Assembly (NCBI GenBank): GCA_045532735.1
Contig: JAZSGL010000091.1
Span: forward strand, 29,275 to 93,274
Length of the DNA: 64,000 bases
DNA from: Paludibacteraceae bacterium
GTDB lineage: Bacteria > Bacteroidota > Bacteroidia > Bacteroidales > Paludibacteraceae
Direction of reading: 5' to 3'
Part shown: positions 1 to 64,000 of the stretch, in pieces
Numbering within the stretch: position 1 is the stretch's first letter
Layout: every line of letters begins with the position of its first letter
Made by a program: the position numbers and the translations under genes
Notes under the pieces: model-generated
The model's database searches: none
Told to the model about the DNA's origin: nothing
What the model saw: only the letters and a program-made list of their open reading frames with translations

Positions 1-1
1 A

Positions 2-484
2 AAAGGCACTTTCGAATTGCTAGGAAAGAAGTATAAGATTAATCCTCGTTGTGTGTATGAGGTGGATGATGAGGGCTTAGAGGTTCAAGGCGAGGATCTG
101 GTGCGTGTGGCACGAATGCTGCTGAATGTGTCCTACCTATGGGGTGGAAAGAATATGATGGGCTACGACTGCTCTGGCTTCACGCAGACCGTTTACAGTG
201 TGTTTGGCATCAACCTGCTTCGCAATGCGCGCGAACAGGTCACCCAAGGCGAAGTAGTGCCTTCCTTGGCTGAATCACGCCCTGGCGACTTGGTGTTCTT
301 CAACCATGCAGATGTCAATCCTGAGGCTACGCGCATCACGCATGTGGGTATGCTGATCAGTCCTACGAAGGTCATCCATTGTGCTGGCTATGTACATATC
401 AACGAGATCGACGAGATGGGTATCCGCCTCGCCAATGGCAAACGCACGCACCATCTCGCGCAGATCAAGCGATATGTGAAGTGA
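2..484 (+). CDS. NlpC/P60 (C40) cell-wall peptidase, 5'-partial (ORF open to window edge)
   Basis: The frame is open from base 2, and the track start at 17 is a TTG. Signature YLWGGKNMMGYDCSGF (catalytic Cys) and downstream ITHVGM (His). Confidence 0.8.
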   Translation, partial: KGTFELLGKKYKINPRCVYEVDDEGLEVQGEDLVRVARMLLNVSYLWGGKNMMGYDCSGFTQTVYSVFGINLLRNAREQVTQGEVVPSLAESRPGDLVFFNHADVNPEATRITHVGMLISPTKVIHCAGYVHINEIDEMGIRLANGKRTHHLAQIKRYVK

Positions 485-524
485 TGAATCATGAGGATGA
501 GTATCAAATTAATATACTAAGATC

Positions 525-704
525 ATGAAGAAGACATTACTACTATTAGCACTGGTGGCAATCTATACGAGTCTTTTTGTCAGCTGCGATACGATAAATA
601 TTGGCAATAGCGATTTTATTGGTGAATACGAAATGACTACCGAAGTCGTTACCGTTTATGGTGATGCAGAATTTGACGACAATCCTACAGTTACAAGAGA
701 TTAG
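525..704 (+). CDS. Possible 59-aa lipoprotein, just below the ORF-track cutoff
   Basis: ATG at 525 translates to MKKTLLLLALVAIYTSLFVSCDT..., a signal peptide plus lipobox Cys, with stop TAG at 702-704. It may be a gene remnant. Confidence 0.3.
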   Translation: MKKTLLLLALVAIYTSLFVSCDTINIGNSDFIGEYEMTTEVVTVYGDAEFDDNPTVTRD

Positions 705-708
705 TGAT

Positions 709-2265
709 ATGAAACAAATCTTTACACTTCTCCTTGCGCTTGCGGCAACCTCTGTCCTGTGGGCAGAAGGTGATAAGTTCGTAGTCGATGGTCTAGAGTA
801 TGAGATGTGGGAATACGATTCTTACACGATAGAGACGATTTCTCCAGTTCCCTATGCTTGGGAAGAATACACATTGCCTAATATGGTATTTGTGACCGGA
901 TCTAGGCGCGATATCTCGGTAGCAAATATTCCTGCTACAGTAATATATAATGGTGTAACGCATAATGTGATAGGCATCCGTCGCTATGCGTTTAGTGGGT
1001 GCTATAATCTCAGAGCGGTGACTATTCCAGAATCTGTGGTATCCATTTCCCCATCCGCTTTTAACAATTCTCTACTATATGAAGACGAACGGAATTGGCA
1101 TGATGATGTGTTGTATCTGGATAATTGTATCATCGATTGTAGAGATTCGCGTAAAATTGACCATGTAGCAAGAGGAAAAATACGACTGATTGCTTATGAC
1201 GCATTTACAGATTGTAAGGATTTCCGGCTCCTAGTTGTGAAGAATACCGACTTTCTTGCTAGTACAGATTGTTTTCCAGAGGAGGTAAATGAAGATATAT
1301 GCGAATTATCACCAGCCTATTACTCCCCCATAACTAGTATATTGCCAGCAGATACCGTCATCGATGGATTAATAATACAGGGAACTACACTAGTAGCAAC
1401 AACCAACAAGGCAACAATTACCTCGATTACAGTACCAGACTATATTGATACCATAGGCTACGGCGCCTTAGACTACTGCCGAGCGTTGGAATCAATAACT
1501 ATCCCCAGCAGCGTAAAATTTGTTGCCTACAATGCATTTGAAGGTTGTGATAACTTAAGATCTATCACAGTGGAAGATGGCAATAGCGTATATGATAGTC
1601 GCGATAATTGCAATGCAATCAATGAAACGAAGACCAACACCATGATGTTTGCTTGCAAAGTCACTACCATTCCCACTAGCATCACGAGTATAGGGGATTA
1701 CGCCTTTGCCAAGAAAGAATTACGAGAATATCTCATCCTTCCGGACCACATCACGAGCATAGGAAATGCTGCATTCGAAGGGTGTGAAAATTTGAGATTT
1801 GTGCAAATAGGTAGTGCTGTGGAATTTATAGGATATGATGCATTTAAAGATTGTATATCCCTTGAAGCAGTAGTGATCCCAGACAATGTGATGCAAATAG
1901 GAGAGAATGCATTTCTGAATACGGCTATCTTCAACAATGATTACAATTGGCAGAATGATGTGTTGTATATAGGTAATTGTGCGGTGGATTCTAAATGGAG
2001 GATTATGGGTAGTTGCTACATTAAACCAGGCACTAGATTGATTGCTGATTGGTTATTTCATTTTAGTAATATTACCACAATTTTACTTCCGTATAACATA
2101 ACGAACATTGGATATGCTGCTTTTCAGGAATGCGAACATCTGGAATCGATTTTTTATACAGGCACAATGGCCCAATGGGAAGAGATTAGTCTAGGCAAAG
2201 ATTGGAATAAGAATTGCCCCGCCCAAGTAGTGCACTGCTCCGATGGCAAAGTGAAAATACAATAG
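709..2265 (+). CDS. BspA-type leucine-rich-repeat surface protein
   Basis: An internal ATG at 709 gives the signal peptide MKQIFTLLLALAATSVLWA. There are repeated IP.SV..IG..AF..C..L units. The track start at 658 lies upstream of the signal peptide. Confidence 0.8.
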   Translation: MKQIFTLLLALAATSVLWAEGDKFVVDGLEYEMWEYDSYTIETISPVPYAWEEYTLPNMVFVTGSRRDISVANIPATVIYNGVTHNVIGIRRYAFSGCYNLRAVTIPESVVSISPSAFNNSLLYEDERNWHDDVLYLDNCIIDCRDSRKIDHVARGKIRLIAYDAFTDCKDFRLLVVKNTDFLASTDCFPEEVNEDICELSPAYYSPITSILPADTVIDGLIIQGTTLVATTNKATITSITVPDYIDTIGYGALDYCRALESITIPSSVKFVAYNAFEGCDNLRSITVEDGNSVYDSRDNCNAINETKTNTMMFACKVTTIPTSITSIGDYAFAKKELREYLILPDHITSIGNAAFEGCENLRFVQIGSAVEFIGYDAFKDCISLEAVVIPDNVMQIGENAFLNTAIFNNDYNWQNDVLYIGNCAVDSKWRIMGSCYIKPGTRLIADWLFHFSNITTILLPYNITNIGYAAFQECEHLESIFYTGTMAQWEEISLGKDWNKNCPAQVVHCSDGKVKIQ

Positions 2266-2386
2266 GGTGCTCCTGCCCCTCCCCTTACACTGAGCGGAAA
2301 GAGGTGTCTGGATCGGATTTTGCTGAGGATAGTATGTTTTACAGCATGTTTCGACTAAGAGTGTTGGTTTTTCAGAAAATAAATAG

Positions 2387-2394
2387 TAACTTTG
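2387..2394 (+). promoter_or_regulatory. Bacteroidetes -7 box (TAacTTTG) for PUL1
   Basis: Exact TAnnTTTG match about 130 nt upstream of the SusC start. Confidence 0.5.
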
Positions 2395-2521
2395 CGGGCG
2401 AAATGAATAAATGAACCCATCTAAAGATGGCGTCAAATAAGCGTCCTTTTGTTTGCTACTGCCTAGAGGCACAGACAAGGGGACGACCTAAAGAAGCTAA
2501 CAAACCAAAAAACACAATGTT

Positions 2522-5500
2522 ATGATGAAAAAACACACACAGAAGGGCCTTCGTGGTCTGCTCGTGACATTCACCGTCTGTGTAATGTCATTGGTTAGCG
2601 TCACAGCCATGGCAGCACCTGTATCGATTACAGGTAAAGTGGTGGATGCTAACGGAGAACCCCTAATTGGAGCAAGCGTGGTAGAATCAGGAACATCAAA
2701 TGGTAGTGTGACCGATTTTGATGGTATCTTTGTACTGTCCGTAGAAAAGGACGCTTTGTTGCTCGTTTCTTATGTAGGTTATCAATCGCAAGAAGTTCGC
2801 GCAGCTGCGGACATGGTGATCACGCTTCGCGAGGACCAAGAGCTACTAGAAGAAGTGGTGGTGATTGGTTATGGTACGCAGAAGCGCCGTGATGTGACTA
2901 CCTCTATCTCGTCGGTGGACACCGAGGACTTGGAGAAGCGTCCTATCACCTCCGCGGCTCAAGCTATGCAGGGTAAGGCTGCGGGTGTGACCGTAGTGAA
3001 GCCTAGTGGTCAGCCTGGTGCAGGCATGGTAGTTCGCGTGCGCGGTACAACCTCAATGAACGGTAGCAACGACCCACTCTATGTAGTGGATGGAGTGCCT
3101 ATGACCGATATTGACTTCCTTGCGCCTAACGACATCGAGACAATGCAAATCCTCAAGGACGCGTCTTCAGCGGCTATCTACGGTTCGCGTGCTGCCAATG
3201 GTGTGATCATGATCACCACCAAGGCCGGTGCTGCTAGCAAGGAGAAGATCAATGTGACCTTCTCGATGTACGGCGGTTGGACCCAAGTGGCAAAACGCAT
3301 GGAGAGTCTGAACTATGAGCAATACCGCGAGTACCTGAATGATTTGGGCTCGAATGTAGTGCTGCCAGACGGCTTGAAGGACGAGACCAATTGGTTTGAC
3401 GAGACCTATAAGACGGGTTCTACACAGAACTACCAACTCTCCGTCAGCGGCGGTACGGATCGCGTCAACTACTATATGTCGGGTGGTTATACCAATGAGC
3501 AAGGTATCGTGCCTACTACCAAGTACCAACGCTATAACTTCCGCACCTCATTGGATGTAGATGTTACCAAGTGGCTCAATATCGGCACCAATGTGGCATA
3601 TGGCTACAGCGAGAACCAAGGTACTATCTCTTCGGGTACGGGTGCTAACCGTGGTGGTCTGGTATTGTCTGTGATCAATACCCCAACCTATGCGCCTATC
3701 TATGACCCAGAGAATCCTGATTACTACTACACCAACTTCTATGGTGTGAGCAATATCACCCACCCATTGGAGAATATCGAGCGTTACAAGAACCAATATA
3801 GCAAGCAACACCGTTTGCTCGCTACTGGTAAGGGTATTGTTACGCTATACGATACCAAGAAATTTGACCGTGGTGACAACTTCAACCATTCGTTGAAATT
3901 CACTACCACCTTCACCGAGGACCTGAGAATGAACAACTCTACCTCTTTCCTCGACCCACACAAGACCTCATGGGGCCGCAACCAATATGGTGAGGGTAGC
4001 GATACACGCAGCACCGACCTCGTGACCGTATGGGATAATGTGCTGAACTATACTACTAGCATGAATGGTCATAACCTCGATCTGATGTTGGGTAGTTCTT
4101 ATACCCACTCTATGTGGACACAATCCTATATCGCAGGTAGCCACTATGCAGATGGTACGATTCAGACACTGAATGCAGCCAATAAGATTGACCCAGGAAC
4201 TACTGGCACCAGCGCCAGCGAGTGGGCAATCATGTCTGGTTTCGCACGCATCAGCTATAACTATGATTCTCGTTATCTGATTTCTGCTAACTTCCGTGCC
4301 GATGGTTCTTCTCGTTTGGCTCCTGGTCACCGCTGGGCATACTTCCCATCCGTCAGTGCAGCTTGGCGTATCTCTGGCGAGCCATGGATGCAAGATGTCG
4401 AGTGGATCGACGACCTCAAGATCCGTGGTGGTTGGGGACAAACCGGCAACCAAGGCGGTATCGGCGACTACGCATATCTCGAGCGCTATAGCATCAACCG
4501 TCAAAACTGGTGGGAGACTGGCAAGGAGCACGCTGTGCCTACCTATAGCCAATCATCACTCCGCAATACTGATCTCACATGGGAGCGCACCACACAAACC
4601 AATGTCGGTTTGGACTGGACCATGTTCAAGAACCGCTTGAGCGTGAACTTCGACTGGTACTATAAATATACCACCGATATGCTCATGTGGGTATCCTTGC
4701 CAGCCGGTTCGGCTGCGGTATCCTCTATCCAGCGTAACGAGGGCGAGATGAGCAATATGGGTGTGGAATTCACCATCACATCGCACAACTTCGTGAAGAA
4801 GAACTTCAAGTGGGATACCCAACTCAATATCTCGCACAACAAGAACCGCCTCGAGAAATTGGCTACTAGCCAAGTGTATTACGATGCTAAGGTCACCGAT
4901 ATCTTGGCCGACTACTGCGTGCGTAATACTCCTGGTATGCCTCTTGGTTCGTTCTATGGATACAAGACAGGTGGCGTAGATACAGAGACAGGTGAGCTCA
5001 TCTACCTCGATACCAATGATGATGGCGAGGTGACCGCTAACGACCGTACCTATATGGGTGATCCTAACCCAGACTTCACCTTCGGTATGACCAACACCTT
5101 CCAGTTCTATGGCGTGACGATAAGCTTCCTCTTGCAAGGCTCCTATGGCAACGATGTATTCAATGCTAGCCGTATCGAGACCGAGGGTATGTACGACGCT
5201 AAGAACCAATCCACCCGCGTACTCGATAGATGGCGTCGCCCAGGTATGGTGACCAGCATTCCTAAGGCAGGTTTCGATATGAAGGTCAGCGACTACTTCG
5301 TTGAGGATGGTAGCTATATCCGCCTCAAAGACCTCACCATCGGTTACGAGTTCTCAGGTAACTGGATGAAGAAGATTGGTATGACTCGTCTCCAACCTTA
5401 TTTCTCGGCTCAAAACCTCTTTACTTTGACCAAGTACCTAGGTATGGACCCAGAGGTGAACCAATATGGTAACTCAGGTACAGTGCAAGGTTTGGATTAT

Positions 5501-5554
5501 GGTACCTATCCACAGACCCGTAGTTTCGTCTTGGGTGTAAACATCGCATTTTAA
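2522..5554 (+). CDS. susC: SusC/RagA-family TonB-dependent outer-membrane transporter
   Basis: Signal peptide, then a CarboxypepD_reg-like N-terminus (ITGKVVDANGEPLIGASVVE), the plug motif VVVIGYGTQKRRDVTTSISSV, a 1010-aa barrel and a terminal F. No STN domain. Confidence 0.95.
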   Translation: MMKKHTQKGLRGLLVTFTVCVMSLVSVTAMAAPVSITGKVVDANGEPLIGASVVESGTSNGSVTDFDGIFVLSVEKDALLLVSYVGYQSQEVRAAADMVITLREDQELLEEVVVIGYGTQKRRDVTTSISSVDTEDLEKRPITSAAQAMQGKAAGVTVVKPSGQPGAGMVVRVRGTTSMNGSNDPLYVVDGVPMTDIDFLAPNDIETMQILKDASSAAIYGSRAANGVIMITTKAGAASKEKINVTFSMYGGWTQVAKRMESLNYEQYREYLNDLGSNVVLPDGLKDETNWFDETYKTGSTQNYQLSVSGGTDRVNYYMSGGYTNEQGIVPTTKYQRYNFRTSLDVDVTKWLNIGTNVAYGYSENQGTISSGTGANRGGLVLSVINTPTYAPIYDPENPDYYYTNFYGVSNITHPLENIERYKNQYSKQHRLLATGKGIVTLYDTKKFDRGDNFNHSLKFTTTFTEDLRMNNSTSFLDPHKTSWGRNQYGEGSDTRSTDLVTVWDNVLNYTTSMNGHNLDLMLGSSYTHSMWTQSYIAGSHYADGTIQTLNAANKIDPGTTGTSASEWAIMSGFARISYNYDSRYLISANFRADGSSRLAPGHRWAYFPSVSAAWRISGEPWMQDVEWIDDLKIRGGWGQTGNQGGIGDYAYLERYSINRQNWWETGKEHAVPTYSQSSLRNTDLTWERTTQTNVGLDWTMFKNRLSVNFDWYYKYTTDMLMWVSLPAGSAAVSSIQRNEGEMSNMGVEFTITSHNFVKKNFKWDTQLNISHNKNRLEKLATSQVYYDAKVTDILADYCVRNTPGMPLGSFYGYKTGGVDTETGELIYLDTNDDGEVTANDRTYMGDPNPDFTFGMTNTFQFYGVTISFLLQGSYGNDVFNASRIETEGMYDAKNQSTRVLDRWRRPGMVTSIPKAGFDMKVSDYFVEDGSYIRLKDLTIGYEFSGNWMKKIGMTRLQPYFSAQNLFTLTKYLGMDPEVNQYGNSGTVQGLDYGTYPQTRSFVLGVNIAF

Positions 5555-5582
5555 TGGTTGAACGAATATTAACAGAACGATT

Positions 5583-7085
5583 ATGAAAAAGTATATATAT
5601 ATAATAGGTGTAGCCTTGGGCGTTGCCCTTGTGTCTTGCGACTTGAATATGGCGCCGATTTCTGATCAATCGGAACTCAATTTGGGCGCATCTACCGAAG
5701 ATGATACAGTCCGTATCAAATTTAAAGATCGTGAAGCCATAATGGGCGTGTACGAGAACCTGTACAAGATTATGTATGATCGTCAAGAGCACTGGTATTT
5801 GGATTATCTGCTCTTCGGCGAAGCGCGTGCCGATAATGCATACGCTGGTACAACAGGCGCTGAGGTAGTTCCTGTAGAAACCAACGCATTGGATGCTTCT
5901 AACCCAGATATTGCCCGCGATTGGGATCGCTATTTGGAGGATATTGCGCAAGCTAATGTGGTCATCTCCAATATTGACCAAGTGCCAGATCCTACTTTCT
6001 CCCAAGCAGAGCGTGAGCAATGGAAAGCGGAGGCAAAGATCTTCCGTGGTATGATGCTATTCGACTTGGCTCACTGGTTTGGTAATATCCCATTGAACCT
6101 CTCAGAGGCTCCAGATATCACCGCTGACAACATCGAGGAGGTATATCCTATCTATTTCCCAATGCCTGTAACCCAAGACTCTGCTTACAAGCAAGTGATT
6201 AAGGATTTGACCGAAGCCATTCCTTATGCTCCTGCGCTCGATCCTAACGACAAACGCGTGCTGAGCAAGACTGTAGCATATGCATTGCTAGCCAAACTAT
6301 ATGCAGAGTTAGGCGAATGGGACAAGGTGATTGAGTATAGCGACATGGTGTTTGCGGACGGTATCGCTTTGGCTGACAACTATGCCGATCTCTGGAAATA
6401 CGATGAGACATCGAGGGAGACTATGCGCAACAATAAAGAGACTATCCTTGAGGCACAATATATAGCAGAAGGCAACTGGGTGACTTGGATGTTCGGTCGC
6501 AACTTGTCTAACTGGGAGGAGTCTTTCACATGGGCTAAGTGGATCACTCCTAGCCGCGACTTGATTCGCACTTTCGAGAAAGAGGGTGACACCGTGCGTT
6601 GCAACCAAACCATCGTATATTATGAGTGCGCATGGAGCAACTACTATCCAGCAGACAACTATCCATTTATGTACAAATGTCGTTCGGCATACAACAGCGT
6701 GATCAAACTGCGTGGTGCAGACATCTGGTTGCTCAAGGCTGAGGCATTGGCGCATAAGGGCGACTTGAGTGGTGCTGTATCATTGGTAAACACCATTCGT
6801 AAGCGTGCGAAATTGGCTGACCTGCCTGCATCTGCAATGGGTAGCCAAGAGGCTGTGCTGGATGCTATCTTGCACGAGCGCCGTCTGGAGTTGGCACTCG
6901 AGGGACATCGCCTCTTCGACCTCATCCGCTTTGGCAAACTGCTTGAAGTGATGAACGGTATTAACCTGCGCGACGAGGGTCGTCTGCCACAGGCTCGTCC
7001 ATTCGTGGAGGCACACAAACTCATGCCTATCCCACAAACCGCATTGGACAAGAACTCTAACCTCGTTCAAAATGATGGCTATTAA
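5583..7085 (+). CDS. susD: SusD/RagB-family glycan-binding lipoprotein
   Basis: Lipobox LVSCD, immediately downstream of SusC, 500 aa. The TPR-like SusD C-terminus (ERRLELALEGHRLFDLIR) is present. Confidence 0.9.
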   Translation: MKKYIYIIGVALGVALVSCDLNMAPISDQSELNLGASTEDDTVRIKFKDREAIMGVYENLYKIMYDRQEHWYLDYLLFGEARADNAYAGTTGAEVVPVETNALDASNPDIARDWDRYLEDIAQANVVISNIDQVPDPTFSQAEREQWKAEAKIFRGMMLFDLAHWFGNIPLNLSEAPDITADNIEEVYPIYFPMPVTQDSAYKQVIKDLTEAIPYAPALDPNDKRVLSKTVAYALLAKLYAELGEWDKVIEYSDMVFADGIALADNYADLWKYDETSRETMRNNKETILEAQYIAEGNWVTWMFGRNLSNWEESFTWAKWITPSRDLIRTFEKEGDTVRCNQTIVYYECAWSNYYPADNYPFMYKCRSAYNSVIKLRGADIWLLKAEALAHKGDLSGAVSLVNTIRKRAKLADLPASAMGSQEAVLDAILHERRLELALEGHRLFDLIRFGKLLEVMNGINLRDEGRLPQARPFVEAHKLMPIPQTALDKNSNLVQNDGY

Positions 7086-7112
7086 TATTAATCTGCAAAT
7101 AATCAATATATT

Positions 7113-8552
7113 ATGAAACGTATATTTCAAGTCCTATTCCTTGCGTTGATCGCAATAGGCTATACCGCTTGTCAGCCCGACTCCTTCCGTGAGGTGTATC
7201 CTGCGGGTGACCCTCAGTTGCAGGCAACGATGCTGACTCAGGAGGTGAATTTTGGTAGTGATAGCGTCACTTTCGAAGTGACTATTTCCGAGAAAGAGAC
7301 TCCACTTTCCACCCTGGCCATCAAGGTCATTGTGGGTATCAATGTCATTGCTAACGAAGAGGTTCGTACACCGGGTTTAGAGTATAAAAACACCTTCACC
7401 TATGCCGTACCATTTGGTCCTAACATGCCAGAGGGCGAGGCCGTGAAGGTATATCTCACCGCTACGAATGTGGAAGGAACCATCAAGAACGTGATTCTAG
7501 ACCAATGTGTGGGCCATCGTCCAGCTATTGAGACCATGTATGTGATGCCTCCTACCATCAACTACAAGCCACTAGGCAAAGGTAAACAAATGACATGGGA
7601 CGGCGAGAAGTTCGTGGCATATGACCTGGGATATCCTAAATCCATCGAATGTCTGTTGGCTGTCGTGGGTACCAAGTTCGGTCGCGTGGACTGGACAAAA
7701 CCTGTATTGGGTATGCTCAATGATAAGCTATCGTTGATCACCGAGGAGCAATTCAACGCCAATGAGGCTAGCTCTATCGTATTGGCGAATGACAATCTTG
7801 AGAGCATCGATACCATCACCTTCGATCCATTGACCTTCGAGTTATACTTCAGTGGTAAGGTGGCTCAACCAGTTTCTGCATTGGATGTGAATGCGGATTT
7901 GGCAGAGGTGGCAGGCAAGACCTATCGCCACTCCAAGATCTTCTTCGACCCTGCAATAGAAGTAACCATCAATGGTGTGGCTGATATAGCTACAGCTTAC
8001 AATTTAGACTATATGGAACTCAAGGAAGGCAATGTGGTGAAGTTCTTGGGCGAGAAAGGTATGTACGATGTATATTACATGACCGATCAAGACTATATCG
8101 TAGTAGAGCCATTGAGTGATGCTATTTATCCTAATGTAATGTGGATGACGGGTGTAGGCTTCGGTCAGCCAACTATAGCTCCTAAAATCAATACCAGTTG
8201 GGGCTTTGATAACCTTGGTCAATACATTGCATGCCGTACTGTGGCACCTAAGGTATATCAATTCACTGCATACCTCAAGAATGGTGTGAACGCCGACTTC
8301 GAGACCTACGGTTCGCTCAACTTCAAGTTCTTCCACCAGAAAGGTTGGGGTGGCGAAGAAAAAGGTGGCGACTATGAGCAAATTGGTTTGAATATCAAGG
8401 GTGTAGGTTCTGAGGGCTTGACCAAGGTGAATGGTGATACGGGTGCGGAAGCTGGTAACTGGATTGCTAATACCCAAGAGGAGTTTGAGGGTATCTACCG
8501 CATCACCCTTGACCAAAACAAGTATACCACTACTTACGAGAAAATTCGATAA
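7113..8552 (+). CDS. PUL-encoded surface lipoprotein (SusE/F-position, putative SGBP)
   Basis: Lipobox GYTACQ. It sits directly after SusD. No enzyme motif was recognised. Confidence 0.6.
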   Translation: MKRIFQVLFLALIAIGYTACQPDSFREVYPAGDPQLQATMLTQEVNFGSDSVTFEVTISEKETPLSTLAIKVIVGINVIANEEVRTPGLEYKNTFTYAVPFGPNMPEGEAVKVYLTATNVEGTIKNVILDQCVGHRPAIETMYVMPPTINYKPLGKGKQMTWDGEKFVAYDLGYPKSIECLLAVVGTKFGRVDWTKPVLGMLNDKLSLITEEQFNANEASSIVLANDNLESIDTITFDPLTFELYFSGKVAQPVSALDVNADLAEVAGKTYRHSKIFFDPAIEVTINGVADIATAYNLDYMELKEGNVVKFLGEKGMYDVYYMTDQDYIVVEPLSDAIYPNVMWMTGVGFGQPTIAPKINTSWGFDNLGQYIACRTVAPKVYQFTAYLKNGVNADFETYGSLNFKFFHQKGWGGEEKGGDYEQIGLNIKGVGSEGLTKVNGDTGAEAGNWIANTQEEFEGIYRITLDQNKYTTTYEKIR

Positions 8553-8564
8553 AACACTACAATA

Positions 8565-10067
8565 ATGAAGCAAGTGAATAATCTGTTATTTATAGGTATT
8601 GCGGCCGCATTGCTCGGCTGCAATACCCCCGTTGACAATCCTAATGACGATCCTACCACTGACCCTACTCCCGTGCGTGATGTGATGACCTATGTCACCA
8701 CCGCAGACGGTACGATGGGCTTCGTAGCAGTAGGCAAGGATTATATCGAAGGCCTCAATATGTCGCCAGAGCGTACACTGAAACTCAATCCTAAAGTTCG
8801 CTACCAAGAGTTTGAAGGTTTTGGTGCGGCTATCACAGGTGCTGCGGCCTTCAACCTCATGCAGATGCCAGCTGAGCGTCGTCAGAAGTTGCTCATAGAG
8901 ACCTTCTCGCACGACAAGGGTATGGGCTACGGCTATGTGCGCGTGCCTATCGGCGGTAGCGACTTCAACTCGCGCAGCAACTACGACTATACCTGCTGCG
9001 ATACCAAAGGTATCGAGAACTTTGCACTGACATCCGACGAAGTGGATTATATCATCCCTGTGCTGAAGGAAATCTTGGCCATCAACCCTGATCTGAAAGT
9101 AATGGGTACACCTTGGAGTTGCCCAATTTGGATGAAGGTGGACGATATCCATAGCAAAGCACCTTATACGGGTGCTAACAAATGGGTAGGTGGTTATCTC
9201 AATCCTGACTACTATCAAGATTATGCGATGTACTTCGTGAAGTGGATCAAGGCCTTTGAGGCAGAGGGTATCCGCATCACTAGCGTGACGCCACAAAACG
9301 AGCCACTCAACTGGGGTAACTCCATGTCCCTCTACATGCCTTGGGATCAGGAGCGCGACTTCATCAAGTTGGCTCTCGGCCCTGTGTTCAAACGCGAGGG
9401 TATCCAAGCTAAGATCATCTGCTTTGACCACAACTACAACTACGATGGCAAAAAGGACCAACTGCAATACCCTATCAAGATCTATGCGGATGCCGAGGCT
9501 AGCCAATATATCGATGGTGCGGCTTATCACAGCTATGGTGGTAGCCCAGTAGAATTGGATAATATCCACAAGCAGGCTCCCGACAAGAACCTCTACTTCA
9601 CCGAGCAATCCATCGGTACATGGAACTACCAGAGCTTTGGTCAATCGCTCATGTCTGAGATGAAGAACACCTGTATCGGTACCGTCACACGCTGGTGCAA
9701 GGCGGTCATCGTATGGAACTTCATGCTCGACGAGAAGGGCGGCCCTCACGGTGGTCCTGGAGCATGCGCTACTTGCTACGGTTCGGTGGACATCTCTTCC
9801 AAGGACTATACCACCCTCACCAAGCGTAGCCACTACTACGTGATTGGTCACCTGAGCAAGGCGCTCAAGCCGGGTTCTACCCGCATTGGTGTATCGGGCT
9901 ATATGCCTACTGGTCTGTCGGCCGTAGCATCGGAGAACCCTGATGGTACCTATGGTTTGGTACTCCTGAACGAGAATGCGCAAGGTATGTCCTTTATCAT
10001 CGAGCATGGTGGCAAGCACTTCGAGATCCAATTGCCTGCCGAGAGTGTCACCTCTTGTGTGTTGTAG
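8565..10067 (+). CDS. Glycoside hydrolase family 30 (beta-1,6-glucanase / glucosylceramidase-like)
   Basis: Lipobox LLGCN. EFEGFGAAITGAAA, acid/base motif TPQNEP and nucleophile motif YFTEQS are typical of GH30. Confidence 0.85.
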   Translation: MKQVNNLLFIGIAAALLGCNTPVDNPNDDPTTDPTPVRDVMTYVTTADGTMGFVAVGKDYIEGLNMSPERTLKLNPKVRYQEFEGFGAAITGAAAFNLMQMPAERRQKLLIETFSHDKGMGYGYVRVPIGGSDFNSRSNYDYTCCDTKGIENFALTSDEVDYIIPVLKEILAINPDLKVMGTPWSCPIWMKVDDIHSKAPYTGANKWVGGYLNPDYYQDYAMYFVKWIKAFEAEGIRITSVTPQNEPLNWGNSMSLYMPWDQERDFIKLALGPVFKREGIQAKIICFDHNYNYDGKKDQLQYPIKIYADAEASQYIDGAAYHSYGGSPVELDNIHKQAPDKNLYFTEQSIGTWNYQSFGQSLMSEMKNTCIGTVTRWCKAVIVWNFMLDEKGGPHGGPGACATCYGSVDISSKDYTTLTKRSHYYVIGHLSKALKPGSTRIGVSGYMPTGLSAVASENPDGTYGLVLLNENAQGMSFIIEHGGKHFEIQLPAESVTSCVL

Positions 10068-10083
10068 GATGTTGTAGAATGGT

Positions 10084-11142
10084 ATGAGAAAGTTTTTGCG
10101 AATATATCTGTTCTCAGCTTTTCTGTTGGCGTCTGGCATGCTACTAAGTGCGTGCCAGTCGGCAGCAGACCAGCGCGTATGCTTCTTCGGCTCGTCGGTA
10201 TGTCGCGGTGTGGGTGCTGATGCGCTCCATGGTTATGCGGCGCAAGTGACCGAAGCTTTGCCTGCTAGTTGGGAGAGCGTGAATATCTCCATCGATGGCA
10301 ACTGCACCTACGACCTCTTTGCTCGCTTTGACCGCGATATGACTCCCGTGGAGGCCAAGTATGTGGTCATCGGCATCAGTCTTGGCAACGAGGGTGTGCA
10401 CGAGCATGGCGCACGCGCCGTCTTGTCCTATCGCGAGAATATGCCTCGCCTGATTCGTATGCTGCAAGAGCAGGGGAGAACGGTCATAGTCACCAACAAC
10501 TATCCTCGCGCCGACTTCAACGAGGTGGACTATGAGGACCTATGTGCTGTGAACCTCGAAGTGCAACAATGGAATGTTCCTACCATCAATGTCTTTGGTA
10601 CGATAGACGATGGCGCAGGTCGCTGGGCAGAGCATATGTGGAATGGTTCGGACATCTATCATCCCAACCAAGTGGGACACGAGGCCATGGCTTCGGCTTT
10701 CCCGCTCACCATCTGGGAGGCACTGCAAGCCGGCAAACCATTGCCCGAGTATATCCCTACGCAGGGCGATGACAACGGTGTGGAGTGCCTGAGCTTCGTG
10801 CCAGAGGGACAAGTGCAGTCCTATACCCTGAGCTATATCAGCGCAGATACTACCTATACCGAAGTATATTCGGCAGCCCAGAAGAAATTATGGCTGTACG
10901 CCAACGGACAACAGGTATCTGTGACCGAAGGAATAGATAAGACAATCGGTACGATCACCATTCATGGCAGCAATATCCACCAACTCCTCTTCTACCGTGC
11001 GGCGATGACCCCTCGAGAGGTGCGCGCGCTGGCTCGTGGCCAGATGCTCCGCTCTAGTTTGGAGATATACTGTCCACTATTGGGTGGCGATGCGACCAAT
11101 TATGCACAAACAATGAATTGTGTGGCAATTCACAATAAATAA
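10084..11142 (+). CDS. SGNH/GDSL-type hydrolase lipoprotein with LamG-like C-terminal region
   Basis: Lipobox LLSACQ. Block I is FFGSSV, block III is SLGNEG and block V is DIYHPNQVGH. The C-terminus FYRAAMTPREVRAL resembles LamG-type ends. Confidence 0.7.
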   Translation: MRKFLRIYLFSAFLLASGMLLSACQSAADQRVCFFGSSVCRGVGADALHGYAAQVTEALPASWESVNISIDGNCTYDLFARFDRDMTPVEAKYVVIGISLGNEGVHEHGARAVLSYRENMPRLIRMLQEQGRTVIVTNNYPRADFNEVDYEDLCAVNLEVQQWNVPTINVFGTIDDGAGRWAEHMWNGSDIYHPNQVGHEAMASAFPLTIWEALQAGKPLPEYIPTQGDDNGVECLSFVPEGQVQSYTLSYISADTTYTEVYSAAQKKLWLYANGQQVSVTEGIDKTIGTITIHGSNIHQLLFYRAAMTPREVRALARGQMLRSSLEIYCPLLGGDATNYAQTMNCVAIHNK

Positions 11143-11174
11143 CCAAATTATTAACCAATTTAAATTAATGTATT

Positions 11175-12395
11175 ATGAAAAAGATTTTTTCTCTTTTCGT
11201 TGCTTTGACAGCTATGGTGGCTGTTAATGCGGCTGACTACTACCTCGTAGGTGGTTTTTGTGGATGGAATACAGGTAATGCTGTGAAATTCACTGAAGTA
11301 TCTGCTGGTAATTATGAGGTGATCATCGAGGATCTCTCTGGCGAAGGTAAAGTATTGGGTACTACAGACGGTTGGTTGCCTCAATACGGTGTTATTGGTG
11401 ACAACAATGTTGTAACCATCGGTGGTCCTGCTTGTGTTCTTACTGCTAAACACGCAGATTCTGATCCAGAGCCAGGTAACATCAAATTTGGAGATAAAGA
11501 TGGTTTTGGCTACAAGAACGCTAAATTGGCGTTGAAGGTAACAGGCGACCAAATAACCATCACTTTCGTTTCTGGTGATGAGTATGACCTCAGCGCAAAA
11601 CCAGATACCTATCAAATCGTAGGTGCGTTCACCAACAACTGGAACACCGCTGATGCTATCCAATTTGAGGAGGTTGATGGCGTTTTGACCGCTAATGTAC
11701 CTGACTTGAGCGGTACCTTCAAGATCATCAAGAACCGCGTTTGGGACGAGCAATGGGGTACCAACCGTGAGACTAACGCTGGTCTCGTAATGGGCGTTCC
11801 TTATGTAATGAGCGGAAAACTAGATGGTGCTGATCCTGGAAACTTGGCATTGGCTAACCCATTCGGTAGCTATACCAACGCTACTCTTACCCTTAAGAAA
11901 GAAGCTAATGGCGATATGGTATTGACACTCGTTTCTGGTACATTCCAATTGATGCAAGCTGATTGGCACCTCCCAGGTACAAAACTCGGATGGAACTGCG
12001 ATGCAGATCAACGCTTCGAGAAAATTGATGACAACACCTATGAGTTGTTGGCTGCTGAGTTTGGTGCAGATTTCAAGGTTGTTTATGGCAACTGGGCTGT
12101 AGAGTTTGGTGCTCCTAGCGAGGATGCAAAGTGGGAGATCAACAAAGAGTACACCTGCGCATTCAAGGGTGGTAATATCCATGCAGTAGATAATGCTGCT
12201 GTATTTACCGATTGCACCATCCGCCTTGTAGTGGATTATGAGAACGCAGTGGTTAAGATCACTATCTCTACTGAGACTACTGGTGTTGAGGATGTAGTGG
12301 CTCCTACCCAAATCACCAAGGTGATCGAGAATGGTCAAATGTACATCATTCGTGATGGCGTACGCTACAACGCATTGGGCGCAGTAGTGAAATAA
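11175..12395 (+). CDS. Secreted protein with three tandem CBM-like modules and a short C-terminal sorting-like tail
   Basis: Three related modules begin YYLVGGFCGWN, YQIVGAFTNNWN and WHLPGTKLGWN. The tail is VEDVVAPTQITKVIENGQMYIIRDGVRYNALGAVVK. Confidence 0.6.
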   Translation: MKKIFSLFVALTAMVAVNAADYYLVGGFCGWNTGNAVKFTEVSAGNYEVIIEDLSGEGKVLGTTDGWLPQYGVIGDNNVVTIGGPACVLTAKHADSDPEPGNIKFGDKDGFGYKNAKLALKVTGDQITITFVSGDEYDLSAKPDTYQIVGAFTNNWNTADAIQFEEVDGVLTANVPDLSGTFKIIKNRVWDEQWGTNRETNAGLVMGVPYVMSGKLDGADPGNLALANPFGSYTNATLTLKKEANGDMVLTLVSGTFQLMQADWHLPGTKLGWNCDADQRFEKIDDNTYELLAAEFGADFKVVYGNWAVEFGAPSEDAKWEINKEYTCAFKGGNIHAVDNAAVFTDCTIRLVVDYENAVVKITISTETTGVEDVVAPTQITKVIENGQMYIIRDGVRYNALGAVVK

Positions 12396-12413
12396 TCCAT
12401 CCCTATCTATAGT

Positions 12414-12438
12414 GTAGAGCGGCTGATTACCGCTCTAC
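12414..12438 (+). terminator. Weak hairpin between the CBM-like gene and GH3
   Basis: gtagagcgg / ccgctctac, a 9-bp stem with a 7-nt loop and a poor T tail. Confidence 0.35.
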
Positions 12439-12465
12439 ATTTCTAATATTTATCCATTAATTACT

Positions 12466-14715
12466 ATGAAGAAACTACTATCATTCTGTTTTGTCCTCTC
12501 TATGGTATGTTTGCCTATGATGGGACAAGTGTATTTGGACGCCAAGGCGCCCATCGAAGATCGTATCGAGGATGCACTCTCTCGCATGACCCTGCGAGAG
12601 AAGATTGCCGTTATCCACGCACAGTCTAAATTCTCCTCACCCGGCGTAGCACGCCTAGGTATCCCAGGCATCTGGTGCACCGACGGCCCTCACGGTATTC
12701 GCCCCGAAGTACTCTGGGACGAGTGGAACCAAGCCGGCTGGACCAACGACTCCTGTATCGCTTTCCCAGCCCTCACCTGCTTGGCAGCTACATGGAATAC
12801 CGACATGTCCTACCTCTATGGTGTGAGCATCGGTGAGGAGGCACGCTATCGTAATAAGGATGTGCTACTCGGCCCTGGCGTGAATATCTACCGTACGCCG
12901 CTCAATGGTCGCAACTTCGAGTATATGGGCGAAGACCCATGCTTGGCATCTAAGATGGTGGTACCATATGTGAAAGGCGTGCAGGAGCAAGGCGTGGCTA
13001 CATGTGTCAAGCACTATGCGCTCAACAACCAAGAGGTGGATCGTCACTGGGTCAATGTCAACCTCTCCGACCGTGCCCTCTACGAGATCTATCTGCCTGC
13101 TTTCCGCGCGGCGATGCAAGAGGGTGGCTCATGGTCTATCATGGGTGCGTATAACCTCTACAAGGGCCAATATGCTTGCCACAACACCATCCTGCTGCAA
13201 GACATCTTGCGCAAGGAATGGGGAAGCGATGCGGCTGTGATCTCCGACTGGGGTGGCGCAATGAACACCGAGCAAGCTATCACCAACGGACTTGACCTCG
13301 AGTTCGGTACCTGGACCGACGGCCTCTCCGACGGCGCATCTAGCGCATACGATATCTACCACTTGGCTTTGCCTTATCTGCGCAAGATTCAGAGTGGCGA
13401 AGTGGGTACTCAGGAATTGGATGAGAAGGTTCGCAATGTCTTGCGCCTCATCTTCCGCACATCAATGAATCCTAACAAGGCCTTTGGTGCGATGTGTTCC
13501 GAGGCACATAGTGCTGCGGCACGCAAGATTGCGGGCGAAGGTATGGTGCTATTGCGCAACGCGAATCAGACATTGCCTATTGAACTCAAGGAGCGTCCTA
13601 CTATCCTCGTCGTGGGCGAGAACGCCATCAAGATGATGACCGTAGGTGGTGGTTCATCTTCGCTCAAGGCTAAATATGAGATATCTCCATTGCAAGGTAT
13701 TCAGGAGCGTGCTAAGGGATTGGCTGAGGTGAAGTATGTGCGCGGATATGTGGGCGATGTAGGTGGCGAATATAATGGCGTAACTACGGGCCAATCATTG
13801 CAAGACGACCGCACCGTAGAGCAACTCACGGCAGAGGCATTAGAGGCAGCTAAAAGCGCCGATTATGTCATTTTTGTGGGCGGTATGAACAAGGCGCACA
13901 ACCAAGACTGCGAGGATGGCGACCGCTTGCATTACGAGTTGCCATATGGTCAAGACCAACTCATCTCTGCGTTGGCTGAGGTCAACGACAAGGTGGTATT
14001 CGTGTCCATCTCGGGTAACGCACATGGCATGCCATGGAGCGAGGAGGTAGGAGCTATCCTGCAAGCTTGGTATAGCGGTTCGGAGACGGGTCATGCCGTG
14101 GCTGATGTGCTGTTTGGCGATGTCAATCCTTCTGGAAAGTTGCCATACACTATCCAACCTACTTTAGCAGATTATCCTGCGCACCAATACGGCGAGATTG
14201 CCTACCCTGGTGTGGACAAACAGGTGTATTACAAGGAAGATATCTTCGTAGGCTATCGTTATGCAGATTTGTATGGTACCCGCCGTCCAATCAAGTATGT
14301 ATGCCAAGGCGAGCAATATACCATCAATCCTCCTAAGAGAAAAGCGCTGTACCCATTTGGTTTTGGCTTGAGTTATACCACCTTTGAGTATGGCAAGGCT
14401 ACTCTTAATGGCAATCAGATCACGGTAGCGGTCACCAATACGGGCAATCGTGCGGGTCAAGAGGTGGTGCAACTCTATGTGACCGACTCTAAGGCATCCG
14501 TTGTTCGTCCTAAGAAGGAGTTGAAGGGCTTCTGCAAGCTGGCATTAGAGCCAGGCGAGACCAAGGAGGTTAGCTTCACGATCACGCCAGATATGCTCTC
14601 CTATTTTGATGCAGATGCACATGAGTGGGTAGCCGAGGCAGGAGAATTCGTATTGCATATCGCTAGCAGCAGCGCGAATATCCATTCGTCGGTGAAATAT
14701 GTGTACGGCAAATAG
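12466..14715 (+). CDS. Glycoside hydrolase family 3 beta-glucosidase
   Basis: RLGIPGIWCTDGPHGIR, KHYALNNQE, the nucleophile motif VISDWGGA and a C-terminal FnIII-like domain. Confidence 0.95.
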   Translation: MKKLLSFCFVLSMVCLPMMGQVYLDAKAPIEDRIEDALSRMTLREKIAVIHAQSKFSSPGVARLGIPGIWCTDGPHGIRPEVLWDEWNQAGWTNDSCIAFPALTCLAATWNTDMSYLYGVSIGEEARYRNKDVLLGPGVNIYRTPLNGRNFEYMGEDPCLASKMVVPYVKGVQEQGVATCVKHYALNNQEVDRHWVNVNLSDRALYEIYLPAFRAAMQEGGSWSIMGAYNLYKGQYACHNTILLQDILRKEWGSDAAVISDWGGAMNTEQAITNGLDLEFGTWTDGLSDGASSAYDIYHLALPYLRKIQSGEVGTQELDEKVRNVLRLIFRTSMNPNKAFGAMCSEAHSAAARKIAGEGMVLLRNANQTLPIELKERPTILVVGENAIKMMTVGGGSSSLKAKYEISPLQGIQERAKGLAEVKYVRGYVGDVGGEYNGVTTGQSLQDDRTVEQLTAEALEAAKSADYVIFVGGMNKAHNQDCEDGDRLHYELPYGQDQLISALAEVNDKVVFVSISGNAHGMPWSEEVGAILQAWYSGSETGHAVADVLFGDVNPSGKLPYTIQPTLADYPAHQYGEIAYPGVDKQVYYKEDIFVGYRYADLYGTRRPIKYVCQGEQYTINPPKRKALYPFGFGLSYTTFEYGKATLNGNQITVAVTNTGNRAGQEVVQLYVTDSKASVVRPKKELKGFCKLALEPGETKEVSFTITPDMLSYFDADAHEWVAEAGEFVLHIASSSANIHSSVKYVYGK

Positions 14716-14748
14716 TTGAATACATCTTTACAAGCTACACTTTATATC

Positions 14749-14779
14749 AAAAAAATCGCTCCCAGTGGGCGATTTTTTT
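14749..14779. terminator. Rho-independent terminator closing PUL1
   Basis: aaaaaaatcgc / gcgattttttt stem with a 9-nt loop. The A-run and T-run make it bidirectional. Confidence 0.8.
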
Positions 14780-14800
14780 GTATATGTCGGAAAAAAGTAG

Positions 14801-14808
14801 TATTTTTG
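14801..14808 (+). promoter_or_regulatory. -7 box TAttTTTG
   Basis: Exact TAnnTTTG match 30 nt upstream of the ATG at 14838. Confidence 0.5.
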
Positions 14809-14837
14809 CTGCGAATTAATCCTAATACATCATTATC

Positions 14838-15695
14838 ATGAAGCAGATAATAGCTCTCATCTTTGCCTTTGTGGCAACAGCCAGCGCGTGGGCGTATGAC
14901 TTTCAATATAAGGAAATCTACTATACCTACACCAGCAAAACTCCTCCATACACACTTGAGATCAATAGTGCCAATCGATCCATCGAAAGTATGGCTATTC
15001 CCCAGCAATTGTTGGTAAATGGTACCAACTATTATGTTACAAGCATCGGAGAGGCAGCTTTCTCGCATTGCCACCATCTACAATCCATCACCATCCCTAC
15101 GAGCGTGGAGCGAATCGGCACATGGGCTTTTTATGGGTGTGAGCATCTAAAAGAAATCAAGTACCTCGGCACAAAAGAACAGTGGGAGGAAGTCGCATTA
15201 GATGAATTTTGGAACGAACGCACTCCTGCCATTGTGGTATGCACCGATGGCAATATAGACCCATCAGCAAGCGAGGATGAAACATCATCCTATAGCCTAG
15301 CAGATACTGATTTCTTGTTCGAAGAGGAGATAGATCTAGCGCCAATTCCTCTAGAAGCTCCAGTAGAGGAAGAAGAAGTAATCTTCATGGTTGTAGAGAC
15401 TATGCCTGAGTTTCCTGGTGGTCAACAAGCCCTCTTCAAGTATCTTGAGGAGGAGAAGAAGTACCCCCTGATCGCAAAAGAGAATGGCATCCAAGGTCGT
15501 GTGATCTGCCAATTTGTGGTAAACAAAGACGGTAGTATCGTAGATGTAATAGCCATTCGTTCTTCTGGTGAGCCATCATTGGACAAAGAAGCTATTCGCG
15601 TGATCAAGGCCATGCCCAAATGGAAACCGGGCATACAGCGTGGTAAACCCGTCCGCGTGAAATACACGGTGCCTGTGAATTTCCGTTTGCAATAG
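14838..15695 (+). CDS. Fusion of a BspA-type LRR module to a TonB C-terminal domain
   Basis: Cleavable signal peptide MKQIIALIFAFVATASAWA. The LRR end is homologous to the C-terminus of the 709-2265 protein (KEQWEEVALDEFWNERTPAIVVCTDGNI). An acidic linker is followed by TonB_C (MPEFPGGQQALFKYL...GKPVRVKYTVPVNFRL). Confidence 0.8.
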   Translation: MKQIIALIFAFVATASAWAYDFQYKEIYYTYTSKTPPYTLEINSANRSIESMAIPQQLLVNGTNYYVTSIGEAAFSHCHHLQSITIPTSVERIGTWAFYGCEHLKEIKYLGTKEQWEEVALDEFWNERTPAIVVCTDGNIDPSASEDETSSYSLADTDFLFEEEIDLAPIPLEAPVEEEEVIFMVVETMPEFPGGQQALFKYLEEEKKYPLIAKENGIQGRVICQFVVNKDGSIVDVIAIRSSGEPSLDKEAIRVIKAMPKWKPGIQRGKPVRVKYTVPVNFRLQ

Positions 15696-15744
15696 GTCTA
15701 TCCATAGGTGATATATCTGTTGGCACCATGCGTTGTTTCCTCCT

Positions 15745-15846
15745 CGTCGCGCCAGGATGTTCTTATCTCCCTTCGGTCGAACGATCGCTTCGCGTACGAT
15801 TGGCGCGAAAGTTGTTTAAGTTGTCGTTATTATCAATCATTCTAGT
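15745..15846 (+). repeat. Module R1, long-loop copy; 102-bp direct repeat of 21694-21795
   Basis: Manual alignment gives 102 bp with 1 mismatch. The hairpin stem is tcgcgcca (15747-15754) / tggcgcga (15801-15808), followed by aagttgtttaagttgtcgttattatcaat. Confidence 0.9.
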
Positions 15847-15865
15847 ATAATACAAAAATATCTTA

Positions 15866-15873
15866 TAATTTTG
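15866..15873 (+). promoter_or_regulatory. -7 box TAatTTTG
   Basis: Exact match 26 nt upstream of the ATG at 15899. Confidence 0.45.
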
Positions 15874-15898
15874 CAGTCAATTACAGCTTTCACCATCC

Positions 15899-17002
15899 AT
15901 GCAAGACATCACCTACACATACCATACCTCTCACGCTGACGTCACCATCCGTGGATTCATCGCTTCGCTGCTCTTGCAGGGCGATCAATGGGATATCCGC
16001 CAACTAGAAGCCGACATTCGCGACTACCATCACCAGCAATACGAGCGTATTCATCCCATCATTGCGCTGCGGCAGGAGCTGCAATGGTGGTACGACTTTG
16101 TGGATGACGAACTGCTCTATGATTTTCCCCTACGCGACGAACTAGCCAATGCCGGCCTCATCTATCTGCATGCTCAAGCTAATCAGCATATTACACCCTT
16201 GTCAGATGCCGATAAGCTGGCCACCGAGATGGAGATCTATATCGACGATACGCATTATTTCTACAAACTCGATGATGCACTTGCTCTATTTGAGCAGGGC
16301 AGTGGGGCAGCCCCCACGATGCTACTCAAGGGGTTCCCAGCGCAGCTGCTCACCTATGCCGCCTGCACGACCATGGATACCTATATCCGTCAGGACTATA
16401 TAGCAGATCCTGTGACATGGGTGGATAATATGATAGGTTGGCTACAGTCACCCGCAGCCATAACGGTGCAACATCTGCAGTTCGACCTGCCCGACGTCTA
16501 TTCGCTCTATGAGTCCTATGTGGCAGATGCCCGAGCAAGACGAGAGGCGGAAAACCGTAGGCGTTATGAGAGTGGCGAACCACAGAAGCGGTATTTTATG
16601 ACCCACTTGCTCCAGCAGACCCAAGAAGACTGCCAGGAGGCCCAGCAGGTTTTGTCTGTTATTCTCAACCCGATGCAATATGCTGCCCTGCTGCGATATA
16701 TGGCGCAGGTGCAACAGTATATCCGCGATCATACGCAAACCAAACGCAAAGTGCGTTCCGATAAGCTGAGCCAGTATTATACGATATTCTCCAACTATCC
16801 ACATCATATGATCACCCGTCGCTTGCACGAGGCGGCTATGCATCCCACCGAGCCCGCGGCCGCGCTGGCGAAAGTCGTAAAGCAACTGCAAGCTAAAAAG
16901 AGGCTAGGGGATATTCGCCCACACAGTCATTTCATAGCGGTGGTGAACAAGACATTTGGTACATCCATCAAGCTGGATAGTTTCTCTAAGCATTTTCGGT
17001 GA
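15899..17002 (+). CDS. Hypothetical protein (367 aa), no recognisable domain
   Basis: Long ORF with its own -7 box and a terminator. No signal peptide. Gln/Tyr/His-rich, with a basic C-terminal third. Confidence 0.6.
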   Translation: MQDITYTYHTSHADVTIRGFIASLLLQGDQWDIRQLEADIRDYHHQQYERIHPIIALRQELQWWYDFVDDELLYDFPLRDELANAGLIYLHAQANQHITPLSDADKLATEMEIYIDDTHYFYKLDDALALFEQGSGAAPTMLLKGFPAQLLTYAACTTMDTYIRQDYIADPVTWVDNMIGWLQSPAAITVQHLQFDLPDVYSLYESYVADARARREAENRRRYESGEPQKRYFMTHLLQQTQEDCQEAQQVLSVILNPMQYAALLRYMAQVQQYIRDHTQTKRKVRSDKLSQYYTIFSNYPHHMITRRLHEAAMHPTEPAAALAKVVKQLQAKKRLGDIRPHSHFIAVVNKTFGTSIKLDSFSKHFR

Positions 17003-17003
17003 T

Positions 17004-17028
17004 AAAGGCGGGATCATCCCCCGCCTTT
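17004..17028. terminator. Hairpin shared by the convergent genes 15899-17002 and 17014-17343
   Basis: aaaggcggg / cccgccttt, a 9-bp stem with a 7-nt loop. It overlaps the last codons of the minus-strand ORF. Confidence 0.7.
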
Positions 17029-17343
17029 CATATGTTTAGATATATAGTAACCACGGATGGATACCTTACCTCCTGGTTTGTCGCGTTGCGCTAGATACTC
17101 TTGCTCTAGCGCTAGCCACTCAGGCGAACCTTTGACTAACGCATTATACGCCTTTGAGGCGGCGGACAAGCGCAAAGTGCCTGCTTTCTCCGCAGGAGAC
17201 TGCGGATTCTTCTTGTAATCACGTGGATGATTCTTATGAGCGGTGTACTGTGTACCATAGCGCTCCATGAGCCACCAATCGGCTCCTCCAAAGAGTTTAC
17301 CTACTGCCTTTAGCAGCGGTGCTGATAATTTAATAATTGCCAT
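17014..17343 (-). CDS. Hypothetical small protein (109 aa)
   Basis: An internal ATG at 17343 (MAIIKLSAPLLKAVGKLFGG...) was chosen, because the upstream part of the 170-aa track ORF runs through repeat modules R6 and R2. Confidence 0.45.
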   Translation of the reverse strand: MAIIKLSAPLLKAVGKLFGGADWWLMERYGTQYTAHKNHPRDYKKNPQSPAEKAGTLRLSAASKAYNALVKGSPEWLALEQEYLAQRDKPGGKVSIRGYYISKHMKGGG

Positions 17344-17408
17344 CGTAATAATTTTTAAGGGACCTATATACTTGTAGACACTTGTTATTGTAATGATTAT
17401 TCTTTTGT

Positions 17409-17505
17409 CTTGCCCACCAATGTAGCTTGCTGCATTCATTTGGGCAGCAAAAGAAGTTTCCTTGAATTGACGATAATTGACATCCAAATTGATTTTAATT
17501 GTCGT
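17409..17505 (+). repeat. Module R6 (stem-loop plus ttgacgataattgaca words); second copy at 19596-19692
   Basis: Both copies have the outer stem tgccca...tgggca, then gaattgacgataattgaca..aattga..taattgtc. Both lie 5' of minus-strand genes. Confidence 0.7.
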
Positions 17506-17518
17506 AAAAATAAAAATC

Positions 17519-17546
17519 AGTGTCAACTCGTATATAGTTCCCGTAA
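17519..17546 (+). repeat. Module R2 (gtgtcaactcgtatatagttccc); other copies at about 17879, 32361 and 32579
   Basis: Four copies of a roughly 24-bp word AGTGTC..(C/G)TCGTATATAGTTCC with few mismatches, all intergenic. Confidence 0.7.
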
Positions 17547-17607
17547 TTTTTAATAATATTTTACAATTTTGTCTAATTTTTGGATAGCACTATCCCTTTC
17601 CCCGCCG

Positions 17608-17641
17608 TTTACGGGTTCTTGACGGGTTCATAACGGGTTGA
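17608..17641 (+). repeat. Three tandem 11-bp units containing ACGGGTT
   Basis: ACGGGTT occurs at 17611, 17622 and 17633, an exact 11-bp period. Confidence 0.8.
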
Positions 17642-17682
17642 TAAGCGCACATCACAATCACATCTAGGGCACTTCTATATCC

Positions 17683-17690
17683 TATCTTTG
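17683..17690 (+). promoter_or_regulatory. Orphan -7 box TAtcTTTG pointing into a hairpin-rich non-coding stretch
   Basis: Exact TAnnTTTG match with no ORF downstream. It is followed by hairpins at 17697-17714, 17728-17752 and 17802-17827. Confidence 0.35.
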
Positions 17691-17727
17691 TTTCACTCAC
17701 GGCGTACTTGCCGTGTCATTCCTTTAG

Positions 17728-17870
17728 CGCGAGATGTATTGTTTCTCGCGCTGATGTTGTTGATTTAAGTTGTTTGAGTTGTTGTAAATTATTTTTCCTT
17801 GTCGCGCCAGGAAGTTGATTGGCGCGAAAGTTGTTTAAGTTGTCGTTATTATAAATAATTCTAGTTGTTT
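17728..17870 (+). repeat. Two tandem R1-like units (short-loop form)
   Basis: The first hairpin is gcgcgaga/tctcgcgc (17728-17752) followed by GTTGTT-rich sequence. The second is tcgcgcca (17802-17809)/tggcgcga (17820-17827) followed by aagttgtttaagttgtcgttattataaat. Confidence 0.75.
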
Positions 17871-17915
17871 CGGTTGTAGTGTCAGCTCGTATATTGTGCC
17901 CTAAAAATTTAATCA

Positions 17916-17986
17916 GGAACTTCGGGAATTTCAGGAAAATTAGGAATTTCGAAATTCCTTAAATTCCCGAAATTCCTTAAATTCCT
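17916..17986. repeat. Eight 9-bp GGAAWTTYN units, four in each orientation, centred on the palindrome AGGAATTTCGAAATTCCT
   Basis: Left arm: ggaacttc, gggaatttc, aggaaaatt, aggaatttc. Right arm: gaaattcct, taaattccc, gaaattcct, taaattcct. The array abuts the stop of the DUF3987 gene. Confidence 0.85.
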
Positions 17987-19270
17987 TTATGCTAGACGCA
18001 ACGAATTCTTCTGATAAAAACCATGTGCAATATGCTGAATATCATTAGATTGTGTGTATTTTGTCAACCAATTATTCATCGTTTTTACGCTCACTCCAAG
18101 GACCTTCGCTTGCTCAATGGCGTCTTGCTTCGTAAAGTCCGTGGGAAGCATTTGGAAGAATTGCTTTTGCAACATATTTCCCCCTATCTCACCCATTGGA
18201 GTGGGCTTCAATTCGGGCATCATCTGGAATACCATCGCCGCGTGCATCAGCAGTTTGTGACCAATGAGGAGTATCGTCTGAAAATCCTCCTCCGAGCAAA
18301 CGACTCGTTCGGGCAGCGGCTTGGTCATATCTAGTCGTAATCCTGTGAGGATCATACCTATACGCTTCATGATCACGGGCATACGCTTGAGCGAGGCGTC
18401 AAACAGTCCGCCTAGCTCCTGGCTATAGGTGTCATACTCGCTGCGGAACATACGTTTGATGGTCTTGAGTTGGGCATCCGTGAAGTAGAAGTAGCACGCA
18501 TGTCCTGCCTCCTCCATCCATAGATAGCGGTCGCCAAGTTCGGTGGCAAGACGGTCGTAGAGGATTGCTTCGCGAGGGGTATTACCCTCCGTATCTGTGT
18601 CCCACACCTGGTCATCGAAGTCCATACGACTATTGACTACATAGCAGCCAAAGCGGGACATCAGTCCATTCTCGCGGTTGCGCAAGAGGGGAGCTACTTG
18701 GTTAGGCGTACCCGATAGGAGCATGGCGATACGCGGGTAGCGAATCTCGATAAACTCGTTGTTCTGGCGGCGAAGTTGGCTGACCGTTTCGTGCTCGAAT
18801 ATACAGCGAACGATGTCGCCAAACTGACCGTAAGCGGCTCTGAGTGTTTGGGTTAGGGTGTCCATCTCCGTTGCGAAGACGATGCCGCGACCGTCGTACT
18901 CGTCCATCATCTTCATCAGGGCAGAGGCCGACGAGTTGGCGGGGATATACACCTGTTTGCCGTTCTTTCCCTCAATGGCCTGCAGCAACAGCCGACCGTA
19001 GTTCATGATGCCTTTGCCCGAGGCAGCAGGGGCAACAATCATGGTCAGCAGTTCGGGGCAGTAGGTGTGATGAGGGCGCCCGTGGAGCATGCGCATGGCA
19101 GGTACAGCGTAGCCGCAATTGGTTAATACAGAGAGCAATAGCATGTCGCGTGTCTCACCTACGGGAGCCACGGAGATAGCTCTTTCAATAAAAGATGGTA
19201 GTTGATTAGGTTGTAGGTTTGGGGTGATGAGAAGGTCATCCTTCTCTGGAATTAATGTACTTTTTTCCAT
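17987..19270 (-). CDS. DUF3987-like P-loop protein with C-terminal HTH (mobile-element replication/primase-helicase-associated family)
   Basis: Walker A VAPAASGKG, Walker-B-like GIVFATEMD and a C-terminal HTH-like segment (DAIEQAKVLGVSVKTMNNWLTKY). The family call is from memory of DUF3987 proteins in Bacteroides mobile elements. Confidence 0.7.
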   Translation of the reverse strand: MEKSTLIPEKDDLLITPNLQPNQLPSFIERAISVAPVGETRDMLLLSVLTNCGYAVPAMRMLHGRPHHTYCPELLTMIVAPAASGKGIMNYGRLLLQAIEGKNGKQVYIPANSSASALMKMMDEYDGRGIVFATEMDTLTQTLRAAYGQFGDIVRCIFEHETVSQLRRQNNEFIEIRYPRIAMLLSGTPNQVAPLLRNRENGLMSRFGCYVVNSRMDFDDQVWDTDTEGNTPREAILYDRLATELGDRYLWMEEAGHACYFYFTDAQLKTIKRMFRSEYDTYSQELGGLFDASLKRMPVIMKRIGMILTGLRLDMTKPLPERVVCSEEDFQTILLIGHKLLMHAAMVFQMMPELKPTPMGEIGGNMLQKQFFQMLPTDFTKQDAIEQAKVLGVSVKTMNNWLTKYTQSNDIQHIAHGFYQKNSLRLA

Positions 19271-19374
19271 TGTGTAATGGGGTTTAGGGTTATTTAATTA
19301 TATAAGGTGTACCTCTTAATAGATACACTGGAGGATCTACAATTTTTGGATTGCAACACAATCAAAATCGACTG

Positions 19375-19382
19375 CAAAATTA
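19375..19382 (-). promoter_or_regulatory. -7 box (TAatTTTG on the minus strand) for the DUF3987 gene
   Basis: The plus strand reads caaaatta. It lies about 105 nt upstream of the ATG at 19270. Confidence 0.4.
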
Positions 19383-19478
19383 CTGCTAAAATTTCTTTTC
19401 GCAATGCTTGCCACGCATTATAGGATATCCATTTTTATAAGTCGTAGATAACCAATAATTTGCCCAACCATTAGGTAT

Positions 19479-19594
19479 CTTATAAATCGGATATAAATGC
19501 TTATAAATCGGATATGAGATTTGGCGGTGTAGGGTAGTGTAGGATGGTTTAGAGTGGTGTAGTATGGTGTAGTATGGTGTAGAGTGGTTTTGAG
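19479..19594 (+). repeat. Iteron-like arrays: 2 x 21-bp (cttataaatcggatat...) then 7 x 10-bp (TGGTGTAGNN)
   Basis: The 21-bp units start at 19479 and 19500. The 10-bp units are cggtgtaggg, tagtgtagga, tggtttagag, tggtgtagta, tggtgtagta, tggtgtagag and tggttttgag (19525-19594). Confidence 0.85.
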
Positions 19595-19785
19595 TTTGCC
19601 CATCAATGCAAGTTTTTGCATTCTTTTGGGCAAAAACAAAAGTTAATCTATGAATTGACGATAATTGACAACCTAATTGACAATAATTGTCTTTAAAAAT
19701 TAATTCTCGATTTTTATTTATTTTTGTAGCTCGGAACGAGCGTATTTTTGTTTCTCTAAAATAATTTTCTACAATTTTGGTTAAT

Positions 19786-19894
19786 TTTTGGATCTCTTCC
19801 ATCCCTTATTCCCTTAAAAAATCGCATGTTTTTCAGAAAAACCAACAAAATTTATAAATAAATTTGTTTGTTCCGAAAAATTGTATTACCTTTG
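19786..19894 (+). promoter_or_regulatory. Promoter/operator module P, copy A (drives abiEi)
   Basis: 109 bp, about nine-tenths identical to 21945-22053. It contains the palindromes tttttcagaaaaa and aacaaaatttat..ataaatttgtt (19844-19868) and ends in the -7 box TAccTTTG (19887-19894). Confidence 0.8.
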
Positions 19895-19938
19895 CTGCAG
19901 ATTTCCCAAATATGTAACAAAAATGGGAAAAATTACCA

Positions 19939-20544
19939 ATGAAAAATAGCGTTGCAAATACTATTAAACAACTGATTATCAGCAGAGGACGTGCTAAGTT
20001 TTGGTTTGTTGATGATTTTGTTGCTATCGGAAGTAATGACTCTGCTCGTAAGGCACTTCAGCAACTGACCAACGAGCAGATGTTGCTCCGTATTTGCCAT
20101 GGTGTTTATTATTATCCAAAGATAGATCGCGAACTGGGATTAGGTGTCTTAATGCCTTCTAAAGAGAGTACGGCTCTTGCAATAGCCAAACATGCAGGGC
20201 TGAAAATTGTTCCTACAGGAGCATTTGCGCTGAATGCGTTGGGGATAACCACTCAAATGCAAACTGTTGTTGCTTTCTTGACTAATGGTCGCGCACGTCA
20301 AATTGATTTGGGAAACGAAAGATACATCAAGTTTTTTCATTCATCCTCGCAACGACTTTTTGAATACAAATCCTATCGCATGATACTCATCATCCAAGCT
20401 ATGACCGAATTGGGCGAAAATGGCTTGACCGAGGATGTTCGATCAAAGCTGAAAGAACAAGTGTCGTTGGTATCAGAAAGGGATTTTATCCATGACATCA
20501 AACTGGCTCCTATATGGGCGCAAACAATACTCAAAGAACTATGA
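19939..20544 (+). CDS. AbiEi-family (DUF6088-like) type IV antitoxin / transcriptional regulator
   Basis: 201 aa. The pattern CHGVYYYPK...PTGAFALNALGITTQ is typical of AbiEi-like antitoxins. Its stop overlaps the start of the AbiEii gene (ATGA at 20541-20544). Confidence 0.7.
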   Translation: MKNSVANTIKQLIISRGRAKFWFVDDFVAIGSNDSARKALQQLTNEQMLLRICHGVYYYPKIDRELGLGVLMPSKESTALAIAKHAGLKIVPTGAFALNALGITTQMQTVVAFLTNGRARQIDLGNERYIKFFHSSSQRLFEYKSYRMILIIQAMTELGENGLTEDVRSKLKEQVSLVSERDFIHDIKLAPIWAQTILKEL

Positions 20545-21551
20545 TTTACACCGATTTGCAAACAGAGAGGATGCTTGCCGTCCTTGATCAAGTTAGTGCC
20601 CAAACAAACTCTACTCAACAGACCATAGAGAAAGACTGGTGGGTGACTCAGGTACTACGGGTGCTATTTTCTCTTCCCTACGCCGCGCATTTATCGTTCA
20701 AAGGCGGAACATCGCTTAGCAAAGCGTGGAATATCATTGAGCGTTTCTCCGAGGATGTGGATATCGCCATTAGTCGGGAGTTTCTTGGCTTCGTTGGCGA
20801 ACTGAGTCGCACACAAGTGAGCGATAAGTTGCGCCGTGCGGCATGCTCGTTTGTACGCGATAAGATGCAGAATGACCTTAGAAAGGGTCTGGTAGCATTG
20901 GGTATTGCACCTGAAAAGTTTAATGTGTATGTGAATATCACTTCGGTAAGTACAACTGATCCTGAGGTTATATACATTGATTATGAATCTGTTCTTCCTA
21001 ATTCGGAATATATTGCACATACCGTCAAAGTAGAGGTAGGTGGTCGTAGTATGGCGGAGCCTGTGCAGAGTGTATCTATTCAATCGCAGATAGATGCGGT
21101 CCTTTCACAAGCTATGATAGTGCAGCCTGCGTTTGATGTTAATGTGGTGATTCCAGAACGAACGTTCTTAGAGAAGGTGATGTTGCTGCATGAGGAGTTC
21201 GCAAAACCTACGACTGAAGTACGCACGGAGCGTATGAGTCGACATCTATATGACTTGCACCGCATGTTGCATACAGATATTGCACAGCGTGCTTTAAGCG
21301 ACGAAGCACTCTATCGGGCAATAGTAGAACATCGCCGCAAGTTTATTAATCTGCGTGATTTTGACTACGATACACTTTATCCTAAGCACCTATCCTTGGA
21401 GATTCCTACCAATGTGATAGATCTGTGGCGCAAGGATTACGAAACGATGCAGCGTACCATGATCTATGGTCATTCTGTTGCTTTTGACGAATTGCTCGCA
21501 GAGATTCGCCAACTTAATAGATGTATCAGCCAACTGCCTTATCAGAAGTGA
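20541..21551 (+). CDS. AbiEii/AbiGii-family nucleotidyltransferase toxin (DUF1814)
   Basis: NTase motif FKGGTSLSKAWNIIERFSEDVDIAI. The ATG at 20541 was chosen over the track start because of the ATGA overlap with abiEi. Confidence 0.85.
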   Translation: MIYTDLQTERMLAVLDQVSAQTNSTQQTIEKDWWVTQVLRVLFSLPYAAHLSFKGGTSLSKAWNIIERFSEDVDIAISREFLGFVGELSRTQVSDKLRRAACSFVRDKMQNDLRKGLVALGIAPEKFNVYVNITSVSTTDPEVIYIDYESVLPNSEYIAHTVKVEVGGRSMAEPVQSVSIQSQIDAVLSQAMIVQPAFDVNVVIPERTFLEKVMLLHEEFAKPTTEVRTERMSRHLYDLHRMLHTDIAQRALSDEALYRAIVEHRRKFINLRDFDYDTLYPKHLSLEIPTNVIDLWRKDYETMQRTMIYGHSVAFDELLAEIRQLNRCISQLPYQK

Positions 21552-21693
21552 TCTTATGGAATAGTTTAAGTGGTTTAACATTCTATCTCCCACTGATCTC
21601 ACTAATCTTCACGGATTACCATGATTAAAATTAGTGTCGATCCGTGCTATCCGTGGGAGTTATATTCCCGCGTTTTGTTAATATTAATCCCCC

Positions 21694-21795
21694 CGTCGCG
21701 CCAGGATGTTCTTATCTCCCTTCGGTCGAACGATCGCTTCGCGTACGATTGGCGCGAAAGTTGTTTAAGTTGTCGTTATTATCAATAATTCTAGT
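21694..21795 (+). repeat. Module R1, long-loop copy; direct repeat of 15745-15846
   Basis: 102 bp with 1 mismatch. The stem is 21696-21703 / 21750-21757. Confidence 0.9.
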
Positions 21796-21815
21796 TGTTT
21801 TTTAGTTGTAGTGTC

Positions 21816-21944
21816 TAAGATTCAGGCGCGAGCGACTGCGCAGTGCCGGTGGTAATTTATTTCGGAGAACACAGAAAAGTGCGGATCATAGCGTAAAAAA
21901 GATTTATTAGATTTCTGCGAGCCTGCGAGCAAGGAGATACATAA
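21816..21944 (+). repeat. Module R4 (about 130 nt); second copy at 32443-32578
   Basis: Shared blocks are taagattcag, ggtggtaatttatt.cggag, aaaagatt.at.agatttctgc and aggagata. Between these blocks the two copies carry hairpins of different sequence at the same position. Confidence 0.6.
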
Positions 21945-22053
21945 TTTTGGGATCTATTCCATTCCTGTTCCCTTAAAAAATCACATGTTTTTCAGAAAAA
22001 TTAACAAAATTTATAAATAAATTTGTTTGTTCCGAAAAATTATATTACCTTTG
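21945..22053 (+). promoter_or_regulatory. Promoter/operator module P, copy B (drives the leader of the 2684-aa gene)
   Basis: It has the same palindromes as copy A (22003-22027). The -7 box TAccTTTG lies at 22046-22053. Confidence 0.8.
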
Positions 22054-22161
22054 TCGCCTAATACACAAAGGATTAACTCGTATCTGATTAGATATAATAC
22101 CATGAAAGTCAAGACATTTTGCCTTGCTTATGTAAAATCTTTCGTTTCCGCCCTTGAAAAT

Positions 22162-22170
22162 GGGGGGGGG
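22162..22170 (+). repeat. Homopolymeric G9 tract in the leader
   Basis: The sequence reads t ggggggggg t. The tract lies inside a 54-codon upstream ORF (ATG at 22102, stop at 22264-22266). Confidence 0.95.
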
Positions 22171-22223
22171 TATTTGTCTTATAAATTTCCAGAACTCCGT
22201 TCTAATCAAGTATTTTCAACCTC

Positions 22224-22255
22224 GCAGAGCCTTTTTACAAAGGGTTCTGCTTTTT
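22224..22255 (+). terminator. Intrinsic-terminator-like hairpin inside the leader, 34 nt before the giant-gene ATG
   Basis: gcagagcctttt / aaagggttctgc, a 12-bp stem including two G-T pairs, with a 3-nt loop followed by ttttt. Confidence 0.65.
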
Positions 22256-22288
22256 GTATGTTGTGATAAAATTTAATACCAAATATTT

Positions 22289-25200
22289 ATGAAAAAATTT
22301 ACTCTATTTTTAGTTGCGATGACGATGAGTTTGTTATCGTTTGCGCAAACTCAGATGAGCGGTACTTACACTGTGGGTACGGGTGGCTCTTATGATTATA
22401 GCTCTATGGCAGATGCTGGTATGGCAATCAAGGATGCTGAGTTTACAGGTGATGTAACTTTGCTTATCTGTACAGACTTAACCGAAACCATCAACACGGG
22501 TATCGTAAATAAGTCCAATTACACATTGACAATTCGTCCTGACAAGGATGAAAATCGTACCATTACCTATACTACAGCAACGGACAATACAGGTCCTACT
22601 GGTGTTTTTGTGATAGGTGGTGATATGACCAAGACTCCTGGTTCTACCATCGGTTGGGCTTCTGTTCCTACAAAGAATGTAATCGTCGATGGTGCTGCCG
22701 AAGGCAAAACTACACCTCGATTGAAAATTACAAACAATAAATGGGGCACTAATGTTTTGCTATATGGTGATGTACAAGATGTGATTATTAGGAATTGTAT
22801 TCTTGTTGGTAGAAGTGGTTCTAGCACAGCATATTCGTTGGCGTTTCGTTCTGAAAACTATTCGAAAACATCTAAAAATATTGGTCCTAAAAACTGCGTA
22901 GCAGAAAATTGCATTATAGAATCTGCATCAACACAGTCTCAAGTAGTATATTGTCAAGGAAACCAAGCCAATTCATACGCAGGTTATCCTACTAACATTA
23001 CCATTCGAAACTGTAGCATAACATCACATCTTCGTGGCATATTTTTGTATGGTGTAAACAACTTTGATATGGAAGGCTGTGTGCTTAAAATGTTAGAAAC
23101 TACGGCAGGATATATGTGTCACGGAATTTTAGGTACTACAGTTAGAGGAACTATTAATGTAAGAGGTAATAAGTTTATCAAAAACTCTACAAAAAATACT
23201 AGTGCAGGAGAATATGGATTGCAAACTATTACAGCTTCTGGTGGAGCAACTGAATGGGTGATTGAAAATAACTATTTTGCTGGTTATGATGCGTTAGCTT
23301 CTGGAACTACGTCAAAGGAGTCTCGTTTGGTAGGTATTCGTTGCGGTGATTATTGTGTAGTTCGTCATAATACATTCCATATGCCAAAACTAACCTACGC
23401 TCCTGGTACTTCACTCGTAGGTACACACGCTGTAGCATTATTATGGTTAGCAGGTTCTCATAAATATCCTGTTCAAAACAACATCTTCGTTTGCGAAGAG
23501 ACCGCAGCTAATGTTAGTTTGATTCGAGGAGGTTTGAATGAAAATGTAACTGGTAATGTATTCTACCACAATGGCGGAAAGGCAGCTATTGTAGCCGCTG
23601 CTCCTTCTTGTATGACCTTTGCAGATTTAGAAACATCATATCCTACTCAAGCAGCTACTTCAAAATGGAAGAATGTTACTTTTACAGATGCAGCAAATGG
23701 TGATTTGTCTTTAGCAGGACTCTCTGACGGAGATTTTGATTTAGCAGTTGATCGTCTTGCTGATGTGCTCACAGATATTGAAGGGAAAACTCGTGGTGAG
23801 AAAACACATGCAGGTGCATATGAAGGAACTTTCCGAGAGCCATTACCTTCTTCTATCTCTTTGAATGCTTATCCAGTGCAAGATTATAGTGCAAGTATCG
23901 TTGGTACAATGAAACGTGCTATTCAAAACGGTGAGAACACCATCGTGTTAACTCACGAAGCAGATGGTACCCCTCATATCTATAATATCGCACATGCTGC
24001 AAAGACCGTTACCGAAATTTCTCAAGAGGGCGTGGTGGCTGTAGACACAGAAAACTTGGGAGATTATTTATCTATATCAGACATCGCTTTGACTGAAGAT
24101 GGTAAATTAATAGCTTCCAACTATATGCGTTGCGAACAAGGAACAACACCTGCTACTGGATACAAGGTCGGTGAGATTCGTTACTACATTTGGAGTGATA
24201 TTAATGGTGCACCTACTCGTTGGTTTACAACCAATAGAACAGCAAACTCGACATATGCAGATGTTAGTTATACATTTGCCATAAAAGGTACATCTACGAA
24301 TGCGCAAGTAATGTCAACTGCTGTACACAATAGCAATCGTGCTGCTCGTATTAACTTGCACACAGTGGTAGGCGGTGTAGAAACTGCATATCATCGTTTT
24401 GGTCTCCATACCACAGCCTCTGAGTATACCGAAGCAAAACAAGGTTTGAACTTCCAACTTACAGCAACTCCTTTAGATAATGTATGGACACTGGAGGGTG
24501 AGTTGACAGATGCAACTTCATTTGCGGTTCCTGCTACACTTGGAGCAGAGTACAATGGAACTGCTCTTAATGGAACAAACCTCGGACAGAAATATAATGG
24601 CGTAAGTTATTTGCCAAACTATAATGATCATCACCTCATGGTGGCTCCTTATGCCGATGGATCGGGTAAATTAGCCGGTGTAAAAGTATTGGGTATTACA
24701 TATGGTTTTGATAACGCTATTGCTATAGCAACAAATACAAATTTATTAAATACTATTGACGCTACCGCCGCAGCCGCTACTGCGTATGTAGATGGTGATG
24801 GTGACTTGACTATTTATCTCATTGCGGATGCCAAAGTTTATGCGTTTAGTCAAAAAGCCCCTATCGCTGACTTCTGTACCGTTACGGCTACAGCTGGCGA
24901 GGGTGGCTCAGTAGAAGGTAGTGGTACATACGAAGCTAACACAATAGTTACTCTTACCGCAACCCCTGCAGAGCACTATACTTTCAAAAATTGGACTGTT
25001 GCAGGTTCTGAAGTTTCAACCACCGCAACATATTCGTTTGAAGTGACTACTGATGTAGAGGTGACTGCCAACTTTAAAGAAGATGATAAATTCACTATCA
25101 ATGCACATGCAGATCATACTAGCAAGGGTTATGTAACTGGTGGTGGAGAAAATATCTATGTTGGTACTGAACTACTGCTCAAGGCTACAGCGAAGAGCGG

Positions 25201-28200
25201 TTACTATTTTACTCAATGGAATGATGGTAATACCAACAACCCACGCACCATTACTGTAACCGATGATGCAGAGTATATAGCAGAGTTTGCAGAGGCATAT
25301 CCACGCGTATATGCATATGGTCTTAATGTGGTAAATAATGGAGATGATACTTATACATTCTCATTTAAGCCAAATACTGATGCAATAAGCGGTAATTTGC
25401 TTCTATATAGTGAGGATGGAACAACTGTGGCAAAAACAGTAGCGATTACAACGCCAATTATTGCCAACACAGTAAATTCTATTACTCTCTCTAAGACCGA
25501 CTTGCCTGATCAGTCTGACATTCCTTGGGCTATAGAATTAAGCGGCAATGCTATTCCTGCATTTGCAGAGACATTCGCTGATAGTGACCTTCGTTTCGCA
25601 AGAGCTCATGCAGTTATAGATAATAGTCCAGAGTCTGAATATTTTGGACGAGTATATGTAGCAGACCGCCGCAAAACCAAATCAGACAGTAAAGTATATG
25701 TTTATAATCCAGACTTTACAGATTTTACGAACACAAACTTAGGATTGGCTACTGCTGGTTATTCTCGTCCTGCAGTTGGAGCGGATGGTACATTGTATTT
25801 AACAGGTTATACAGATGGCGCTGAAGCAGGTATCTTCGTTGTGGATCCTGCCGATTTGACCAAATGTACACAATTCTTTAATGGTACATACGATTCTGAT
25901 GGTTTGTATAAAAATAATGGTAAAGAAATAGGTAGTTCTACATCAGGTGTTGGCGTATATGGCGCAGGTAAAGATGCTGTACTATACACCATGATGGAAG
26001 ATGGAAGCAATGCCAATTTCGATTCAGGCAAACAACCTATTGTCAAGTATCAAATTGGTCAAGAGAATGGTACTGTGCTTAAGCAGTGGAGCGACGAGCC
26101 AACATGGTGGGTAAATTATCCTGCTAAGGCAGCAGATAAGAGCTACAACTTTGGTAACAATGATTTTGCCGCTACAGCGAAAGGAGTGTGGGTAAGTCAA
26201 AACAAGTCTAATCCTGCTGATCGTCCTGAAATAGCCTTTGTGGATAAAACAGGTACTATTCGGTTCATGCAAAATAGCAAGCCAAGTTTAGGCGGTGGTA
26301 TGACTGTTAATGCTGACAATACCGCATTATATATTGTAGAAGATAGCAAAATTTTGGAATATGCTATTACATGGAACGAAAATACACCATCTCTGACCCT
26401 GTCAAATACATATCCTATAAGTCTTCAATATATTTCTACATTATCCGTAGATTATGCAGGAAATCTTATTGCTTGCGCAGGTACAACTTATGGCACTACA
26501 GACAACAATGTTATGAAAGTGGTTCGTTTTACTCTCCCTACAGACAACAATACTACTATTGTGCCAGCGGCTAAAGCAAAATCACTCAAGTTAGGCAATC
26601 GATATACCGTGACTGTAGATATAAACGATGAGTCTATGGGTGAAGTGATTGGAGCGGGTTTGTATAAGGAAGGTGAAATAGCGACACTTGCTGCAGCTCC
26701 AGTAGCCAACCACCGCATCGTGAATTGGAAGAACGGAGAAGAAGTTCTCTCAACAGATTTGACATGTTCGTTTGAGGTTACTGAGGATGTTACAATCAAT
26801 GTAACTTTTGAAAAGATTCCACAATATACAGTCACTACTGTAGCATCTCCTGATGGTAAAGGAACGATCATAGGTGGTGGTACATATAATGAAGGTACAG
26901 AGGTAGAGTTGAAAGCTACAGCTCATACAGGTTACACATTTGTGAGATGGGAAGATGATGACACTGCAGAGGCTACTCGTACTATTACAGTTACTGGCCC
27001 AGTTACCTACACTGCAATTTTTGACAAAGTATCTCCACGCGCATGGGCGTATGATTTAAGGAAAGGTGAAGATGGCGAAAACTATACGTTCACCTTCAAG
27101 ACTACTAGCGCAGGTACAGCTACCTTAATCTTTAAAGATAAAGATGGTAACACATTAGACTTTGGCGCACACACCGCAACTGCTACTACCGCTGAAGAAA
27201 AAACAATTACGATTGCAAAATCCACCTTTGAAGATGCTACCAAAGATATTTACTGGTCAGTACAGATGGATGGTGCTGCAATTGAGAATATGGTGGAAGT
27301 TACCGATCCTGCTGCTGGAATTTACAACTTCTATGTCCCTCAAGGTATTGCTGTGGACAATAATACCAATTCTAACTATTTCGGACAAATATATGTTGCA
27401 CAAGCAACAAATGGTGCTAGTGATGGCGGATCCGAAATGGCTAAAAATCAGACAGTTGGTTTGTTTGTATATGATCAAAAACTAACATTGAAAAATACGA
27501 ACTATGAGGGTATTGCTCCTCAAAATGTAGCGTTCAATACAGGAAATCCTATTGGTAGTATAGATGCTATTCGTCAACAAATGCACCGTATAGCTGTAGA
27601 TCCTATTACTAGTGAAGTAGCCTTTGCTTATTACAAATCTGATGCTACCCCTGCTACGGCTATATATGCAATGAATCCTACCGAATTGCCAGGCAACGCG
27701 ACCAATTTGATAAATGGTGCTAGTATAACTAAAGCAAACTCATTGTGCTATGATGAAAAAGGTGCGTTATATGTAATGGATAATGCTAATACTGGTACTG
27801 TAGGAGGACAAATCTATAAGTGTACAAAGGATGGAGTTGAGCTATTTGCTAAACATCAAGCAGAATGCCAATGGGCTGTTTATGACAATGCAATGGCTTC
27901 CGACGGTCGTGGTGGTCTATGGATTGCGCAAAATCGTTACGGATACGATTATCCTATTCTTTCTCACGTAAACAAAGATGGAGTGGTAGATTTCGCTGTT
28001 AAAGAAAATCTAAATAGTTGGTTCCCTAATAATAATACAGGTTCTTCATATCGTGGACAATTGGCTTACAACCTGAGTGAGAATATCTTGGCATTTGCTG
28101 GTAATAAGATGGTTACCCTGTTTACCGTAGAATATGACGGAGATGCTAAACCAACCATCAACAAATTAATGTCAACACCTTTGCTAGGTGGTGGTAATAT

Positions 28201-30343
28201 TGATGGTGTGGCATTTGACTATGCAGGTGACTTGTATGTGGCTTCTGCAAGTGCTGAGCGCTTGTATAAGTTTGTAGTGCCTACCAACAACAACACTTGC
28301 ACCGTACCTGCTCCTGAGTCACAAGTAATCCAAAAGGAGACACGATACAAAGTGGAGGTTGTGGCTAATCCAGTAGAAGGTGGTTCGGTATCAGGTGGCG
28401 GCGAAGCTGTCGCAGGAGCTCAAGTGGCAGTAAGTGCAACCGCCAATACGGGCTATCGCTTTGTAAACTGGACTGAGGGTAGTGATGAGGTATCTACCGA
28501 TGCAAGTTTCTCTTATACCGTCCCTGCTGCTGATGTGACGCTTATCGCTAACTTTGAGTTAATAACTTATACCCTGATAACATCTACCAACGATGAGAAT
28601 AAGGGTACAGTTAGCGTAGATGGTGTATGCACTCATGGATCCACTGTAACACTCACCGCTACTCCAGAAGAAGGCTACAAACTCCTCTACTGGAGCGATC
28701 GTTCTACAGAGAACCCACGCACCATTACGATGACCAAGAATGAGGCTATTTCTGCATACTTCGTGAAGGAATATGACATGGAGCCTACCTTTAAAATTGA
28801 GAAAGTTTGGGAGAACACCCAAGTGCCTGGAAGTGCTGATGGTTACCAAGCAGTAGGTTGGGATGGTAAGATCTATATGCAAAACAAAACAGCAGGAAAG
28901 ATTAAGATATATAGCAATGGTACAGATGCTGCTGTAGATTATGCTACGTCTAATACTTCTGGTCAGCAAATCGCAGTGGATGAAGCTGGTAATTTGATTG
29001 TATTCAACGCGACATTCTACACAATAACACCTAATGCTATCATAATTTATCCAAAAGGTAGTACAACGGGCACAGCTATTTCCTTTACATTGCCTTATCC
29101 AGAGCGTTGCGACTTTATCTCTGCTTCTGGTGATATTTACAGCGCAGAAGGTGGATATGTGTATTTCTATTGCCAAAATAAGAATGCCGTTAATCGTGTG
29201 AAAATTACCAATGGAGCACTCGCTTCGGTAGATGCTATAGGTAACACAGAAAAACCAGCAACTAGTGTTAGTCATGTTATGGTGGATATTTTTGGCAACT
29301 TGGCTGCTCATTGTCGCTCAACTGCAGTTTACGCCATCAACTCTTATACAGGTGAAACGACTGCATTTACCACTACCCTTTCTGGTGTCAAACTGAGCAC
29401 ACTCGGTGGCTGCACATTTGAATTAGGTGGCAAAGAATTGTGGGCATATAATGTAGGTACTACAAACTATAATAGTGAGTGGAATTTGTACAACATGACC
29501 GATAAGGTATTTATGTCAAACGAAACACTCTATGCTAAAGATAAAGATAGCAGGAAAACTACAGGACCTGCTAACTGGCTCAATGTACAAGTAGTAGATG
29601 AGAATACTGCTTACATTTATCAATTCTGCCCAGAAGTAGCAGTAGCTGTTTGGAAAGTAAGTATTGAAACTGAAGTAAATGTCACTATCGACGAAGACGC
29701 TGATAATACTACTGCACTCGCTCCATACGAGGGTGAGACAGTTACAGCTACAGTCACTCGCAACTTCGGTGCGAATAAGATCTTGACTGTCACATTGCCA
29801 TTCGATATGAGCGCATCACAAATCAGCAATCACTTCGGTAATGCTACTGTATACGAGTTCTACAATGTGGTAGATGCAGGCGAAGAACTTCACTTGCAAT
29901 TCGCTCATACTAATTCTATCGAAGCAGGTAAGCCATATATTCTCCAAACTACAACTAGTGGGTATGATGCCGAGGATGGATTTACCATCGAAGATGTGAC
30001 CATCAATACTGAGCCTACTCATGTTAAGAGAGGAGATATCACGATGGTACCTGTATTAGATGGTGGTGGCACATTAAATCAACCAACCCAATACTATCTT
30101 TCTGACAATGCATTGTATTGTGCTGGTGACTACGAGCGACCATTGCCAGGTTTGCGTGCTTTCTTTACTTCGGCATCGTCAACTCCAATCCGCGCACGCG
30201 TGATATTCGATGACAACGGGGCAACATCTATCCCAACGGTGATCGCTCCTGAGACGAAAGCGCAAAAGATAATCCAGGATGGACGACTCTTTATCATCCG
30301 CGGTGAACACCAATACAACGCACAAGGTCAAATGATTGAATAA
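22289..30343 (+). CDS. Giant (2684 aa) secreted protein: beta-helix head, three pairs of InlB-B-repeat-like domains, Ig/propeller supermodules, C-terminal sorting-like tail
   Basis: The signal peptide is MKKFTLFLVAMTMSLLSFAQT. PbH1-like turns (NCILVGRS, NCIIESAS, IRNCSITSH, VRGNKFIKNS, IENNYFAG, VRHNTFHM, VQNNIFVCE) end in DIEGKTRGEKTHAGAYEG. The repeat pairs lie at 24875-25288, 26600-27028 and 28343-28768. The tail is KIIQDGRLFIIRGEHQYNAQGQMIE. Confidence 0.9.
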   Translation: MKKFTLFLVAMTMSLLSFAQTQMSGTYTVGTGGSYDYSSMADAGMAIKDAEFTGDVTLLICTDLTETINTGIVNKSNYTLTIRPDKDENRTITYTTATDNTGPTGVFVIGGDMTKTPGSTIGWASVPTKNVIVDGAAEGKTTPRLKITNNKWGTNVLLYGDVQDVIIRNCILVGRSGSSTAYSLAFRSENYSKTSKNIGPKNCVAENCIIESASTQSQVVYCQGNQANSYAGYPTNITIRNCSITSHLRGIFLYGVNNFDMEGCVLKMLETTAGYMCHGILGTTVRGTINVRGNKFIKNSTKNTSAGEYGLQTITASGGATEWVIENNYFAGYDALASGTTSKESRLVGIRCGDYCVVRHNTFHMPKLTYAPGTSLVGTHAVALLWLAGSHKYPVQNNIFVCEETAANVSLIRGGLNENVTGNVFYHNGGKAAIVAAAPSCMTFADLETSYPTQAATSKWKNVTFTDAANGDLSLAGLSDGDFDLAVDRLADVLTDIEGKTRGEKTHAGAYEGTFREPLPSSISLNAYPVQDYSASIVGTMKRAIQNGENTIVLTHEADGTPHIYNIAHAAKTVTEISQEGVVAVDTENLGDYLSISDIALTEDGKLIASNYMRCEQGTTPATGYKVGEIRYYIWSDINGAPTRWFTTNRTANSTYADVSYTFAIKGTSTNAQVMSTAVHNSNRAARINLHTVVGGVETAYHRFGLHTTASEYTEAKQGLNFQLTATPLDNVWTLEGELTDATSFAVPATLGAEYNGTALNGTNLGQKYNGVSYLPNYNDHHLMVAPYADGSGKLAGVKVLGITYGFDNAIAIATNTNLLNTIDATAAAATAYVDGDGDLTIYLIADAKVYAFSQKAPIADFCTVTATAGEGGSVEGSGTYEANTIVTLTATPAEHYTFKNWTVAGSEVSTTATYSFEVTTDVEVTANFKEDDKFTINAHADHTSKGYVTGGGENIYVGTELLLKATAKSGYYFTQWNDGNTNNPRTITVTDDAEYIAEFAEAYPRVYAYGLNVVNNGDDTYTFSFKPNTDAISGNLLLYSEDGTTVAKTVAITTPIIANTVNSITLSKTDLPDQSDIPWAIELSGNAIPAFAETFADSDLRFARAHAVIDNSPESEYFGRVYVADRRKTKSDSKVYVYNPDFTDFTNTNLGLATAGYSRPAVGADGTLYLTGYTDGAEAGIFVVDPADLTKCTQFFNGTYDSDGLYKNNGKEIGSSTSGVGVYGAGKDAVLYTMMEDGSNANFDSGKQPIVKYQIGQENGTVLKQWSDEPTWWVNYPAKAADKSYNFGNNDFAATAKGVWVSQNKSNPADRPEIAFVDKTGTIRFMQNSKPSLGGGMTVNADNTALYIVEDSKILEYAITWNENTPSLTLSNTYPISLQYISTLSVDYAGNLIACAGTTYGTTDNNVMKVVRFTLPTDNNTTIVPAAKAKSLKLGNRYTVTVDINDESMGEVIGAGLYKEGEIATLAAAPVANHRIVNWKNGEEVLSTDLTCSFEVTEDVTINVTFEKIPQYTVTTVASPDGKGTIIGGGTYNEGTEVELKATAHTGYTFVRWEDDDTAEATRTITVTGPVTYTAIFDKVSPRAWAYDLRKGEDGENYTFTFKTTSAGTATLIFKDKDGNTLDFGAHTATATTAEEKTITIAKSTFEDATKDIYWSVQMDGAAIENMVEVTDPAAGIYNFYVPQGIAVDNNTNSNYFGQIYVAQATNGASDGGSEMAKNQTVGLFVYDQKLTLKNTNYEGIAPQNVAFNTGNPIGSIDAIRQQMHRIAVDPITSEVAFAYYKSDATPATAIYAMNPTELPGNATNLINGASITKANSLCYDEKGALYVMDNANTGTVGGQIYKCTKDGVELFAKHQAECQWAVYDNAMASDGRGGLWIAQNRYGYDYPILSHVNKDGVVDFAVKENLNSWFPNNNTGSSYRGQLAYNLSENILAFAGNKMVTLFTVEYDGDAKPTINKLMSTPLLGGGNIDGVAFDYAGDLYVASASAERLYKFVVPTNNNTCTVPAPESQVIQKETRYKVEVVANPVEGGSVSGGGEAVAGAQVAVSATANTGYRFVNWTEGSDEVSTDASFSYTVPAADVTLIANFELITYTLITSTNDENKGTVSVDGVCTHGSTVTLTATPEEGYKLLYWSDRSTENPRTITMTKNEAISAYFVKEYDMEPTFKIEKVWENTQVPGSADGYQAVGWDGKIYMQNKTAGKIKIYSNGTDAAVDYATSNTSGQQIAVDEAGNLIVFNATFYTITPNAIIIYPKGSTTGTAISFTLPYPERCDFISASGDIYSAEGGYVYFYCQNKNAVNRVKITNGALASVDAIGNTEKPATSVSHVMVDIFGNLAAHCRSTAVYAINSYTGETTAFTTTLSGVKLSTLGGCTFELGGKELWAYNVGTTNYNSEWNLYNMTDKVFMSNETLYAKDKDSRKTTGPANWLNVQVVDENTAYIYQFCPEVAVAVWKVSIETEVNVTIDEDADNTTALAPYEGETVTATVTRNFGANKILTVTLPFDMSASQISNHFGNATVYEFYNVVDAGEELHLQFAHTNSIEAGKPYILQTTTSGYDAEDGFTIEDVTINTEPTHVKRGDITMVPVLDGGGTLNQPTQYYLSDNALYCAGDYERPLPGLRAFFTSASSTPIRARVIFDDNGATSIPTVIAPETKAQKIIQDGRLFIIRGEHQYNAQGQMIE

Positions 30344-30367
30344 CAACAGAATAATAAATTTATTAAA

Positions 30368-30493
30368 ATGAAAAAGATATATCAAACACCAAAGACTGAC
30401 TTTGTCCAAATGATTGGCCAAAGCGCCATTATGGTAGGTAGTAATGTGCTAGACATTCACGAAGGCACTGGTATACCAGGTCAAGTAGATTAA
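30368..30493 (+). CDS. Possible 41-aa ORF co-transcribed with the giant gene
   Basis: The peptide is MKKIYQTPKTDFVQMIGQSAIMVGSNVLDIHEGTGIPGQVD. It starts 24 nt after the giant-gene stop and lies upstream of the shared terminator. It is below the track cutoff. Confidence 0.4.
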   Translation: MKKIYQTPKTDFVQMIGQSAIMVGSNVLDIHEGTGIPGQVD

Positions 30494-30524
30494 TAGCGCC
30501 TACTACCTAACAGGTACAACAACA

Positions 30525-30565
30525 AAAGAAATCGTGTTTCCATGTGGAGCACGATTTCTTTTTTA
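30525..30565. terminator. Bidirectional Rho-independent terminator
   Basis: aaagaaatcgtg / cacgatttcttt, a 12-bp stem followed by a T run, between convergent genes. Confidence 0.8.
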
Positions 30566-30587
30566 TAAGCAAGCAACAAATCGCAAG

Positions 30588-32018
30588 TTATTGAATGTGA
30601 ATTTCAAACAAATCGTCTAAGACTACTTCTGATTGCACAAGACCTACGTATGCGTTTTGTCGTACACCATAAGTGGTAATTAGGGTAGGGAAGATGGCAT
30701 ATTTTGTGCCAGTTTCCGAAACAAAATCACTCATGCGTATGCGTAGTTTCATATCTTCCTCTTTAGTGATAGTATAAGGCGAGGTACTATACTTAACCTC
30801 ACACAAGTTAATCACTCTATCTGCACGCTCTATCAATAAATCAATTTGAGCTCCTTCGGTACTATCTTTGCTACGCCATGAGTAATATTCTGTAGCTATT
30901 CTATCAATACCCAAAACATGCTTAATCTGTTGGATATGCGCCATACATACGCGCTCAAATGCCAGCCCTAACCATGTATTCATCAATGGCGTTTGCAGAT
31001 TATGACTCCAATAATGCTCATCGTTGATAGGACGAGTGAGGAATGTATTATGGAAAATAGTAAAGAAATCTACCAACTGATAGAGCCCGTCTGTCTTTTT
31101 TACGCGTTTAGATTTCACGAAATAGTAGCGCACGAAATCACATTTGATAAGGTTCTGTAGATACTCAGAGAAATGTCCATTATCCTTTTTATTTAGCGCC
31201 GTTAAGATCTCATCTCTAGACATGCCTTTTCTATTGGAAGAAAGTACACGCACAATCTCTAAATATGGTTCTGGAGACTTAAAGAGCGAAGAAAACAATC
31301 GCTTATATTCGGTTTGTAAAGAAGCATTCTCAGAAAAATACAATCGATCAACCGCCTGTGTGATACTTTCGCCCTTCTTGAGCAAACTTAGATAATATGG
31401 TACTCCACCCATGATCATGTAGATTTGTAGGATAGATAATCTATCCCATTTTATCTGCATAGATTGAAGCATTTGTTCGGTTTCCCCAAGCGAGAAAGGA
31501 TGTAGATGTATCTCATGCGTAATGCGGTTGTGTAAACCACCATAGTTATCTACGATGTTCTTGGTCATCCAAGTGGTGGCGCTGCCGCAAACGATTAAGA
31601 GCACTTGCGAGTGCTTCTGCCCCCAGCTATTCCAAAAATGACTAAAAGCGTTGATAAATCCAGTACGAGGGGTGTCAAAACAAGGCAGTTCGTCAATGAA
31701 GATCACGCAGCGCTTATCTGTAGTCAATTGCTTTTCCAATAATTCACCTAGGGTGTAGAATGCTTCTAACCAACTACCAAATAACTCGCCTTGATAGCCT
31801 ATTTGGCGCATTGCAAGCACAAATGCAGACATCTGTTCCAAATGTGAACCACCTAAAATACCACTCACAGAAAAAGTGTATTGACGATTAAAAAATTCAT
31901 CAATCAAATAGGTTTTTCCGATTCGCCTACGACCATAAACTGCAATAAACTCTGGTTTGCCAGAATTGTAAAACTCTTGAAGTTGCATGATTTCATGCTT
32001 GCGGCCTATTAATTCCAT
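30588..32018 (-). CDS. AAA-type ATPase (archaeal-ATPase-like) with C-terminal PD-(D/E)xK-like motif
   Basis: Walker A YGRRRIGKT, Walker B VIFIDELP and C-terminal IDLLIERADRVINLCEVKYS (D...E.K). Confidence 0.85.
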   Translation of the reverse strand: MELIGRKHEIMQLQEFYNSGKPEFIAVYGRRRIGKTYLIDEFFNRQYTFSVSGILGGSHLEQMSAFVLAMRQIGYQGELFGSWLEAFYTLGELLEKQLTTDKRCVIFIDELPCFDTPRTGFINAFSHFWNSWGQKHSQVLLIVCGSATTWMTKNIVDNYGGLHNRITHEIHLHPFSLGETEQMLQSMQIKWDRLSILQIYMIMGGVPYYLSLLKKGESITQAVDRLYFSENASLQTEYKRLFSSLFKSPEPYLEIVRVLSSNRKGMSRDEILTALNKKDNGHFSEYLQNLIKCDFVRYYFVKSKRVKKTDGLYQLVDFFTIFHNTFLTRPINDEHYWSHNLQTPLMNTWLGLAFERVCMAHIQQIKHVLGIDRIATEYYSWRSKDSTEGAQIDLLIERADRVINLCEVKYSTSPYTITKEEDMKLRIRMSDFVSETGTKYAIFPTLITTYGVRQNAYVGLVQSEVVLDDLFEIHIQ

Positions 32019-32044
32019 AGAAGTTACATTTAAAAAATCCGCTG

Positions 32045-32052
32045 CAAAGTTA
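32045..32052 (-). promoter_or_regulatory. -7 box (TAacTTTG on the minus strand) for the ATPase gene
   Basis: The plus strand reads caaagtta. It lies 27 nt upstream of the ATG at 32018. Confidence 0.5.
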
Positions 32053-32076
32053 CATATTATTTTTTATACCACCAAA

Positions 32077-32180
32077 TGAAACCGGGCATTTTTTGAATAT
32101 TTTTATCAAATTCCGCCCACTTTCAGATTGAAACCGGGCATTTTTTGAACTTTTTTGTCAAATTCCGCCCACTTTCAAGG
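32077..32180 (+). repeat. Tandem duplication, 2 x 52 bp
   Basis: The unit tgaaaccgggcattttttgaa.atttt..tcaaattccgcccactttca occurs twice (32077-32128 and 32129-32180) with a few mismatches. Confidence 0.9.
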
Positions 32181-32261
32181 TCTAAACGTGGGTGACTTGT
32201 TCCCAATAATTTTGTTTAATTTTCTACAATTTTGTATAATTTTTGGATGCTACTTTCTCCT

Positions 32262-32345
32262 CTTGAGCGCCCAAGGAGTATTGATTTGGGCGCAAGTTGT
32301 CAATATTGTCGTCAAATAATACTCCTCGAGCGCGCAACAGTTGTT
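32262..32345 (+). repeat. Module R1, divergent copy with a compensated stem
   Basis: The stem is gcgcccaa (32267-32274) / ttgggcgc (32286-32293). The loop ggagtattgat resembles the loop ggaagttgat at 17810-17819. The stem is followed by aagttgtc... Confidence 0.7.
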
Positions 32346-32360
32346 GTTTTTTTAGTTGTA

Positions 32361-32610
32361 GTGTCTAGTCGTATATAGTTCCCTTAAAATTAGTGTCGAT
32401 CCGTGCCATCCGTGGGAGTTATATCTTCTGCGTTTAATTAGTTAAGATTCAGCGGACTCGCAAAGCGAGTGCTAGCGGTGGTAATTTATTGCGGAGCACG
32501 TAGAAAAAAGCGTAGGTTTAAGCGCAGATAGAAAAGATTAATAAGATTTCTGCCCCAACGGGGCTAGGAGATAATTAAGTGTCAACTCGTATATAGTTCC
32601 ATAAATTTAT
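32361..32610 (+). repeat. Mosaic block R2-R3-R4-R2
   Basis: R3 (aaaattagtgtcgatccgtgc.atccgtgggagttatat) also occurs at 21627-21670. R4 also occurs at 21816-21944. Confidence 0.65.
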
Positions 32611-32697
32611 GTTTCCGATTAGCCATATATTTGATAGATACATCTATCATTTTTACAAAAAAGTATTCGTTTTTTTGCAGTTGTGCATATTTTTTTG

Positions 32698-32705
32698 TAC
32701 CTTTG
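32698..32705 (+). promoter_or_regulatory. -7 box TAccTTTG for pgk
   Basis: Exact match about 107 nt upstream of the ATG at 32812. Confidence 0.55.
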
Positions 32706-32811
32706 TAGCCAAATGTGGGTACTGGGCTTTATATTTCACAAAAAACAACTCTACTCCACACTACTCAATACTACTCAACACTGACAATACTAACAACTAA
32801 ATTATACGATT

Positions 32812-34059
32812 ATGACAATTAATGATTACAAATTCGCTGGTAAGAAAGCGATTGTTCGCGTGGACTTTAATGTGCCATTGAACGAGAATGGACAAATCAC
32901 CGACGACACCCGTATCCGCGGTGCGTTGCCAACCCTCAAACACATCCTCGAAGAGGGTGGTGCGCTCATCATCATGAGCCACATGGGCAAACCAAAAGGC
33001 AAAGTGGTTGCTAAATATAGCTTGAAGCAAATCGTTGACGCTGTCAGCGCTGCACTCGGTACTCCTGTACAATTCGCAGAGGACTGCGCTAAGGCTGCTG
33101 ATAAGGCTGCTGCCCTCAAGGCTGGCGAGGTACTCCTTCTCGAGAACCTCCGCTACTATCCAGAAGAGGAAGGCAAGCCAGTAGGTATCGACAAAGAGGA
33201 TCCTGCATACGAGGAGGCTAAGAAGGCGATGAAAGCAAGCCAAAAAGAGTTCGCTAAGACTCTCGCAAGCTATGCTGACTGCTATGTAAACGACGCATTT
33301 GGTACTGCTCACCGCAAACACGCTTCTACCGCTGTAATCGCTGACTACTTCGAGGCTGACAACAAGATGCTCGGTTACCTCATGGAGAAAGAGGTACAAG
33401 CTGTAGATAATGTACTCAGCAACATCAAGCGTCCTTTCACCGCTATCATGGGTGGTTCTAAAGTTTCTACCAAGATCGGTATCATCGAGAACCTCATGGA
33501 CAAGGTGGACAACCTCATCCTCTGCGGTGGTATGACATATACTTTTGCTAAAGCTAACGGTGGCGAGGTAGGTAACTCTATCTGCGAGAACGACAAGCTT
33601 GAGCTCGCACTCGACATCATCGCACAAGCTAAGGCTAAGGGCGTGAACCTCGTATTGGCTACCGACTGCGTAGTAGCTGACGCTTTCTCTAACGACGCTA
33701 ACACACAAATCTGCTCTACAACTGCTATCCCAGAGGGTTGGGAAGGTGTGGATGCTGGTCCAGAGAGCCGCAAAGCATTTGCTGCTGCTATCGAGGGTGC
33801 TAAGACTATTCTCTGGAACGGTCCTGCAGGCGTATTCGAGTTCGACAACTTCGCTGCTGGTTCTAAAGCTATTGCTGAGGCCATCGCTACTGCTACTGAC
33901 AATGGTGCATACAGCTTGATCGGTGGTGGTGATAGCGTAGCATGTGTCAACAAGTTTGGCATGGCTGACCGCGTAAGTTATATCTCTACTGGTGGTGGTG
34001 CATTGCTCGAGGCTATCGAGGGTAAAGTACTCCCAGGCGTAGCAGCAATCAAGGGCTAA
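32812..34059 (+). CDS. pgk: Phosphoglycerate kinase
   Basis: [29 protein letters not shown] and STGGGALLE. Confidence 0.97.
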
Positions 34060-34068
34060 TAAAATAAC

Positions 34069-34250
34069 GACCGTTCACTTCGTTCTCTGTTAGAGGTCGG
34101 ACCGTTCACTATCGCTCACTGTTAGATCGCGACTAAGTCGCTGTTAGACTCCATCAATCTAATATCTAACAGCCCATAGGGCGGTCTAACAACAAAGTGG
34201 TCTCTCAGGCGCTCTGCGCCGGTCTAACAGTACCGCAGGTACGGTCTAAA
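34069..34250. repeat. Array of CTGTTAGA / TCTAACAG words, each paired with a short GC hairpin, in two opposed arms
   Basis: CTGTTAGA occurs at 34087, 34119 and 34141. TCTAACAG or close variants occur at 34165, 34185, 34201, 34223 and 34245. The hairpins include gcgac-taa-gtcgc, gccc-ata-gggc, ggcgc-tct-gcgcc and gtac-cgcag-gtac. Confidence 0.8.
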
Positions 34251-34263
34251 AAAGAATTTTTTT

Positions 34264-34662
34264 ATGGAAATTTCAGGTAAGATTATACAAGTATTGCCAG
34301 AGCAAGGCGGCGTAAGCAAGACCTCTGGCAAGGAGTGGAAGATGCAGAGCTATGTGCTCGAGACCCAAGAGCAATATCCTCGTAAGGTGCACTTCGAGCT
34401 GTTTGGCGAGGATCGTATCAAAGCTAATCCATGCCAATTAGACGATATCGTGACCGTAAGCTTCGACATCGAGAGCCGCGAGTTTAATGGTCGTTGGTAC
34501 ACCTCTATCCGCGCATGGAAGATCCAACAAGGTGTGGTAGAGGCAGCTGTGGCTGCACCTGCTCCTGCTGTAGCTCCTACAGCCGTAGCTGCTCCACAAG
34601 CCAATGTAGCCACATTTGATGCTGCGGCAGGCGTGGACGAAACAACCGATTTGCCATTCTAA
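34264..34662 (+). CDS. DUF3127-family protein (OB-fold-like) with Ala/Pro-rich tail
   Basis: MEISGKIIQVLPEQGGVSKTSGKEWKMQSYVLET...RWYTSIRAWKI matches my memory of DUF3127 proteins in Bacteroidetes. Confidence 0.75.
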   Translation: MEISGKIIQVLPEQGGVSKTSGKEWKMQSYVLETQEQYPRKVHFELFGEDRIKANPCQLDDIVTVSFDIESREFNGRWYTSIRAWKIQQGVVEAAVAAPAPAVAPTAVAAPQANVATFDAAAGVDETTDLPF

Positions 34663-34718
34663 TTGGCTATAGGACGGCGTACCGCCTATTGGCTATAGGA
34701 CGCCCTTCGGGCTATTGG
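34662..34718 (+). repeat. ATTGGCTATAGGACG x2 plus a partial copy, each followed by a GC hairpin
   Basis: The word occurs at 34662-34676 and 34688-34702. The hairpins are ggcg-tac-cgcc and gccc-ttc-gggc. The partial gctattgg abuts the ATG at 34721. Confidence 0.75.
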
Positions 34719-34720
34719 TA

Positions 34721-35704
34721 ATGAAAAAGATCATCGGATGGATAATAGGATTATGTCTTCTAGCGGGTGGCGCTACGGTATGCGCCATCCGTTGGCAGGC
34801 ATGGTTTGGTAATCCAGCCGAACCAGAGTGGACTGGAGATACAATTACTCATCAGTTCATCACTATGAATAATGATAGTGTGTTGCACGCTCTACAGCGC
34901 GACACACTGTCTTTCATTTTGTTGGGCGATATTCATAATTCGCTCACCAATACAGAATTGTCGCGTCTCGTGGAGCGTCATCCTAATATACAATTCTATG
35001 CACAACTAGGCGACTGGATGGAGCGCCCATACCTCTACTACGAGCAGATGATGTACCAATCGCTGCAAGGCACGGGCCTAGAAACCTTGCCCGTAGTGGC
35101 TGTTCCGGGCAATCACGAGCACCTAAAAGGGATAGTGAAGACCCTGCCCAATCATTGGCTGGAGATATTCCCTAATCCGCAGAATGGTCCTGCTAGATTC
35201 TTAGGCACGAGTTACTATGTGGATTTTCCACAGTTGCGACTCATTGCATTAAATACGGATGGATTAATGTGGATGTCCGACTATACGCAAGTGGGATTTT
35301 GGCTCAAGAAAACCTTGCGTGAGGCAGGAGATAAATTCACCATCGTCATGATGCACCATCCTGTATATAGCACAGCCGATGGCCGAAGCAACCCTCTGAT
35401 ATGGTTGGCCTTCCATGGAGCTATGCGCGAAGCAGATGTGGTGTTCTCCGGACACGATCACAACTATGCGCGTCGCATAGAGCATTATAAAGCCCGCTTC
35501 TGGAAGAAAGAAGAACCCACTGTGTTTATCGGTACCAATGCATCGGATAAAACCTATCCTGTAAAATCTAAGGTAGAATATGACGCATCCTTCTCAGGCG
35601 AACCTGTATATCAGTATATCACAGTCACACCTAGCACTTTGCATATTCGCACCTATAAGTTCGCATCATTCGAACTAATTGATGAGGTGAGGATAGAGCG
35701 TTGA
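34721..35704 (+). CDS. Calcineurin-like metallophosphoesterase
   Basis: GDIHN, GDWMERP, GNHE, MHHP and GHDHNY motifs in order, with an N-terminal TM/signal segment. The ATG at 34721 was chosen over the TTG at 34715. Confidence 0.8.
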   Translation: MKKIIGWIIGLCLLAGGATVCAIRWQAWFGNPAEPEWTGDTITHQFITMNNDSVLHALQRDTLSFILLGDIHNSLTNTELSRLVERHPNIQFYAQLGDWMERPYLYYEQMMYQSLQGTGLETLPVVAVPGNHEHLKGIVKTLPNHWLEIFPNPQNGPARFLGTSYYVDFPQLRLIALNTDGLMWMSDYTQVGFWLKKTLREAGDKFTIVMMHHPVYSTADGRSNPLIWLAFHGAMREADVVFSGHDHNYARRIEHYKARFWKKEEPTVFIGTNASDKTYPVKSKVEYDASFSGEPVYQYITVTPSTLHIRTYKFASFELIDEVRIER

Positions 35705-35798
35705 GTTTAGTGTTTAGAGGACGCGGCTTTTTTTAGTTATGAACTATGAGTGATAAGTGATGAAGTTATAGGAGATTGGATATTTGAAATTAGACAAT

Positions 35799-35828
35799 AA
35801 AAATGGAGAGTGAGGCACTCTCCATTTT
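35799..35828. terminator. Bidirectional terminator between convergent genes
   Basis: atggagagtg / cactctccat, a 10-bp stem with a 3-nt loop, flanked by A and T runs. Confidence 0.8.
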
Positions 35829-35846
35829 ATGTATATGTATTAGAAT

Positions 35847-37295
35847 TTATGCCGCTTTCTTGCTAGGTTTGAGCAGGCATATCATACCAAGAGCAGTCAA
35901 GGCCGCGTTGAGGATCAGGCGCTCGTGTGAGAACTGATAGCCATTGAACCACACTACGGAATTCACATCAATGATCCATGTGATCACAGGCGCTGCAATC
36001 ACAGCGATTGGAATCCAGCGGTCGCGTACTTGACGCTTGGTGAAGATACCAAAGCAGAACATACCGAGCAATGGGCCGTAGGTGTAGCTAGCTACCTTAT
36101 ACACCGTTTGAATCACCGAATCATCATTGAGTAGGTGAATCACATAGATACATGCCGCCATCAGAATAGCCATACCAACATGCACCCAAGTGCGGATCTT
36201 AGTGAGGTTGTCGGCCTTCTCCTTGTTGAGAATATCCACAGTGAATGAGGTGGTCAAGGCAGTCAATGCGCCACCTGCTGCAGAGTAGGCTGCGGCGATA
36301 AAACCAATGATAAACAATACACCTACAATCACAGGGAAGTAGTTACCTGTCGCTAAGAATGGGAAGACATCGTCACCCTTGAGGTTGGCTACCTCCGTCA
36401 CACCCGTTTGTGCGGCATAGGTATAGAGCAGATAACCCAAGAAGAGGAAGAGACCAATCACTACGATTTGCATCAGTGCACCTACGATGAGGTTCTTCTG
36501 ACTCTCGCGTGGGTTCTTGCACGATAGGGTACGCTGCATGAGGTCTTGGTCAAGACCTGTAGTGGCAATCACGAGGAAAACACCCGCTAGGAATTGCTTC
36601 CAGAAATAGGTACCCTCCTTAGGGTTGTCAAAGAAGAAGGTGCGAGTCATATCACTAGCTCCCCAACCTTCGATATTCACGCCTGCACGCAGCACAAAGT
36701 AGATACAGAGTGCTACAGACAGGATCAGACAGCAGGTCTTCAGCAGATCGGTCCAGATGAGCGACTTCACACCACCCTTGAAGGTGCAGAGATATACGAT
36801 GAGCACAGTGATGATAGCATTCACCCAGAATGGTACTGGCACGGCCAATTTGTCGAATACTAGCAACTGTAGCACTTCGCTCACTACGAACAAGCGCACA
36901 CTAGCGCCGAGCATCTTGCTCACGAAAAAGAGCCATGCTCCTGACTTATAGGTGCTCATACCAAAACGCTGTTGCAGGTATTGGTAGATAGAGGTGAGAT
37001 TGAGCTTATAGTACAGCGGAATCAGCACATAAGCGATAAGGAACTGACCTACTGTGAAGCCTAGCACCATCTGCATGTATGCCCAGCCCGAAGTGGCTAC
37101 CATACCTGGTACACTGACAAAGGTAACACCAGAGATAGCAGCGCCGATTGTGGACATAGCTACCAGCAGCCAGTTGCTGCTACGGTTGCCTGAGAAGAAA
37201 CCGGCATTGTCGGCCTTACGCCCCGCCAAGTAGGAAATGAAAAACAGCAATGCAAAATAGCATGCGATGACTAATAAGATTGTTAATGGATTCAT
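35847..37295 (-). CDS. Sodium:solute symporter family transporter
   Basis: 482 aa, polytopic and hydrophobic throughout. The N-terminal pattern is SSF-like (AGRKADNAGFFSGNRSSNW). Confidence 0.8.
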   Translation of the reverse strand: MNPLTILLVIACYFALLFFISYLAGRKADNAGFFSGNRSSNWLLVAMSTIGAAISGVTFVSVPGMVATSGWAYMQMVLGFTVGQFLIAYVLIPLYYKLNLTSIYQYLQQRFGMSTYKSGAWLFFVSKMLGASVRLFVVSEVLQLLVFDKLAVPVPFWVNAIITVLIVYLCTFKGGVKSLIWTDLLKTCCLILSVALCIYFVLRAGVNIEGWGASDMTRTFFFDNPKEGTYFWKQFLAGVFLVIATTGLDQDLMQRTLSCKNPRESQKNLIVGALMQIVVIGLFLFLGYLLYTYAAQTGVTEVANLKGDDVFPFLATGNYFPVIVGVLFIIGFIAAAYSAAGGALTALTTSFTVDILNKEKADNLTKIRTWVHVGMAILMAACIYVIHLLNDDSVIQTVYKVASYTYGPLLGMFCFGIFTKRQVRDRWIPIAVIAAPVITWIIDVNSVVWFNGYQFSHERLILNAALTALGMICLLKPSKKAA

Positions 37296-37307
37296 ATATT
37301 CTTTAGA

Positions 37308-37355
37308 AGTTAGATTTTGGACCGCTGCGCTGTTAGACCGCCTGCGGCTGTTAGA
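37308..37355 (-). repeat. Three TCTAACAG-type words (18-bp period) in the namZ-like/symporter intergenic gap
   Basis: The plus strand reads AGTTAGA at 37308, CTGTTAGA at 37330 and CTGTTAGA at 37348. On the minus strand the words are oriented toward the symporter start. Confidence 0.7.
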
Positions 37356-38540
37356 TTATTCTTCGTAGAGGAGATATGGACGGCGTTGGTCTTTGAACTT
37401 CGCCACATCCTCTTGCCAGCGAGCTGCGATCTCTTCTTCGCTCTTGCCCTGATTGATCATCTTGCGAACATAATCCACACCTACTAAATACTCAAAGAAA
37501 GGACGGAAGAAATAGTTGTCCATATTCAGATGCTTGTATGCATCTAGTAGATAGCGCAGTGAGAAGCCCACCTTGCGTGCTTCCTCTTCGCTCATACCGC
37601 TTAGGTCCACGCCGTCGCAGATGCGGCCTTTCTGGGTGGATTGGTTAGGCGTGAAGGTGATAGCAGGTCCATATACGCTGGCCTCGGTACGAGGTGCATT
37701 GAAGTTAGGGTGACCATAGCAGAGGAATGGTTTGTCGGTGCCACGGCCCAATGATACAGGCGTTGCCTCAAACAGACATACCGCTGGATAGAGGTAGATA
37801 GATAGCATATTGCGCAGGTTTGGCGATGGCGCTACAGGCAGACGATAGAGGGTCTGATGGGTGTAGTGCTTACATGGGATGACCGTGAGATCCACTTGGA
37901 GGGAATCATAGAGCCAATACTCGCCGTTGATCATCAACGCTAGCTCGCCCAAGGTCATACCATGTACTACGGGTATTGGCAATGCGCCTACACCTGATTT
38001 GTGCTTCATATCTAGTATAGGACCATCCACATACCACCCATTAGGGTTAGGACGGTCGAAGACGATGAACTGCTTGCCATCATGTGCGCAAGCGTCCATC
38101 AGGCGGAACATCGTGATATAGTAAGTGTAGAAGCGGAGTCCTACATCTTGGATGTCAGTGATAAGGATGTCAAAAGTGGCCATGGCCTCCTTAGAGGGGC
38201 GATAGCTCTTTCCATCGTAGAGCGAGAGAATAGGTATGCCCGTCTTCTCATCCACGCTGCTAGCCACATGCTCGCCTTCACGAGCAGTGCCGCGGAAACC
38301 ATGCTCTGGGGAGAAGATGGCGGTAACCTCTACGCCATGCTTGAGCAAGAGGTCTAGGGTATGAATAGTGTCTTTGCCTTGGATCACGATACCCGTATGG
38401 TTGCTCAGTAGCGCTACGCGCTTACCCTTGAGCAGGGGGAGGTATTGTTTGGTTTGCTCTGCGCCTAATACTACACGCTCGGCATAAATGGTAGTCAAGG
38501 CTGCGCAAAGAAAAGCAAGAATAGTGATAATCTTCTTCAT
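37356..38540 (-). CDS. DUF1343 / NamZ-type exo-beta-N-acetylmuramidase (GH171-like)
   Basis: The hallmarks are LLSNHTGIV, FSPEHGFRG and DIQDVGLRFYTYY. The signal peptide MKKIITILAFLCAALTTIYA starts at the ATG at 38540. Confidence 0.85.
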   Translation of the reverse strand: MKKIITILAFLCAALTTIYAERVVLGAEQTKQYLPLLKGKRVALLSNHTGIVIQGKDTIHTLDLLLKHGVEVTAIFSPEHGFRGTAREGEHVASSVDEKTGIPILSLYDGKSYRPSKEAMATFDILITDIQDVGLRFYTYYITMFRLMDACAHDGKQFIVFDRPNPNGWYVDGPILDMKHKSGVGALPIPVVHGMTLGELALMINGEYWLYDSLQVDLTVIPCKHYTHQTLYRLPVAPSPNLRNMLSIYLYPAVCLFEATPVSLGRGTDKPFLCYGHPNFNAPRTEASVYGPAITFTPNQSTQKGRICDGVDLSGMSEEEARKVGFSLRYLLDAYKHLNMDNYFFRPFFEYLVGVDYVRKMINQGKSEEEIAARWQEDVAKFKDQRRPYLLYEE

Positions 38541-38570
38541 AGATTGTATTTTATATTGTATATAGCGGTA

Positions 38571-38578
38571 CAAAGGTA
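38571..38578 (-). promoter_or_regulatory. -7 box (TAccTTTG on the minus strand) internal to PUL2
   Basis: The plus strand reads caaaggta. It lies 31 nt upstream of the ATG at 38540. Confidence 0.5.
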
Positions 38579-38615
38579 CTACTTTTTTCAGAAATATGCA
38601 AATTATTACGGATGA

Positions 38616-39500
38616 CTATTCTAGGTCCTTAACCAGGCGAACTGCATTTCCGCCGGTTCGGTTGTCATAACCAATACCTGCGCCATCGCACATAAAGAGG
38701 AAATAACTAGCAAATTGAGGACCATAGGCAGCATGTGGTGACGAAGTCCAATACAGACCACCTAGTTGCATGTATGCGAGCATGGTACCTAAGCGGAATC
38801 CAGCACAGGGCAAGAAGACAGCTCCTGCATTTTGCATCATCGCCCATTCTGCAGCAGTGAATGATTGGTATTCCTCGAATGCCACAGAACTATATTCCTT
38901 GTCGCTATAGCCACTTTTGAAAGTGATTCCCTCGGGGGATTGCCAATTATCGGGTAGCAGAATCAAACCGTGTGATCCAGCTACAGAGCCTACGCCAATA
39001 AGCTGGGAGGCATTCTTGCGTTTAGCTCGTAGATACTCCCATTCGGCAGAAGTGAGCGTACGCCATGTATTGCCATCATCGATGGCGGTTCCCCAATCCA
39101 CAAAATTACCATTGAAAAGACTATTATCTTCGGATAGGGTCACGCCCCAAGCGGTAGAAGGATCGGTGTCGGTGCTCCATGCAAAGAGGTCGATGGTGTC
39201 AGCAAAAGCCTGATTCACCATATTACGAGTACCTATATACGCATATTGCTGAGCGGCAAACAGCCATGTGGAAGATGAGGGAATGTATTGTAGGTTGCCA
39301 GGAGCAAAGGCCACAGTCTTATTGCTAGCAACCGAGAAAACACCAATGGCCTCAGGCGCATCGGTGGAGAAAGTGATACTATCAATCTCTGAAATATGAA
39401 ATTCAATCGCTTCGTTATTGCGCCAAATAGTAAGGATATCCTGAGATGTAGCGGTCAATAAGGAAAATAAAAAACAAAAAGAGAGTGATATTTTTTTCAT
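38616..39500 (-). CDS. Secreted FISUMP/DUF1566-like (lectin-fold) protein
   Basis: Signal peptide present. The motifs WRTLTSAEWEYL, FLPCAGFR, GGLYWTSS and GNAVRLVKD match the Fibrobacter-paralogous/DUF1566 pattern. Confidence 0.6.
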   Translation of the reverse strand: MKKISLSFCFLFSLLTATSQDILTIWRNNEAIEFHISEIDSITFSTDAPEAIGVFSVASNKTVAFAPGNLQYIPSSSTWLFAAQQYAYIGTRNMVNQAFADTIDLFAWSTDTDPSTAWGVTLSEDNSLFNGNFVDWGTAIDDGNTWRTLTSAEWEYLRAKRKNASQLIGVGSVAGSHGLILLPDNWQSPEGITFKSGYSDKEYSSVAFEEYQSFTAAEWAMMQNAGAVFLPCAGFRLGTMLAYMQLGGLYWTSSPHAAYGPQFASYFLFMCDGAGIGYDNRTGGNAVRLVKDLE

Positions 39501-39566
39501 GATAGTTAATGTAGTGTAATATAGAGGCTGCCGTATGACAGCCTCTATATTTATTGTAGAAATGAA

Positions 39567-41303
39567 TTACTTAGCTTTAGGGAACTCAATAAGTGCGAAA
39601 CCACCCTTGGTAGCAGCGGTGAAGACTACGAGTTTGCCATCCACCTCAGCTGCGTTACATTGAGCAGCGCAAGCACCAACGGTCTTGTTAGCATCTGGCT
39701 CAGTAGGATCGAGTGAGTAGTGGTAGGTAGGCTCCCAGAAGATCTCCTCATCGTACAACATTTCAGACCACTTGATAAGCGCAGCCTTGGTGTCCACACC
39801 ATCGGTGATATCTTGCAAGAACAAACCAGGACCTGCACCAATACGCTTACCGTTGTTGTAAGGAGTAGAGAATACGAGGTAGCGACCACGGTTGAACATG
39901 ATCACATGAGGATCTACACCACTGCGTGGGTTCAAACCGCTCTCGGTAGCATCCAACTCGATATCCTCCATGAGGGATACACCATTAGCATCCATGAGGC
40001 GGATAACAGCCATATAGTGGCTCTTGAATACATATTGACCTGCCTCTGGAGTCTCGTTGATATAGCCATAGTATGGGAATGGAACATCGAGAATGATCTC
40101 AGTAGGATTAGAGAACTGATTGAAGTTGGTGATTTGTACACGGTAAACCTTCTCAGCAGAACCCTCTTGGCCGCAGAAGAATGCATAACCATTACCAGAT
40201 TGATCAATATTAACAGAAATATTATCTCCCAAACGAGCAGGAGCACCAATAGTGTCACCCTCCTCGGTTACGCCAAGTACGCCATCCCATGACCAAACCT
40301 CAGGAGCGGCATTAGCATCCGCATAGTGATAAACCTTGAGAGGAGCATCAGCATTAAGTGTAGTAGTGAGGTTACAGATATAGATGTGACCGTGGTTCAA
40401 GCTACCAGAGCTTACTACGTGTGTACCACCTTCGATACCAGTAGTGTTGAGAGCAATCTTGTTGCCTGCGTTGTCAGCCAAAAGGTCAGATACCTTGTAC
40501 AGGTGTGGGAACGCAGAACCATCGTCGTTGCGAGATACTACGAGTACGTGCTCGCCGTCGAAGTCAGTACCACGAGTATTCTCAGCTGCAAACTCAGCTG
40601 GAGCATTGCCCGTAGCTACAGAGAAATCGTGAACTACTGCTGCAGCGATATCTGCACCTGGGGTAGGAGCAGCCGCAAAAGTGATATCGAATACAGTCTT
40701 ACGACCCATGAATTCGATCTCCAATTGACCTGGGTTAGCAGCAGAGAGTTTGTCGTCTTGCATAGCGGTGAACTTATAAGAAGCGCGTGCAGGGATTACA
40801 GAGATCTTGCTAAACACAGCCTCTGCCTCCTCTGGCATACCGAGCGCTACAGCACCATCAAAAATCAATGCTTTAACCTCCTCACCAGTGGTGCCTTTTT
40901 TCATGTACAAAGCATCCAACATAGGATCAGATGTTGGGTCAAGAAGATTGATGATAACGGTGTACTCTTGCTCTTTGGTTCCATTGATGACCTTAATGGT
41001 TTGTACCAATTGTTTGCCGTCCTCAGAAGCACCTAATGTGAAATCATAGGTGTCTTTCTCTAATTTAGCACCCAAAGAAAGTTTTGCGGTAAATTGAATA
41101 GCTTCGATATTAGTCTCAGCTGCTACATCATTAAATGTAACTGTGTAGGTGGTATTGTCCACTTCACCAGCATATGTGGTGTTCTTGATGGAGATGGTCT
41201 TGATCAAAGCCTCTACTGTGTCTTCTGGTGTTGGCTTTGGTTTACAACCTACGAATAGTACGCTCAACATGGCGATACTAAGGAAAAAAAGATTCTTTTT
41301 CAT
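39567..41303 (-). CDS. PUL-encoded surface lipoprotein (Ig-like N-terminal domains, beta-rich C-terminus)
   Basis: Lipobox LFVGCKPKP. It occupies the SGBP position after SusD. No catalytic motif was recognised. Confidence 0.6.
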   Translation of the reverse strand: MKKNLFFLSIAMLSVLFVGCKPKPTPEDTVEALIKTISIKNTTYAGEVDNTTYTVTFNDVAAETNIEAIQFTAKLSLGAKLEKDTYDFTLGASEDGKQLVQTIKVINGTKEQEYTVIINLLDPTSDPMLDALYMKKGTTGEEVKALIFDGAVALGMPEEAEAVFSKISVIPARASYKFTAMQDDKLSAANPGQLEIEFMGRKTVFDITFAAAPTPGADIAAAVVHDFSVATGNAPAEFAAENTRGTDFDGEHVLVVSRNDDGSAFPHLYKVSDLLADNAGNKIALNTTGIEGGTHVVSSGSLNHGHIYICNLTTTLNADAPLKVYHYADANAAPEVWSWDGVLGVTEEGDTIGAPARLGDNISVNIDQSGNGYAFFCGQEGSAEKVYRVQITNFNQFSNPTEIILDVPFPYYGYINETPEAGQYVFKSHYMAVIRLMDANGVSLMEDIELDATESGLNPRSGVDPHVIMFNRGRYLVFSTPYNNGKRIGAGPGLFLQDITDGVDTKAALIKWSEMLYDEEIFWEPTYHYSLDPTEPDANKTVGACAAQCNAAEVDGKLVVFTAATKGGFALIEFPKAK

Positions 41304-41348
41304 GATTGTGAATTGATTAGTATTGTTTATAAAGTTGATGATTATACA

Positions 41349-43118
41349 TTACCATCCCCACTCTGTATTTTGTGAGAGTGTATATCCTTTGGTCTTATAT
41401 AGTGTGATTTGGCCAGAAGGAATAGGGTTGATATAGTTGCGCTTGATAGGACGCTCGCGTTGACCTAAGGTATTGCGCAAGATATATCCTTCAGTAGCGT
41501 TAGGGTCTTCCAGTACTACCTCTGTACCTCTCTTAGGGAAATCGCTCAAGCGGATATATGCACCATAGCGGATATCAGGGTTACAACCATTCCATAGGTA
41601 ATCGAGTTTGCACCAACGCTTGAGGTCGTTGAGGCGGAAGCCTTCCATGCAGAGCTCTATGCGACGCTCACGGCGGATCTCCCATAACATAGCATCGGTA
41701 ATACCGCCATCGGCATTTTGCTCGATTTGCATGCGTTTAGGATCATCAAATACCACTCCATTGATAGCAGGTTGGCCACCTACTATTTGCAATGCAGGCA
41801 AGTTGACATCCTCGCGTGCGCGAATCTTATTGATTGATTTGTCCAGATCAGCCTGTGTAAATGCTTCACCAGCGAGCAAGTGCAATTCGTATGCTGCCTC
41901 GGCGTAGTTGAGCAATACCTCTGCATAACGCACACATGGTGCATCGGTGGTATTCTTCTCTCTAGCCCAAGTAGGTTCTGGTTTGTCCACCTTGCTGTCG
42001 TCCATAAACTTGCTCCAAGAATAGCCCGAAAGTGAGTAGTTGAATGGCTGATTGTCCTCGCCCTTGATATAATATTTAGGACGAATACATTGTGCTAGAC
42101 GAGCATCACGATTAGCAAAAAAGTCATTTGCAGTTGGTGCAACCCAATTAGCATCTTTGCAATATACAGGCAGACCATCGCTAGCCACGAATGCCTCGGC
42201 GAGTGAGCGGCTCAATCCCGCTTGTGCCTCGGTATAGGAATAAGCGAGGGTAGAGTGGGCTAGTACACCATCCACATAGTGGCGATGCATAATAATCTCA
42301 AGATTGCTACCTAGATCTTCGCTAGTAAAGAGAGCCTTGTAGGAAGGCGTGATTGAATATTTATTAGACTTCATCACGATTTCTGCAGCTGCTTTAGCCA
42401 TCGTCAAGCATTTTTTAGCCAATTCGGTATCGATATTGTGATACTTGAGGAAAGTACCCTCGCGCAACATAAGGCGAGATGCCATAGCAGCAACCACATA
42501 GCGGTTGACTTGCAAAGCACCATCATTCTCGCGTACGCTATCCATAGCATATTGGAAGTCTGCCATGATGCATGAGTCCACATACGCGCGTGGGTCGCGA
42601 TCCTTATACAGGTAGTCCATGTCCTCTTTGCTAGAGCTGAGCTTAGGAACGCGGTCATACCAAGGTACATCACCATAGCGGAAGACTAGGTTGCTATAGT
42701 AGCAAGCACGGAAGAAGCGTGCTACGCCACGCCAGTGGTTCTTAGCCGCAGGAGTAGCATCAATGCGATCAATGCTAGCTAGGGCATAATTGGCTTTGCG
42801 GATATTAGAAAAACTCCATGATCCGTCTGACTCTGGTACAACCTCAGGGGTAAGATTCTTTTGTTCTTGATCAGAGGCAAAATCATCGTTGGATGTTTGT
42901 CCCATTAGGAACGAACCATGTGATGCTCCTGAACCATATCCAGAGAAGATGGAGGTGTAGAAACCATACATATAGGTGCGAGCTTGATCCTCGTTTTGCC
43001 AATACTCCTCATCGGTGAAATCATCGTAAGGAGGTTGGTTGAGGAAACTGTCGCAACTGGTCATCGTAAAGGCCAATACTACAGCCCAAACGGATAGAAA
43101 AATATATTTTGTTTTCAT
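41349..43118 (-). CDS. susD: SusD/RagB-family lipoprotein
   Basis: MKTKYIFLSVWAVVLAFTMTSCDSF from the ATG at 43118 (43124 is also possible). The SusD-like C-terminus RERRIELCMEGFRLNDLKRW is present. Confidence 0.9.
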   Translation of the reverse strand: MKTKYIFLSVWAVVLAFTMTSCDSFLNQPPYDDFTDEEYWQNEDQARTYMYGFYTSIFSGYGSGASHGSFLMGQTSNDDFASDQEQKNLTPEVVPESDGSWSFSNIRKANYALASIDRIDATPAAKNHWRGVARFFRACYYSNLVFRYGDVPWYDRVPKLSSSKEDMDYLYKDRDPRAYVDSCIMADFQYAMDSVRENDGALQVNRYVVAAMASRLMLREGTFLKYHNIDTELAKKCLTMAKAAAEIVMKSNKYSITPSYKALFTSEDLGSNLEIIMHRHYVDGVLAHSTLAYSYTEAQAGLSRSLAEAFVASDGLPVYCKDANWVAPTANDFFANRDARLAQCIRPKYYIKGEDNQPFNYSLSGYSWSKFMDDSKVDKPEPTWAREKNTTDAPCVRYAEVLLNYAEAAYELHLLAGEAFTQADLDKSINKIRAREDVNLPALQIVGGQPAINGVVFDDPKRMQIEQNADGGITDAMLWEIRRERRIELCMEGFRLNDLKRWCKLDYLWNGCNPDIRYGAYIRLSDFPKRGTEVVLEDPNATEGYILRNTLGQRERPIKRNYINPIPSGQITLYKTKGYTLSQNTEWGW

Positions 43119-43156
43119 ATTCATACTATTACAAAGTTTCAACATTTCTGAGTTCA

Positions 43157-46100
43157 TTACAATGAGATTTGCAAACCGCAACTGAGTTGGCGGGTAAATG
43201 GATAGATACGACCGAATCCCATTGCACCACCATCACCTGCAGACGTAGCAGTTTCTGGGTCGATTGGCAAATCACCGAGGTGGTCTATCTCGCACACATT
43301 TTCAGCGCTGAAATATACGCGGAACTTATTAAAGTGCATTTTCTTGAGCACCTTGCTAGGTAAGCTATAACCAATGGTGATATTCTTCAATCGAAGATAA
43401 CTCATATCCAATAGATAGCGTGTTTGGCAAAGGAAGTTGAAGCCAGCAGCAGAATATTGTCCAGGTTGGTTGGTCTCTGTCAAGCGAGGATAATATGCGT
43501 CGGTGTTTTCAGGAGTCCAATAGTCGGTTTGGTGAGCATAGTATGTACCCTCAGAGAAGTTCCACCCAGGAATCATCATGGTACCAGTAGCCCAATATTG
43601 GCGTGAACCTACACCTTGGAAGAAGATGTTGAGGTCAACACCATACCACTCTGCACCGATCTTGAAGTTGTACTCATAGCGTGGAGTAGCGTTACCGATA
43701 CGGCTCCAGTCACCATGTTTGTCCACGGTCTTGTCGCCCCATGTGATCTCGCCATTGCCGTCTAGGTCTTTGTACTTCACGTCGCCAGGACCATACTTGT
43801 AGTCATAGCCATTACTCTTCTCGAAATATTCTTGCGAAGCAATGCCATCTACTAATGTTCCATCTGCGTTGAAATCACTCTCTTGGAAGAGACGGTCGGT
43901 AGTAAAGCCCCAGATCTCACCATAGATCTTACCCTCGTAGTTGCTACCATCGATGACAGATGAAGTCTTGCGTGGGTGCTTGGTAACGATGGTGATAGCA
44001 TCTGCTAGATTAGCAGAGATATTCAGGCGAAGTCCATTAGCAAAACGGTGGTGGTAGTCAATACCGAGTTCCCATCCGTTGGTGGTCAATTGTGCCGCAT
44101 TCTCGTAAGGAGCAGTAGCACCGAATGTGCTAGGCACTTCGCTACCACCTACTACCATGCCGTCGTTGATACGGCGATATATATCAAAACTTACGCCTAA
44201 GTCGTCGTTGAAGAAGCGTGTGTCAATACCACCATTGATGGTCTTGATGGTTTCCCAGGTAAATCCTTCTGCCAATGCAGTAGGAAGACCGAATGTAAGT
44301 TTGTTGGTTTCGCCTACAATCCAGCCGCTGTTGGATGAAGCCATAATAGCGCGGAAACGGTTGTCACCAATATCTTGGTTACCGATCGAACCATAAGAAG
44401 CACGCAATTTGAGGAAGCTCCAATATGGATTAAGAGCCTCCCAGAAGTTTTCCTCACTAGCTACCCATCCGAGTGAACCTGAAGGGAAGAAACCCCATTG
44501 TTGGTCGGTTGGGAAACGTGAAGAACCGTCGAAGCGTCCGTTCAACTCAATCAAGTAGCGGTTTTTGTAAGAATAGTTAGCACGTGCGAAGAAGCCCATA
44601 ATAGCCCAAGAAGTGTGGCTGCCATAGATAAACTTATCGCCGATAGAGAGGGAGATCTCAGGTTTGTTTTGATCCAACAAATCACGAATCTCTGCATTGA
44701 AATAATCCACCTCTTTGTACTCAATATTCATACCAGCAAAAGCGCTGAATGAATGTGCGTCGTTCCAGGTGTGTTTATAGCGAAGTACGGCGTTACCTGC
44801 GTGGTAGTTGCGGTTGTATTGGTATTTGTCCACCTTGTTGCGTCCGCTGGCTGCCCAGTTGTCCACGAGTGCCATACCACCACCACTCCAGAAATCCCAA
44901 CCACCGACAGTACCACCGCGTTGGGTGATATGTTGGTTGTCGAGGTTGTAAGTGTAGTCAATATCCAATGTCAAGTCAGGAGTACCCAACACGAAGGTTG
45001 CGCCTACAGAGAAACGCATATAGTCTTTGACATCTGTATCCATACTAGCTGCCGCAGTCTCAGTCACAGAGTTGCGGAATGGATGACCTTCGTAAGTACC
45101 ATATGGCATGATAGATGGCCAACGATATAGATAATAGAGTGCATCATAAGATGAGGTACCAAAATTAAATGGAGTCTCCAAGTTGGTGCGTGTATAGAGC
45201 GCTTTGCTACGTACCTTGAGCCAAGGTTTGATCTCGGTATCGGTAGAATAGTTAACTGAGAAACGGTTATATGAGTCAGGATTTACCTTTACTACACCAC
45301 CTTGTCCCATATAGCTGAGTCCCATATAGTAGTTGGTCTTGCCAGCAGTACCCGAGAAACTCATGTTGTGTTGTTGGCTGAATGAGAAATCTTTTACATA
45401 CTCATTAGCTGCATTCCAACTGCGATAGAAGTGAGGGATACCCGATTTGAGTACGAAGTCACGACCTTCTACCATCTCAGGACCTAGATCTACATTGCCA
45501 AACATTTGATCCCATTCGCGCATCATATCAATATCATCAGCATCCCATACCAAGCCGCATGCGTTTTGGAAAATGGTTGTACCTGGTGAACGACGATTGC
45601 GGGCATCCAATGCCATCTCTGCACCGATATACGATTTAGCGATCTCAGGCAAGGCAGTAGGAGTAGCCCATGAGAAGTTATTAGAATAGGTAACATTGAA
45701 TTTAGCATCTGTACCAGAACCAGATTTGGTGGTGATAAGAATCACACCAAATGCAGCGCGTGTACCATAGATACTAGAAGATGCAGCATCTTTCAATACA
45801 GAGATCTCCTTGATATCATCTGCGTTGATCATAGAGATGTCACTAATCTCTACTCCGTCCACGAGGATCAGAGGTTGGCTACCACCTTCGTTGAGCAATG
45901 TACCGACAGCACCACGAATACGGAATTTAGGTGTATCGCCCAAGCGGCCAGATGAGTTGGTAACAGTAAGACCAGCAACGGCACCTTGCATACCCGTACC
46001 GATGTTGGCAATAGGACGACCTTCGAGTTGGTCTTCTACGCTAATAGAACCTACTGCTCCTGTGAGGTTAGCTTTGCGTTGTGTGTCATAACCAACCACC

Positions 46101-46402
46101 ACAACCTCTTCCAATACACGAGTATCTTCGCGTAATACAACATTGATAGTAGAACGATTGTTGATACTCTCAGTGGCAGTAGCATAACCAATGTATGAGA
46201 ACTGCAATTGTGCATCGTTAGGAATATCAATGCTGTAGAAACCATCAAAGTCGGTGATTGTACCATTAGATGTGCCAGTCTGCACTACACTTACACCAAT
46301 CAATGGTTCGCCTTGAGCATCCGTTACTTGACCTGTAACGATAGCTGCATTGGCTACCAATACAGTAGCCAATGCGATGAATAGAAATGCTAATCGTTTC
46401 AT
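43157..46402 (-). CDS. susC: SusC/RagA-family TonB-dependent transporter
   Basis: VTGQVTDAQGEPLIGVSVVQ and VVVVGYDTQRKANLTGAVGSISV. No STN domain. The start codon overlaps the stop of the upstream giant gene (ATGA at 46399-46402). Confidence 0.95.
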   Translation of the reverse strand: MKRLAFLFIALATVLVANAAIVTGQVTDAQGEPLIGVSVVQTGTSNGTITDFDGFYSIDIPNDAQLQFSYIGYATATESINNRSTINVVLREDTRVLEEVVVVGYDTQRKANLTGAVGSISVEDQLEGRPIANIGTGMQGAVAGLTVTNSSGRLGDTPKFRIRGAVGTLLNEGGSQPLILVDGVEISDISMINADDIKEISVLKDAASSSIYGTRAAFGVILITTKSGSGTDAKFNVTYSNNFSWATPTALPEIAKSYIGAEMALDARNRRSPGTTIFQNACGLVWDADDIDMMREWDQMFGNVDLGPEMVEGRDFVLKSGIPHFYRSWNAANEYVKDFSFSQQHNMSFSGTAGKTNYYMGLSYMGQGGVVKVNPDSYNRFSVNYSTDTEIKPWLKVRSKALYTRTNLETPFNFGTSSYDALYYLYRWPSIMPYGTYEGHPFRNSVTETAAASMDTDVKDYMRFSVGATFVLGTPDLTLDIDYTYNLDNQHITQRGGTVGGWDFWSGGGMALVDNWAASGRNKVDKYQYNRNYHAGNAVLRYKHTWNDAHSFSAFAGMNIEYKEVDYFNAEIRDLLDQNKPEISLSIGDKFIYGSHTSWAIMGFFARANYSYKNRYLIELNGRFDGSSRFPTDQQWGFFPSGSLGWVASEENFWEALNPYWSFLKLRASYGSIGNQDIGDNRFRAIMASSNSGWIVGETNKLTFGLPTALAEGFTWETIKTINGGIDTRFFNDDLGVSFDIYRRINDGMVVGGSEVPSTFGATAPYENAAQLTTNGWELGIDYHHRFANGLRLNISANLADAITIVTKHPRKTSSVIDGSNYEGKIYGEIWGFTTDRLFQESDFNADGTLVDGIASQEYFEKSNGYDYKYGPGDVKYKDLDGNGEITWGDKTVDKHGDWSRIGNATPRYEYNFKIGAEWYGVDLNIFFQGVGSRQYWATGTMMIPGWNFSEGTYYAHQTDYWTPENTDAYYPRLTETNQPGQYSAAGFNFLCQTRYLLDMSYLRLKNITIGYSLPSKVLKKMHFNKFRVYFSAENVCEIDHLGDLPIDPETATSAGDGGAMGFGRIYPFTRQLSCGLQISL

Positions 46403-49400
46403 TTTATTACTTTGTTTCCGTTAATAATATACATACCTTGTGGCAAGTTGCTATCATCCTCGCCCAAATATTGGCCTGTGATAGTATAGATACCACTCTT
46501 GATGATTGCCTGGTTAGCATCCACATTTTCTAGACCTGTGGCAATGATAGTCAATTGATCATCGTCAGGAGCAGATACTGCGCATGTGTATTCAGTAGAA
46601 GGCAATGCCCAAGCACTTACGCTACCTGCGCCCGAAGCGTAGATATTACCTGCCACATCAAATACGATATTCCAGCATGATTGTGCGAAGCTGGTCTCAA
46701 TGCGACCTGCGGCCTCTAGTGAAGGAATGCCTTGTGCATCGTATTTCACATCCCAGATGAGAATGCCACCTGTGATAGCAGTAGCCATCTTGGTCATATC
46801 TTGGTTGAATCCAAGTGCACCACGGGTACGACCACCTAGCGCACCTGCTGAATTATAATCCACCTTACCCTCTTTGTTGATGTGAATCAAAGCAGGGATT
46901 TCTGCGTTGTCAGCAGAACGGTCTTGGCTGATCCACCAACCATACTCATCAGGTTGGATGAAACTGTTACCATTTTGTTGGAGGAAGTCAGCGTTGTCAA
47001 ATACGAGTTTGCTTGGTGCTTGTTCCCATGGTGTTGCGAGCTCGCCAATATTGTATTGATACAATCCCATAGGGTGAACGAGTCCAGGCATGTTGATATC
47101 CTCGTCAAAGGTGTAGATGACGCGGTCTTTGCCAGTGCCTTCTACCCAGATGTGGCTGATAGAACCGTGGATATCCTTACCATCCGCTGCGGTATAGATA
47201 CCATTTTCAGCAGGAGTACCGCCGAAGATAGGATTTAGTACGCTGGTGTTAGCAGGATCCATGATGTATGCGTTGTTAGGATATACATCTGCCCACTCTG
47301 AGATATACAACATATGGTCAGGACCTACAGTCACGCGGCATGGAGCGCTGACAGCGGCGCACCATTTGTCAGAAGTTACCTTCTCGATCATATCCATAGT
47401 AGCGTCGTAGATATAGATAGCTTTGTTCTCTAGCACCTTGTCACCACTAGACTCGGCCACATAGAGTTGTCCAAAGTATGGTGAGTTGTAATCATTGTCA
47501 ATAGCAAGACCCTTAGATGCCATCATCTTATCAGGCAAGTTGTCGATTGCGCAGAATGCTTCGCCCTCTCCTGGCAATGGTAAACTGGTGGCTTTGAGTG
47601 CCCAGTTGTAGGTGCCTTGTGGCAAGCCTGAGAGATTCACTTCAATGCGGTGTGCACCTTGTGTACGGTTCTCCTCTTGGTTGAGAGGACGGGTAGCTAC
47701 TACTTGTTTTGCTTCGTCTAGGAGTTGCAGTTCTAATCCAGCAGCAGGTGCATTGAGGACATAGGTGAGGATAACCTTGTTGTCAGACAAGGTAGCAGAT
47801 GACATGCTAGATGTATATGCATTCAATCCCTCTTTGCGTACGCCGGTTTGTACGCCTGGATCTTCTTCCTCTTCTTCACCCGAAACGCGTGGATAAGACT
47901 CGCGGTTGAGAGGTACGCGTGTGGTATAGGTGTTGTTGGTCTTTGGCAATGAGTACACCATCAATCGCTCGTTGGTGTTGGATACGATATAGAGGTTACC
48001 AGCAGCGTCGAAGTCCATACCCATGGTTACTACTTCGTTTTCGCTCCATTTGATGATATATTTCTCGGTCAATGTAGGTTTGCCAGTAGCATCGTATTCT
48101 ACTTCCCAAATCTTCACGGTACCATATTCAGTACCCAATGCTACAAGCGAGCCGTCCGCATTGACAGCCATACCACCTTGTTGAACAGCATCCACACCAT
48201 TGTTGGAGATATTGAAGTCCACTTCACCCTTAGCGTTCACGTGGATCAAACCAGGCTTAGCGTAACTTGAGTTATAACGGTATTGACTCATAAAGAAACC
48301 GCCGTGTTGGTCGTATGCCAACTGGCCACTACCGTTCTCCATGAATACATTGGTCATATCCTTATAGATGGTAGCAGTAGGCACTTGCTTCCATGGCAAG
48401 CTATCGAGTTCACCAATATTGTATTGCATGATATTACTATATACAGTACCCATGGAGTTATCGCGGTCATAGGTATAGAGCACTTCGTCTTTGCCTAAAC
48501 CAGTTACATAGCAGTCCATAATAGGGTTGGTAACAACTTTTGAACCAGACTTCAATTGGCCAGTTGATTTGCTGCGTTTACCACCAAAGAGAGTGATGAA
48601 GTTGCCTTCAGGCTTAGCAGCCTCCATGATATAGATACCAGCAGAAGTATATGATGAGCTAGGTACGAATACATCGCCGTTAGGAGCTACAGCAGGACGG
48701 GTAAGTGCCCATTGGTAGTTGGTACCGGTGTTGTTAGCACCCCATTCTACATTACCATGCCAAGCATTAGCACCTTGGTTGGTGATATCTTGGAAGTCGC
48801 TACTGAGGACATAGACGCCCATGCTAGAGTTACGGAAGGATTCAGCTGTACCGTATTCGCATTGTCCAGCCACAGAGTTAGTCACGTAAACGCGACCGAA
48901 ATAAGGGCTAGCAGGTGTTTTGTCAACAGCTACACCGCGAGGAGCGTAGAATTGGAATATCTCATCATCGTTGCTCACCTTCACAGGGAAAGCTACAGGG
49001 CGTGCAGTAGCAGTAATGCTGTAGTGATCAAATGCTGTCTTACCGAATGGGTTAGCTACTTTGTTCGCACCTTTCTTGAGCGCACCAACAGATTTTGTAT
49101 CCACAATTTCGTTGTTCTTCTCAATAGAAATAGTGACATCGGTAGCATCCTCGTTGAGACGGAAGATGAAGTTCTTACCATCATAGTCCACCTCACCTGC
49201 ATAGATATTTGCTACAGCAGAAGAGAGTGTTTGGTAGTGTTGCATTACTCCATCAGCCATGGTGATAATGTGCATGGTATAACCATCTACCCAAGCCATA
49301 GTATGTACTTGTGGTGCATCGGTTGCGGTAGTTCCAGGATAAGGATCACTGGCAACCTTGGCATTAGCAACACCCTCGGTCACATCATACAATTGGAATT

Positions 49401-51525
49401 GGATGCCATTGTTTGTTGGCTGAGCCATATATGCGTGATCAGCATAGCGCAAGAAGGAAGCACCTTGCTTAGTACAAACATCTCCTGTAGGAGAGAAAGT
49501 AAGTTGCTTATTGGTCAAATCCTCTTTTGCAGTAGAGGTTGCTACTTTTGCTTTGTTAGCGTCCTCATCGTATGTAATCGTATAGAGGGTAGTACCTTCG
49601 CCGAGGTAGTATTTACTCTCCCAGCGTGCTGCGCTAACTGCAAATGAATTACCTTTGACACCCAAAACAGAGAATAGTTTGGTAGGGTTTTGCATATTTT
49701 CATCCCACACATAGAAAGTACCTTGGTCTTTCACTTTAGCTACGAGGTAGTCATCCGCAGTGAATCCCATGTCGCAAAGTTCGACACCAGTAGGAAGTGG
49801 TAACGGAGTGGTAACGGTAAAGTCAAGAGAGTTTTGGGTGATCTTTCCATTTGCCAAAATATAGATGTATCCGTTACGATATAGCGCGCGCGTGATATTA
49901 TTAGGTGTAGTCTTTACTTCGTTGACCAATTCGAATTCATATTTGTCCAATGCAGCAGCATCGTTATCGGCTTGTGGATAATCCTCTACATGCATACGAA
50001 CATTCTTTAGGCGCACTTTGACACCAGCAATTTCTTCTGCAGCAACAGTGATTTCTTGAGAATAGGTGCTATATTTATCTTTCGTAACAACCAATTTGTA
50101 TGTACCAGGGGTAAGGTCATAGAAGGCAAAAATACCATTGTACCAATCATCGGTAGTTTTTTCGGCAATTTTCTTTGTGCCTTGATAGAGTTCTACCTTA
50201 GCGCCGTTCAAAGGCAACCATTGGTCGTCGGAATTCTGTACATATACGAATTTAGGTTCGCCCAATACATCCACGAGTTCGTTGCTCGATTTCACCCAAC
50301 CGCTAATGGTAGCAGTTTGTGGCAATTTCACATCAAACCACTTGTGGAAGTGGTGGAACATACGCAAAGCTTCGAGTTTGCAATAATCATCGTTCATCAA
50401 ACGGTGTGTCTCTGGAGCATAGTCGTGGAAACTACCTTCGCTAAGGAATCCAGGAACAGTAAGTGGACGAAGAACTCCCAATCCCATATCATCACCATAG
50501 AAAGTGAAGTCGCCGCGCAGCAATGGTTTAGGACTGGTCCAAACGGTGAGTTCGTTCAAGATTTGTAAATTACCGCTACTTTCAGCCATCTTATCGCTGA
50601 GTGGCACAGTAGGTTGGTCGTTGTATCCATGATAGAGCATCAATAGATAGTTGGTTCGTCCGTTCAATGCATTAGAGTGGATAGATAGGAAGTGATCCAC
50701 ATCGTTTGCGTTGGCTTCTTCTGCAATAGCGCTGAGATCACGGTCGTCACCATTGCGCAATTCTTCTTTCTCTTGCGCTGTAGCGCCAGGGTAATATTCT
50801 AAATCACGAATACCAGAGTTGTTGGTGTGGCGTGACATGATAACAGTAGCGCCTGCTTTCTTGAGCATCTCTTCGAGTGCTAAAGCTTTTGAGAGGTTGG
50901 ATTTGCTCTCCCAATAACCTGCAGGGTTGCTCCATGTTTCAGGTACAGGAACGGTCCAGCAACTACGGTCGTTAGCATCATAACCACCGTGACCAGCATT
51001 TAGATAGATCTTGATACCATTGAAGTTGGAGCGTGCAGATGTAGCATATTTGCGTGCTGCTAAGCGGATTGCTTGGCGTTGTTTCTCGCTAGCAATACGA
51101 GCTTCTTCTTTTTGAATGAAGTCTTGCTTTTCTACTTCGTTAAGATCGCGAGTTACTTTACCATCAATGGATCGTGAGATGTAACGAATATAGTCAATCT
51201 CATCGTGATCTTTGTAAAACTCTTGCATACCCGATACATGGTTGTTGTCCAACCATTTAGGAGCATTCATTCGTCCCATAGAGCGGACATTTTGGCCGTT
51301 GATATCGCACACGAATGTGCCATAACGAGCGGTGACATAGACAAGGTGCTTGCCGTCAGGCGAAACACTAGCCCAGAAATAACTAGCATCGTCTCCATTA
51401 GGAGCCAATACATAACTGCTTTCTCCGTCAGTTACCAACATCTTCTGATCTTGGATACTCACAGTCGGTTGCGCTACTAGCAGAGTAGTGAGCAGCAAAC
51501 TGAAAAATAAAGTAAGTTTACGCAT
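46399..51525 (-). CDS. Giant (1708 aa) secreted protein: PD40-like N-terminus, Amidase_3 domain, CarboxypepD_reg-like domain, two Ig/propeller supermodules, T9SS-type C-terminal domain
   Basis: The signal peptide is MRKLTLFFSLLLTTLLVAQ, followed by SPDGKHLVY. The amidase motifs are listed in the next feature. TPGTYKLVVTKDKYS marks the CarboxypepD_reg-like domain. The supermodules lie at 47908-49212 and 46567-47826. The tail is LPQGMYIINGNKVIK. Confidence 0.9.
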   Translation of the reverse strand: MRKLTLFFSLLLTTLLVAQPTVSIQDQKMLVTDGESSYVLAPNGDDASYFWASVSPDGKHLVYVTARYGTFVCDINGQNVRSMGRMNAPKWLDNNHVSGMQEFYKDHDEIDYIRYISRSIDGKVTRDLNEVEKQDFIQKEEARIASEKQRQAIRLAARKYATSARSNFNGIKIYLNAGHGGYDANDRSCWTVPVPETWSNPAGYWESKSNLSKALALEEMLKKAGATVIMSRHTNNSGIRDLEYYPGATAQEKEELRNGDDRDLSAIAEEANANDVDHFLSIHSNALNGRTNYLLMLYHGYNDQPTVPLSDKMAESSGNLQILNELTVWTSPKPLLRGDFTFYGDDMGLGVLRPLTVPGFLSEGSFHDYAPETHRLMNDDYCKLEALRMFHHFHKWFDVKLPQTATISGWVKSSNELVDVLGEPKFVYVQNSDDQWLPLNGAKVELYQGTKKIAEKTTDDWYNGIFAFYDLTPGTYKLVVTKDKYSTYSQEITVAAEEIAGVKVRLKNVRMHVEDYPQADNDAAALDKYEFELVNEVKTTPNNITRALYRNGYIYILANGKITQNSLDFTVTTPLPLPTGVELCDMGFTADDYLVAKVKDQGTFYVWDENMQNPTKLFSVLGVKGNSFAVSAARWESKYYLGEGTTLYTITYDEDANKAKVATSTAKEDLTNKQLTFSPTGDVCTKQGASFLRYADHAYMAQPTNNGIQFQLYDVTEGVANAKVASDPYPGTTATDAPQVHTMAWVDGYTMHIITMADGVMQHYQTLSSAVANIYAGEVDYDGKNFIFRLNEDATDVTISIEKNNEIVDTKSVGALKKGANKVANPFGKTAFDHYSITATARPVAFPVKVSNDDEIFQFYAPRGVAVDKTPASPYFGRVYVTNSVAGQCEYGTAESFRNSSMGVYVLSSDFQDITNQGANAWHGNVEWGANNTGTNYQWALTRPAVAPNGDVFVPSSSYTSAGIYIMEAAKPEGNFITLFGGKRSKSTGQLKSGSKVVTNPIMDCYVTGLGKDEVLYTYDRDNSMGTVYSNIMQYNIGELDSLPWKQVPTATIYKDMTNVFMENGSGQLAYDQHGGFFMSQYRYNSSYAKPGLIHVNAKGEVDFNISNNGVDAVQQGGMAVNADGSLVALGTEYGTVKIWEVEYDATGKPTLTEKYIIKWSENEVVTMGMDFDAAGNLYIVSNTNERLMVYSLPKTNNTYTTRVPLNRESYPRVSGEEEEEDPGVQTGVRKEGLNAYTSSMSSATLSDNKVILTYVLNAPAAGLELQLLDEAKQVVATRPLNQEENRTQGAHRIEVNLSGLPQGTYNWALKATSLPLPGEGEAFCAIDNLPDKMMASKGLAIDNDYNSPYFGQLYVAESSGDKVLENKAIYIYDATMDMIEKVTSDKWCAAVSAPCRVTVGPDHMLYISEWADVYPNNAYIMDPANTSVLNPIFGGTPAENGIYTAADGKDIHGSISHIWVEGTGKDRVIYTFDEDINMPGLVHPMGLYQYNIGELATPWEQAPSKLVFDNADFLQQNGNSFIQPDEYGWWISQDRSADNAEIPALIHINKEGKVDYNSAGALGGRTRGALGFNQDMTKMATAITGGILIWDVKYDAQGIPSLEAAGRIETSFAQSCWNIVFDVAGNIYASGAGSVSAWALPSTEYTCAVSAPDDDQLTIIATGLENVDANQAIIKSGIYTITGQYLGEDDSNLPQGMYIINGNKVIK
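50386..51015 (-). other. N-acetylmuramoyl-L-alanine amidase (Amidase_3) domain within the 1708-aa protein
   Basis: It spans aa 171-380: IKIYLNAGHGGYD (His), YWESKSNL (Glu), FLSIHSNAL (His) and FLSEGSFHD. This is the canonical Zn-ligand order. Confidence 0.8.
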
Positions 51526-51541
51526 GGATTAAATATTTAAG

Positions 51542-53467
51542 TTAATTGATTATATTGCCTAGTAAGTTGTATGTTTTGTCACCTCGCTTGATGTACACAT
51601 TACCATTCTCTACCCATTTAACAGAGTTCTCAGTTCCTACAATGATATCCTCTACTGCATTCTCTAAGGAAATAGTAACTCGTTGTGTTACGCTCCATGT
51701 ATCTCCAGCATTAGGGATTCGTGTTTTTACTCGCCAGTAGTAATCACCTAGAGGTAGATATTGTAGGTTGATTCGCAGTTTGGTTTCAAATGAAGTGTCA
51801 GTAACCTCTTGTGCGAAGATGATCTGTTGCATGTCGGGATCTTTAGCAAATTGAATGATATAACTATCAGCTCCCTCTACCGCCTTCCAACGGAAAGTAA
51901 ATGGAAGTTTTCGGATTATTCCGTCATCTGGATAAAGTCCAGTAGTTGCTATTGGTTGACGGAGTGGCTCGTTTAGTATACGCAGTGCATATTCATTGTT
52001 ATATTTGTCTAAGACACTGACAGCTATCTGGTGTGTAGAAGCAGAAACTTCAGTTGGTAATTCAAAGGTAGATGTGTAGGAAACTCCCACCAACATATCT
52101 CCGCGTGAATACACATTAGGCAAGTGGATAGAGTCATTAGGTACTGCGTAAATAGCAAAATGTAGGTCATTGTCTGAATGAGTCCACGATAATGTTTGAT
52201 TATTGATGGTAAGATTTTCTACCATTGTGCGTTCCTTAGCAGGTTTCCAGTTGATAGCAGGTGGTAAGGAGATGTGATGAAACTCAGCGGTTTCCTTGGT
52301 AAGGTTGACGCGCAATTTGCTACTATTGGTCCATGCTCTTGTGTTGTAGAATATAGCACCAGGTGCACCATCTTTCACTGTGCGATTGTACACTAGCTGA
52401 TTACGAATCTCGGTAGCGCTAAAAGTACCGTCTTCGTATTTATATAACGCCATACTAGAGTAGAAATGCTTGCCAAAACGATTGCAAATATCGCCCCACC
52501 ATTTGCTAAGTTTTTTGTAGTCTTGTCCGCCCCCAATCTTCCAATAGAGTTGTGGAGAGAGGTAATCTACGGTACCTTCCTCTAGCCAAGCAACAGGGTC
52601 ACAGTAGATTTCGGCGTACATGTTTCCTCCGGTGATGTTGTAAGGAAGAGTAATGCCTCTCTTGGATGCAACACTACTATCTGTGGTCCAAATACCAAAA
52701 GGAGAAACACCAAAAGTGACCCATGGTTTGACAGATTGAATGGTGTCATATACTGCTTTGATCATCTTATTGACATTTTGGCGTCGCCAATCGCCCACAT
52801 TCATATCAGCTGGTTTGTATTTAGCTACACTAGCAGCATCTTGATTGGTGGTACCCCCATATGGATAAAAATAATCGTCCATAAGAATACCATCCACATC
52901 GTAATTATTGATGATGTCGCCTACAACCTCTTTGATTCTTTGTAGCACTTCTGGTTGTGCAGGGTCAAGGTAGATGTCATTTTTGTAGTAGAGCAACCAC
53001 TCAGGATGCGTATGTTTGTAATTGAGTTTAGTGGTATCATCGGTGCCAGTCCAATCATATCCGCCACGCTTGCCATAGCGGTAAGGATTGATCCAACCAT
53101 GACAGGTTAAACCTCGTTTGTGACACTCTTCAATACAAAATTGGAGTGGATCCCATCCTGGGTCTACTCCACGCCCATTGTTCAAATAGCTTGACCATGG
53201 TTCATAACTTGATTTGTATAAAGCATCACATGCAGGACGGATATGTAGTAGTACTGTGTTCATTCGGAAGTCTACGCACTTATCCAATAGTCCGATTAGT
53301 TCTTTTTGTTGCGCTTCCTTGCCCTTAGTTGTGGATACTGGCCAATCTATGTTAGCCACTGCGGTTAACCATGTAGCACGCATTTCACGCTTTGGATAAA
53401 CGGCGGATTCTCCAAAGCCCCACATAGCAGTGAGCATAAAAACTAAAAATAGAGTTACTTTTCTCAT
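51542..53467 (-). CDS. Glycosyl-hydrolase-like family 10 (GHL10/DUF187) protein with C-terminal Ig-like region and sorting-like tail
   Basis: REMRATWLTAVANIDWP and HGWINPYRY are typical of GHL10. The tail is VEDIIVGTENSVKWVENGNVYIKRGDKTYNLLGNIIN. Confidence 0.75.
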   Translation of the reverse strand: MRKVTLFLVFMLTAMWGFGESAVYPKREMRATWLTAVANIDWPVSTTKGKEAQQKELIGLLDKCVDFRMNTVLLHIRPACDALYKSSYEPWSSYLNNGRGVDPGWDPLQFCIEECHKRGLTCHGWINPYRYGKRGGYDWTGTDDTTKLNYKHTHPEWLLYYKNDIYLDPAQPEVLQRIKEVVGDIINNYDVDGILMDDYFYPYGGTTNQDAASVAKYKPADMNVGDWRRQNVNKMIKAVYDTIQSVKPWVTFGVSPFGIWTTDSSVASKRGITLPYNITGGNMYAEIYCDPVAWLEEGTVDYLSPQLYWKIGGGQDYKKLSKWWGDICNRFGKHFYSSMALYKYEDGTFSATEIRNQLVYNRTVKDGAPGAIFYNTRAWTNSSKLRVNLTKETAEFHHISLPPAINWKPAKERTMVENLTINNQTLSWTHSDNDLHFAIYAVPNDSIHLPNVYSRGDMLVGVSYTSTFELPTEVSASTHQIAVSVLDKYNNEYALRILNEPLRQPIATTGLYPDDGIIRKLPFTFRWKAVEGADSYIIQFAKDPDMQQIIFAQEVTDTSFETKLRINLQYLPLGDYYWRVKTRIPNAGDTWSVTQRVTISLENAVEDIIVGTENSVKWVENGNVYIKRGDKTYNLLGNIIN

Positions 53468-53495
53468 GATTTATTGATTTTTGCAAAATTCGGCA

Positions 53496-53503
53496 CAAAG
53501 TTA
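53496..53503 (-). promoter_or_regulatory. -7 box (TAacTTTG on the minus strand) for the PUL2 operon
   Basis: The plus strand reads caaagtta. It lies 29 nt upstream of the ATG at 53467. Confidence 0.5.
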
Positions 53504-53638
53504 TATATTTTTTTTCAAATATGCAAACGATTTCTAGTATTATTTTTTTTTTCAATTACTTTAGTAATATTTTGTATTAAGATTGCCAAAAAAGGGTTAT
53601 TTTTAGCATATGAATTTGCATAATTCAAAAAAAATATC

Positions 53639-53646
53639 TACCTTTG
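53639..53646 (+). promoter_or_regulatory. -7 box TAccTTTG for the GH20 gene
   Basis: Exact match about 60 nt upstream of the ATG at 53707. Confidence 0.5.
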
Positions 53647-53706
53647 TCGAGAAAATTGTTCTTTCGTAGAGCAGTATATTTTATAAGAACTTTTCAATTT
53701 AATGTT

Positions 53707-55917
53707 ATGAAAACTTTCTTTCGCTTATTTACAATCGCGGCTTTAATGGCAATGGTGTCATGTACCAAACAAATTCCTATGTCTATCCATTGGGAGATGG
53801 GTAAAAATGATGTCAAGCCAGGCATTTGTGAGCTTTATTACACGATTACTAATCTCTCTGATCAACCGATCACCAATGAAGGATGGACTTTGTACTTCAA
53901 TTACATGTCACTACACCCTATTTACACAGAGGGTGATCAGATTTTGCAAACAGAATTGCAAGCGAGTTATCATAGCATTACGCCAACTGCAGATTTTTTG
54001 CCATTGATGCCAGATAGTAGCCGTACTTTTAAGCTTCTATTCAAGGGTAATGTTATTCGTCAGACATCGCGCCCAGAGGGCTTTTTCTTGGTAAAAAATA
54101 AGAACGGAAAAGAGATTGGTAAGCCCATTTCGATTCCATGTACCTATGCGCCTTTTACACGCCCGGAGCAGATGAAGCGTGGTATCGTGACATGGGAAAA
54201 GACGCCTTATGCAGAAGGAGCATATGTGTTTGATTATGTGCAACATATATTAGATGCTCCTACTAATAAAAATGTGCAACCTCTTTTGCCGCAGCCAAAG
54301 CAGATTCAGTATACAGAAGGTACTTGCGAAGTGGCTAATGCAGAGGTAATTACTCGTACAGACGCGAATATGGTTAGCGAGGGATATCACATGGTTATCG
54401 CACCTACTACTATTACTATCGAGGCAAGTGATGAGGCGGGTATTTTTTATGCTCAACAGACTATCAAGCAATGGGGCGAGGTGATACCTTGTGGTGAGGT
54501 GACTGACTATCCAGATCTTCATCATCGCGGCATTATGTTGGATGTGGTGCGCAACTATTATCCAGTGGATTCTATTTTCCGCATATTGGACATCATGGCA
54601 TACCACAAACTGAATGTACTGCACTTTCACTTGACCGATGATGAGGCATGGCGTTTGGAGATTCCAGGTTTGCCACAACTGACCGATATTGGTTCTAAGC
54701 GAGGCTATACCACAGATGAAAGCGAATGCCTACTGCCAATGTACTGCGGCGGTTGGGACCCCGATGCACCAACCACAGCCAATGGTTATATTACACGCGA
54801 GAAGTATATCGAATTGCTTAAGTACGCTGGCGAGCGTCATATCCGTGTGATTCCTGAAATCGATATGCCTGGGCATATGCGTGCTGCCAAGAAAGCCATG
54901 GGTAAGCTATTGACAGACAGTGCGTTTGATGCACGCGTATATAAGTCTGCACAAAACTATACCGACAATGTGATTGATGTGAGCAAGCCTTATGCGGTGG
55001 AGTTTATCGATCATGTGGTGACGGAGATTGTTAAGATGCACGAGGAGGCAGGTCATCCGCTGACGATCTTCAATATCGGAGGTGATGAAGTACCAAAGGG
55101 TGCGCTGACGAAAGAGGAACATCAAGCGTTTATTGATGCCGTTTTGGAGATACTGAAGCGCTACAACCTGCAACCAATGGGTTGGGAAGAGATTGATCAT
55201 TTCTGCCAGCCAGAGAGTGGTGCTATCTGCTATGCTTGGCTCAACAGTGAGAGCAAACCGATGCAATTGGCAGAGGCTGGTTATCAAGTAGTTATCGCAA
55301 CTGCTAGTCATCTGTATTTTGACTTTGCGTATTGCAACCACCACGAGGAGAAAGGACTCAGTTGGGGCGGATATACCGACGAATACCGTTCGTTTGACTG
55401 GCAGCCCGCTCAACACCCCAATATCATCGGTATGAATGCCCAACTATGGGGCGAGGTTATCCGCTCGTTTAGTCAAGTAGAATGGCAGATATATCCAAAG
55501 ATCTATGGTTTGGCAGAGCGTGCATGGAATAACCGCAGTGCACTCACCTTGGGTGATTATAATCAATTAGTATATAATGTGTTTGTTCCACAATTGGCAA
55601 TTAGCGGTCGCAATTTCCATATTCAACAGCCAGGTATCAGGTTGGTAAAGACAAAGAACGAACAATTGCAGTTAGATAAGAGTCATGTTCTCCTTGAAAT
55701 GAATAAGGTTATGACTGGTGGAGAACTCCTATATTGTCTTGATGATGGACCTTGGAGGGTATATAATACTATTGTTGCCATCCCTGCTGAAACTCAAATC
55801 GTGAAGGCAAAGGTGCGTTACTTAGGTAAAGAGAGTAACACTACTTGGCTGTGGCTCAATGCCAATCATGAGGTGGATAGTCAGGCAGTAGAGAGGAATA
55901 CGGGCGCAACTTTCTGA
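53707..55917 (+). CDS. Glycoside hydrolase family 20 beta-N-acetylhexosaminidase
   Basis: Lipobox MAMVSCTK from the ATG at 53707. HRGIMLDVVRNYY, LHFHLTDDEAWRLEIPGLP and catalytic FNIGGDEV are present. Confidence 0.9.
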   Translation: MKTFFRLFTIAALMAMVSCTKQIPMSIHWEMGKNDVKPGICELYYTITNLSDQPITNEGWTLYFNYMSLHPIYTEGDQILQTELQASYHSITPTADFLPLMPDSSRTFKLLFKGNVIRQTSRPEGFFLVKNKNGKEIGKPISIPCTYAPFTRPEQMKRGIVTWEKTPYAEGAYVFDYVQHILDAPTNKNVQPLLPQPKQIQYTEGTCEVANAEVITRTDANMVSEGYHMVIAPTTITIEASDEAGIFYAQQTIKQWGEVIPCGEVTDYPDLHHRGIMLDVVRNYYPVDSIFRILDIMAYHKLNVLHFHLTDDEAWRLEIPGLPQLTDIGSKRGYTTDESECLLPMYCGGWDPDAPTTANGYITREKYIELLKYAGERHIRVIPEIDMPGHMRAAKKAMGKLLTDSAFDARVYKSAQNYTDNVIDVSKPYAVEFIDHVVTEIVKMHEEAGHPLTIFNIGGDEVPKGALTKEEHQAFIDAVLEILKRYNLQPMGWEEIDHFCQPESGAICYAWLNSESKPMQLAEAGYQVVIATASHLYFDFAYCNHHEEKGLSWGGYTDEYRSFDWQPAQHPNIIGMNAQLWGEVIRSFSQVEWQIYPKIYGLAERAWNNRSALTLGDYNQLVYNVFVPQLAISGRNFHIQQPGIRLVKTKNEQLQLDKSHVLLEMNKVMTGGELLYCLDDGPWRVYNTIVAIPAETQIVKAKVRYLGKESNTTWLWLNANHEVDSQAVERNTGATF

Positions 55918-55961
55918 TAGAATAAAAACGCGTTTCCCTTGCAAATGTGCAAAATTTTCTG

Positions 55962-55969
55962 TACCTTTG
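55962..55969 (+). promoter_or_regulatory. -7 box TAccTTTG
   Basis: Exact match 23 nt upstream of the ATG at 55992. Confidence 0.5.
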
Positions 55970-55991
55970 CACGCTAAAACGAAAATAATAT

Positions 55992-57917
55992 ATGGCACAA
56001 GACGAAATTCTACAAACAAGCAACTACAACGACGATAATATCGTTCATCTTGATGATCGCGAGCATATTCGCCGTCGTCCTGGTATGTATATCGGTAAAC
56101 TGGGTGATGGTAAACATGATGACGACGGTATCTATGTTTTGATCAAGGAGACGATAGACAACTCCATCGATGAGTTTCGTATGAACGAAGGTAAGGTGGT
56201 GGAGGTGAGTGTGCGTCCATATACCGATGAAGAAGGATATACAGGTGAGATAGTGCGAGTACGCGACTATGGTCGTGGTATTCCTTTGGGTAAGATGGTA
56301 GAGGCTGTATCGCTGCTGAATACGGGTGGTAAGTATGACACTAAGGCCTTCAAGAAATCCGTTGGTTTGAATGGTGTGGGTACAAAGGCTGTGAATGCAT
56401 TGAGTTGGAAGTTTGTGGTGCAGAGTTTCCGCGATGGCAAAACGCGCCGTGCCGAGTTTAAGCAAGGCCATTTGGTGGCTGATACCGATGTGCAAGACTA
56501 CACAGGTAGCGAGAAGCGAGGTACAATGATCGAGTTTGTACCAGATAACAGCAAGGGATTATTTGAGAACTATCATTTTAGGGATGAATTCATAGAAACG
56601 ATGATGCGCAATTATGCGTATCTGAATACGGGCTTGACATTGGTGTATAACGGCCAAAAGTACACCTCTAAAAATGGATTATTTGATCTCCTAACTGATA
56701 ATATGACCGTCGAACCACTATATCCAATCATTCATTTACAGGGTGAGGATATAGAGATTGCGTTGACCCATACCAATCAGAGTGGAGAGGAATATTATTC
56801 GTTTGTTAATGGTCAGCATACCGTGCAAGGCGGTACGCACCAAGTGGCATATCGCGAAGCGATTGCCCGCACGATCAAAGAGTTTTTCAATAAGAACCAA
56901 GAGTATAGCGACATCCGTAATGGTGTAGTAGGTGCAATCGCTATCAACGTGTCTGAGCCAGTGTTTGAGAGTCAAACCAAAGTGAAGTTGGGCTCAAAAG
57001 ACATGTCGCCAGAAGGTGGATTGTCGGTGAATAAGTTCGTTGGTGACTTTATCAAGCAACAGCTAGATAACTACCTGCACAAGAATCAAGATGTGGTAGA
57101 GACGATGTTGCAAAAGATTCAAGAGTCGGAGAAGGAGCGTAAAGCCATAGCTGGTGTGACCAAGGCTGCGCGTGAGCGTGCGAAGAAGAACCTCTTGAAT
57201 AATCCGAAGTTGCGCGATTGTCAAGTGCACTTTAATGATGCCAAGCCAACTAAGTCATCCAAAGATGCGGATGATGATTTGCGTCAAGAGAGTAGTATCT
57301 TTATCACCGAGGGTCTTTCTGCATCAGGTAGTATCACGAAGAGTCGTGATGTACGCACACAAGCCGTATTCTCACTGCGCGGTAAACCGCTGAATACCTT
57401 TGGATTGAGCAAATCGGTAGTGTATGAGAATGAAGAGTTTAATTGTCTGCAATCGGCATTGAATATAGAGGATGGATTGGATGAATTGCGCTATAATAAG
57501 GTGATTATAGCTACCGATGCCGATGTGGATGGTATGCACATTAGATTACTGATGTTAACATTCTTCTTGCAATTCTTCCCTGATTTGGTTAAGAAAGGTC
57601 ACGTCTATATCCTTCAAACACCACTTTTCCGCGTAAAGAATAAAAAGGAGACACGTTATTGCTATTCTGAGGAGGAACGTCTAAAGGCAATAGAGGATCT
57701 CAAACCAAATCCTGAGATCACCCGATTCAAAGGTTTGGGTGAGATTAGTCCAGATGAGTTTAAGGGTTTTATTGGCAAGGAGATACGATTGGATCAAGTT
57801 ACGTTACGCAAAGAGGATGCAGTGAAGGATTTGCTGAATTTCTATATGGGTAAGAACACCACCGAGCGTCAGAACTTTATTATTAATAACCTAGTCGTAG
57901 AAGAAGATGTGGAGTAG
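55992..57917 (+). CDS. parE: Type IIA topoisomerase B subunit, most likely topoisomerase IV subunit B
   Basis: [22 protein letters not shown], a GHKL ATPase and the Toprim motifs ([26 protein letters not shown]). The N-terminal pattern matches my recollection of Bacteroidetes ParE rather than GyrB. Confidence 0.7.
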
Positions 57918-58341
57918 TATTCTACCATTGATATTATTTGTCCTTCTCGGTATTGTTATCCTTGTTATCTTTGAACTACGAGCGAGGAAAGCCGCCGATA
58001 GCGAGCAAGGCGAGCGTCCTATAGCCAATAGCGAAGCGTCCGACAGTCGTAATGAAGACGACGGCTGCTGTGGCGAGCACTTGGTTTGCGAGAGAGAAAC
58101 ACTTCTTCAAACCAATGCTGAAATCATCTACTACGATGATGAGGAGTTGGACGCACTAGCAGGTATAGATGCAACTAACTACACCCAAGAGCAATATCAA
58201 ATGATTCGTGAAGTGTTTGAAACACTTAAAGCGAGTGATGTTCCAGGTTGGGTACGCAGTATTCAACTGCGTAATATTCAATTGCCGCTAGACATACGCG
58301 AAGAGGCGTTGCTCATCGTGGTCGAACGACGAAAAGCATAA
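57907..58341 (+). CDS. Small membrane-anchored hypothetical protein
   Basis: N-terminal TM segment [18 protein letters not shown]. It overlaps the parE stop by 11 nt and the convergent CPBP gene by 64 nt. Confidence 0.45.
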
Positions 58342-59192
58342 ATTCCAATAATTGTCATTACCATGCTGACGATGCCCAACCATAGGGTATCGCTTGTGCC
58401 TATAGCATCCACTTTCTCCATATCCCAATCAGCACGTTGCGCTACGAAATATAAGATTACTGCCATAGCATTGTTGGTGAAGTGCATCAAGATGGGTACC
58501 CATAGACTGCCCGTCCATACCAACATATAGCCAAACAATGCCCCCATCAGCATACGAGGCACAAAACCATAAAACTGCATGTGGATAGCAGAGAAGAGTA
58601 TCGCAGTACACCATATTGCTAAATGAGGTGCTTTAGCAGTGGGAGAGTCTGAAACTTTGGAACCTTGAAATAGTCTTTGCAGTACCCCTCTAAATGTCAA
58701 CTCTTCGGCCACTGCTGGCAGTAGTGCCATCAGCGAGATGTTGATAATCAGTCCATTGAAGGTAGTTGTGTTCATAAACTGCTCAGTCAAATGTTTGGCT
58801 GTTTCTTCTTGTGTTTTCATCCATACTTCCAGTGGTTCAAGGAATGCGGGAAGTGTCATTAGTTCGTTGATATATGCGAGCAGATTAATTGCTGGCAATG
58901 CCATAAGCATTAGTAATACTGCAGATCCAGAAACTTTGAAACTCTGAAATTTATCGACCTTCAGCCATTTCATGGGCTCTTGAGACCATAGGTATGCCAT
59001 ACATAGTGGTGGTAGTAAGAACATTGCTGCGGATTGGGCGAACTGTATCCACTTAAGTGCGTTGACGGATAGTGGTTGTTCAAACAAGAATATAATTCCC
59101 GCAGCGAACATACTAAATAGTAATGTACATCCTAACCATTGGAGTGTTTTTATCATCACATGTGAATGTTCATATTTTCCTTGAAGTGTCAT
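58278..59192 (-). CDS. CPBP-family intramembrane glutamic endopeptidase (CAAX protease-like)
   Basis: EELTFRG, FSAIH and HFTNN motifs in order. The start is uncertain: ATG at 59192, ATG at 59156, or the track GTG at 59243. Confidence 0.8.
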   Translation of the reverse strand: MTLQGKYEHSHVMIKTLQWLGCTLLFSMFAAGIIFLFEQPLSVNALKWIQFAQSAAMFLLPPLCMAYLWSQEPMKWLKVDKFQSFKVSGSAVLLMLMALPAINLLAYINELMTLPAFLEPLEVWMKTQEETAKHLTEQFMNTTTFNGLIINISLMALLPAVAEELTFRGVLQRLFQGSKVSDSPTAKAPHLAIWCTAILFSAIHMQFYGFVPRMLMGALFGYMLVWTGSLWVPILMHFTNNAMAVILYFVAQRADWDMEKVDAIGTSDTLWLGIVSMVMTIIGIYAFRRSTTMSNASSRMSSGN

Positions 59193-59259
59193 ATAATAAT
59201 AGATAATAAATTGTGGTAAAAAAAAGAGCAGTCGTGAACGCACGAGTTGCTCCTATTTG

Positions 59260-59333
59260 TCGGGATGACAAGATTTGAACTTGCGACCTCCGGTCCCCCA
59301 GACCGTTGCGCTACCGGGCTGCGCCACATCCCG
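59260..59333 (-). tRNA. tRNA-Pro (anticodon GGG)
   Basis: A 74-nt cloverleaf was folded by hand. The acceptor stem is CGGGATG/CATCCCG plus discriminator A. The D stem is GCGC/GCGC and the anticodon loop is CTGGGGG. The T arm is GCAAG-TTCAAAT-CTTGT. CCA is not encoded. Confidence 0.9.
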
Positions 59334-59336
59334 CAG

Positions 59337-59370
59337 AAAAAGTTCAAAGCCGTAGTAGGCCTTGAACTTT
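59337..59370 (-). terminator. Hairpin after rpsP, immediately before tRNA-Pro
   Basis: agttcaaagcc / ggccttgaact, an 11-bp stem with one G-U position on the minus-strand RNA, followed by a T run. Confidence 0.6.
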
Positions 59371-59381
59371 CCTCTTTTTAA

Positions 59382-59927
59382 TTACTCAGCAGCTTCAGTA
59401 GCCTCTGCCTCAGCGGCAGCAGCCTCTTGAGCAGCCTCTACGGCAGCAGCAGCGAGTGCATCAGCAGCCTCTTGGCGCTTCTTTGCTACCTCAGCAGCTT
59501 TAGCCTTGTTGGTCTCTACCTCTTGGGCGAGCAATGCTTTTGCAGCTGCAGCTTTCTTGTCTGCCTCTGCTTGGCTGATCTTACCATTCTTAGCACCCTT
59601 TTGTGCTTTCCAAGCGTCGAAACGCTTTTGAGCCTCCTCAGCAGAGAATGCACCCTTAGCAACGCCACCGTTCAAGTGCTTCATGAGCATAACGCCCTCG
59701 CCAGAGAGGATGTTGCGAACAGTGTCAGTAGGTTGTGCACCAACATTTACCCAGTACAAAGCGCGATCAAACTTGAGATCTACTTTAGCAGTGTTGTTGT
59801 TTGGGTTGTAAGAGCCAATGCGCTCAATGTACTTGCCATCACGTGGCGAACGGCTGTCTGCTACTACGATGTGGTAGTAAGCATAGTCTTTGTGACCGTG
59901 ACGAGCCAAACGAATTTTTGTTGCCAT
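59382..59927 (-). CDS. rpsP: 30S ribosomal protein S16 with Ala/Glu-rich C-terminal extension
   Basis: [42 protein letters not shown]. Confidence 0.95.
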
Positions 59928-60013
59928 TTGTTTTTGTTATTTGTGGACTACAACTGCTCGAGTTGCATGTCCGGGTTAATATTAATGGTATGCTTTTTAC
60001 GCGAAAAAGCGTG

Positions 60014-60021
60014 CAAAGGTA
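60014..60021 (-). promoter_or_regulatory. -7 box (TAccTTTG on the minus strand) for rpsP
   Basis: The plus strand reads caaaggta. It lies about 87 nt upstream of the ATG at 59927. Confidence 0.5.
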
Positions 60022-60067
60022 CTGCTTTTTTTTTATATCTGCAAATAATTTGCAAAAATAGTGCATT

Positions 60068-61762
60068 TTATTGTTTTTCAACCAACACAAAATCAATTAG
60101 TTTTCGTTCAATATCCACCTTAGTTACCCTTACTCGTACAGGATCAGATAGTGTATATGTTTTTCCGCTACGAGCAGCTATTAAGCAATAGTTCTCCTCG
60201 TCGAATTGCATATAATCATTGCGTTCGATGGTGCGAATAGGCACCAGTCCTTCCGTCATAGTTTCAGTGAGTTGTACAAAGAGTCCGAACTCGGTTACAC
60301 CGCTGATGATGGCATCAAACTCCTCACCGAGGTGGTTGTTGATCCATCGGGCATGCATCTCTTTGATAGAATCACGCTCCGCCATCTGAGCTGCTAATTC
60401 ACATTCCGAGCAGTGTACGCATGCTTCTTCTAGTTCCTCTCGCTCGTGGCGGCAGAGGGCCTTGGATTGTAGCAAGTAGCGTGACACTAGTCGGTGTACC
60501 ATCATATCGGGATAACGACGGATAGGCGAAGTGAAGTGGGTGTAGTAGGGAAATGCTAGGCCGTAGTGCCCGATGTTGTCGGTGGAATAAACCGCTTTAG
60601 CCATTGCACGGATAGTGAGAGTCTCTACCAATGATTGGCATGCTCTGCCCTGGCAGTCGTCAAGCAACGCGTTGATGTGCTTGTGGGTTGTTTTGCTGTT
60701 GGACGAGGTCTTAAGCTGCAGACCAAAGCGCTTGATAAAGGTGCTGAGTCGGCCTATTTTCTCTGGGTCAGGGTTGTCGTGTACGCGGTACACGAAAGGC
60801 TTGGATGGCTCTTTGGTTTCGCCCTCTTTATCTTTCTTTTTCTTGCCAATCTCTGCTGCTACGATGCGGTTGGCGAGAAGCATGAATTCTTCAATCAAGT
60901 GATTGGTGTCAAGCGAGTTGTGAAAGAATATATCGGTAGGTTCGCCCTGGTTGTCAAGGCGGAAGTGCACCTCTGGTGACTCAAAGTTGATTGCCCCTTG
61001 GCGGAAGCGATTGGCACGCAGTTGCTTAGCCAATGTATCCAATACATGTAAGGCCTCCGATAAGTGTTTGTCGTTGGATCCAGGGAATAAAGAGGCAGTA
61101 TTCTCCAAGATGTCTTGCGCTTGTCGATAGGTTAGGCGGAAGTCTGAGCAGATAACTGTTCTGCATATCTTGTGGCGTATCACTTTGGCGTTGGGGTCCA
61201 TCTCTACCACCACCGACATGCAAAGTTTATCTTCATTAGGGCGAAGACTGCACAGCTCGTTGCTCAATCGCTCGGGCAACATAGGGATTACTCGGTCCAC
61301 GAGATAGATACTTGTGCCTCGCTGGTAAGCCTCGTCATCTAATGCTGTTCGTTCTTGTACATAGTGCGTAACATCCGCAATGTGGATGCCTATCTGATAA
61401 TTGCCTGTGTCAAGGATCTGAAATGACAACGCGTCATCAAAATCCTTTGCCTCGTCGGGGTCAATGGTGAAGGTGAGTATATCTCGCATGTCACGACGAC
61501 GCAGAATCTCCGTAGAGATAGCGTCTTGTGGTAATCTCTGTACATCCTCCATCACTTCATCGGAGAAACTAGCGGGAAGGGTGTATTCGGGGTCTTTATT
61601 TTCGATAAGGTTGTGCGACCTCTTTGAGGGATGTTGATTCATGTTTTTGCGTTGTGTCGCTTTTTCTCGTCGAAGTCTTTTAGCTATAAGATCTTTTGTT
61701 TTCATTATATGGTTACTCATTGTCAATTCGTGTTTTTCTGTACAAAAACTATGCAAAACCAT
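60068..61762 (-). CDS. RNB-domain exoribonuclease (RNase II/R family) with C-terminal S1 domain, short N-terminus
   Basis: FTIDPDEAKDFDDALS, the RNB core and an S1-like end (FDAIISGVTEFGLFVQL). The start is uncertain, with internal ATGs at 61720 and 61705. Confidence 0.85.
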   Translation of the reverse strand: MVLHSFCTEKHELTMSNHIMKTKDLIAKRLRREKATQRKNMNQHPSKRSHNLIENKDPEYTLPASFSDEVMEDVQRLPQDAISTEILRRRDMRDILTFTIDPDEAKDFDDALSFQILDTGNYQIGIHIADVTHYVQERTALDDEAYQRGTSIYLVDRVIPMLPERLSNELCSLRPNEDKLCMSVVVEMDPNAKVIRHKICRTVICSDFRLTYRQAQDILENTASLFPGSNDKHLSEALHVLDTLAKQLRANRFRQGAINFESPEVHFRLDNQGEPTDIFFHNSLDTNHLIEEFMLLANRIVAAEIGKKKKDKEGETKEPSKPFVYRVHDNPDPEKIGRLSTFIKRFGLQLKTSSNSKTTHKHINALLDDCQGRACQSLVETLTIRAMAKAVYSTDNIGHYGLAFPYYTHFTSPIRRYPDMMVHRLVSRYLLQSKALCRHEREELEEACVHCSECELAAQMAERDSIKEMHARWINNHLGEEFDAIISGVTEFGLFVQLTETMTEGLVPIRTIERNDYMQFDEENYCLIAARSGKTYTLSDPVRVRVTKVDIERKLIDFVLVEKQ

Positions 61763-61844
61763 GCATTTTTATGTTTTATGGCATAACATTGTGAAAACCT
61801 GCCAACTTTTTTGCTGAAAATTTGCGTGTTTGCAATATTTATTG

Positions 61845-61852
61845 TACCTTTG
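61845..61852 (+). promoter_or_regulatory. -7 box TAccTTTG for pyrE
   Basis: Exact match about 53 nt upstream of the ATG at 61905. Confidence 0.5.
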
Positions 61853-61904
61853 TCCAGATTTTTAGTACTTTAGGTGGTTTATTTTTTATAAAATTTCTGA
61901 CAGT

Positions 61905-62537
61905 ATGAGCGTACTACAGAATATGACAGCGATCAAGATGTTGCAGTTGAAGGCGTTTAAGTTTCAACTTAATAACCCTTTCAAGTGGGCCAATGGATGG
62001 GCGTCTCCTGTTTATTGCGATGATCGAAAAATATTGTCTTATCCCAAAATTCGCGATTTTGTGCGTATTGAATTAGCGCGCACCATCGCGGAGATGTATC
62101 CTGATGCAGATGTGATTGCGGGCGTGGCGACGAATGCGATTGCGCATGGTGTGTTGGTGGCTGAGCAATTAGGACTTCCGTTTGTATATGTGCATCCTAC
62201 GCCTAAAGATCATGGTTTGGAGAATCAGATAGAGGGGGAATTACGCCCTAGACAGAGTGTGGTGATTGTAGAGAACCAAGTGAATGTGGGCAGCAATTGT
62301 TTGAAGGTGGCAAAAGCATTGAAAGATAGCAGTTGCAAGGTGCTAGGGGTAGTAACAATTTTTGATTATGCATTCACCAGTACTTACAAGAAGTTTGAAA
62401 AAGAAGGTATTGATCTAATCGCATTGACCAATCTGGAGACTGTTTTGCACCATGCGGAGAATATGAACATGATTGATAGCGAGGATAGTAAAGCTATACA
62501 CGCGTGGCAACGGAAACCATCTAAATGGACAAAATAG
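61905..62537 (+). CDS. pyrE: Orotate phosphoribosyltransferase
   Basis: FKWANGWASPVYCDDRK and the PRPP-binding loop VVIVENQVNVGSN. Confidence 0.9.
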   Translation: MSVLQNMTAIKMLQLKAFKFQLNNPFKWANGWASPVYCDDRKILSYPKIRDFVRIELARTIAEMYPDADVIAGVATNAIAHGVLVAEQLGLPFVYVHPTPKDHGLENQIEGELRPRQSVVIVENQVNVGSNCLKVAKALKDSSCKVLGVVTIFDYAFTSTYKKFEKEGIDLIALTNLETVLHHAENMNMIDSEDSKAIHAWQRKPSKWTK

Positions 62538-62540
62538 ACT

Positions 62541-62969
62541 ATGGCTGATATTAAATATGAAAGTAAGATAGGGCAGATAGTGGCCAATGATGCTGCTGTG
62601 TATGCTGTGTTGAGTAACTTGGAGAATATCAATCGTTTTCGAGATGCGATACCTCAAGACAAGATACAAGAATTAGAGATATCATCTGATCGTATCCGCT
62701 TTAAGGTAGAAGGATTGGGACAGAAGATCGCGGTTGTGATTTTGGAAAAAGAGGAATATAAGACAATTAAGTTTGGAGCGGAGAATTTACCTATACCTTT
62801 TAATGTGTGGATACAACTCAAGCAAGTGGCCGAAATGGACACTCGCATTCGCATCACAGTCAAAACAGATATGCCTGCGATGTTTAAGATGATGTTTGAC
62901 AAGAAAATACAGCAAGGTCTTGATCAGGCTATAGATATGTTATGTCAGATTCCTTATAATAACATTTAA
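62541..62969 (+). CDS. Small conserved protein, possibly SRPBCC-fold
   Basis: 142 aa, tightly linked to pyrE. The fold call is a weak recollection only. Confidence 0.35.
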   Translation: MADIKYESKIGQIVANDAAVYAVLSNLENINRFRDAIPQDKIQELEISSDRIRFKVEGLGQKIAVVILEKEEYKTIKFGAENLPIPFNVWIQLKQVAEMDTRIRITVKTDMPAMFKMMFDKKIQQGLDQAIDMLCQIPYNNI

Positions 62970-62973
62970 GACT

Positions 62974-63654
62974 ATGAGTAAAATTAAACGAAAACTTCGT
63001 ATTCATCGTGAAGGCAGAAATATAATTGTCGGTTTGACATTCTTGATCTTTGCAATCAATGTACCTATTTATATGTATGTGGCGCATTGGGTATTTGCGA
63101 TTGTATTACTATTATCTGCTGCATTGCTCGTGTTTGTGACTTATTTCTTTCGAAATCCAGTTCGTATCTTGGAGGTGGATGATCCTAATTTTTTGATTTC
63201 TCCTGCAGATGGACGCGTTGTGGTGGTGGAGCCAACGATGGAAAACGAGTATTTTCACGAAAAGCGTTTGCAGGTGAGTATTTTTATGTCTCCATTTAAT
63301 GTGCATGCGAATTGGTATCCTATTGAAGGTACAATATTAGTGTCGGAGCACCAAAAAGGAAGTCATAAGGGAGCTTGGTTGCCCAAATCAAGTACAGAAA
63401 ATGAACGCTCTTTAGTAGTCATCGAAACTCCTAATAAGGCGCAGTTAGCTGTTCGTCAGATTGCTGGTGCAATGGCACGCCGTATTGTGACTTATGCCAA
63501 GGCTGGCAAACATTCTCATCGTAACGAGCATTTAGGTTTTATCAAGTTTGGTTCGCGTGTTGACATGTATTTGCCACTTGATACAGATATTTTTGTAACG
63601 GTGGGCGAACATGTCAAAGGAAATGAAACTATTATAGGCAGATTAAATTCGTAA
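62974..63654 (+). CDS. psd: Phosphatidylserine decarboxylase proenzyme
   Basis: N-terminal TM segments, VHANWYPIEG and the self-cleavage region GFIKFGSRVD. Confidence 0.9.
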   Translation: MSKIKRKLRIHREGRNIIVGLTFLIFAINVPIYMYVAHWVFAIVLLLSAALLVFVTYFFRNPVRILEVDDPNFLISPADGRVVVVEPTMENEYFHEKRLQVSIFMSPFNVHANWYPIEGTILVSEHQKGSHKGAWLPKSSTENERSLVVIETPNKAQLAVRQIAGAMARRIVTYAKAGKHSHRNEHLGFIKFGSRVDMYLPLDTDIFVTVGEHVKGNETIIGRLNS

Positions 63655-63673
63655 ACTAAAACTATAACTCACA

Positions 63674-64000
63674 ATGAATAAGTTTGAATCTCTTTTCGCA
63701 GAATATCCTTGCGTTCTTACTGACGAATCAGTAAAGGCATCAGTGGCTGAAATTTTAGCCAAGCATTTCAATGAAAATAACAATATTGAAGTATGGAAGC
63801 AATGTTTGCATTCTATTGATCTTACTACATTGAATGGCGATGATACCACGGAAAAAGTCGAAACAATGGCGCAACATGTCAATGAGTTTGAAGATAATTT
63901 TCCTGGAGTGCCAAATGTAGCTGCTATGTGTGTATACCCTGCTCTGGTGCAGACGGCTGCAGATACGCTGACCGAGCCAATCGGTATTGCTGCGGTAGCT
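63674..64000 (+). CDS. Deoxyribose-phosphate aldolase-like protein, 3'-partial
   Basis: The ATG at 63674 opens a frame that runs to the window end. IDLTTLNGDDT and AAMCVYPALV resemble long-form DeoC. Confidence 0.55.
   Translation, partial: MNKFESLFAEYPCVLTDESVKASVAEILAKHFNENNNIEVWKQCLHSIDLTTLNGDDTTEKVETMAQHVNEFEDNFPGVPNVAAMCVYPALVQTAADTLTEPIGIAAVA

Follow-up and report, generated by a model that had tools for sequence, protein, structure and literature searches.

Positions 35847-55917 of the DNA that we analysed (64,000 nucleotides, hereafter the window) form a SusC/SusD locus, which in our judgement is probably a Sus-like polysaccharide utilisation locus (PUL) for the glycan backbone of bacterial peptidoglycan, an assignment without experimental support. 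The first-pass annotation had already proposed that the locus harvests peptidoglycan or muropeptides, and this reading is supported by the enzymes that we tested by sequence or by fold, all of which point to peptidoglycan. Our analysis demonstrates family membership, conserved catalytic motifs, the fold of the amidase, promoters and a terminator, and conserved synteny; all support is computational, without data on expression, growth or enzyme activity for any of the genes. In outline, this conserved cluster of a gut Bacteroidales bacterium looks like equipment for stripping the cell-wall polymer of other bacteria, cutting it, importing the pieces and digesting them. The first-pass annotation could not match this architecture to a described system. 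Our literature searches likewise gave no published account of it, nor any description of a SusC/SusD import locus for a bacterial cell-wall polymer.

Gene content and transcription of the locus

By running HMM searches, we recovered every family that had been named beforehand (Amidase_3, NamZ or DUF1343/GH171, GHL10, GH20 and SusC/SusD), each at its expected place, and the Na+/solute symporter was likewise confirmed by two profile matches (Table 1). The locus fulfils the criterion for a Sus-like PUL, in that susC-like and susD-like genes are adjacent on the same strand and are co-located with GHL10, GH171 and GH20 genes and with a DUF4623 lipoprotein, whose binding is not shown.

Table 1. Genes and regulatory features of the locus, in window coordinates
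Feature	Position	Strand	Evidence
Intrinsic terminator hairpin	35800..35828	-	13-bp stem, T-rich tail
Na+/solute symporter	35847-37295	-	SSF 85 bits; TIGR00813
NamZ (GH171)	ORF 37356-38573; 37356..38540 from ATG 38540	-	NamZ_N 248 bits, NamZ_C 119 bits
Promoter P2, internal	38571..38602	-	TTTG-N20-TACCTTTG
294-aa secreted protein, no family	38616-39500	-	
DUF4623 lipoprotein	39567-41303	-	Pfam 208 bits
SusD	ORF 41349-43181; 41349..43124 from probable start	-	SusD_RagB + SusD-like_3
SusC	43157-46402	-	TIGR04056 820 bits
1708-aa protein with Amidase_3	46399-51525	-	45 bits, cutoff 27
GHL10	51542-53467	-	Pfam 208 bits
Promoter P1	53496..53527	-	TTTG-N20-TAACTTTG
GH20 promoter motif	53615-53646	+	TTTG/TAnnTTTG motif match
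GH20	ORF 53644-55917; 53707..55917 from ATG	+	269 bits

The minus-strand gene string had been credited with a -7 box of its own. This box is real (TAACTTTG, 53503-53496), and with a TTTG 20 nt upstream it makes up P1, the promoter for GHL10 and the genes after it. The window contains 12 copies of the full Bacteroidetes-type motif TTTG-N18-22-TAnnTTTG, nearly all of them just upstream of genes; 1.15 copies would be expected, and none of 100 shuffles reached 12. P1 is not the sole promoter of the string, since a second copy of the motif, P2, lies in front of NamZ and would drive NamZ and the symporter internally; given its position, the NamZ start is set at the ATG at 38540. P1 and the GH20 promoter nearly mirror each other, with 44-nt inverted arms that are 80% complementary. 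GH20 is transcribed divergently, as annotated, but its listed TTG start is overlapped by the promoter motif and was corrected to the ATG at 53707. A terminator hairpin ends the unit 19 nt after the symporter stop.

No regulator (HTCS, SusR or ECF/anti-sigma) was found within the window flanks or conserved in related loci, so that the absence of an adjacent one, noted earlier, is borne out within the window. A linked regulator is usual in PULs but is not required for calling one; without it, substrate induction cannot be argued. The locus also lacks any endopeptidase, peptide transporter, lysozyme-type GH, murK or murQ, the last two being missing from the whole 64-kb window. Thus, what becomes of the peptides and of MurNAc is not encoded in the locus. 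Neither chitinases, mucin enzymes nor plant-glycan enzymes were found in the locus.

Protein families and their predicted activities

The 1708-aa protein starts with a beta-rich module (AmiN, residues 1-165), followed by the catalytic domain (~173-400, with the Amidase_3 profile match at 173-381), a transthyretin-like domain (437-507), a tandem double beta-propeller (~521-1215), an additional copy of the second propeller module (~1241-1660) and a C-terminal tail resembling a T9SS sorting domain. In distant relatives, AmiN, the amidase and the extra propeller protein are three separate genes, which are fused in the window protein. H179, E206, H283 and E363 are invariant in 15 homologues, and the motifs GHGG, SIHSN and LSEGSF in 15-42 homologues. 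E. coli AmiC has these three motifs at the aligned positions of H179 (GHGG), H283 (SIHSN) and E363 (LSEGSF); E206 (YWES) aligns by motif, beside a 3-column gap. As judged from these alignments, the amidase retains the His/Glu/His zinc ligands and the catalytic Glu. Its model (pLDDT 85) superposes on solved MurNAc-L-Ala amidases with TM scores of 0.75-0.82 (7rag, 4rn7, 5emi, 7tj4 and 1jwq, including CwlD, AmiC2, LytH and CwlV). The top fold match is CwlD, and this spore-cortex amidase is also the best NCBIfam match, far below cutoff. The earlier call of a MurNAc-L-Ala amidase thus rests on a profile above its cutoff, on the fold and on the zinc and catalytic motifs. With TIGR04183 the tail reaches just 14.1 bits, below the cutoff of 23; it finds a match in the tail of the propeller protein that locus L045 encodes separately, and the amidases of relatives carry Por_Secre_tail (PF18962) domains. 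Given this score below threshold, surface display of the window protein is uncertain. We propose that the protein binds cell wall and removes stem peptides.

The GHL10 protein carries a signal peptide and is extended at its C-terminus by ~240 aa, on which no type IX sorting domain was matched. It is 36% identical to E. coli DigH over 330 aa (E 3e-64), which itself scores 453 bits on the same Pfam GHL10 profile, and among solved structures it matches C. difficile Cwp19 best (5oq2, E 5e-79). DigH is a hydrolase specific for peptide-free ("denuded") glycan strands and Cwp19 is a peptidoglycan lytic transglycosylase (PMC12288456, PMC6016235). By homology, the window protein belongs to this DigH/Cwp19 family of peptidoglycan glycan-strand cleavers, cleavage being known only for DigH and Cwp19 and not for the window enzyme. 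An enzyme of this type fits directly after an amidase; DigH is specific for the bare strands that amidases generate.

Both NamZ domains are present in the putative exo-beta-N-acetylmuramidase, which contains SPEHGFRG and DIQDVGLRFYTY and is ~70% identical to B. fragilis BF0379 (4jja, E 7e-160). PEHGFRG, which the first-pass annotation had cited, and LGRGT are conserved between the two, and so are the proposed active-site residues, the PEHG glutamate and the GRGT arginine. The protein has a signal peptide, is predicted to be periplasmic and falls in the NamZ2/BF0379 branch and not in NamZ1. TfNamZ2, of the same branch, releases MurNAc, and NamZ enzymes require a free lactyl carboxylate, that is, earlier action of an amidase. 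For the window NamZ we propose the release of MurNAc from non-reducing ends that carry no peptide.

GH20 is of the chitobiase type (CHB_HEX, GH20b and GH20 in Pfam), with the chitobiases 9joq and 1qba as nearest solved structures. It is probably a lipoprotein, to judge from its N-terminus (MKTFF...MVSC), and since no acidic export motif was found in it, it is predicted to face the periplasm. There, we propose, it removes non-reducing-end GlcNAc from imported oligosaccharides. A chitobiase-type GH20 is also compatible with chitin oligosaccharides; with this reservation, nothing in the locus appears to indicate a glycan other than peptidoglycan.

SusC carries the SusC signature and has the CarboxypepD_reg, Plug and barrel domains of a TonB-dependent transporter. 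Pfam finds no STN domain in it; this absence had been taken as an oddity, but SusC proteins without STN are the common case. The first 4 nt of its gene are shared with the end of the amidase gene, an overlap that is also conserved in loci L001, L003 and L009. SusD is a SusD-family lipoprotein, with MNMKTKY as its probable start and the lipobox ...MTSC-DSF. The DUF4623 gene comes directly after SusD, its place in every related locus that has it, namely 43 of the 46 with SusC. Its solved relative 4ftd is uncharacterised, and other relatives have C-K-D-D-D or C-K-E-D following the lipid-anchor Cys, which resembles an export signal. It is our candidate for the surface glycan-binding protein of the locus, although no binding function has been shown. 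Of the two surface proteins annotated earlier, only this one has some backing: the 294-aa protein has a signal peptide without lipobox and no Pfam, NCBIfam or PDB match, and its gene is optional, being confined to the 13 closest loci.

The nearest solved relatives of the symporter are NIS, SMCT1, the sialic-acid symporter SiaT (5nv9) and SMVT, which places it in the branch of Na+/solute symporters whose members carry anionic or carboxylate substrates. TfMurT (T. forsythia Tanf_08375) is a member of the sodium symporter superfamily encoded beside namZ1. In the window the symporter gene is adjacent to NamZ; it comes after NamZ in 17 related loci, and in one more (L049) it is the leading gene of the cluster. 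We thus regard it as a candidate MurT-like inner-membrane MurNAc importer, orthology to TfMurT not being established.

Conservation, proposed route and rival explanations

The same gene set is found in ~45 species-level genomes, including that of the cultured Bacteroides nordii, and is flanked by unrelated genes that differ among genomes. Among 72 related loci, GHL10 lies beside the amidase in 52, SusC is present in 46 and SusD with DUF4623 in 43; NamZ, GH20 and the symporter are present wherever the fetched flank reaches them, with the divergent GH20 conserved in 25. GHL10, amidase, SusC, SusD, DUF4623, NamZ and GH20 are thus co-located across Bacteroidales families, and the set persists in rearranged order in termite-gut Prevotellaceae.

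We propose the following route as the most likely one. The 1708-aa protein and GHL10 would be secreted and kept at the cell surface, perhaps via a type IX secretion tail. While the double beta-propeller part holds cell-wall material, the Amidase_3 domain would cut the MurNAc-L-Ala bond, and the resulting peptide-free strands would be cut by GHL10, as a DigH/Cwp19-type enzyme, into oligosaccharides. These may be captured by SusD and the DUF4623 lipoprotein and imported through SusC. In the periplasm, NamZ and the GH20 lipoprotein would alternately take MurNAc and GlcNAc off the non-reducing end, and MurNAc would enter the cytoplasm via the Na+ symporter. The cellular location of each protein, the order of action, the species imported, the substrate of the symporter and the purpose of the system (food or MurNAc supply) are all inferred. 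The same holds for stem-peptide release by the amidase and strand cleavage by GHL10.

The same enzymes could serve housekeeping recycling, with turnover products of the cell's own wall trimmed in the periplasm and SusCD merely recapturing leaked fragments. Salvage operons are known to contain NamZ, MurT-type symporters and amidases (NamZ and MurT for the cell's own wall), GH171 has been reported among the core families of Bacteroides, DigH and Amidase_3 enzymes work on E. coli's own septal wall, and the promoters look generic with no regulator nearby. We nevertheless consider such a role unlikely, given that a TonB-dependent SusC/SusD pair accompanied by its own lipoprotein serves to take up polymers from outside the cell, that the type IX tails of the relatives' amidases send proteins beyond the outer membrane, and that a double-propeller module of 700-1100 aa is unnecessary for periplasmic trimming. 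Moreover, most of the sampled Bacteroidales genomes lack the locus, which is thus not core.

The propeller module could also bind foreign cells, and Cwp19, as an autolysin, causes cell lysis. On another reading, the surface amidase and GHL10 are a weapon against neighbours in the dense gut communities of ruminants, termites and humans where the loci occur, with antagonism or predation as the main function and import of debris as a secondary one. This seems improbable to us: there is no immunity gene, toxin-delivery system or endopeptidase, an amidase with an enzyme specific for bare strands is ill-suited to breach an intact cross-linked wall, and most of the nine genes seem made for feeding, four of them (SusC, SusD, the DUF4623 lipoprotein and the symporter) apparently for binding and uptake and two more as exo-acting digestive enzymes. 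Another amino-sugar polymer, namely chitin or chito-oligosaccharides, host N-glycans, spore cortex or the archaeal pseudomurein of gut methanogens, could be suspected from the CHB_HEX domain of GH20, from the CwlD matches of the amidase and from the many hosts that are methanogen-rich ruminants. We give this very little credence, as the locus has no GH18/GH19 chitinase, sialidase, fucosidase or mannosidase, NamZ is close to a protein of a MurNAc-specific family, and peptidoglycan is the substrate of DigH and Cwp19, the GHL10 enzymes that have been characterised. Pseudomurein, in addition, has neither MurNAc nor a lactyl-Ala bond.

Comparison with known systems

Harvesting of foreign peptidoglycan, the reading that we prefer, has partial parallels. 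In the B. subtilis murQ-murR-murP-amiE-nagZ-namZ operon, an amidase removes peptides, an exo-hexosaminidase removes GlcNAc and NamZ (GH171) removes MurNAc, with a MurNAc transporter encoded alongside. This sequential exo-lytic digestion takes place in a Gram-positive bacterium, without outer-membrane import, SusCD or an endo-acting GHL10 step. The hexosaminidase there is NagZ instead of GH20, uptake is by a PTS (MurP) instead of a Na+ symporter, and MurQ and a regulator, both missing from the window locus, are included. The T. forsythia cluster ampG-namZ1-murT-murK-murQ, with which an auxotroph scavenges MurNAc, also belongs to a member of the Bacteroidales; it likewise pairs NamZ with a sodium-symporter-type MurNAc transporter (namZ1-murT) and takes foreign peptidoglycan fragments as substrate. 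It encodes AmpG, MurK and MurQ, which are absent from our locus, and NamZ1 instead of a NamZ2/BF0379-type enzyme, and lists no amidase or GHL10. The literature on this system that we searched for these terms names no SusC/SusD, TonB-dependent transporter or other outer-membrane importer.

The septal pathway of E. coli uses homologous families in the same order: the Amidase_3 enzymes AmiA/B/C produce peptide-free strands, and DigH, a GHL10 enzyme, then degrades these denuded glycans together with lytic transglycosylases. This pathway serves to separate daughter cells, not to feed: its target is the septum of the cell itself, reached in the periplasm, and its genes are unlinked. The E. coli amidases also have an extra segment in the catalytic domain that is missing from the window enzyme (alignment A4); this segment is the autoinhibitory helix released by EnvC/NlpD.

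Canonical Sus-like PULs, such as the chitin utilisation locus of Flavobacterium johnsoniae, combine a large multi-domain enzyme with SusC/SusD, a surface lipoprotein, a periplasmic GH20 and an inner-membrane sugar transporter, a composition that is also predicted for the window locus. Their large enzyme leaves the cell by type IX secretion, a route for which the tail of the window protein scores below threshold. In these PULs the initiating enzyme is a glycoside hydrolase, whereas here it would be an amidase. The window locus further differs from them by its lack of a linked regulator, by its endo-acting enzyme, a GHL10, a family that to our knowledge is not classified by CAZy, and by its proposed substrate, a peptide-cross-linked bacterial polymer.

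Gene content and transcription signals

By searching Pfam and NCBIfam, we recovered every family that the first-pass annotation had assigned at this locus, and the peptide motifs it cited were found in the sequence. Eight of the nine genes of the locus run in the same direction on the minus strand, and the ninth is transcribed divergently from the plus strand. There is a 4-nt overlap between the amidase and SusC genes, which recurs in the related loci L001, L003 and L009. No regulator gene was found in either flank, one of which carries a metallophosphoesterase, DUF3127 and phosphoglycerate kinase, and the other a GyrB/ParE-type topoisomerase subunit and a CAAX protease. For the 294-aa protein, which is predicted to be secreted, searches of Pfam, NCBIfam and PDB gave no hit at a cutoff as loose as E = 10, and it is limited to the 13 nearest related loci. 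Profile-profile comparison of DUF4623, the 294-aa protein, the propeller modules of the 1708-aa protein and its beta-rich N-terminal module (AmiN) found them mutually unrelated, save propeller 1 with propeller 2.

Genes of the locus, with window coordinates and family assignments
Gene	Position	Strand	Assignment
GH20	53644-55917	+	GH20 + Glyco_hydro_20b + weak CHB_HEX domain
GHL10	51542-53467	-	Pfam, 208 bits
1708-aa protein	46399-51525	-	Amidase_3 at residues 173-381; CarboxypepD_reg-like domain at 437-507
SusC	43157-46402	-	TIGR04056, 820 bits; without STN domain
SusD	41349-43181	-	SusD_RagB
DUF4623	39567-41303	-	208 bits
294-aa protein	38616-39500	-	without family
NamZ	37356-38573	-	NamZ_N + NamZ_C
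Na+/solute symporter	35847-37295	-	SSF, 85 bits

The -7 box proposed earlier for the gene string is present as TAACTTTG at 53503-53496(-), with TTTG 20 nt upstream. Since the window contains 12 copies of the composite Bacteroidetes-type promoter motif, where 1.15 would be expected, and nearly all of them lie immediately 5' of genes, we regard it as informative in this genome. Three copies lie in the locus, 5' of GHL10, GH20 and NamZ. The latter two shift the start codons to ATGs at 53707 (GH20) and 38540 (NamZ), and the copy before NamZ shows the gene string to have a predicted internal promoter. Scans for sigma-70 promoters and terminators stayed at chance level, with the sole exception of a strong 13-bp hairpin with a T-rich tail 3' of the symporter. 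An operator common to the three locus promoters was not found, the only repeat being the mirror-image promoter pair itself.

Elsewhere in the window, a second, unrelated PUL at 2522-14715(+) encodes SusC, SusD, a DUF5016/DUF5121 surface protein, GH30, a GDSL esterase, a 406-aa protein without family and GH3, and is followed at 14838-15695 by a protein joining a BspA-type leucine-rich repeat to a TonB C-terminal domain. The stretch at ~16000-32000, of lower G+C (0.38-0.44), looks like a mobile island; it encodes DUF3987, a DUF6088 and AbiEii toxin-antitoxin pair, an ATPase_2/DUF4143 gene and a 2684-aa protein with six Flg_new_2 repeats. Two 32-nt promoter-like sequences at 19863 and 22022 are almost identical.

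The fusion amidase and its partner enzymes

In an alignment of the window amidase with E. coli AmiC (A4), the GHGG, SIHSN and LSEGSF motifs aligned with their AmiC counterparts, and YWES was aligned by motif; H179, E206, H283 and E363 are invariant across 15 homologues. An AlphaFold model of residues 1-520 (pLDDT 85) gave TM values of 0.75-0.82 to CwlD, C. difficile 4rn7, AmiC2, LytH and CwlV. In alignment A4, the catalytic domain of AmiC contains an extra segment missing from the window enzyme, which we take to be the site of the autoinhibitory helix in E. coli division amidases. Residues 521-1240 were modelled with high confidence (pLDDT 90) as two tandem beta-propellers, the second of which recurs as a module over residues 1241-1708 (hhalign probability 100%). 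Matches of the propeller region to PorZ and the BT4673 sensor were set aside as not specific, being those of generic tandem WD40-like proteins at low TM (0.2-0.3).

In distant relatives, AmiN (~300 aa), an amidase-propeller protein (~1200 aa) and an extra propeller protein each have a gene of their own, the three lying side by side, and the tail of the window protein is the same as that of the separate propeller protein in the related locus L045, which makes the window gene a fusion of three genes. Such a fusion supports a joint function, inferred from gene structure, of AmiN, amidase and propellers. AmiN accompanies the amidase in 71 of the 72 related loci and, by analogy with GerS for CwlD and ActH for LytH, may be a built-in amidase partner. 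The pair of AmiN (~300 aa) and amidase (~800 aa) genes also occurs without SusCD genes (L070-L082), in contigs titled B. fragilis, Muribaculaceae, Mariniphaga, Saprospiraceae, Neomarinimicrobiota and Fidelibacterota, and we thus consider it older and more widespread than the PUL. Many related loci also carry, between GH20 and GHL10, a stand-alone propeller gene (~480-530 aa, no Pfam family; for example L003:6498-7970 and L009:5930-7381), a homologue of the amidase protein's propeller modules that is absent from the window.

The GHL10 protein, a partner that had been left unexplained, proved to be a relative of DigH and Cwp19. E. coli DigH, taken from MG1655, belongs to GHL10 too (453 bits); the window protein is 36% identical to it over 330 residues (E 3e-64) and has its best solved relative in C. 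difficile Cwp19 (E 5e-79). DigH degrades the peptide-free glycan strands that septal amidases leave (PMC12288456), and the GHL10 domain of Cwp19 acts on peptidoglycan as a lytic transglycosylase (PMC6016235). Given these activities, the amidase gene and the adjoining DigH-type gene form a two-step unit with precedent.

The window NamZ is ~70% identical to B. fragilis BF0379 (4jja), which groups with T. forsythia NamZ2, and it keeps the PEHG glutamate and the GRGT arginine, both proposed active-site residues. The GH20 is closest to chitobiase-type enzymes. For the symporter, the homologue search returned only relatives of 94-100% identity (the protein record P0121 being 100% identical), and its nearest solved relatives are the anion/carboxylate carriers NIS, SMCT1, the sialic-acid symporter SiaT and SMVT. 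This kinship would suit MurNAc as substrate, an inference for which orthology with MurT is untested; T. forsythia MurT is described as a member of the sodium symporter superfamily whose gene adjoins namZ1.

Conservation and predicted cellular location

More than 360 homologues of the amidase protein are found in public data, and the gene neighbourhoods of five of them, down to 47% identity, hold the same cluster. By scanning one genome per species we obtained the 72 loci, from Paludibacteraceae of ruminants and humans, unclassified Bacteroidales, termite-gut Prevotellaceae and Dysgonomonadaceae, a Bacteroidaceae MAG and cultured Bacteroides nordii, and scored all their ORFs with the window proteins. 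GHL10 adjoins the amidase in 52 of the 72; SusC is present in 46, and SusD and DUF4623 in 43. GH20, NamZ and the symporter were counted in at least 25, 22 and 18 loci, respectively, these counts being limited by the reach of the fetched flanks. Termite-gut Prevotellaceae keep the set in altered order (SusC-SusD-DUF4623-GHL10-AmiN-amidase), and genes beyond the set vary between lineages. The closest locus, L017 of a Paludibacteraceae genome, is 94% identical. Three 'cleanbin' assemblies with Mycobacteriaceae, Acidaminococcaceae and Agathobacter rectalis titles (L026, L028 and L079) carry the Bacteroidales locus or its amidase pair and appear to be mis-binned or mislabelled.

Occurrence in cultured B. 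nordii makes the locus directly testable. The B. nordii draft has its GHL10 gene in two overlapping ORFs of 478 and 295 codons (L048:207-2326), reflecting either a frameshift, a sequencing error or a pseudogene, which matters for experiments with that strain.

A signal peptide is present on both the 1708-aa and the GHL10 protein. The amidases of relatives terminate in a Por_Secre_tail domain, to which the GHL10 protein of relatives shows a weak match; in the window, the amidase tail scores 14.1 bits, below the threshold of 23 for a T9SS sorting domain, and the GHL10 tail has no match to such a domain. DUF4623 and SusD are lipoproteins, and in DUF4623 relatives the lipid-anchor cysteine is followed by K-D-D-D or K-E-D, a pattern resembling the signal for surface export in Bacteroides. 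The GH20 lipoprotein lacks such a motif and the signal peptide of NamZ is a plain one, so that both probably stay in the periplasm. In the Bacteroidaceae MAG HGM04601, the genes gldL, gldM and gldN for the core of type IX secretion are found immediately 5' of the peptidoglycan locus (L049:3-3515); we rejected this adjacency as a general feature, since it is alone among the fetched loci. The B. nordii homologues likewise end in T9SS-like tails. To our knowledge, Bacteroides lack a type IX secretion system, and if so, gldLMN or such tails would be unexpected there.

Substrate, rival readings and known systems

Without experimental data, we consider it likely that the locus is a PUL for harvesting peptidoglycan glycan, which is the best explanation of its content. 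The surface amidase would remove stem peptides and the DigH-type GHL10 enzyme would cleave the bare strands; the oligosaccharides would be imported via SusCD and digested in the periplasm by NamZ and GH20, and MurNAc would be taken up through the symporter. The absence from the locus of genes for peptide handling or MurNAc catabolism counts against this explanation, and the lack of a linked regulator and the uncertain secretion signal of the window protein are further weak points.

The same enzymes might instead recycle the cell's own wall, which we think improbable because SusCD and the secretion tails speak against it. A mainly bacteriolytic role is no easier to credit, as immunity and endopeptidase genes are missing and the uptake genes weigh heavily. 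The chitobiase-type GH20 suggests chitin, which we rejected given that there is no chitinase and that the families of the other three enzymes have been characterised on peptidoglycan; any other amino-sugar polymer is, for the same want of a chitinase and the MurNAc specificity of NamZ, the least probable substrate.

Under the peptidoglycan reading, neighbouring or dead cells may be grazed directly by the surface amidase with its propellers. Whether we have here a first case of a widespread Bacteroidales 'utilisome', one feeding on the cell walls of others, beginning with an amidase and importing peptide-free strands through SusCD, is, taken as a whole, evenly balanced. The gut consumers of this material and the passage of fragments across the Gram-negative outer membrane are poorly understood. 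If true, the PUL paradigm would be extended by a substrate class and an initiating chemistry that are both new, and DUF4623 and the large propeller module would each be given a role. The system would supply MurNAc and carbon while removing or reshaping the gut pool of NOD-stimulating wall fragments, and its carriers in gut and rumen would be identified as bacteria able to reduce or change how much immunologically active wall material is supplied.

The earlier impression that the architecture is undescribed held: full-text searches, which mostly did not cover subscription journals, yielded no SusC/SusD peptidoglycan locus, although an earlier description is not excluded, and no paper that they found mentioned DUF4623. 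We know of no CAZy family for GHL10, and Amidase_3 does not belong to the glycoside hydrolases. Peptidoglycan-targeting GH families were concluded to be under-represented in a survey of 13,537 PULs, which counted CAZy families; with those two uncounted and GH171 defined only in 2021, a locus of this type would have looked there like a lone GH20 PUL. None of the T. forsythia and B. subtilis salvage papers searched for an outer-membrane importer names one.

The chemistry of the window locus is like that of the B. subtilis amiE-nagZ-namZ pathway, of MurNAc scavenging in T. forsythia and of the E. coli amidase-DigH septal pathway. Whereas none of these three systems combines that chemistry with such packaging, the window locus is packaged as a Sus-like PUL.

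Follow-up and report, generated by a model that had tools for sequence, protein, structure and literature searches.

The locus raises a simple question: why should an Amidase_3 domain be carried on a 1708-aa protein whose gene runs directly into susC? The window, by which we mean the whole 64,000-nt stretch of Paludibacteraceae DNA analyzed here, derives from the 1.95-Mb genome of an uncultured organism (a MAG, 83% complete). The explanation we favor, with a probability of about 0.7, is that the locus is a peptidoglycan PUL in which the 1708-aa protein acts as an exported, constitutively active zinc MurNAc-L-alanine amidase and provides the peptide-stripping step; a locus of this nature would explain the presence of the amidase. 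The enzyme most likely strips peptides off the cell walls of other bacteria, so that the sugar chains can enter via the adjoining SusC/SusD. A first-pass annotation of this DNA missed the peptidoglycan-PUL nature of the locus, and its overall interpretation is borne out in part.

The operon and its junction with susC

The amidase fusion protein is encoded by an uninterrupted ORF, the second of eight genes in the order GHL10, amidase, SusC, SusD, DUF4623 lipoprotein, FISUMP-like protein, NamZ, and Na+/solute symporter, with the following features.

53644..55917, plus strand: divergent GH20 beta-N-acetylhexosaminidase lipoprotein (lipobox MVSC; PF00728 at 8e-80)
53496..53503, minus strand: candidate Bacteroidetes-type -7 promoter box, TAACTTTG (pattern match only), 29 nt before the GHL10 ATG
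51542..53467, minus strand: gene 1, GHL10 protein, 641 aa (PF02638 at 2e-61)
46399..51525, minus strand: gene 2, amidase fusion protein P0001, 1708 aa (ORF with translation, Pfam)
46399..46402, minus strand: ATGA overlap of the amidase TGA and susC ATG (read from the sequence)
43157..46402, minus strand: SusC-type TonB-dependent transporter, 1081 aa (TIGR04056 at 820 bits, TIGR04057 signature, Plug and barrel domains)
41349..43181, minus strand: SusD-family lipoprotein (PF07980 at 8.9e-31, PF14322)
39567..41303, minus strand: DUF4623 lipoprotein (LFVGC lipobox; PF15416 at 1.8e-61), in the position of a surface glycan-binding protein
38616..39500, minus strand: 294-aa exported protein with a C-terminal motif (GLYWTSS...AVRLV), presumably FISUMP/DUF1566-like
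37356..38573, minus strand: NamZ (GH171) exo-beta-N-acetylmuramidase (PF07075 at 5e-74, PF20732 at 4e-34)
35847..37295, minus strand: sodium:solute symporter (PF00474 at 5e-24)
35800..35828, minus strand: strong intrinsic-terminator-like hairpin (13 pairs and a T run) at the operon end

The operon thus begins behind a single candidate promoter box and ends at a single strong terminator; the -7 consensus of Bacteroides promoters is TAnnTTTG. SusD likely starts at MKTKYIF..., with its lipobox cysteine within TMTSC. The DUF4623 gene follows SusD in all related loci. The GH20 gene is a conserved divergent partner. A Pfam search of the 294-aa protein gave no match, and its family has at least 14 paralogues in the genome. 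From its context, the symporter is a candidate inner-membrane MurNAc/GlcNAc importer. We found no regulator near the amidase locus, whether of the HTCS, SusR, or ECF type, and saw no AmpG in the 64-kb window.

The GHL10 protein consists of a signal peptide, a GHL10 TIM barrel, and a short C-terminal 'NGxxYIxRGxxTYNxxG' tail, and is a candidate peptidoglycan lytic transglycosylase or muramidase by analogy with Cwp19 of Clostridioides difficile, a characterized GHL10 member that is a peptidoglycan lytic transglycosylase (PMC6016235). The two share the catalytic domain, but Cwp19 is an autolysin whose CWB2 repeats anchor it, whereas the protein here has Ig-like or fn3-like extensions, the short tail, and an amidase partner. 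It would supply the glycan-cleaving enzyme that the locus otherwise lacks.

At the junction, the minus strand reads ...GTA ATA AAA TGA, with ATG AAA CGA... starting one base earlier, so that the overlap reported in the first-pass annotation is real, as is the SusC identity of the downstream ORF. The fixed co-expression ratio that it drew from this overlap does not follow: a 4-nt overlap implies none, and because ATGA junctions are common in this genome (53 between ORFs of at least 150 aa), this one says little about stoichiometry. Overlaps of 4 nt also occur in loci L016, L018, and L059.

An intact catalytic site on a multidomain scaffold

The protein was modeled in two parts, aa 1-520 (AF2; pLDDT 85.5, pTM 0.87) and aa 521-1708 (pLDDT 83.8). 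Its layout is as follows.

51472..51525, minus strand: Sec signal peptide, aa 1-18 (MRKLTLFFSLLLTTLLVA then QP), from the translation; helix 2-14 in the model, predicted cleavage site
51145..51465, minus strand: PD40-like beta domain, aa 21-127, then a long helix, aa 130-159 (pLDDT >90)
50383..51009, minus strand: Amidase_3 catalytic domain, aa 173-381 (Pfam, conservation, fold)
50005..50313, minus strand: transthyretin-like (CarboxypepD_reg) domain, aa about 405-507 (PF13620 at 9.4e-9, aa 437-507)
49228..49965, minus strand: first beta-propeller-like region, aa about 521-766 (all-beta, pLDDT ~90, multi-propeller fold matches)
47911..49203, minus strand: module A, Ig-like domain and ~6-blade beta-propeller, aa about 775-1205 (model)
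47815..47886, minus strand: acidic disordered linker, aa 1214-1237 (SGEEEEEDPGVQTG...; pLDDT <50), the fusion joint
46567..47808, minus strand: module B, second Ig-like domain and beta-propeller, aa about 1240-1653 (model and L018 homology)
46402..46548, minus strand: C-terminal tail, aa about 1660-1708 (...GLENVDANQAIIKSGIYTITGQYLGEDDSNLPQGMYIINGNKVIK), with a likeness limited to the final strands of a T9SS type A domain

The amidase assignment made from the letters alone holds: Pfam Amidase_3 matches aa 173-381 at 45 bits (E 1.6e-11; cut-off 27 bits). The proposed zinc ligands H179 (GHGG), E206 (YWESK), and H283 (SIHSNA), together with the catalytic E363 (LSEGSF), are invariant in alignments of 15 and of 52 family members, the most divergent of which are about 40-55% identical, and an alignment through the genome's own canonical amidase places the three ligands opposite GHGG, REKD, and SIH in E. 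coli AmiC. In a Foldseek search the aa 1-520 model resembles CwlD, AmiC2, CwlV, Rv3717, and LytH (TM-score 0.77-0.87 on target); the top matches are helix-less amidases (CwlV 0.87, AmiC2 0.85), whereas AmiA reaches 0.62. H283 and E363 are 80 aa apart; the corresponding distance is 111 aa in the AmiC-like amidase of this genome and 108 aa in AmiC itself. The shorter spacing leaves no room for an autoinhibitory-helix insertion. These residues and the modeled fold support a catalytically intact Amidase_3 domain, whose activity we infer, on a very large multidomain exported protein.

With the helix-less enzymes (CwlV, 1jwq; Nostoc AmiC2, 5emi; M. tuberculosis Rv3717, 4m6i; C. difficile CwlD, 7rag) the domain thus shares the fold, the H-E-H zinc site, the catalytic Glu, and the short spacing from third ligand to Glu. 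It differs in sequence (14-21% identity) and in two insertions specific to its family (H179-E206, 27 vs 16 aa; E206-H283, 77 vs 55 aa), and in being embedded among a PD40-like head, a transthyretin-like domain, and three propellers.

The PD40-like, CarboxypepD_reg-like, and Ig/propeller modules were also recovered. At L018 a stand-alone 281-aa gene matches the PD40-like segment (aa 28-124) over its residues 147-238 with 49% identity, and the homologue in L045, a 301-aa gene, matches PF07676 (PD40) at 4e-8. The CarboxypepD_reg-like domain shows strands across 405-506 in the model, where Foldseek finds similarity to CnaB domains and to the TTL domain of carboxypeptidase D, and the aa 521-1708 model has three beta-propellers and two Ig-like domains. 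Modules A and B are an internal repeat (27% identity, E 6e-33), and the module A cassette is also present in other secreted proteins of the genome.

A housekeeping role in cell separation or wall turnover, with the gene adjoining susC by chance, is suggested by Amidase_3 being the family of AmiA/B/C, but we give it hardly any credence: a separate, canonical AmiC-like amidase of 272 aa, which has the long regulatory insertion, is encoded elsewhere in the genome; the fusion gene is absent from 30 of the 41 genus genomes, and it keeps its synteny with GHL10, SusCD, and NamZ among relatives. The first-pass annotation had weighed such a role together with orthologues outside PULs; the protein is not the division amidase, but more distant family members do lie outside PULs, without SusCD, in T9SS cargo clusters.

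Fusion, spread, and export

In the more distant relative at L018, three separate genes encode the PD40-like part, the amidase, which there has a canonical T9SS domain, and an Ig-plus-propeller protein. The last of these, a 1111-aa propeller protein with the same tail, is the one whose gene overlaps susC. Module B and the tail have 41% identity to aa 653-1111 of this protein. These comparisons show that three pieces were fused into the scaffold: a PD40-like gene, an amidase gene, and, from a two-module Ig-plus-propeller gene, the C-terminal half. The susC overlap belongs historically to the C-terminal Ig-plus-propeller module; the coupling is there, as first annotated, but was not originally the amidase's own.

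The arrangement recurs, with gene order and ATGA junction identical in 10 species-level genomes of the lineage. Shorter forms, of 1256-1269 aa, and split variants also occur among relatives; the 1256-aa forms (L054) keep the first propeller-like region and stop at the linker position, with a tail. GHL10 lies directly upstream of the amidase in 7 of 7 annotated related loci and in 9 of the 10 loci of the 10-genome set, the tenth being cut off, and in another Bacteroidales family the order is amidase, SusC, SusD, GHL10.

The T9SS-type tail named in the first-pass annotation was not recognized: PF18962 has no match even at E<=1 or E<=10, and TIGR04183 reaches 14 bits (E 0.037, cut-off 23) over profile positions 26-57 only. 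No other ORF in the genome has this tail. Orthologues carry a canonical T9SS CTD or another short tail at the equivalent position, paralogues also carry canonical CTDs there, and the genome encodes SprA and CTD-bearing proteins. With the tail below the T9SS threshold, surface location is something we infer: the most likely destination of the amidase and the GHL10 protein is the cell surface or the medium.

An unlikely, but not far-fetched, alternative is that SusCD imports peptide-bearing muropeptides or short fragments, which the amidase de-peptidates in the periplasm just before NamZ and GH20 act. The unrecognizable tail would fit, as would the lack of a lipobox cysteine at the signal peptide for surface lipoprotein export (the +1 residue is Gln) and the strong periplasmic amidase activity inferred in T. 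forsythia (PMC7670621). Against it are the canonical CTDs in orthologues and paralogues of equal architecture, and ~1200 aa of propeller and Ig modules that are common to other tail-bearing secreted proteins and fit binding of an insoluble substrate; cross-linked sacculus pieces would also be unlikely SusC cargo.

A proposed peptidoglycan utilization pathway

In the peptidoglycan-PUL reading, a single transcript would start at the candidate promoter ahead of GHL10 and end at the terminator behind the symporter gene. Sec would export the Cwp19-type GHL10 enzyme and the amidase, whose propeller and Ig modules may hold it on foreign cell-wall material; GHL10 would cut glycan strands and the amidase remove stem peptides. 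SusD and the DUF4623 lipoprotein would then capture denuded GlcNAc-MurNAc oligosaccharides for import by SusC, NamZ and GH20 would free MurNAc and GlcNAc in the periplasm, and the Na+ symporter would take up both. Since NamZ enzymes need peptide-free glycan (NamZ1 and NamZ2 are inactive on peptide-bearing peptidoglycan; 10.1101/2021.12.02.470905), an amidase has to act first. In the cytoplasm, MurK/MurQ from a second such locus on another contig would burn MurNAc. With murA and murB missing, MurNAc probably doubles as a source of UDP-MurNAc for building the cell's own wall. We found no experimental description of such a locus in the literature.

Classical Sus-like PULs of Bacteroidota similarly combine a SusC/SusD pair, a lipoprotein in the SGBP position, an inner-membrane transporter, surface endo-acting enzymes, and periplasmic exo-glycosidases in one operon. 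Here, in contrast, the substrate would be a peptide-cross-linked glycan, which would make a peptide amidase a core enzyme; the outward-acting enzymes are tail-bearing Sec substrates rather than lipoproteins, enzymes lie upstream of susC, and a nearby regulator of the usual types is missing. The amiE-nagZ-namZ-murQRP operon of Bacillus subtilis also has an amidase, an exo-GlcNAc-ase, and an exo-MurNAc-ase feeding MurQ (10.1101/2021.12.02.470905), but AmiE is of another amidase family and exo-lytic on the Gram-positive cell's own wall, with no outer membrane or SusCD and with a PTS importer. Closer in metabolism is the ampG-namZ1-murT-murK-murQ salvage of Tannerella forsythia, with its NamZ-type exo-muramidase, MurK-like kinase, MurQ etherase, inner-membrane sugar importer, and exo-enzymes needing prior amidase action. 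In the papers on that organism consulted here, the amidase was inferred only from activity in cell extracts and the MurNAc source of MurT was called unclear (PMC7670621), and no outer-membrane importer for peptidoglycan fragments is named, whereas the genes here, in an uncultured gut Paludibacteraceae lineage, center on SusC/SusD pairs and include an exported GHL10 enzyme plus a giant amidase.

The amidase and GHL10 could instead be secreted chiefly as a bacteriolytic weapon against living, mainly Gram-positive, neighbors, with SusCD uptake secondary. The five large amidase paralogues, five GHL10 copies, and NAGPA phosphodiester glycosidases of the genome resemble a lytic arsenal, and the lack of an autoinhibitory insertion and the targeting-like propeller cassettes are in keeping with this. 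We nonetheless regard it as quite improbable as the primary function, as this amidase copy alone shares an operon with an importer, two exo-glycosidases, and a symporter, which points to harvesting, and no immunity gene is apparent; killing and peptidoglycan harvest are in any case compatible.

Of the 41 genomes of the genus, 17 carry murA together with murB and 20 others carry murQ; none combines murA/murB with murQ. The amidase is found in 11 of the 20 murQ+ genomes (9 lack a close orthologue) and in none of the 17 murAB+ genomes (Fisher 2e-4, the genomes not being independent), and the association with murAB loss may simply be clade structure within the genus. The restriction of the amidase to genomes without murA/murB, and the exclusivity of murA/murB and murQ, suggest a MurNAc auxotrophy resembling that of T. 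forsythia, which lacks MurA/MurB. In one murAB+ relative, murB-murA lie behind the equivalent murK-like gene. The genome's own second such locus, on contig C49, runs murK-like, murQ, SusC, SusD ... GHL10 ... NAGPA, amidase, and the genome also encodes a candidate AmgK/MurU pair.

The Amidase_3 domain of the fusion protein

The gene directly ahead of susC (46399-51525, minus strand) encodes P0001, a 1708-aa protein for which the coordinates, Amidase_3 domain, motifs and susC overlap reported in the first-pass annotation all held, with an ORF open for 1708 codons, a Pfam match to the domain, and a junction sequence that reads as described. Pfam places PF01520 (Amidase_3) at aa 173-381, scoring 45 bits where the cut-off is 27 and 49.3 bits when the whole genome was scanned, followed by a transthyretin-like CarboxypepD_reg (TTR) domain at aa 437-507. 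Conservation of the zinc ligands on proper alignment had been named beforehand as a test of the assignment, and all of 52 relatives share H179, E206, and H283; together with E363 these residues are unchanged in alignments of 15 and of 52 relatives with identities down to ~40-55%. In an hhalign comparison, the P0001 motifs GHGG / YWESK / SIHSNA fall on GHGG / VKEKD / SIHTNA of the genome's canonical amidase, which aligns residue for residue with Escherichia coli AmiC and AmiA (the GHGG / rEKD / SIHaDA positions of AmiC). Counting along this alignment, the ligand residues correspond to AmiC H196, E211, and H265, which we take to be the known AmiC zinc ligands. E363 (VPGFLSEGSF) is the catalytic Glu in the (L/V)xE(x)GF strand and lies inside the Pfam-aligned stretch and outside the hhalign alignment.

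The fold points the same way. A phmmer search of aa 1-511 against PDB sequences returned no match, and a profile built from the whole family reached CwlD only weakly; the amidase structures were reached by fold search with an AlphaFold2 model of aa 1-520 (pLDDT 85.5, pTM 0.87). Foldseek matched this model to 7rag, 5emi, 1jwq, and 4rn7 at E 1.8e-10 to 3e-9 and TM (target) 0.77-0.87, the solved structures resembling the central domain including CwlD (E 1.8e-10), CwlV (TM 0.87), AmiC2 (0.85), and Rv3717 (0.82). P0001 thus has the family-model match, ligands, catalytic Glu, and modeled fold of an Amidase_3 enzyme, and MurNAc-L-Ala cleavage is its predicted activity.

P0001 has 80 aa between its third ligand and its catalytic Glu, vs 111 in the genome's AmiC-like amidase and 108 in AmiC, and neither this spacing nor the fold matches indicate the autoinhibitory helix insertion of AmiA/AmiB/AmiC; the better fold matches are to amidases without that helix. 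From the spacing and these matches we infer that the P0001 amidase is probably not kept inactive in the manner of the division amidases. There are also family-specific insertions, with 27 vs 16 residues between the first and second ligands and 77 vs 55 between the second and third. The domain is a candidate for a compact, apparently unregulated peptidoglycan amidase.

Gene content and recurrence of the locus

The amidase gene lies in a cluster encoded on one strand, with a divergent neighbor.

Genes of the locus
51542-53467, minus strand: GHL10 protein, same strand as the amidase
Same strand, rest of the cluster: amidase, SusC, SusD, DUF4623 lipoprotein, 294-aa exported protein, NamZ, sodium:solute symporter
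Divergent from the GHL10 operon: GH20 hexosaminidase lipoprotein

The ORF downstream of the amidase is SusC (TIGR04056, 820 bits, plus the TIGR04057 SusC/RagA signature), and it forms an adjacent pair with SusD (PF07980 and PF14322). Peptidoglycan is the glycan indicated by each of the co-localized enzymes: GHL10, Amidase_3, NamZ (GH171), and GH20. Cwp19, a characterized GHL10 member, is a peptidoglycan lytic transglycosylase (PMC6016235), and NamZ enzymes are exo-muramidases that cut peptide-free glycan but not peptide-bearing sacculi (10.1101/2021.12.02.470905). Given a Cwp19-type activity for GHL10 and the NamZ requirement for peptide-free glycan, the gene set reads as a full path that would cut and strip peptidoglycan, import the glycan, free MurNAc and GlcNAc, and take them up, a path in which the amidase is a logically necessary early step. 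The amidase family, PULs, NamZ, Cwp19, and Tannerella forsythia salvage are already known; in the full-text literature, subscription journals aside, we found no description of a Sus-type peptidoglycan locus or of a P0001-like amidase architecture. Peptidoglycan is among the most abundant gut glycans, and the locus supplies concrete candidates step by step: GHL10, the P0001 amidase, SusC/SusD, and DUF4623.

A TAACTTTG box lies 29 nt ahead of the GHL10 start, the sole strong terminator follows the symporter gene, and a sigma-70 promoter scan performed no better than chance. No HTCS, SusR-like, or ECF/anti-sigma regulator was seen in the ORFs of at least 150 aa that were scanned to both sides of the locus, at 12466-21551, 30588-35704, and 53644-63654; a dedicated regulator could lie elsewhere. 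The 294-aa protein (38616-39500, minus strand) has no Pfam match and at least 14 paralogues (31-48% identity) across the genome, and its C-terminal motif GLYWTSS...AVRLV is reminiscent of FISUMP/DUF1566 domains.

Whether the susC-coupled arrangement recurs in related genomes was a question raised by the first-pass annotation, and the same order with an identical ATGA is present in ten species-level Paludibacteraceae genomes (84-94% identity). More widely, the amidase+TTR core occurs in 10 of 301 sampled Bacteroidales genomes, nearly always beside a PD40-like region and often with GHL10 near. One genome of another family has the order amidase, SusC, SusD, GHL10; a second genome has a cluster (L045) of NAGPA, GHL10, PD40, amidase, and NAGPA genes without SusCD, in which the T9SS CTD model matches all except the PD40-like gene, two of them below cut-off; and SusCD is likewise missing beside the GHL10 and amidase genes of a further relative. 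Because the GHL10-amidase pair recurs both with and without SusCD, it appears to be the conserved core, with Sus coupling typical of the Paludibacteraceae.

Other genes accompany this pair. In one relative (L061, which carries P0085), GHL10-amidase-SusC is directly preceded by an LD-carboxypeptidase gene (Peptidase_S66; 3679-4554) and by an operon of ATPase and two permease genes for an ABC transporter, and the LD-carboxypeptidase fits a use of the freed stem peptides. NAGPA-type phosphodiester glycosidases are grouped with GHL10 and an amidase in L045 (G029:C1:4156500-4176400) and on contig C49 of the window's own genome (G000:C49:30296-32593); we speculate that NAGPA could free MurNAc of wall polymers attached through GlcNAc-1-phosphate, as in linkage units of the teichoic-acid type.

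MurNAc metabolism across the genus

In a set of 41 genomes from the genus, 17 have both murA and murB, which are adjacent, 20 others have murQ, and no genome has murA/murB together with murQ; the remaining four, which are incomplete, lack all three genes. Of the high-quality genomes, 13 of 20 are without murA/murB. Close orthologues of the amidase are found in 11 genomes, all with murQ and without murA/murB (Fisher 2e-4, a value inflated by shared ancestry).

In the window's own genome, murQ belongs to a single-strand cluster (C49:27219-48967; L021, L058) consisting of a murK-like kinase gene, murQ, SusC, SusD-like, a 284-aa protein, a PKD protein, and GHL10+fn3, and continuing with a 1291-aa Flg_new protein, NAGPA, and a 1019-aa PD40+Amidase_3+TTR+Big_5 protein; by its gene content this is a putative second locus of the peptidoglycan type. 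We had considered that the large amidase paralogues might all lie away from SusC, and rejected this, since the C49 paralogue shares its cluster with a second SusC/SusD pair. A fused NagB/PIG-L gene is divergent from the C49 cluster.

The window's own genome is an 83%-complete MAG of an uncultured organism. An assembly gap could account for missing murA and murB. However, in a relative that has both genes (L068, G327:C12:216000-234000), the murK-like gene that on C49 lies ahead of murQ-SusC is followed by murB-murA, which disfavors a gap. The comparison suggests that murB-murA was swapped in situ and that a MurNAc auxotrophy may have resulted. We put at a little under even odds (about 45%) the fuller reading, that a large sub-lineage of this gut Paludibacteraceae genus represents a second, independent MurNAc auxotrophy in which murB-murA was replaced in situ by murQ and a peptidoglycan PUL, with the window operon as its scavenging front end. 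The operon would act at the outer membrane and outside the cell, where the secreted amidase and the GHL10 lytic enzyme would feed a SusCD importer of denuded glycan.

The genus genomes that have this murA/murB-less pattern resemble Tannerella forsythia, a MurNAc auxotroph without MurA/MurB (PMC7670621). In T. forsythia, the scavenging amidase is inferred from cell-extract activity only, the source of the MurNAc substrate of MurT is called unclear, and the account names no outer-membrane importer for the fragments (PMC7670621). If our proposal is correct, the operon covers a step left unresolved in this T. forsythia work. The genomes of the lineage suggest an obligate dependence on the walls of other bacteria.

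A regex search for AmgK/MurU in the window's own genome found none. An APH-family search identified a 483-aa APH+RapZ_C protein beside a divergent 257-aa NTP_transferase (C78:93018-96353; L067), which may provide an AmgK/MurU-like route to UDP-MurNAc; the pair is a family-level match present in all 41 genus genomes, and is thus non-discriminating.

Module history, the susC junction, and the C-terminal tail

P0001 begins with a Sec signal peptide (aa 1-18, MRKLTLFFSLLLTTLLVA, followed by QP) and has no lipobox, as read from the translation. In the aa 1-520 model, a small domain made up of beta strands (aa 21-127) comes next, and a long helix connects it to the amidase and the TTR domain. The remainder (aa 521-1708, pLDDT 83.8) is modeled as a first propeller-like region, then two copies of an Ig-like domain with a ~6-blade propeller, separated by an acidic disordered linker (aa 1214-1237), and last a short beta tail; by fold it matches multi-propeller proteins of a generic kind. 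The two Ig+propeller copies share 27% identity (E 6e-33), and further copies of the cassette are present in the 2684-aa protein (22289-30343) and in proteins encoded on C57, C84, and C96. No relationship between the DUF4623 lipoprotein and the propeller modules was detectable (best E 0.28).

A more distant relative (L018/L019) has a divergent GH20 and then, in this order, GHL10, a PD40-like gene of 281 aa, an amidase of 1191 aa with a canonical T9SS domain at its end, a protein of 1111 aa built from two Ig+propeller modules, SusC, SusD, and DUF4623. P0001 aa 28-124 is 49% identical to part of the 281-aa PD40-like protein, and aa 1247-1708 matches the 1111-aa protein in its C-terminal module at 41% identity, the same tail included. 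On these sequence comparisons, P0001 is best described as a fusion of three genes. The four-base susC overlap in L018 belongs to the 1111-aa gene, not the amidase gene, and intermediate forms of 1256-1269 aa without the second module have the same tail and also the susC overlap; these split and intermediate forms argue that the overlap arrived with the tail-bearing module and that the amidase joined later. This history is an example of rebuilding such systems from separate parts. The split layout also occurs in the window's own genome, where a PD40-like gene of ~275 aa and a large amidase gene (1354, 1247, and 829 aa) are paired three times in tandem at C57:1754-16077 (L020), with a serine beta-lactamase/PBP-family gene after them.

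At the junction itself, the amidase end ...GTA ATA AAA TGA shares four bases (ATGA, 46399-46402) with the ATG AAA CGA... start of susC. The proposal that this overlap implies a fixed co-expression ratio does not stand, since ATGA junctions are ordinary here, with 53 between ORFs of at least 150 aa in the genome; what the overlap does indicate is that the two genes belong to one operon and are perhaps coupled in translation.

The end of P0001 had been called a T9SS-type tail, which the profile searches do not bear out. TIGR04183 gives 14 bits (E 0.037) under a cut-off of 23, matching only profile positions 26-57 in the second half of the model, vs 56.5 bits for the canonical CTD of the relative P0118 in the same search; PF18962 has no match in the P0001 tail, whether by genome scan (E<=1) or by hmmscan (E<=10). 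Relatives of the same architecture (P0075-P0081 and P0111-P0124) carry PF18962, and the T9SS CTD of the L045 amidase scores 43 bits. Endings at this position are of three kinds across the family: canonical type A; GIYT..GQYLG....G.YIINGKKVIK; and K.I.NGQL.I.RNG..YN..G..V. Neither of the two short types is matched by a Pfam or NCBIfam model. The window's own genome has the GIYT...YIINGKKVIK tail in one ORF only, and the K.I.NGQL-type tail, ~40 aa long, ends at least 31 ORFs of at least 150 aa, the GHL10 neighbor included.

Occurrences of the full pattern '[TG].[VI]E[ND][VI] ... K.I.NGQL.I.RNG..YN..G..V'
51542-51670: GHL10 C-terminus
30150-30343: end of the 2684-aa ORF
Elsewhere: 29 other ORFs

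The K.I.NGQL-type tail stands in for the canonical T9SS CTDs of orthologues, and is thus a candidate sorting signal. The genome encodes SprA, the T9SS translocon, in a 2497-aa ORF with SprA_N at 587 bits, and at least five of its proteins have a proper CTD over cut-off. By analogy and from the position of its tail, surface or extracellular delivery of P0001 is plausible. A strict pairing of the GIYT...YIINGKKVIK tail with the 4-nt susC overlap was rejected, as P0113 has the tail and another gene next. The two occur together in P0001, P0029, P0054, and the L018 1111-aa protein, and a bolder suggestion is that the short tail, traveling with the susC overlap, might dock a non-lipidated enzyme onto the SusCD complex.

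Just upstream of the gene for the 2684-aa secreted protein, a DUF3987 gene lies beside a DUF6088/AbiEii (type IV toxin-antitoxin) pair (17987-21551), a segment that looks mobile or island-type. Downstream of a GH3 gene, a 285-aa protein (14838-15695, plus strand) carries both leucine-rich repeats of the BspA type and a TonB C-terminal domain.
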